A stretch of 14,164 bases of DNA from a virus (IMGVR_UViG_3300028833_000137); one strand, 5' to 3'. Positions 1-14,164 are shown, counted from the stretch's first letter. A program made the numbers and translations. The notes: a model not told the origin generated them from the sequence alone.

Positions 1-1362
1 ATTGTACTGGATGATAATGGCCTTGCTATTTATTCTAGTAGAAATATTACTGTTGGCGTTATGGGAAAAACCTCTATAGAGGGTACCGATGAAACAGTAA
101 ATATTTCCTCTGGTTTTGAATTAAATAGTCAAGGCGACTTTACTGTTGTAACTAAAGAAACTAATGGAGCAAAAACCGGCGCGATTAAATTTTATAGATA
201 TAATAATGAAAATAAGTTAACAGCTGGTGTGGTTATTGATGGTGATGGATTTACTGTAAATACCGGCGGTGCTTTTAATGTACAAAGCAATAATTTTATT
301 TTAAATAGTGAAGCGACCGGTAGTCAGCCCTTGATGAGCATTATGAGAACTAATAATGGTGTTACTTCTGGATTACAATTCGCGGCGAATGGTACTTTAA
401 CTATTACTGGCGAAATTAATGCTACTTCTGGTTGGATTGGTAATAAAAATGACGGATGGTATATTGGGAAAAATACACTAAAAGATTCTAGTGGTAATTC
501 CTATTATGTTGGATATATAGGTAGTAATTCAGATGATAGAAAAGCATCTATTGGAATTAGAAATACGCCAAATAATGGTGATGCTAATTTTAAAAACTTT
601 CCAGCGTTATGGATTGGCGGCACATATGATGAAAATCAAGAACCAGTCGCACAAAATAATGCTTCTCTTAATGCTCTTTTTAGAGTAAATTCTGATGGTA
701 AATTGCATGCTGAAGGTGCATATATAAAAGGAACAATAGAAGCGACTTCTGGTTGGTTTGGTACCGCAGCAGGCTTTCATATTGGGCCTAATGGCACAGG
801 AGCTTTTATTGGAAATAATTCAAATATAAAGCAGGCAACTTTTGGATTAGATACTACTGCAGCTGCGTGGCCTGCTTTTTGGCTAGGTGGAGTGAGATCT
901 ATAGATGATAAAACAATAAATCCGAGTTTGCCTTTTTATGTAACTGGACAAGGGAAGTTGTATGCCTCTGGGGCTACCATTGGTGGCAGTACTAATATTA
1001 ATACTACTGGAAATATTCAGATGAGCGGTGGAGAGTTTTCAGTTTCAACTTCGGTTAATTCTATTGTAATGAACACAAATGGTGTTAAATTAACCGCGAA
1101 TTCTGATGCTGGTAAAGATAATAGCAAAATTATAATTGACGCTGCCACTATTCTATTTCGACCAAATGAACGAGCAGATTCAAAAGACAAATTTTTCAGA
1201 GTTTATGTGGATTCAACACAAGATAATGATGGTCCTGTAGGCATGTATGGCGCTTCTCGAGTACTATGGTTCCGTACAACGGGAAATTACCTTTCAAATC
1301 ACAAGGCATGGCAAATTATTCAAGTTTTGCTAAGTGACAAAGGCTGGACGCCAAGCGAATAA
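1..1362 (+). CDS. Phage tail fibre/spike-like structural protein, C-terminal part (5'-truncated by the window edge)
   Basis: Frame is open from position 1 (IVLDDNGLAIYSSRNITVGV precedes the Met at 61), so the gene starts upstream. It is Gly/Asn/Thr-rich and beta-prone, with two G-x-I-x-ATSGW-x-G repeats and F-x-V-x-x-x-GKL-x-A motifs typical of tail fibre/spike proteins. TAA at 1360-1362 is followed by a terminator. Confidence 0.7.
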   Translation: MVLDDNGLAIYSSRNITVGVMGKTSIEGTDETVNISSGFELNSQGDFTVVTKETNGAKTGAIKFYRYNNENKLTAGVVIDGDGFTVNTGGAFNVQSNNFILNSEATGSQPLMSIMRTNNGVTSGLQFAANGTLTITGEINATSGWIGNKNDGWYIGKNTLKDSSGNSYYVGYIGSNSDDRKASIGIRNTPNNGDANFKNFPALWIGGTYDENQEPVAQNNASLNALFRVNSDGKLHAEGAYIKGTIEATSGWFGTAAGFHIGPNGTGAFIGNNSNIKQATFGLDTTAAAWPAFWLGGVRSIDDKTINPSLPFYVTGQGKLYASGATIGGSTNINTTGNIQMSGGEFSVSTSVNSIVMNTNGVKLTANSDAGKDNSKIIIDAATILFRPNERADSKDKFFRVYVDSTQDNDGPVGMYGASRVLWFRTTGNYLSNHKAWQIIQVLLSDKGWTPSE

Positions 1363-1397
1363 AAACCCCTCTCTCCCGAGAGGGGTTTTTCTTTTTT
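1361..1397. terminator. Bidirectional rho-independent terminator between convergent genes
   Basis: Perfect 13-bp inverted repeat AAAAACCCCTCTC (1361-1373), TCCC loop, GAGAGGGGTTTTT (1378-1390), then CTTTTTT. The A-tract on the left gives a U-tail for minus-strand transcripts. It fills the gap between the stops at 1362 (+) and 1397 (-). Confidence 0.92.
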
Positions 1398-1777
1398 TAT
1401 TCCACAAACGCCTCAATATTATAGACTTGCGCTGGCGTTAGTTCAATATCGCCCATATCATCAAGATTTAACTTATCAGCGTTAATTTCAATTTCAGTAT
1501 TAAGCAAATCATTTAGCTCATTATTACATTCAGTAATCTTATCCTGTTGAAGAATAATATTTCCTTCTTCAGTTTGCTTCATTTCACCGTTTTCATCTCG
1601 TTCTGCATACTTTTCAATAATAATTCTGCGAGACTCGTCAAAAGTAGCACTTTCCTTATCAAGTTCCCTAATTAGGCGAGCCACTCTAAAAGCCGTCTTA
1701 ATAGGCAATGCCTTCATACTAATCTCGCGGAAAATCTGAACATTATTTAGAATATCATTTAAAGTAACTTGAATCAT
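1397..1777 (-). CDS. Hypothetical phage protein, DUF1617-like (126 aa)
   Basis: Acidic helical protein. The segment RLIRELDKE...IIEKYAERDENGE...ECNNELNDLLNTEIEI resembles DUF1617-type phage proteins as I recall them. The ATG overlaps the upstream TGA (ATGA at 1774-1777). Confidence 0.55.
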   Translation of the reverse strand: MIQVTLNDILNNVQIFREISMKALPIKTAFRVARLIRELDKESATFDESRRIIIEKYAERDENGEMKQTEEGNIILQQDKITECNNELNDLLNTEIEINADKLNLDDMGDIELTPAQVYNIEAFVE

Positions 1778-2517
1778 ATATCTTCACCCCATGTAGATTG
1801 TTTAGATTTTATATAATTACAAAAATATTTACCAATACAGATAGCATCTGCTTCATCTTGTGTACATTTTTGTTTGTACCATAATTCAACTTTATCTTGC
1901 GCTTGGCGCTTTTTATTTTCGCGCCCTTTTCCATCACCTACACCGCAATACTTGCGCCATTCACTTGAATAACATAAATCGTGCGCAACACCTTTTTCAA
2001 ATAAAGTGTCTAAAATTACTCCTTGTAAATTAGCAAGTACACGATACATTTCAACCTGATATTTTCCGTTGCTACCAAAGGATTGGAGTTGTATATTTTC
2101 CACTCCTACAAAATCAGGTTCCCATGCTTCAAGCGCGGCTTCAAGCCAATGTTTAATTTCGTTAATGCGGTCGGTTGCTTCTTTACTTTCATCGGCGTGG
2201 TAAGTGCCATAACTTACTAGTGTTCCATTATCATAAATAGAATAACCGCTAATTTTTGTTGCGGCATCAAGCGCAAGAATACGATATGTGTCAATCTTCT
2301 TGATTGGCACTTTATTTTTTTTGACTTTGTATGGATCACCCGCAAGACATTCTTCACAAACTGGATGCTTTCGCCATTGCCCGTAGCTAATGAATTGCGT
2401 GTGACCTTCTGGACACCTCATTTCTAATTCTGTATTTAAGTTTTTATAAGAAGTGCTAATCAGTTTCCAGCCTTCTTCTTCAAGATGATTGGAAACTGAA
2501 TAGACATTTATTGCCAT
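1774..2517 (-). CDS. ruvC: RuvC-like Holliday junction resolvase with N-terminal Zn-finger (247 aa)
   Basis: RNase H-fold RuvC motifs: RILALDAATKISGYS (Asp), FVGVENIQ (Glu), SEWRK and QDEADAICIG (Asp-x-x-Asp). The N-terminal ~60 aa carry CPEGH...CEEC. Confidence 0.8.
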   Translation of the reverse strand: MAINVYSVSNHLEEEGWKLISTSYKNLNTELEMRCPEGHTQFISYGQWRKHPVCEECLAGDPYKVKKNKVPIKKIDTYRILALDAATKISGYSIYDNGTLVSYGTYHADESKEATDRINEIKHWLEAALEAWEPDFVGVENIQLQSFGSNGKYQVEMYRVLANLQGVILDTLFEKGVAHDLCYSSEWRKYCGVGDGKGRENKKRQAQDKVELWYKQKCTQDEADAICIGKYFCNYIKSKQSTWGEDI

Positions 2518-2520
2518 AAA

Positions 2521-3333
2521 TTACTTACCGGTGGAACCAAACCCGCCCTCTCCACGGTCACTAGCAGGTAGAATATCAACTACATCAGCCTTGAACTTAT
2601 AGGAAGGCATAACGAGCATTTGTGCCACACGGTCTCCAGCTTTAATTTCATAATCAGAATCAGAAAGATTGTCATATAACACGCCAAGCTGGCCTCTATA
2701 TTCACTATCAATAATACCAACACTATTTGATAGGCGATTTTGTGTCTTGGCTCCAATACTAGAACGCGGGAAAATCATAGCCATCCAGCCCTCTGGGAGA
2801 GCGATATGGACACCTGTACGAATCATATTGCTGAATGTGTGCGCGGGAAGAGTCATATTATCTGCAGCATAAAGGTCAGCGCAAGCATCTGTTTCGTGTG
2901 CGTAGGTTGGAACGATAGCGCCCTCATCCAACTTGATTGGTAGAACAATATTATAGTTATGATATTGCGCTAATGCCTTATCAAAAATATCATAAAAAAT
3001 TGAAAAGATACCGTCAAAAATTTTGCGCTTGCGTTCAGAGGCCTTTAGTTCATCAATTGCTTCATTGATAGCAATCTTGGATGACTCAACCATTTCCTTT
3101 GCGGCGGAACGCGTAAGCCCTTCTTCATCAAAGTTCTTTAGCATCTCTTTAACAGACTCATCACGAATCTTATCAGTAAATGCGCCGGTAATCATTCCAA
3201 CAATAACATCTATATTTTCATCAGTTAGGTTTTCTTCGGGAATGGCCATAATTTGTTCAATGGCATCCATAACTGGCTGTAAATTAGTATCGTTAGTAAG
3301 CATATCTGCTAGATTAGAAAAATCATTTTCCAT
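2521..3333 (-). CDS. dut: Trimeric dUTPase with ~125 aa N-terminal helical extension (270 aa)
   Basis: All five trimeric dUTPase motifs lie in the C-terminal half: ACADLYA, PRSSIG, GIIDSEYRG, GDRVAQML, RGEGGFGSTG. SD GGAG (3342-3345) is 8 nt before the ATG at 3333. Confidence 0.93.
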   Translation of the reverse strand: MENDFSNLADMLTNDTNLQPVMDAIEQIMAIPEENLTDENIDVIVGMITGAFTDKIRDESVKEMLKNFDEEGLTRSAAKEMVESSKIAINEAIDELKASERKRKIFDGIFSIFYDIFDKALAQYHNYNIVLPIKLDEGAIVPTYAHETDACADLYAADNMTLPAHTFSNMIRTGVHIALPEGWMAMIFPRSSIGAKTQNRLSNSVGIIDSEYRGQLGVLYDNLSDSDYEIKAGDRVAQMLVMPSYKFKADVVDILPASDRGEGGFGSTGK

Positions 3334-3345
3334 TTTATTCTCTCC

Positions 3346-3552
3346 TTATTCTGTGAAAGTTCTCTCTACAGTTACGATAGCCCAACTATCAATAATCTCG
3401 CCCTTGGACTTCTTGTTCTTTAGAACATAGCCAGACTTTGTTAGAGAGTAACCTTCAGTATTTTGATTATTCTTATATTCTTCAATTAGGCGAACAGCCT
3501 CTTCTTCGTCCTCAACACGAAAAGTATCAACAGTCTTTAGTAGCATCTTCAT
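3346..3552 (-). CDS. Small hypothetical phage protein (68 aa, start revised to MKMLLKTVD)
   Basis: AAGGAG lies 10 nt upstream of the ATG at 3552, whereas the ORF-track start at 3576 has no SD. It overlaps the end of the upstream gene, and its TAA forms part of the dut SD (TAAGGAG). Confidence 0.65.
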   Translation of the reverse strand: MKMLLKTVDTFRVEDEEEAVRLIEEYKNNQNTEGYSLTKSGYVLKNKKSKGEIIDSWAIVTVERTFTE

Positions 3553-3817
3553 AATTTTCATTCTCCTTTTTCTCATTTAGTTCTCGTAGATTTTCAATTA
3601 GATTTATATAATTAAGCTTTTTAGCTGTTTCTGAAATAGTTCCCATTTTCGCGCGGCCAGATTTACCAAGTTTCTTTGCAAATGCTCTGCGTTGCGCGCG
3701 GTTATGGAATTGTAATTGCTCTGCTTTATTTTCAATCGCAGTCGTAGTTTCAGCTTCAATTGACTCTAGATTATCATGCTCTGTAGTTAAGCCAGTAACA
3801 AAAATTTCTTCGCTCAT
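3527..3817 (-). CDS. Hypothetical protein (96 aa) with acidic N-half and basic NRAQRRA motif
   Basis: GGAGG (3825-3829) is 7 nt upstream of the ATG. ATGA overlap with the upstream gene at 3814-3817. Confidence 0.65.
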   Translation of the reverse strand: MSEEIFVTGLTTEHDNLESIEAETTTAIENKAEQLQFHNRAQRRAFAKKLGKSGRAKMGTISETAKKLNYINLIENLRELNEKKENENYEDATKDC

Positions 3818-4107
3818 AGTAAATCCTCCACTACCGTTTTAATTAAATCATATGCTTTTTCAGTATCTACTTGAATAATGGAGAATACTTTATTATTTTC
3901 TCTTTCAATAAGTGGAATATGTATAGTGACATGGCGGTTTAAAACAAATTTTGTGATACGAGAAAAGCAATCATCTATATCTACTTCCTCACTTTCGCTA
4001 TCTATAGACAACGCATTTGTAAGAGCGTATAAAACATATAATTTATCTTTTTCTTTATATAAAATAACTATATATTTTGAATTACCTTCATATTTAATAA
4101 TTTCCAT
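3814..4107 (-). CDS. Hypothetical protein (97 aa)
   Basis: TAATG coupling to the GIY-YIG gene stop at 4107 and ATGA coupling to the next gene. It fills the operon without gaps. Confidence 0.65.
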   Translation of the reverse strand: MEIIKYEGNSKYIVILYKEKDKLYVLYALTNALSIDSESEEVDIDDCFSRITKFVLNRHVTIHIPLIERENNKVFSIIQVDTEKAYDLIKTVVEDLL

Positions 4108-5120
4108 TAGCCACCACCGCCTACATTTTTATTATATCCAAATTCTTGGCTTTTAAAGAAATCTATATAATATTTTTCCAATTCATTTAACTGTTCTTTC
4201 TCACAATAAATAATTACTTCAATAGTCCAATTCCAAAATCCAGTTTTCCATATCTCATGGTGTACTGCTTGGTCCGCGATTGTTTTTATACCAATTGAAC
4301 TTTTAAAATGGTCGGCAATTCGTTTTTTAACATTGGTACTTTTACCAATATAGCATTTACCAGTATCAAGATTTGTAATTTTATAAATGCCAGGTTTATC
4401 TTCAATGCCAACCCGTTTAAAAGTTCCATCTATATAAGGTTTCACATATTCAGCCCATACAAGTTTATTTATAATATCGGGATGCTGGACTTTTTGAGAA
4501 ACAGTAGTAATTAAAAAGTTAATATCTTCTTTATATTCATCAGGAACTTGTATTGTATAAAATAGGCGTTCCTGTTGTTCCATTTCATACTGCCGCAAAG
4601 GAAGTAATAATCCCTCAAAACGCTCTTGTTGCGCGCGAGTCTCTGCCAAAATACTTTCTTGGCTTTCGCGTGCGGAATCAATCACTTTTTGGACTTCTTG
4701 TCTAAATTTATGTTCTTTCTCTAATTCCTCACGCTCAAACTGAATATATTTAGTTTTTAAGTTTTCTTCTTTTTCGCGCCACAATCGTTCAAAATCTGTA
4801 TCAATTTCTGACTGGCGTGTAAGTTTTTGATTTTCAAAATATAAATCTAAATCTGTAGTTTTTTTATTTAACTCTCGTTTATACTTATTTTGAATTTCAA
4901 TTATTTTATCATTATATTCGCTTACTAAATCAGTTTGTGTCTTAACATCTTTTATTAATTCATCTTTTTGAAAATGAAGTTTTTCTACTTGATTTTGGGC
5001 ATCAGAAATTTCTTTTTTATAGATTTCTAATTGTTTATTATCAACAGAAATCTTTTGTCTTAATTTTATACCTAATATAATTATTATAATTACAAGTATT
5101 CCTATTATTCCATATAACAT
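4107..5120 (-). CDS. Membrane-anchored coiled-coil protein with C-terminal GIY-YIG nuclease domain (337 aa)
   Basis: Hydrophobic N-terminus (LYGIIGILVIIIIILGIKL) is followed by ~160 aa of E/K/Q-rich coiled-coil-like sequence. The C-terminus has GIYKITN...CYIGKS...KKRIADH...NELEKYYI...GYN, with the catalytic Tyr, Arg, Glu and Asn present. Confidence 0.85.
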   Translation of the reverse strand: MLYGIIGILVIIIIILGIKLRQKISVDNKQLEIYKKEISDAQNQVEKLHFQKDELIKDVKTQTDLVSEYNDKIIEIQNKYKRELNKKTTDLDLYFENQKLTRQSEIDTDFERLWREKEENLKTKYIQFEREELEKEHKFRQEVQKVIDSARESQESILAETRAQQERFEGLLLPLRQYEMEQQERLFYTIQVPDEYKEDINFLITTVSQKVQHPDIINKLVWAEYVKPYIDGTFKRVGIEDKPGIYKITNLDTGKCYIGKSTNVKKRIADHFKSSIGIKTIADQAVHHEIWKTGFWNWTIEVIIYCEKEQLNELEKYYIDFFKSQEFGYNKNVGGGG

Positions 5121-5153
5121 CTACATCACAACCACTCCTTTACTTTACAATTA

Positions 5154-5182
5154 ATTATAGCATGTTTTTTTGAAAAAGTCAA
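5154..5182 (-). promoter_or_regulatory. SigA/sigma70 promoter for the GIY-YIG-to-DUF1617 operon
   Basis: Minus strand: TTGACT (5182-5177), 17 nt spacer, TGcTATAAT extended -10 (hexamer 5159-5154). SD AAGGAG at 5140-5135. Confidence 0.85.
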
Positions 5183-5191
5183 GTAATCTAC

Positions 5192-5470
5192 TTAATTGAT
5201 TAATATTACATAAGCGTGGTAATATCCATCATTTTGTTGTTGATATGGATTAGGAATAGGAGCAAACTTTTTTAGAACGCCATTTGATGAATTGAGCCAA
5301 ACGCAATATTCTTTTTGATATTTATTTAACAAATAATCTGTAATGGTTTTACTTTCATTAGACATAAAATCTTTATACCAAATTTCAAAAACTGGTTCTT
5401 TTCTTTTTCCTTTAAAATATAAAAATTTGTATTGTGTGTAATTTATAGGAAACTGAATAATTTCGCACAT
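5192..5470 (-). CDS. Hypothetical protein (92 aa), Tyr/Lys-rich, with its own promoter
   Basis: SD AAAGGA (5485-5480) is 9 nt before the ATG, and a perfect promoter lies immediately upstream. Confidence 0.7.
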   Translation of the reverse strand: MCEIIQFPINYTQYKFLYFKGKRKEPVFEIWYKDFMSNESKTITDYLLNKYQKEYCVWLNSSNGVLKKFAPIPNPYQQQNDGYYHAYVILIN

Positions 5471-5496
5471 AAAATAAATTCCTTTCTTTTTTCTTT

Positions 5497-5525
5497 ATTA
5501 TATCATAAATTAAAATATTTGTCAA
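5497..5525 (-). promoter_or_regulatory. Perfect-consensus SigA promoter upstream of the 92 aa gene
   Basis: Minus strand: TTGACA (5525-5520), 17 nt spacer, TGaTATAAT (hexamer 5502-5497). Confidence 0.9.
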
Positions 5526-5553
5526 AAAGAAAAGAGCAGGCTTACGCCTGCTC
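5524..5553 (-). terminator. Rho-independent terminator of the dnaE-nrdD-nrdG transcript
   Basis: Minus strand: GAGCAGGC-GTAA-GCCTGCTC (8-bp stem 5553-5546/5541-5534, GNRA loop containing the nrdG TAA), followed by TTTTCTTTTT. Confidence 0.88.
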
Positions 5554-6027
5554 ATTTAAATAAATAATTCGTTGATTAGAAGAACCACGAAGTGGTAGAG
5601 TAATATCTCGTTTATCTTGTTCGTAACGACCATCAATTAAACAGTCTATATGCTCTAAAATGAAATGGATATATGGGTCATCTTCTTCAAATAATTCTTC
5701 AATTGTATAACCGGTCCAGACATAAATAATTAAATCTGGATATGTATCTTTGCAATCGTGAATTAAATCCGCAACAGCGATACGATTTTCTTTGTTTAAA
5801 GGCTCTCCACCTAAAATAGACAAACGTCTTTGAACTCCATTCTTATTCATTTTAACAAGAATTTCTTTTATTATATCGCTTGTTAATTCTTCTCCAAAAT
5901 TAAAATCTTGTGCTTCTGGATTATGACAACCGGGGCAATGGAAGTGGCATCCAGAAAAATATACTGAGAGGGAGATACCGGGCGCGGCCGCGGTATCGTC
6001 CCAATAGATTCCAGCAATACGTGCCAT
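5542..6027 (-). CDS. nrdG: Anaerobic ribonucleotide reductase activating enzyme (radical SAM)
   Basis: CxxxCxxC motif (GCHFHCPGCHNPEAQDF), LSILGGEP, YVWTGY and LIDGRY...LRGSSNQR. TAATG-coupled to nrdD. Confidence 0.95.
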   Translation of the reverse strand: MARIAGIYWDDTAAAPGISLSVYFSGCHFHCPGCHNPEAQDFNFGEELTSDIIKEILVKMNKNGVQRRLSILGGEPLNKENRIAVADLIHDCKDTYPDLIIYVWTGYTIEELFEEDDPYIHFILEHIDCLIDGRYEQDKRDITLPLRGSSNQRIIYLNEQA

Positions 6028-8273
6028 TAGTGTATATGCTCCACTCTTGCTTCAGTTTCTTTTTGCTTGCCCCAGTTGAATGCCTTTTTATATGAACCTG
6101 TTAAGTAGCCAGTAACTCTGCGTAATTGAGAAATATTATGACTACCGCATTGAGGACATACATCATTCATTTCATCTTGATAACCACAATCTTCACAGCA
6201 ATCTAATTTTAAATTACAAGCAAAATAAGGGATGTCGTGGTCCATCGCATAATTAACAATGGTTTCAAGGGCTTCAAGATTATTTTTAACTCCTGTTGGA
6301 AGTTCAACATAAGTAATACATCCAGCACTAGAATACCCTGTAAGCTGGCTCTCAATATCAATTTTATCAAACACAGAAATGTTATGCCATACTGGAACAT
6401 GGATACTATTGGTGAAATATTCGTGGTCGCTTACATTTTTAATTTCGCCATATTTCTTTTGAAACTTCTTCATAGCGGTGTAGCAAAGATTTTCCGCAGG
6501 AGTATAATATACACCGAAGTTTAACTTATACTCTTTCTTAAATTCGGCACATCTATCTTTGAATAACTGTTCAATACGCTTTGCTAGTTCCATGCCTTTT
6601 TCAGTAGTATGATCGCAGCCAATTAAAATTTGAAGTGTTTCCGCTAAACCAAGTTGACCGATTACTATGGTTCCATGCTTTAGCGCAGAACGAATACCTT
6701 CTTCTGGATGATAACCCAGCATTGTTCCATTTTCATACATAAACTTCGCGGATGCTGGACTCTGGCCGCAAATCCATTCAAAGCGTTCTAATAGCATATC
6801 TTTGGCTTCGTGAATTTTTCTATCTAAAATTTTTAAGAAAATTTCTTCAATCGGATCTTGACAACCATTCTCTACATCTTGTTTTGCTAACATAGCAAGT
6901 GTGGGCATAATAATAGTGACAGGACAAATATTACCACGGCCATCTTTGGTTTGAGGATTAGTGCCTTCTTCCGCATTTATATCAGCACCATTCGCTGTTC
7001 TACAACCCATAGTTGAAAAATAAGTCTTTGGGTCATTCTTATCATATCCAGCATTACCAGACCAATCAATATTTGCGTAATTAGGATAAATACGTTGTGC
7101 TGTTGACTTTAAAGCTAATTGATACATATCATAGTTTGGGTCACCTGGCGCACGGTTAATACCCTTACCAAGCTGGAAAATACCGCAAGGGAAGATAGGA
7201 GTTTTATGTAATTTACCTACACCTTTAATAGAACCTTCAAGTAGCGCGCGAATTACCATACGGCCTTCTGGTAGTGTGCAAGTTCCATAGTTAATTGAAG
7301 TGAATGGAAGTTGATTGCCGCTACGAGATTGAAGCGTATTGAGATTGTGATACATTCCCTCTACTGCTTGTTGAAGCTCGCGCGTGGTCATTTCCAGAGC
7401 ATATTTATAAATATCTTCACAATCATCGTATTGAATATATTCATCAATTGGTCGCGGCTCAGTTTCATATTTCCATTCATTCGCAGGAAAAAGATTTTTT
7501 CCAATATATTTAATTCCATCATTCCAATGCTTCATAAAACTCTTTCTTACATAAGGTACCATAGTCCAGTCTAAATGAGTCGCGGAAACACCACCAAACT
7601 GCATCAATGATTGAAGTTGGAAAATTACTGCTACAAGCTGAAAAGCCGTATTAATAGAATTAGCCGGCCGCACATCAGTCTGTCTAGTATTGAAACCTTC
7701 TGCTAATAACTTATCAAAAGGAATAGATAAACAATTGTGCATACCAACAGCATAAGCACTTAAATCATGAATATAAATTTCATTATTTAAATGATTGTTC
7801 TTCGCCATTTCTGACATACAGAAATCAAGAGCATACTGCTTCATCATTTCATCTGACGCTTCACCTACACGGCCACCAAATGAATGTTCGTCAACATTAG
7901 CATTTTGATTTTGAACATTAGAAGCATTTAGCTTTTCACTGATGGAGCGGATAAATTCATCAGAGCAAGAACGCATTACGCCTCTCTTATAACGATAACG
8001 AATGTAGGCCTTTTCTACAAGGCGGTCAAAAGCCGCTAAATCATCTTCAACTAATTCTTGTATATTTTCAACAGTAAGATATTTCCCACTATCAGCGAAG
8101 GTTTGATTAGCTACACGCTCAATACTGTCTGCTATAATAGTAAAATATTCTGGGTCCTCACGCGTAGAATCATTATACACTTGAATCCAAGCCTTTCTAA
8201 TAGCATTTATAATTTTAGATTTATCAAAATCAACTTCTGAACCATTTCTTTTAATAACTCTTATCATTTTCAT
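6027..8273 (-). CDS. nrdD: Class III anaerobic ribonucleoside-triphosphate reductase (about 746-748 aa; start revised to 8273 or 8267)
   Basis: N-terminal ATP cone (VIKRNGSEVDFDKSKIINAIRKA), HNC and MGCRT active-site cysteines, Zn site CEDC/CPQC and glycyl-radical loop RRVTGYL. GGAGG at 8282-8278 supports a start at 8273 or 8267 rather than 8396. Confidence 0.96.
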   Translation of the reverse strand: MKMIRVIKRNGSEVDFDKSKIINAIRKAWIQVYNDSTREDPEYFTIIADSIERVANQTFADSGKYLTVENIQELVEDDLAAFDRLVEKAYIRYRYKRGVMRSCSDEFIRSISEKLNASNVQNQNANVDEHSFGGRVGEASDEMMKQYALDFCMSEMAKNNHLNNEIYIHDLSAYAVGMHNCLSIPFDKLLAEGFNTRQTDVRPANSINTAFQLVAVIFQLQSLMQFGGVSATHLDWTMVPYVRKSFMKHWNDGIKYIGKNLFPANEWKYETEPRPIDEYIQYDDCEDIYKYALEMTTRELQQAVEGMYHNLNTLQSRSGNQLPFTSINYGTCTLPEGRMVIRALLEGSIKGVGKLHKTPIFPCGIFQLGKGINRAPGDPNYDMYQLALKSTAQRIYPNYANIDWSGNAGYDKNDPKTYFSTMGCRTANGADINAEEGTNPQTKDGRGNICPVTIIMPTLAMLAKQDVENGCQDPIEEIFLKILDRKIHEAKDMLLERFEWICGQSPASAKFMYENGTMLGYHPEEGIRSALKHGTIVIGQLGLAETLQILIGCDHTTEKGMELAKRIEQLFKDRCAEFKKEYKLNFGVYYTPAENLCYTAMKKFQKKYGEIKNVSDHEYFTNSIHVPVWHNISVFDKIDIESQLTGYSSAGCITYVELPTGVKNNLEALETIVNYAMDHDIPYFACNLKLDCCEDCGYQDEMNDVCPQCGSHNISQLRRVTGYLTGSYKKAFNWGKQKETEARVEHIH

Positions 8274-8499
8274 CTTCCCTCCAAATACCACCGGTGCTAA
8301 AATGGAAACCACAATAAGGACAGGTATCATTTGTAATTTCCCAATTATATTTTGCGCTTGCGTGCGGACAATGTTTTTGATTATCAATAATGGCAAGCTT
8401 TATTTTTTGTATGGTATCTTTTCGCTCCATAGTGGAAAGAGCCATTCTCAATTCTTTATTAAGTTGTTCACGAGTTTGAATAATATCATCAATCCTCAT
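8251..8499 (-). CDS. Small Zn-ribbon protein (82 aa; alternative start 8508 gives 85 aa)
   Basis: N-terminal helix followed by CPH-x14-CPYC. The ATG at 8499 forms an ATGA overlap with the upstream stop. AGGAGG at 8517-8512. The 3' end overlaps the nrdD start. Confidence 0.7.
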   Translation of the reverse strand: MRIDDIIQTREQLNKELRMALSTMERKDTIQKIKLAIIDNQKHCPHASAKYNWEITNDTCPYCGFHFSTGGIWREDENDKSY

Positions 8500-9575
8500 A
8501 TTCTCCATCTTCCTCCTTTCATAATCATTTCATGCGATTGCATAAACAAACTTTTTGCAGATGGATAAAATTTTAATAATAACTCTCTTTCATCCATCGC
8601 AGGATTTTTTTTCTTTGTATTTATCCTGTCATTAAGCACAATAGAATAATTATCTTTTCGCGTTAAATCCGCCCACCGCTCAATACGAACAGATAAATTT
8701 GCTAATGGATTTTTATAGCCTATAAATGGTGGTTCATATAAAATTTTTATTGGTATATCAACACTCCAAAGACAATACAATAAATTCATTTTATATATCA
8801 TGTCTTTAAAGTATTGAAAATTTGTAGCAAAGTTTCCACCAAGTTGTATATAAACATTAGAATAAGGAGTAATATCGGCCTTTAAATAATTTTTATATTT
8901 ATTTGTCATATAATACACTTCTTCTAATGGTATATCTAAATCAAATATAATAGTATTTGAACGAGTCATTTTTGGATAATTTCTTATTTCAAAAAATTCG
9001 GATAACTTTTTACAAATAATTGGATGTATTCTTACAATAGACGATGGTTTTCTACTGCTAATATCTTCTAATATATCACGCCAATTTGGGTAGAAAAATT
9101 CGCGGTCATACATTATTAACCGTTTATTTGACATAATTGGCGGAACTGGTAATTTTTCTTCGCCTGCATAACAACGATAGTAGCTATTATCCAATACATT
9201 AGCTATGACTTTTGCCTTTATACCATCATCATATTTTCCTTTAAGATATTCTTTATAGATTGCCGGTCGCGGGATAGTAAAATCTATAATTGAATTTTCA
9301 AATGGAATATATTTTCCATTTGTAAAAGCTGTGCCGCCATATTCTACAACGGGCGAGCGCAAGAATTGCTCTGGCACTTTTGGAACTGCGTGCCCTTCAC
9401 TAAAAAAATAAATCTTTTCATATCCAGATAAATCTTCTTCATCCAAAGACAACAATCTACAAAACCGATTTTCTTCGGTTTTGTAGTAAGTTGCTAATTT
9501 CATTATTTCAAGATTAGGAATAATAAATTTGGAGGAAGAAAAATTAGATATATCATAATCAACTAGTCCTATCAT
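8496..9575 (-). CDS. Hypothetical protein (359 aa), probable degenerate homolog of a phage radical-SAM-like family
   Basis: GGAGG is 7 nt before the ATG, with an ATGA overlap with dnaE. MIGLVDYD...PNLEIMKLATYYK, YGGTAF and LIMYD...NWRDILEDI resemble the phage family starting MKIGLIDVD..FPNLALMK (from memory). CxxxCxxC is absent. The CDS itself is well supported; the family call is tentative. Confidence 0.55.
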   Translation of the reverse strand: MIGLVDYDISNFSSSKFIIPNLEIMKLATYYKTEENRFCRLLSLDEEDLSGYEKIYFFSEGHAVPKVPEQFLRSPVVEYGGTAFTNGKYIPFENSIIDFTIPRPAIYKEYLKGKYDDGIKAKVIANVLDNSYYRCYAGEEKLPVPPIMSNKRLIMYDREFFYPNWRDILEDISSRKPSSIVRIHPIICKKLSEFFEIRNYPKMTRSNTIIFDLDIPLEEVYYMTNKYKNYLKADITPYSNVYIQLGGNFATNFQYFKDMIYKMNLLYCLWSVDIPIKILYEPPFIGYKNPLANLSVRIERWADLTRKDNYSIVLNDRINTKKKNPAMDERELLLKFYPSAKSLFMQSHEMIMKGGRWRI

Positions 9576-12500
9576 TCTTCTACCTCCGCGCGCTCATACT
9601 GGAAAGTTAAATTTCCATAATCATCAACATTTATTATTTTTGAAATAATTGGATAGATTGACTGTTTCTTTTTCTTTGGAATAAAGTCGTTTCCGCGACG
9701 AATACCTTGAACCATTAATTTTGTCCCGCGCGAGAACCAGCTCTTTTCAATAACATGCTTTTTGCCATCATCGCCGCGCTGGCTTAATTGTTTGTCATAA
9801 ATCGCATATTGATTCTTATAAACCTTTACATTTACAACACCTGTTGGGGTTAAAAGTGTAACAGTATTGCGATTCTTATCCTTATCAATTACAGTTCCAA
9901 TTATTTTAAATAATTTATATACTTTTATTTCTTGTCCGTTACTTCCAGGGAAACTATATTCAATTTCTGGTTCTTCTGATAATTTAAAGAAATCATCAAA
10001 ATCATTCTTCGCTTTTGCCAATTCATGCTCGTGATAATAAAATGAGATACTATCCATTTCCCATTTACTGATATTACCATCTGCATATTTATCAGCGATT
10101 TCATCATATAAAGCTTTATTTAACCTTGCCAATGCCTCTTCTTTGTTATCTTTTAAATATTGACGCATTGGCTCCATTGCTTTTTTATATATATTATCCC
10201 AAGTTTTTTGTAAAACTCTTGCGCCATCTTCAACAATATCTATGTCAAAATGATTATCAATAAAGTTAATCGCGGCTTCATTTAACTCATAATAAATTCC
10301 ATCTTTGCAGGTCTTTAGAAACTTATTGAATGAAAATAACTTCGCATAGAATTGCATATCAGTTGGTATCTGATTTTTCGCAATCAACATTGACATATTT
10401 TGAAGAGTCAATCTTTGCTTTTTATCCGCAATCATGTCAATATACTTTGCCATGATTTGCTCGCGCGGAATATTTTCAATATTATCAAATGCGCCGGACT
10501 TAATTAAATTTATCATTTGAAGTTTATTTACTTTAATTTTCATTAAGAAATCCTTCAATGATTCATATGGTCGCATAGCCATAATTTCATTAATCTTGTC
10601 TGTGGAGACGCGAGTGATGCCGCGTAGCCCATAAAGAATAACATTATCTTTTGCAATGGGTGTAAATGTAAAAGAAGACTGGTTGATATCAGGTGGAGAT
10701 ACTTTAATTCCATAATCGCCCATTTTACCAATAATAGAGGCGATGCGTCCATAATCAACGACTTTATTTTTTTTCTTCTTTTTATCTGCCGTTGCTTCAG
10801 TTGTCTCTTCATTTGCTTCTTCCCATTCTTCCTCATCAGGCTCTTCTTCATATTCTACACTGTTTTCAGTAAGAATCGCTTGAATTTCATCTTCATCTTC
10901 TTCATCAATATCTTCCGCTTGAACGCCACCACTATCTACAATTAAATTAGCTGTATTCCAATACACAATTGGATACCTATATGCCAGATTCATTTCTTGA
11001 AGAGCAATAATAGAATAAGCATAAGTATGACTTGCATTAAAACCATATCCGCGGCTTAATGCTATTTGAATGTCCCAAACATAATGACAAAATCTTTTGC
11101 TAAGATTCTTTTCCTCTACTCGCTCATAAAATTCTTTTGTTAATTGCTCATATTCTTTTGGATTCTTCTTTGCAATACTTTTACGAAGTCTATCTGCCCA
11201 CTGCAAGTCCCAGCCGCCGCATTCAGGTAGCTGAACCAATTTCATAAATTGTTCCTGTGTAATTGACAAACCGTCTGAAACATCTAATTGCTCGTGAAGC
11301 AATTCTCGCTCTTTATTTGAAAGACCATATTGAATCATTTCAGTTTCCCAATCATTAGGATGCTTACGAAAACGAGCATATTTATCTAGTGGTGCTTCTG
11401 CGCCCTTTTCAGAAGCCATTAGACGAATAACAGAATTTAAAGTGGCTAGGTCATCAACATTCTTAGGGTGAGTTAATGAAATGCCGCGGATACCGCTCGC
11501 TTTTTCCATTTGAAAAAGGCTAACGATTTTATGCTCGTCTACTAACTTCCACATTTCTTCATCATCACGAAGAATGTTATAAACGCCAAGCGCTTTTTCA
11601 TAAGTTTCACGCAAAGTAGGATATTGTTTAATATATCCATCTTTAATTAGCAGTTCAAGACAAGTTTGAATTTTATCTGCCGCTTCAACTGATAGAAGGT
11701 CCATTTTGATTTCTGAAACATCTTCCAAATCGTGAAGCTCAAACTGAGTAATAACTGTTCCATCGGGTGCGCGCATAAGTGCGCTAGATTCAGTGAAATC
11801 CTTATCTTTAAATACTACACCACCAGCGTGAATACCATAACCACAAATTAGGCCTTCAATTTTACTTGCGACTTCCCATAATTTGTCATACTTATTTATT
11901 TCTTCAACAAATGTTGGATTTGGTTTAATACCATTTTCTTCATCACCATAATACATTTGATGTAATGTATATGCTTGGCCACGCTCTTGCGTTATTAGAG
12001 AAGAAATATACTGGGCATTATCTACATCAATTCCCAAACCACGACATGCAGTAAGAATTGCAGATTTTGATTTCTCTACTTTAAATGTCGCAACATTTGA
12101 TACTCGGTTCTCGCCATAATATTTTCTTAAATGTTCCAATACTTGTGCGCGCTTAATACCAGAAATGTCTACATCAATATCAAGAACAGACACACGCGCA
12201 GGATTAAGGAAACGCCAAGGATACATGGCAGTCTTTTCACGCAGAGCATTAATTTGAATAATGTCTAGCGCGTATAGAAGTAAGAAGCCACCACCAGAAC
12301 CACGCGCGGGCATAACTAATGTTCCAGCATTCCAACATTCATCAATGATTTTTTGAAGGTTTAAGAAATAGGCAGACCAACGTGCTTTATTTACTTCGCT
12401 TGATTCCCATGTCATTTCAAGACATTCGTTTAATGCGTTATACGCTTTATCATTCTGTAAATCTCTATGTCTTTCAATTCCATCCAATACAGCCCATGAT

Positions 12501-13543
12501 AGAATGTTATCAGCATTATATTGAGAATATACAAATTTTTCTAGGGCTGGCATTTGCTTAATGCCCCATAAAATTCTTTCATCTCCAGGGTCATTATAAT
12601 CTCGCCAAGGTAGATTAGGAATTTCTAGCGGCTTTAGTATTGAGAAATCTTCACATCTATCTTTAATTTCTCTGATATAATAATACGCGGTTTCAATTTC
12701 TTCTTTTTCAAGATAAGGAAAGAACGAACGAATTTCTTCATCATCCATCATATAAGTTGTTTCATAGAAACTTCTTACTTCGCGCTCGCCATCTTGTGCG
12801 TTAAGAAACGATTCATGGATAAATGAATCTTCTGGCCGCAGATAATGACTATCAGTTGTGATTATATATGGTAGTTTTAATTCTTTCGCTATCTTAATAA
12901 GATGCTGATTAACAAAAATTTGCTCTTTATTGTTAGATGGCTGTAATTCAAGATAAAAATTGCCACGACCAAAAATATCTTCTATATATAAACACCAGCT
13001 TTTAGCTGTCTTATAAAATTCTTCATCACCAGTATCCATATATCTTAAAAGAAATTTATCAAGTTGTGAACCAAGACATGCTGATGATGCAATCAAATGT
13101 CCTTGATTTGGTTTCACAATTTCCTTTAAATCTCTATAATAAGTTGGGCGTCTCCTTAATCTACGACTAATATAAGAACGACGCCACGCGCGAGTAGAAA
13201 GTTCACAAATCTGATGATAACCTTCCAAATCACGACAAAGAAGAATAAAGTGGAAATACCTATCTTTATTCTTATCATAATTTGTCGCGTTTAAATCATT
13301 CCGTGTAAGATAAATTTCATTACCGCGAATGAGTTTAAAATTTGGATGTTCCTTTTTAATTTTATTATAATATTTTTCAGCTTTAATATAACTTGAAATA
13401 GTTTCGTGGTCTGTGATTGCTACGCATTCATGACCTAAATTAATCGCCGTGTCAATTAGAGAATTTACTTTATTAATACAGTCTCGTAAAGTCTCATTGC
13501 TATAATCCGTGTGATTATGAAGACTACCTGGGTATTTACTCAC
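9572..13543 (-). CDS. dnaE: DNA polymerase III alpha subunit, DnaE type (1323 aa, GTG start)
   Basis: PHP motifs (LHNHTDYS, AITDH, GNE, HFILL, SSACLG, TTDSHY), polymerase motifs (ARGSGGG, FLNPARVSVLDIDVD, IHAGGVV, KMDLL, YGFNASH, PPDINQS) and a C-terminal OB-like region. SD AAAGGAAG is 7 nt upstream. Confidence 0.96.
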   Translation of the reverse strand: MSKYPGSLHNHTDYSNETLRDCINKVNSLIDTAINLGHECVAITDHETISSYIKAEKYYNKIKKEHPNFKLIRGNEIYLTRNDLNATNYDKNKDRYFHFILLCRDLEGYHQICELSTRAWRRSYISRRLRRRPTYYRDLKEIVKPNQGHLIASSACLGSQLDKFLLRYMDTGDEEFYKTAKSWCLYIEDIFGRGNFYLELQPSNNKEQIFVNQHLIKIAKELKLPYIITTDSHYLRPEDSFIHESFLNAQDGEREVRSFYETTYMMDDEEIRSFFPYLEKEEIETAYYYIREIKDRCEDFSILKPLEIPNLPWRDYNDPGDERILWGIKQMPALEKFVYSQYNADNILSWAVLDGIERHRDLQNDKAYNALNECLEMTWESSEVNKARWSAYFLNLQKIIDECWNAGTLVMPARGSGGGFLLLYALDIIQINALREKTAMYPWRFLNPARVSVLDIDVDISGIKRAQVLEHLRKYYGENRVSNVATFKVEKSKSAILTACRGLGIDVDNAQYISSLITQERGQAYTLHQMYYGDEENGIKPNPTFVEEINKYDKLWEVASKIEGLICGYGIHAGGVVFKDKDFTESSALMRAPDGTVITQFELHDLEDVSEIKMDLLSVEAADKIQTCLELLIKDGYIKQYPTLRETYEKALGVYNILRDDEEMWKLVDEHKIVSLFQMEKASGIRGISLTHPKNVDDLATLNSVIRLMASEKGAEAPLDKYARFRKHPNDWETEMIQYGLSNKERELLHEQLDVSDGLSITQEQFMKLVQLPECGGWDLQWADRLRKSIAKKNPKEYEQLTKEFYERVEEKNLSKRFCHYVWDIQIALSRGYGFNASHTYAYSIIALQEMNLAYRYPIVYWNTANLIVDSGGVQAEDIDEEDEDEIQAILTENSVEYEEEPDEEEWEEANEETTEATADKKKKKNKVVDYGRIASIIGKMGDYGIKVSPPDINQSSFTFTPIAKDNVILYGLRGITRVSTDKINEIMAMRPYESLKDFLMKIKVNKLQMINLIKSGAFDNIENIPREQIMAKYIDMIADKKQRLTLQNMSMLIAKNQIPTDMQFYAKLFSFNKFLKTCKDGIYYELNEAAINFIDNHFDIDIVEDGARVLQKTWDNIYKKAMEPMRQYLKDNKEEALARLNKALYDEIADKYADGNISKWEMDSISFYYHEHELAKAKNDFDDFFKLSEEPEIEYSFPGSNGQEIKVYKLFKIIGTVIDKDKNRNTVTLLTPTGVVNVKVYKNQYAIYDKQLSQRGDDGKKHVIEKSWFSRGTKLMVQGIRRGNDFIPKKKKQSIYPIISKIINVDDYGNLTFQYERAEVEE

Positions 13544-13573
13544 ACAATCACTTCCTTTATTTATTCTATAATT

Positions 13574-13602
13574 ATTATATCATAAAATTATAGTTTTGTC
13601 AA
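13574..13602 (-). promoter_or_regulatory. Perfect-consensus SigA promoter for the dnaE operon
   Basis: Minus strand: TTGACA (13602-13597, containing the recJ TGA stop), 17 nt spacer, TGaTATAAT (hexamer 13579-13574). Confidence 0.9.
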
Positions 13603-14164
13603 AAGTCATACTTATTTTCATCCTTTAAAAGTTCATAATCATCAATAAACACTTGAATTGATGTGCGGCCAGCGAAAGTATTTAGATTTGCGCGCCCATA
13701 AATTGTAAGTTTATCAGTTCTATTATTCATAACAGCGTCAACAAAATCCATATCCTTGAACCTTACATAATCAACACCATTACAAGAAATCTTCATGCTA
13801 TCTTTATTTGCGCCCATAGCCATAACATTTGAAAGTGTAATATTTTTAATTACAAATTTAATTTCATCTATATGATTACCAAAAAATTCTGGATGGGAGG
13901 CTAGCACTGTAAGTAATTCAATATTATTATCGTTAGCGTCAAGTATATAATCTACAGTGTAACATTTTTTAAAATCATCGTCATTAAGAACTTCATTACT
14001 ATAATTTAATAGCCGTTCATCTAATGTGCTATTAATTCCAAAGCCGGCCGCTGCATCATGGCCTGCCACATAGTTCATTAAATTACTTTCTTCAAGGAAT
14101 TGTTTAAAACTAGGTAGACCTGCAAAATTTCCACTACTACGAATACTTCCGTTAATTTCGCCCT
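13599..14164 (-). CDS. recJ: RecJ-like DHH/DHHA1 ssDNA exonuclease, C-terminal part (5'-truncated by the window edge)
   Basis: The frame stays open past 14078 to the window edge (GEINGSIRSSGNFAGLPSFKQFLEESNL-MNYVAGHDAAAGFGI). GSIRS and GHxxAAG are the RecJ DHHA1 signatures, followed by an OB-like tail (GRANLNTFAGRTSIQVFIDD). Confidence 0.85.
   Translation of the reverse strand, partial: GEINGSIRSSGNFAGLPSFKQFLEESNLMNYVAGHDAAAGFGINSTLDERLLNYSNEVLNDDDFKKCYTVDYILDANDNNIELLTVLASHPEFFGNHIDEIKFVIKNITLSNVMAMGANKDSMKISCNGVDYVRFKDMDFVDAVMNNRTDKLTIYGRANLNTFAGRTSIQVFIDDYELLKDENKYDF

What the first reader, a model, noticed from the sequence alone, without database searches (positions are those of the whole stretch)
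1..14164. Strong excess of alternating CGCG/GCGC words in an AT-rich genome, built from rare synonymous codons
Manual counts give about 57 CGCG and 51 GCGC, against roughly 10-12 each expected at about 33% GC. Same-composition controls are much lower (CCGG about 13, GGCC about 21). There are 13 runs of 6 or more alternating C/G, where fewer than 1 is expected: 3650, 3694, 4631, 7244, 7379, 9587, 9727, 10462, 11769, 12147, 12303, 13187 and 13690. In the sites checked, the word is formed by codons that AT-rich genes normally avoid (dnaE TCG-CGC-GGG for SRG, CCC-GCG-CGT for PAR, ACT-CGC-GCG for TRA), so protein sequence alone is unlikely to explain it. Inference: a site-creating or site-preserving process, analogous to cyanobacterial HIP1 or Vsr-type repair bias. 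Candidates include a phage methyltransferase or base-modification system with biased repair, or binding sites for a phage DNA-binding/packaging protein.
Basis: partly seen in the sequence, partly recalled or inferred. Interest (0 to 1): 0.72.

Follow-up and report, generated by a model that had tools for sequence, protein, structure and literature searches.

The report
Clade-wide G/C clustering inflates CGCG/GCGC
The many CGCG and GCGC words in this AT-rich rumen phage are real and far above chance, but they come from a diffuse habit, shared by the whole phage group, of putting G and C next to existing CG/GC steps, not from a methylase, repair or binding-site system.

Summary
All counts are confirmed: 57 CGCG, 52 GCGC and 13 alternating runs of 6 or more. 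They far exceed chance (18 and 26 expected in dinucleotide-preserving shuffles, 0 of 200 reach the observed counts).

The window lies in a 57.7 kb fragment of an uncultured rumen phage of roughly 170-185 kb, with an SPbeta-like replication module.

On the contig, the excess is 3.1x base composition. It is 1.7x after synonymous shuffling, and 1.36x (CGCG) and 1.15x (GCGC) after shuffles that also keep dinucleotides. Against its own trinucleotides GCGC is under-represented (0.79).

The unit of bias is CGC/GCG (1.9x). It is raised in every codon phase that can vary, and the same ranking appears in pooled intergenic DNA. CCGC, CGCC and CGGC are raised almost as much.

Nearly all of 68 relatives share the excess. 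Eight unrelated AT-rich phages do not.

Sites are randomly spaced and turn over fast: 17% are shared by four close genomes, yet counts stay steady.

Among 16 near-complete relatives there is no Vsr and no N4/N6 methylase above threshold. The only C5 methylase is M.HhaI-like and sits in the one relative that has lost GCGC.

Some AT-rich Bacilli chromosomes of a candidate host order show the same CGCG bias.

Verdict: a genome signature, cause unresolved. The scan reached the same reading before on another genome (e1-5427854).

The parts
1..14164 (.). Diffuse excess of CGCG (57) and GCGC (52): 69 independent places, randomly spaced (mean gap 200, sd 216), in all three codon phases
3650..3655 (.). 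alternating run CGCGCG inside the 96-aa ORF 3527-3817 (-)
3694..3700 (.). alternating run GCGCGCG inside the 96-aa ORF 3527-3817 (-)
4631..4637 (.). alternating run GCGCGCG inside the GIY-YIG ORF 4107-5120 (-)
7244..7250 (.). alternating run GCGCGCG inside nrdD (6027-8396, -)
7379..7384 (.). alternating run CGCGCG inside nrdD
9587..9593 (.). alternating run CGCGCGC at the 3' end of dnaE
9727..9732 (.). alternating run CGCGCG in dnaE (TCG-CGC-GGG, Ser-Arg-Gly)
10462..10467 (.). alternating run CGCGCG in dnaE
11769..11774 (.). alternating run GCGCGC in dnaE
12147..12152 (.). alternating run GCGCGC in dnaE
12303..12308 (.). alternating run CGCGCG in dnaE (CCC-GCG-CGT, Pro-Ala-Arg)
13187..13192 (.). 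alternating run CGCGCG in dnaE (ACT-CGC-GCG, Thr-Arg-Ala)
13690..13695 (.). alternating run GCGCGC in the RecJ-like ORF (13599 to the window end, -)
9572..13543 (-). dnaE/YorL-type DNA polymerase III alpha (1323 aa). It holds 25 CGCG and 19 GCGC, 11 per kb
6027..8396 (-). anaerobic ribonucleotide reductase nrdD (789 aa); context gene

Best explanation
The CGCG/GCGC excess is one face of a genome-wide oligonucleotide signature at the DNA level, shared by this whole clade of rumen phages. It is not a site-specific system. G and C at freely variable positions sit preferentially beside an existing CpG or GpC. As a result the trinucleotides CGC/GCG are about 1.9x expectation, and every all-G/C word that contains both a CG and a GC step is inflated; the alternating words are simply the extreme. 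Shown: individual sites decay and are re-made quickly while the count per genome stays constant, and W->S changes are about twice as frequent next to CG/GC/GG. Shown: restriction avoidance acts on top of this. It has stripped TCGA, GATC, ACGT, TGCA, GTAC and CATG from this lineage, and GCGC itself from a sister lineage, but it has left CGCG/GCGC alone here. Inferred: the bias reflects the neighbour-dependent mutation and repair environment, or weak selection, that the phages share with their AT-rich Bacilli-type hosts. Some chromosomes of that kind carry the same CGCG signature. Whether mutation bias or selection sets it is not resolved.
For: Scale of the bias. On the contig CGCG is 3.06x and GCGC 3.12x base composition, but only 1.23x and 0.79x their trinucleotide (maximal-order Markov) expectation. 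CGC/GCG are 1.91x. CCGC/GCGG are 2.57x, CGCC/GGCG 2.41x and CGGC/GCCG 1.96x. Words without a GC step (CCGG, CCCC, CCCG) are 0.7-0.85x.

DNA level. Against synonymous shuffles, CGC and GCG are raised in every phase that can vary: C|GC 1.70, GC|G 1.20, CG|C 1.98, G|CG 1.85. Third-position G+C is 0.41 before CG and 0.36 before GC, against 0.22 overall. The same ranking of all-G/C 4-mers appears in 71.5 kb of pooled intergenic DNA.

Clade-wide and specific. Nearly all of 68 relatives (DnaE 46-98% identical) show 2-5x, with shuffle-resistant ratios of 1.5-2.7. T4, Staphylococcus phage K, A511, phiEF24C, P-SSM2, H1, 949 and SPbeta show 0-1.2x.

Turnover. Sites are conserved no better than other all-G/C words. 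Only 20 of about 115 are shared by four genomes that are 86-90% identical, yet counts stay at 103-127 per genome. Synonymous W->S is 0.109 against 0.049 and 0.094 against 0.042 where it can make CGC/GCG (p 2e-4 and 6e-4). The rate is also raised before CG, GC and GG.

No dedicated machinery. Sites are spaced at random. Only one of 34 relatives has a C5 methylase. None of 16 near-complete relatives has Vsr or an above-threshold N6_N4 methylase.

Dispensable. The sister genome G002 (DnaE 97% identical) keeps only 9 GCGC in 39 kb.

Host-like. Chromosomes G042, G049, G053 and G055 belong to the order of the only bacterial bin that holds a phage-like contig. Their CGCG is 1.8-3.2x base composition and 1.25-2.7x synonymous shuffles, with near-identical dinucleotide ratios.
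Against: The cause is not pinned down. The one clear mutational hot spot found (GT->GC, equal to AC->GC, about 3x) is equally present in T4-like phages, which lack the excess, so it cannot be sufficient. A 4-mer-specific residue remains: NNC|GCG is 61 against 26 expected (z 9.4), above C|GCA and C|GCT. CGCGCG is 25 against 10.8 even after dinucleotide-preserving shuffles. In several distant relatives GCGC/CGCG are more enriched than CCGC. The host is unknown: the link to Bacilli rests on one binned contig, and most sampled genomes of that order lack the excess (median 0.62 and 0.86). 'Intergenic' DNA was defined by the absence of ORFs of 50 aa or more, so it may hold small genes and terminator stems. 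Only 34% of this phage genome is held, so a modification gene in the unseen part cannot be excluded.
Confidence: 0.6

Rival explanations
1. A site-specific creating or preserving system of the kind the first reader proposed. A C5 or N4 cytosine methylase acting on GCGC/CGCG, together with very-short-patch (Vsr-type) repair, or a HIP1-like process, steadily converts near-sites into sites.
For: The excess survives codon-preserving shuffles. Gains of CGC/GCG are about twice as frequent as other W->S changes. An M.HhaI-like methylase does circulate in the clade. An earlier, unchecked note reports a methylase in the unseen part of this genome.
Against: No C5 methylase is found in 33 of 34 relatives, including 15 near-complete GCGC-rich ones. 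No Vsr and no above-threshold N6_N4 methylase are found in 16 near-complete relatives, and none in the 57.7 kb held. The one methylase-bearing genome is the one depleted of GCGC. Transition neighbours TGCG, CGCA, CACG and CGTG are at 0.96-1.10. Losses and gains hit inner and outer positions alike. Non-palindromic words are equally enriched, and GCGC is 0.79x its trinucleotide expectation.
Confidence: 0.05
2. A side effect of restriction avoidance. Because TGCA, AGCT, TCGA and ACGT are purged, A/T-ending codons before GCN and CGN codons are replaced by G/C-ending ones, which inflates CGC/GCG and hence CGCG/GCGC.
For: Avoidance is strong. TCGA has 2 sites in the window against 43 expected. On the contig TGCA is 93 against 175, ACGT 57 against 95 and AGCT 206 against 260. 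T|GCA and A|GCT are depleted while C|GCN is raised.
Against: A Markov-chain (MCMC) null of synonymous swaps that holds seven avoided palindromes at their observed counts gives CGCG 97 and GCGC 102, against 157 and 161 observed. The unconstrained null gives 91.5 and 99. A|GCG and T|GCG fall instead of rising. Relatives with little TCGA or TGCA avoidance keep the excess (L008, L031, L047).
Confidence: 0.04
3. Translation-level codon-pair bias. Phage and host tRNAs favour particular adjacent codons such as NNC-GCG and GCG-CGN.
For: The largest residual is a codon-junction effect: NNC|GCG is 2.3x. The G3|C1 junction is 1.5x. The phage carries many tRNA genes according to earlier notes.
Against: Enrichment is seen in all variable phases and in both mirror-image contexts. 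It is also seen in intergenic DNA with the same ranking. The substitution bias is strand-symmetric: T->C after G at codon positions 2-3 equals A->G before C across the codon junction.
Confidence: 0.07
4. Selection for the words themselves as physical or functional elements. Examples are short alternating-CG, Z-DNA-prone G/C clamps that help packaging, replication or transcription of AT-rich DNA, or sites for a phage DNA-binding protein.
For: Alternating hexamers are 2.3-4.7x codon-aware nulls. The steady count despite fast decay needs a restoring force. The excess is absent from eight other AT-rich phages.
Against: Spacing is random, with no strand or frame preference and no clustering at intergenic or regulatory places. 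Density ranges from 0 to 24 per kb among genes. G002 lives with almost no GCGC and half the CGCG. L033 has no excess at all.
Confidence: 0.08
5. An error signature of the clade's own YorL/DnaE-type replicase. Uncorrected A:T->G:C transitions at ApC/GpT create GpC, and thereby CGC/GCG.
For: T->C after G is 0.145 against 0.04-0.06, and A->G before C is 0.133 against 0.035-0.075. This was replicated in a distant quartet (odds ratio 2.7, p 2e-15; odds ratio 2.3, p 3e-6). GpC is 1.46 and ApC/GpT 0.77 relative to expectation. All four single transitions that give GCGC, and the two inner ones that give CGCG, are of this type. Neighbour-dependent polymerase errors are documented in bacteria (PMC11890065, PMC6330053).
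Against: The same hot spot, of the same size, is present in T4, RB32, RB14 and RB51, which use a family-B polymerase and have no excess. The reverse change GC->GT is also raised. SPbeta, with a related DnaE, is depleted of CGCG. Bacterial chromosomes with the bias keep MutS.
Confidence: 0.12

Closest known systems
Genomic signature: dinucleotide and oligonucleotide relative abundance with context-dependent codon bias, shared between phages and their hosts
   Same: The bias is genome-wide and strand-symmetric, and present in coding and non-coding DNA. It is shared across a whole clade and by some candidate host-order chromosomes. Sites are maintained statistically, not positionally.
   Different: The direction is unusual for an AT-rich phage. 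Eight comparison phages are neutral or strongly depleted for CGCG/GCGC. From memory, unverified here: the junction pattern nnCGCn is usually described as avoided in bacteria. Here C|GC is 1.7x.
HIP1 (GCGATCGC) and other highly iterated palindromes of cyanobacteria
   Same: A G/C-rich palindrome is far above compositional expectation in coding DNA and is built partly from less-used codons.
   Different: HIP1 is one specific 8-mer standing out from its variants and is linked to cognate methylases. Here the enrichment is at trinucleotide level, non-palindromic words share it, GCGC is below its own trinucleotide expectation, and no methylase is associated.
Vsr / very-short-patch repair bias (E. 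coli Dcm-Vsr: CCWGG up, CTAG down)
   Same: Both involve a process that re-creates G/C at particular neighbourhoods. Gains of CGC/GCG are about twice the background rate.
   Different: There is no Vsr gene and no partner methylase in the relatives, no depletion of T-containing neighbours, and no position specificity.
Restriction-site avoidance in phage genomes
   Same: This operates clearly in this genome on TCGA, GATC, ACGT, TGCA, GTAC and CATG, and on GCGC in sister genomes (G002, partly L043, L024, L038). It differs between genomes about 90% identical.
   Different: It explains the depleted words and why CGCG/GCGC counts vary among relatives. It does not explain the excess itself.
Earlier scan finding e1-5427854 (CGCG excess in another AT-rich phage genome)
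   Same: It reaches the same conclusion: clade-wide side-by-side placement of G and C at silent positions, with no methylase, repair gene, spacing or site conservation.
   Different: That report singled out GCGGCCGC as a possible true iterated element. Here it occurs only 3 times in 57.7 kb, each time encoding Ala-Ala-Ala.

Membership tests
Highly iterated palindrome (HIP1-like) | One specific palindrome stands far above its same-composition and one-off variants | tested here: not met
   CCGC/GCGG is 2.57x, CGCC/GGCG 2.41x and CGGC/GCCG 1.96x, against 3.1x for CGCG/GCGC. GCGC is 0.79x and CGCG 1.23x their trinucleotide expectation. Ratios to codon-aware nulls are similar for CCGC and CGGC.
Highly iterated palindrome (HIP1-like) | A cognate DNA methylase is encoded with it | tested here: not met
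   PF00145 is absent from 33 of 34 relatives. PF01555 is absent above threshold from 16 near-complete relatives. Neither is in the 57.7 kb held. Two thirds of this genome is unseen.
Vsr-type very-short-patch repair bias | A Vsr endonuclease and its partner C5 methylase are present | tested here: not met
   PF03852 is absent from 16 near-complete relatives. A C5 methylase occurs only in G002.
Vsr-type very-short-patch repair bias | The T-containing deamination products of the site are depleted, and gains occur only at the methylated position | tested here: not met
   Against the dinucleotide-preserving null, TGCG is 0.97, CGCA 1.10, CACG 0.96, CGTG 1.03, GCAC 1.09 and GTGC 0.83. Inner and outer positions change alike.
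Functional binding or packaging sites | Positions are conserved among relatives, or placement is non-random | tested here: not met
   17% of sites are shared by four close genomes, against 55% for GAAG/CTTC. Conservation equals that of other all-G/C words. Gaps are exponential and the index of dispersion is 0.83-1.32.
Genome signature / neighbour-dependent silent-site bias | The same bias occurs in all codon phases, on both strands and in non-coding DNA | tested here: met
   Caveat: 'intergenic' was defined only by the absence of ORFs of 50 aa or more.
Genome signature / neighbour-dependent silent-site bias | It is shared by relatives across deep divergence and kept at steady state by turnover | tested here: met
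   68 loci with DnaE 46-98% identical. Counts are steady at 103-127 with 87 singleton sites and 52 sites present in three of four genomes.
Genome signature / neighbour-dependent silent-site bias | It is shared with the host chromosome | tested here: inconclusive
   The host is unknown. The MAG G001 that holds a phage-like contig has only 1.2x and 1.6x. Four of 17 sampled genomes of its order show a shuffle-resistant CGCG excess. No spacer-like matches were found.
Restriction-site avoidance (for the depleted palindromes) | Short palindromes fall below codon-aware expectation, and differently in close relatives | tested here: met
   TCGA is 0.28, TGCA 0.53 and ACGT 0.60 of the dinucleotide-preserving null. 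TCGA has 0 sites in G000 against 11-12 in L012 over the same 20 kb. GCGC is 0.30x in L007.
M.HhaI-type (GCGC) C5 methylase, for the gene L077:1495-2439 of relative G002 | A full-length PF00145 domain with a target-recognition region like that of M.HhaI | tested here: inconclusive
   PF00145 scores 2e-48 over positions 2-323 of 324. The best solved relative is M.HhaI, at 3.5e-35 over residues 14-289, including the GGQG.R.YS and TL.A.GGG stretches. Specificity was not assayed.

The most novel reading that the evidence does not exclude
This phage clade, and some AT-rich rumen Bacilli, are subject to a still unidentified DNA-level process that actively converts A/T to G/C next to CpG/GpC. It would be a methylase-independent, short-patch, GC-biased mismatch-processing or replication bias. 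Alternatively they are under selection for short alternating-CG clamps. Either would make CGCG/GCGC the readout of a new mutational or structural mechanism rather than inert composition.
Probability: 0.12. Interest if true: 0.6.

Novelty: new member of a known kind. Interest (0 to 1): 0.3.

Why it matters
The result removes a tempting false lead: no hidden methylase, repair or binding-site system sits behind the CGCG/GCGC words.

It gives a usable compositional marker. In this large, uncultured rumen phage clade CGC/GCG are about 1.9x and CGCG/GCGC about 3x expectation. Eight other AT-rich phages, mostly of Firmicutes, are neutral or depleted. The marker could help with binning and with host assignment to the subset of AT-rich Bacilli that share it.

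It also shows restriction pressure re-sculpting 4-mer content between genomes about 90% identical. The clean example is a sister phage that both carries an M.HhaI-like methylase and has lost nearly all GCGC.

The unexplained part is what sets the CGC/GCG preference. That is a modest open question about neighbour-dependent mutation versus selection.

Tried and rejected
1. Gene-to-gene or codon-position composition differences. Per-gene and per-codon-position base expectations stay at 42-54 for the contig, against 157 and 161 observed.
2. Regional G+C clustering of codons. Third-position G+C autocorrelation is only 0.026 at lag 1 and about 0 beyond lag 2.
3. Side effect of palindrome avoidance. 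The constrained MCMC null gives 97 and 102.
4. Vsr-type neighbour depletion. None is seen.
5. A clade-specific GT->GC hot spot. It is real and replicated, but equally present in T4-like phages.
6. Loss of mismatch repair in bacteria that carry the bias. MutS domain I is present in G042, G049 and G055.
7. Host identification by spacer-like matches of the window in six Bacilli genomes. Only weak chance-level hits were found. A genome-collection scan with NrdD returned one phage-like contig binned in a rumen Bacilli MAG and one distant hit.
8. GCGGCCGC as an iterated element in this genome. There are only 3 copies, all encoding Ala-Ala-Ala.
9. Deamination as the sole cause of GCGC loss in G002. 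Inner against outer C changes are 29:17, against a 21:18 baseline (p 0.5).
10. A second quartet (L034, L048, L057, L025) was too divergent to give a signal.
12. A literature search for a described CGCG/GCGC excess in phages found nothing relevant. The E. coli mismatch-repair-deficient spectrum papers I recalled could not be retrieved, so that comparison rests on a review (PMC6330053) and on PMC11890065 only.

Full report
WHAT THE WINDOW IS. The 14,164 bases are positions 8343-22506 (minus strand) of a single 57,694-base virus record. CheckV rates the record 34% complete. The window encodes:
- a YorL/DnaE-type polymerase (9572-13543, -);
- NrdD and NrdG;
- a dUTPase-domain protein;
- a GIY-YIG protein;
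- part of a RecJ-like exonuclease.

The polymerase is 37% identical to SPbeta YorL. The neighbouring genes (an AAA_24 protein, a DnaB-like helicase, a RecJ-like protein) follow the SPbeta yorG-yorL order. A scan of IMG/VR returned 68 related loci, with DnaE 46-98% identical. They come from contigs of up to 184 kb, several with terminal repeats. So this is a large clade of uncultured phages. One relative is binned in a water-deer rumen MAG, and an earlier scan note calls the genome a gut/rumen phage.

THE OBSERVATION. All counts and all 13 run coordinates are exact. Dinucleotide-preserving shuffles give CGCG 18.4 +/- 4.1 (observed 57) and GCGC 26.1 +/- 4.6 (observed 52). None of 200 shuffles reaches the observed values. 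The words overlap, so the 109 words occupy 69 independent places.

HOW MUCH EACH LAYER EXPLAINS. These figures are for the 41 ORF-defined genes of the contig, 95% coding.

| Null model | CGCG | GCGC |
|---|---|---|
| Base composition | 49 | 49 |
| Per-gene or per-codon-position composition | 42-54 | 42-54 |
| Amino-acid sequence plus codon usage (synonymous shuffle) | 91.5 | 99 |
| Also keeping every dinucleotide | 115 | 140 |
| Observed | 157 | 161 |

- The hexamer CGCGCG is 25, against 5.3 (synonymous shuffle) and 10.8 (dinucleotides kept).
- It shrinks, though, from 3.1x to 1.7x, and then to 1.36x (CGCG) and 1.15x (GCGC).
- Against the maximal-order Markov expectation, CGCG is 1.23 and GCGC 0.79.
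- So almost everything is already present at the trinucleotide level: CGC/GCG are 1.91x base composition and 1.43x their dinucleotide expectation.

IT IS NOT SPECIFIC TO THE ALTERNATING PALINDROMES.
- CCGC/GCGG (2.57x), CGCC/GGCG (2.41x) and CGGC/GCCG (1.96x) follow closely.
- Words lacking a GpC step (CCGG 0.85, CCCC and CCCG 0.69) do not.
- Runs of G/C six or more long are 1.5-1.9x the synonymous-shuffle expectation.
- Codon usage itself carries the bias. GCG (RSCU 0.67) is two to three times commoner than ACG, TCG or CCG (0.20-0.30). CGC (1.34) is about three times commoner than other fourfold NNC codons.

IT ACTS ON DNA, NOT ON TRANSLATION.
- Against synonymous shuffles, CGC and GCG are raised in every phase that can vary, including mirror-image contexts: C|GC 1.70 and GC|G 1.20; CG|C 1.98 and G|CG 1.85.
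- Third-position G+C is 0.41 before CG and 0.36 before GC, against 0.22 overall.
- The ranking of all sixteen all-G/C tetramers is reproduced in 71.5 kb of pooled ORF-free DNA from the clade: GCGC 3.2x, CGCG 2.9x, CCGC 3.0x, GGCC 1.4x, CCGG 0.9x.

RESTRICTION AVOIDANCE IS STRONG BUT IS NOT THE CAUSE.
- TCGA occurs twice in the window against 43 expected, and 17 times in the whole contig.
- TGCA, ACGT, AGCT, GTAC, CATG and GATC are all well below codon-aware expectation.
- A Markov-chain (MCMC) null of synonymous swaps that holds seven of these palindromes at their observed counts raises CGCG only from 91.5 to 97, and GCGC from 99 to 102.

THE BIAS IS CLADE-WIDE AND UNUSUAL.
- Nearly all 68 relatives show 2-5x.
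- Codon-shuffle-resistant ratios are 1.5-2.7 in relatives as distant as 47-52% DnaE identity.
- Eight unrelated AT-rich phages (31-37% G+C) show no excess. T4 is neutral (0.89 and 1.02; ratio about 1 to synonymous shuffles). Staphylococcus phage K, Listeria phage A511, phiEF24C, P-SSM2, Lactococcus phage 949, SPbeta and Enterococcus phage H1 are mostly strongly depleted.
- So the excess is not what any AT-rich phage shows.

SITES TURN OVER; THEY ARE NOT PRESERVED.
- Against four relatives 78-90% identical in DNA, CGCG/GCGC positions are kept about as often as other all-G/C words (0.33-0.58 against 0.33-0.58), and less often than 4-mers in general.
- In a four-genome alignment only 20 of about 115 sites per genome are shared by all four (17%), against 55% for GAAG/CTTC. 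Yet each genome holds 103-127 sites, with 87 singletons and 52 present in three of four.
- Changes polarised on terminal branches show synonymous W->S substitutions 2.3 times as frequent where they can create CGC/GCG (p 2e-4 and 6e-4), and 84% of those did create them. Losses are not slowed.
- The rise in W->S holds before CG, GC and GG alike.
What is created, however, is G/C next to G/C, not a particular site.

NO MACHINERY.

| Gene family | Where searched | Result |
|---|---|---|
| C5 methylase (PF00145) | the 57.7 kb held | absent |
| C5 methylase (PF00145) | 34 relatives | absent from 33; present only in G002 |
| N6_N4 methylase (PF01555) | the 57.7 kb held and 16 near-complete relatives | absent above threshold |
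| Vsr (PF03852) | 16 near-complete relatives | absent |

Two further points fit this:
- Transition neighbours of both words sit at 0.83-1.10 of expectation.
- Sites are spaced as a random scatter, with gap mean 200 and sd 216.

A TELLING SISTER GENOME. G002 (locus L007; 181 kb, complete, DnaE 97% identical) has 9 GCGC in 39 kb sampled at three places. Its sisters have 60-70 per 24 kb. Only 1 of 70 GCGC sites of this genome is kept there. G002 is also the only relative with a C5 methylase. That gene's best solved relative is M.HhaI (GCGC), at E 3.5e-35, with close agreement through the target-recognition stretches. Three conclusions follow:
- GCGC is dispensable.
- Where a GCGC methylase exists, the word is depleted, not enriched.
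- Counts of these words respond to restriction pressure like those of any other palindrome. L043, L024 and L038 are partly depleted without a methylase.

SEARCH FOR THE CAUSE.
- A strong strand-symmetric hot spot exists. T->C after G is 0.145 against 0.04-0.06, and its complement A->G before C is 0.133 against 0.035-0.075.
- It was replicated in an independent quartet from a distant branch (p 2e-15 and 3e-6).
- It fits the dinucleotide signature (GpC 1.46, ApC/GpT 0.77), and it is the route of all 18 single-transition gains seen.
- Published work shows that neighbour-dependent polymerase errors shape bacterial spectra, and can shape triplet frequencies (PMC11890065; PMC6330053).
- However, T4, RB32, RB14 and RB51 show the same hot spot at the same strength without any excess. 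So it is generic and not sufficient.

THE HOST SIDE.
- The only bacterial bin with a phage-like contig is a rumen 'Bacilli bacterium' MAG. Its chromosome has a weaker version of the bias: CGC 1.37x, CCGC 2.0x, CGCG 1.2x, GCGC 1.6x.
- Among 17 sampled genomes of the same order the median is 0.62 (CGCG) and 0.86 (GCGC). Four of them (G042, G049, G053, G055) carry it.
- On 60-69 kb from each of those four, CGCG is 1.8-3.2x base composition and 1.25-2.7x synonymous shuffles. G042 and G053 have dinucleotide ratios almost identical to the phage's.
- Loss of MutS does not track the bias.
- No spacer-like matches tie any of these genomes to the phage.

CONCLUSION. It is not a highly iterated palindrome, a Vsr-type footprint, a methylase signature or a set of binding sites. 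It is a diffuse, DNA-level, trinucleotide-scale signature that places G and C beside CpG/GpC. The signature is common to a large rumen phage clade and to some AT-rich Bacilli, is maintained by rapid turnover, and is locally overridden by restriction avoidance. Whether neighbour-dependent mutation and repair or weak selection sets it remains open. A small residue specific to alternating words (NNC|GCG at 2.3x, CGCGCG at 2.3x after all controls) keeps a more interesting reading alive at low probability. An earlier agent of this scan reached the same reading on another genome (e1-5427854). I tested its claims independently here and they hold, except that GCGGCCGC is not notable in this genome.

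Noticed in passing
L077:1495-2439 (+), L007 and L092 (all in relative G002 = IMGVR_UViG_3300031867_004305): This complete sister phage (DnaE 97% identical) is the only one of 34 relatives with a C5 methylase. The gene is M.HhaI-like, and its stop overlaps the start of a nucleoside 2-deoxyribosyltransferase gene. The genome has lost nearly all GCGC: 9 sites in 39 kb, against 60-70 per 24 kb in its sisters. Methylase and site purge in the same genome is unexplained. Candidates are a host GCGC restriction enzyme plus an acquired methylase, or m5C decay.
   Followed up: partly
window 1-14164; only sites at 1158 and 1257: TCGA occurs twice against 43 expected. Over the same roughly 20 kb of aligned DNA this genome has no TCGA while the sister genome L012 (about 90% identical) has 11-12. 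This points to very recent, lineage-specific restriction avoidance. GATC is near zero in many more distant relatives.
   Followed up: partly
contig G000:C1:28715-41806 (-) and 21145-27147 (-), outside the window (L003, L002): A 4363-aa ORF carries a PhageMin_Tail domain at residues 458-669, so it is an unusually long tape-measure-type protein. Next to it lies a 2000-aa ORF with no Pfam match.
   Followed up: partly
window 5984-5991; contig 50675 and 57246: The NotI word GCGGCCGC occurs 3 times in 57.7 kb (about 0.05 expected), each time encoding Ala-Ala-Ala. Relatives carry 0-7 copies per locus (about 5-25 kb). An earlier scan report treated it as a possible iterated element in another genome. 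Here it looks like part of the same G/C clustering.
   Followed up: partly
quartets G000/L012/L005/L011, L036/L049/L058/L066 and T4/RB32/RB14/RB51: Synonymous T->C after G, and A->G before C (that is, GT/AC -> GC), run 2-3 times faster than in other contexts in all three phage groups. The groups have unrelated polymerases, so this looks like a generic strand-symmetric hot spot.
   Followed up: yes
L087 (G001:C8, 14.4 kb): One contig of the rumen Bacilli MAG has no CGCG, no GCGC and no GATC at all, with CpG at 0.57, unlike the rest of the bin. It is probably another mobile element or a mis-binned contig.
   Followed up: no
window 8496-14164, with contig 2798-8908 (L001) upstream: The replication module has the SPbeta gene order: AAA_24/Sak4-like, a small ORF, a DnaB-like helicase, an ORF, a RecJ-like exonuclease, then YorL-type DnaE. 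Here it is followed by a 359-aa ORF without a Pfam match, and then nrdD-nrdG.
   Followed up: partly
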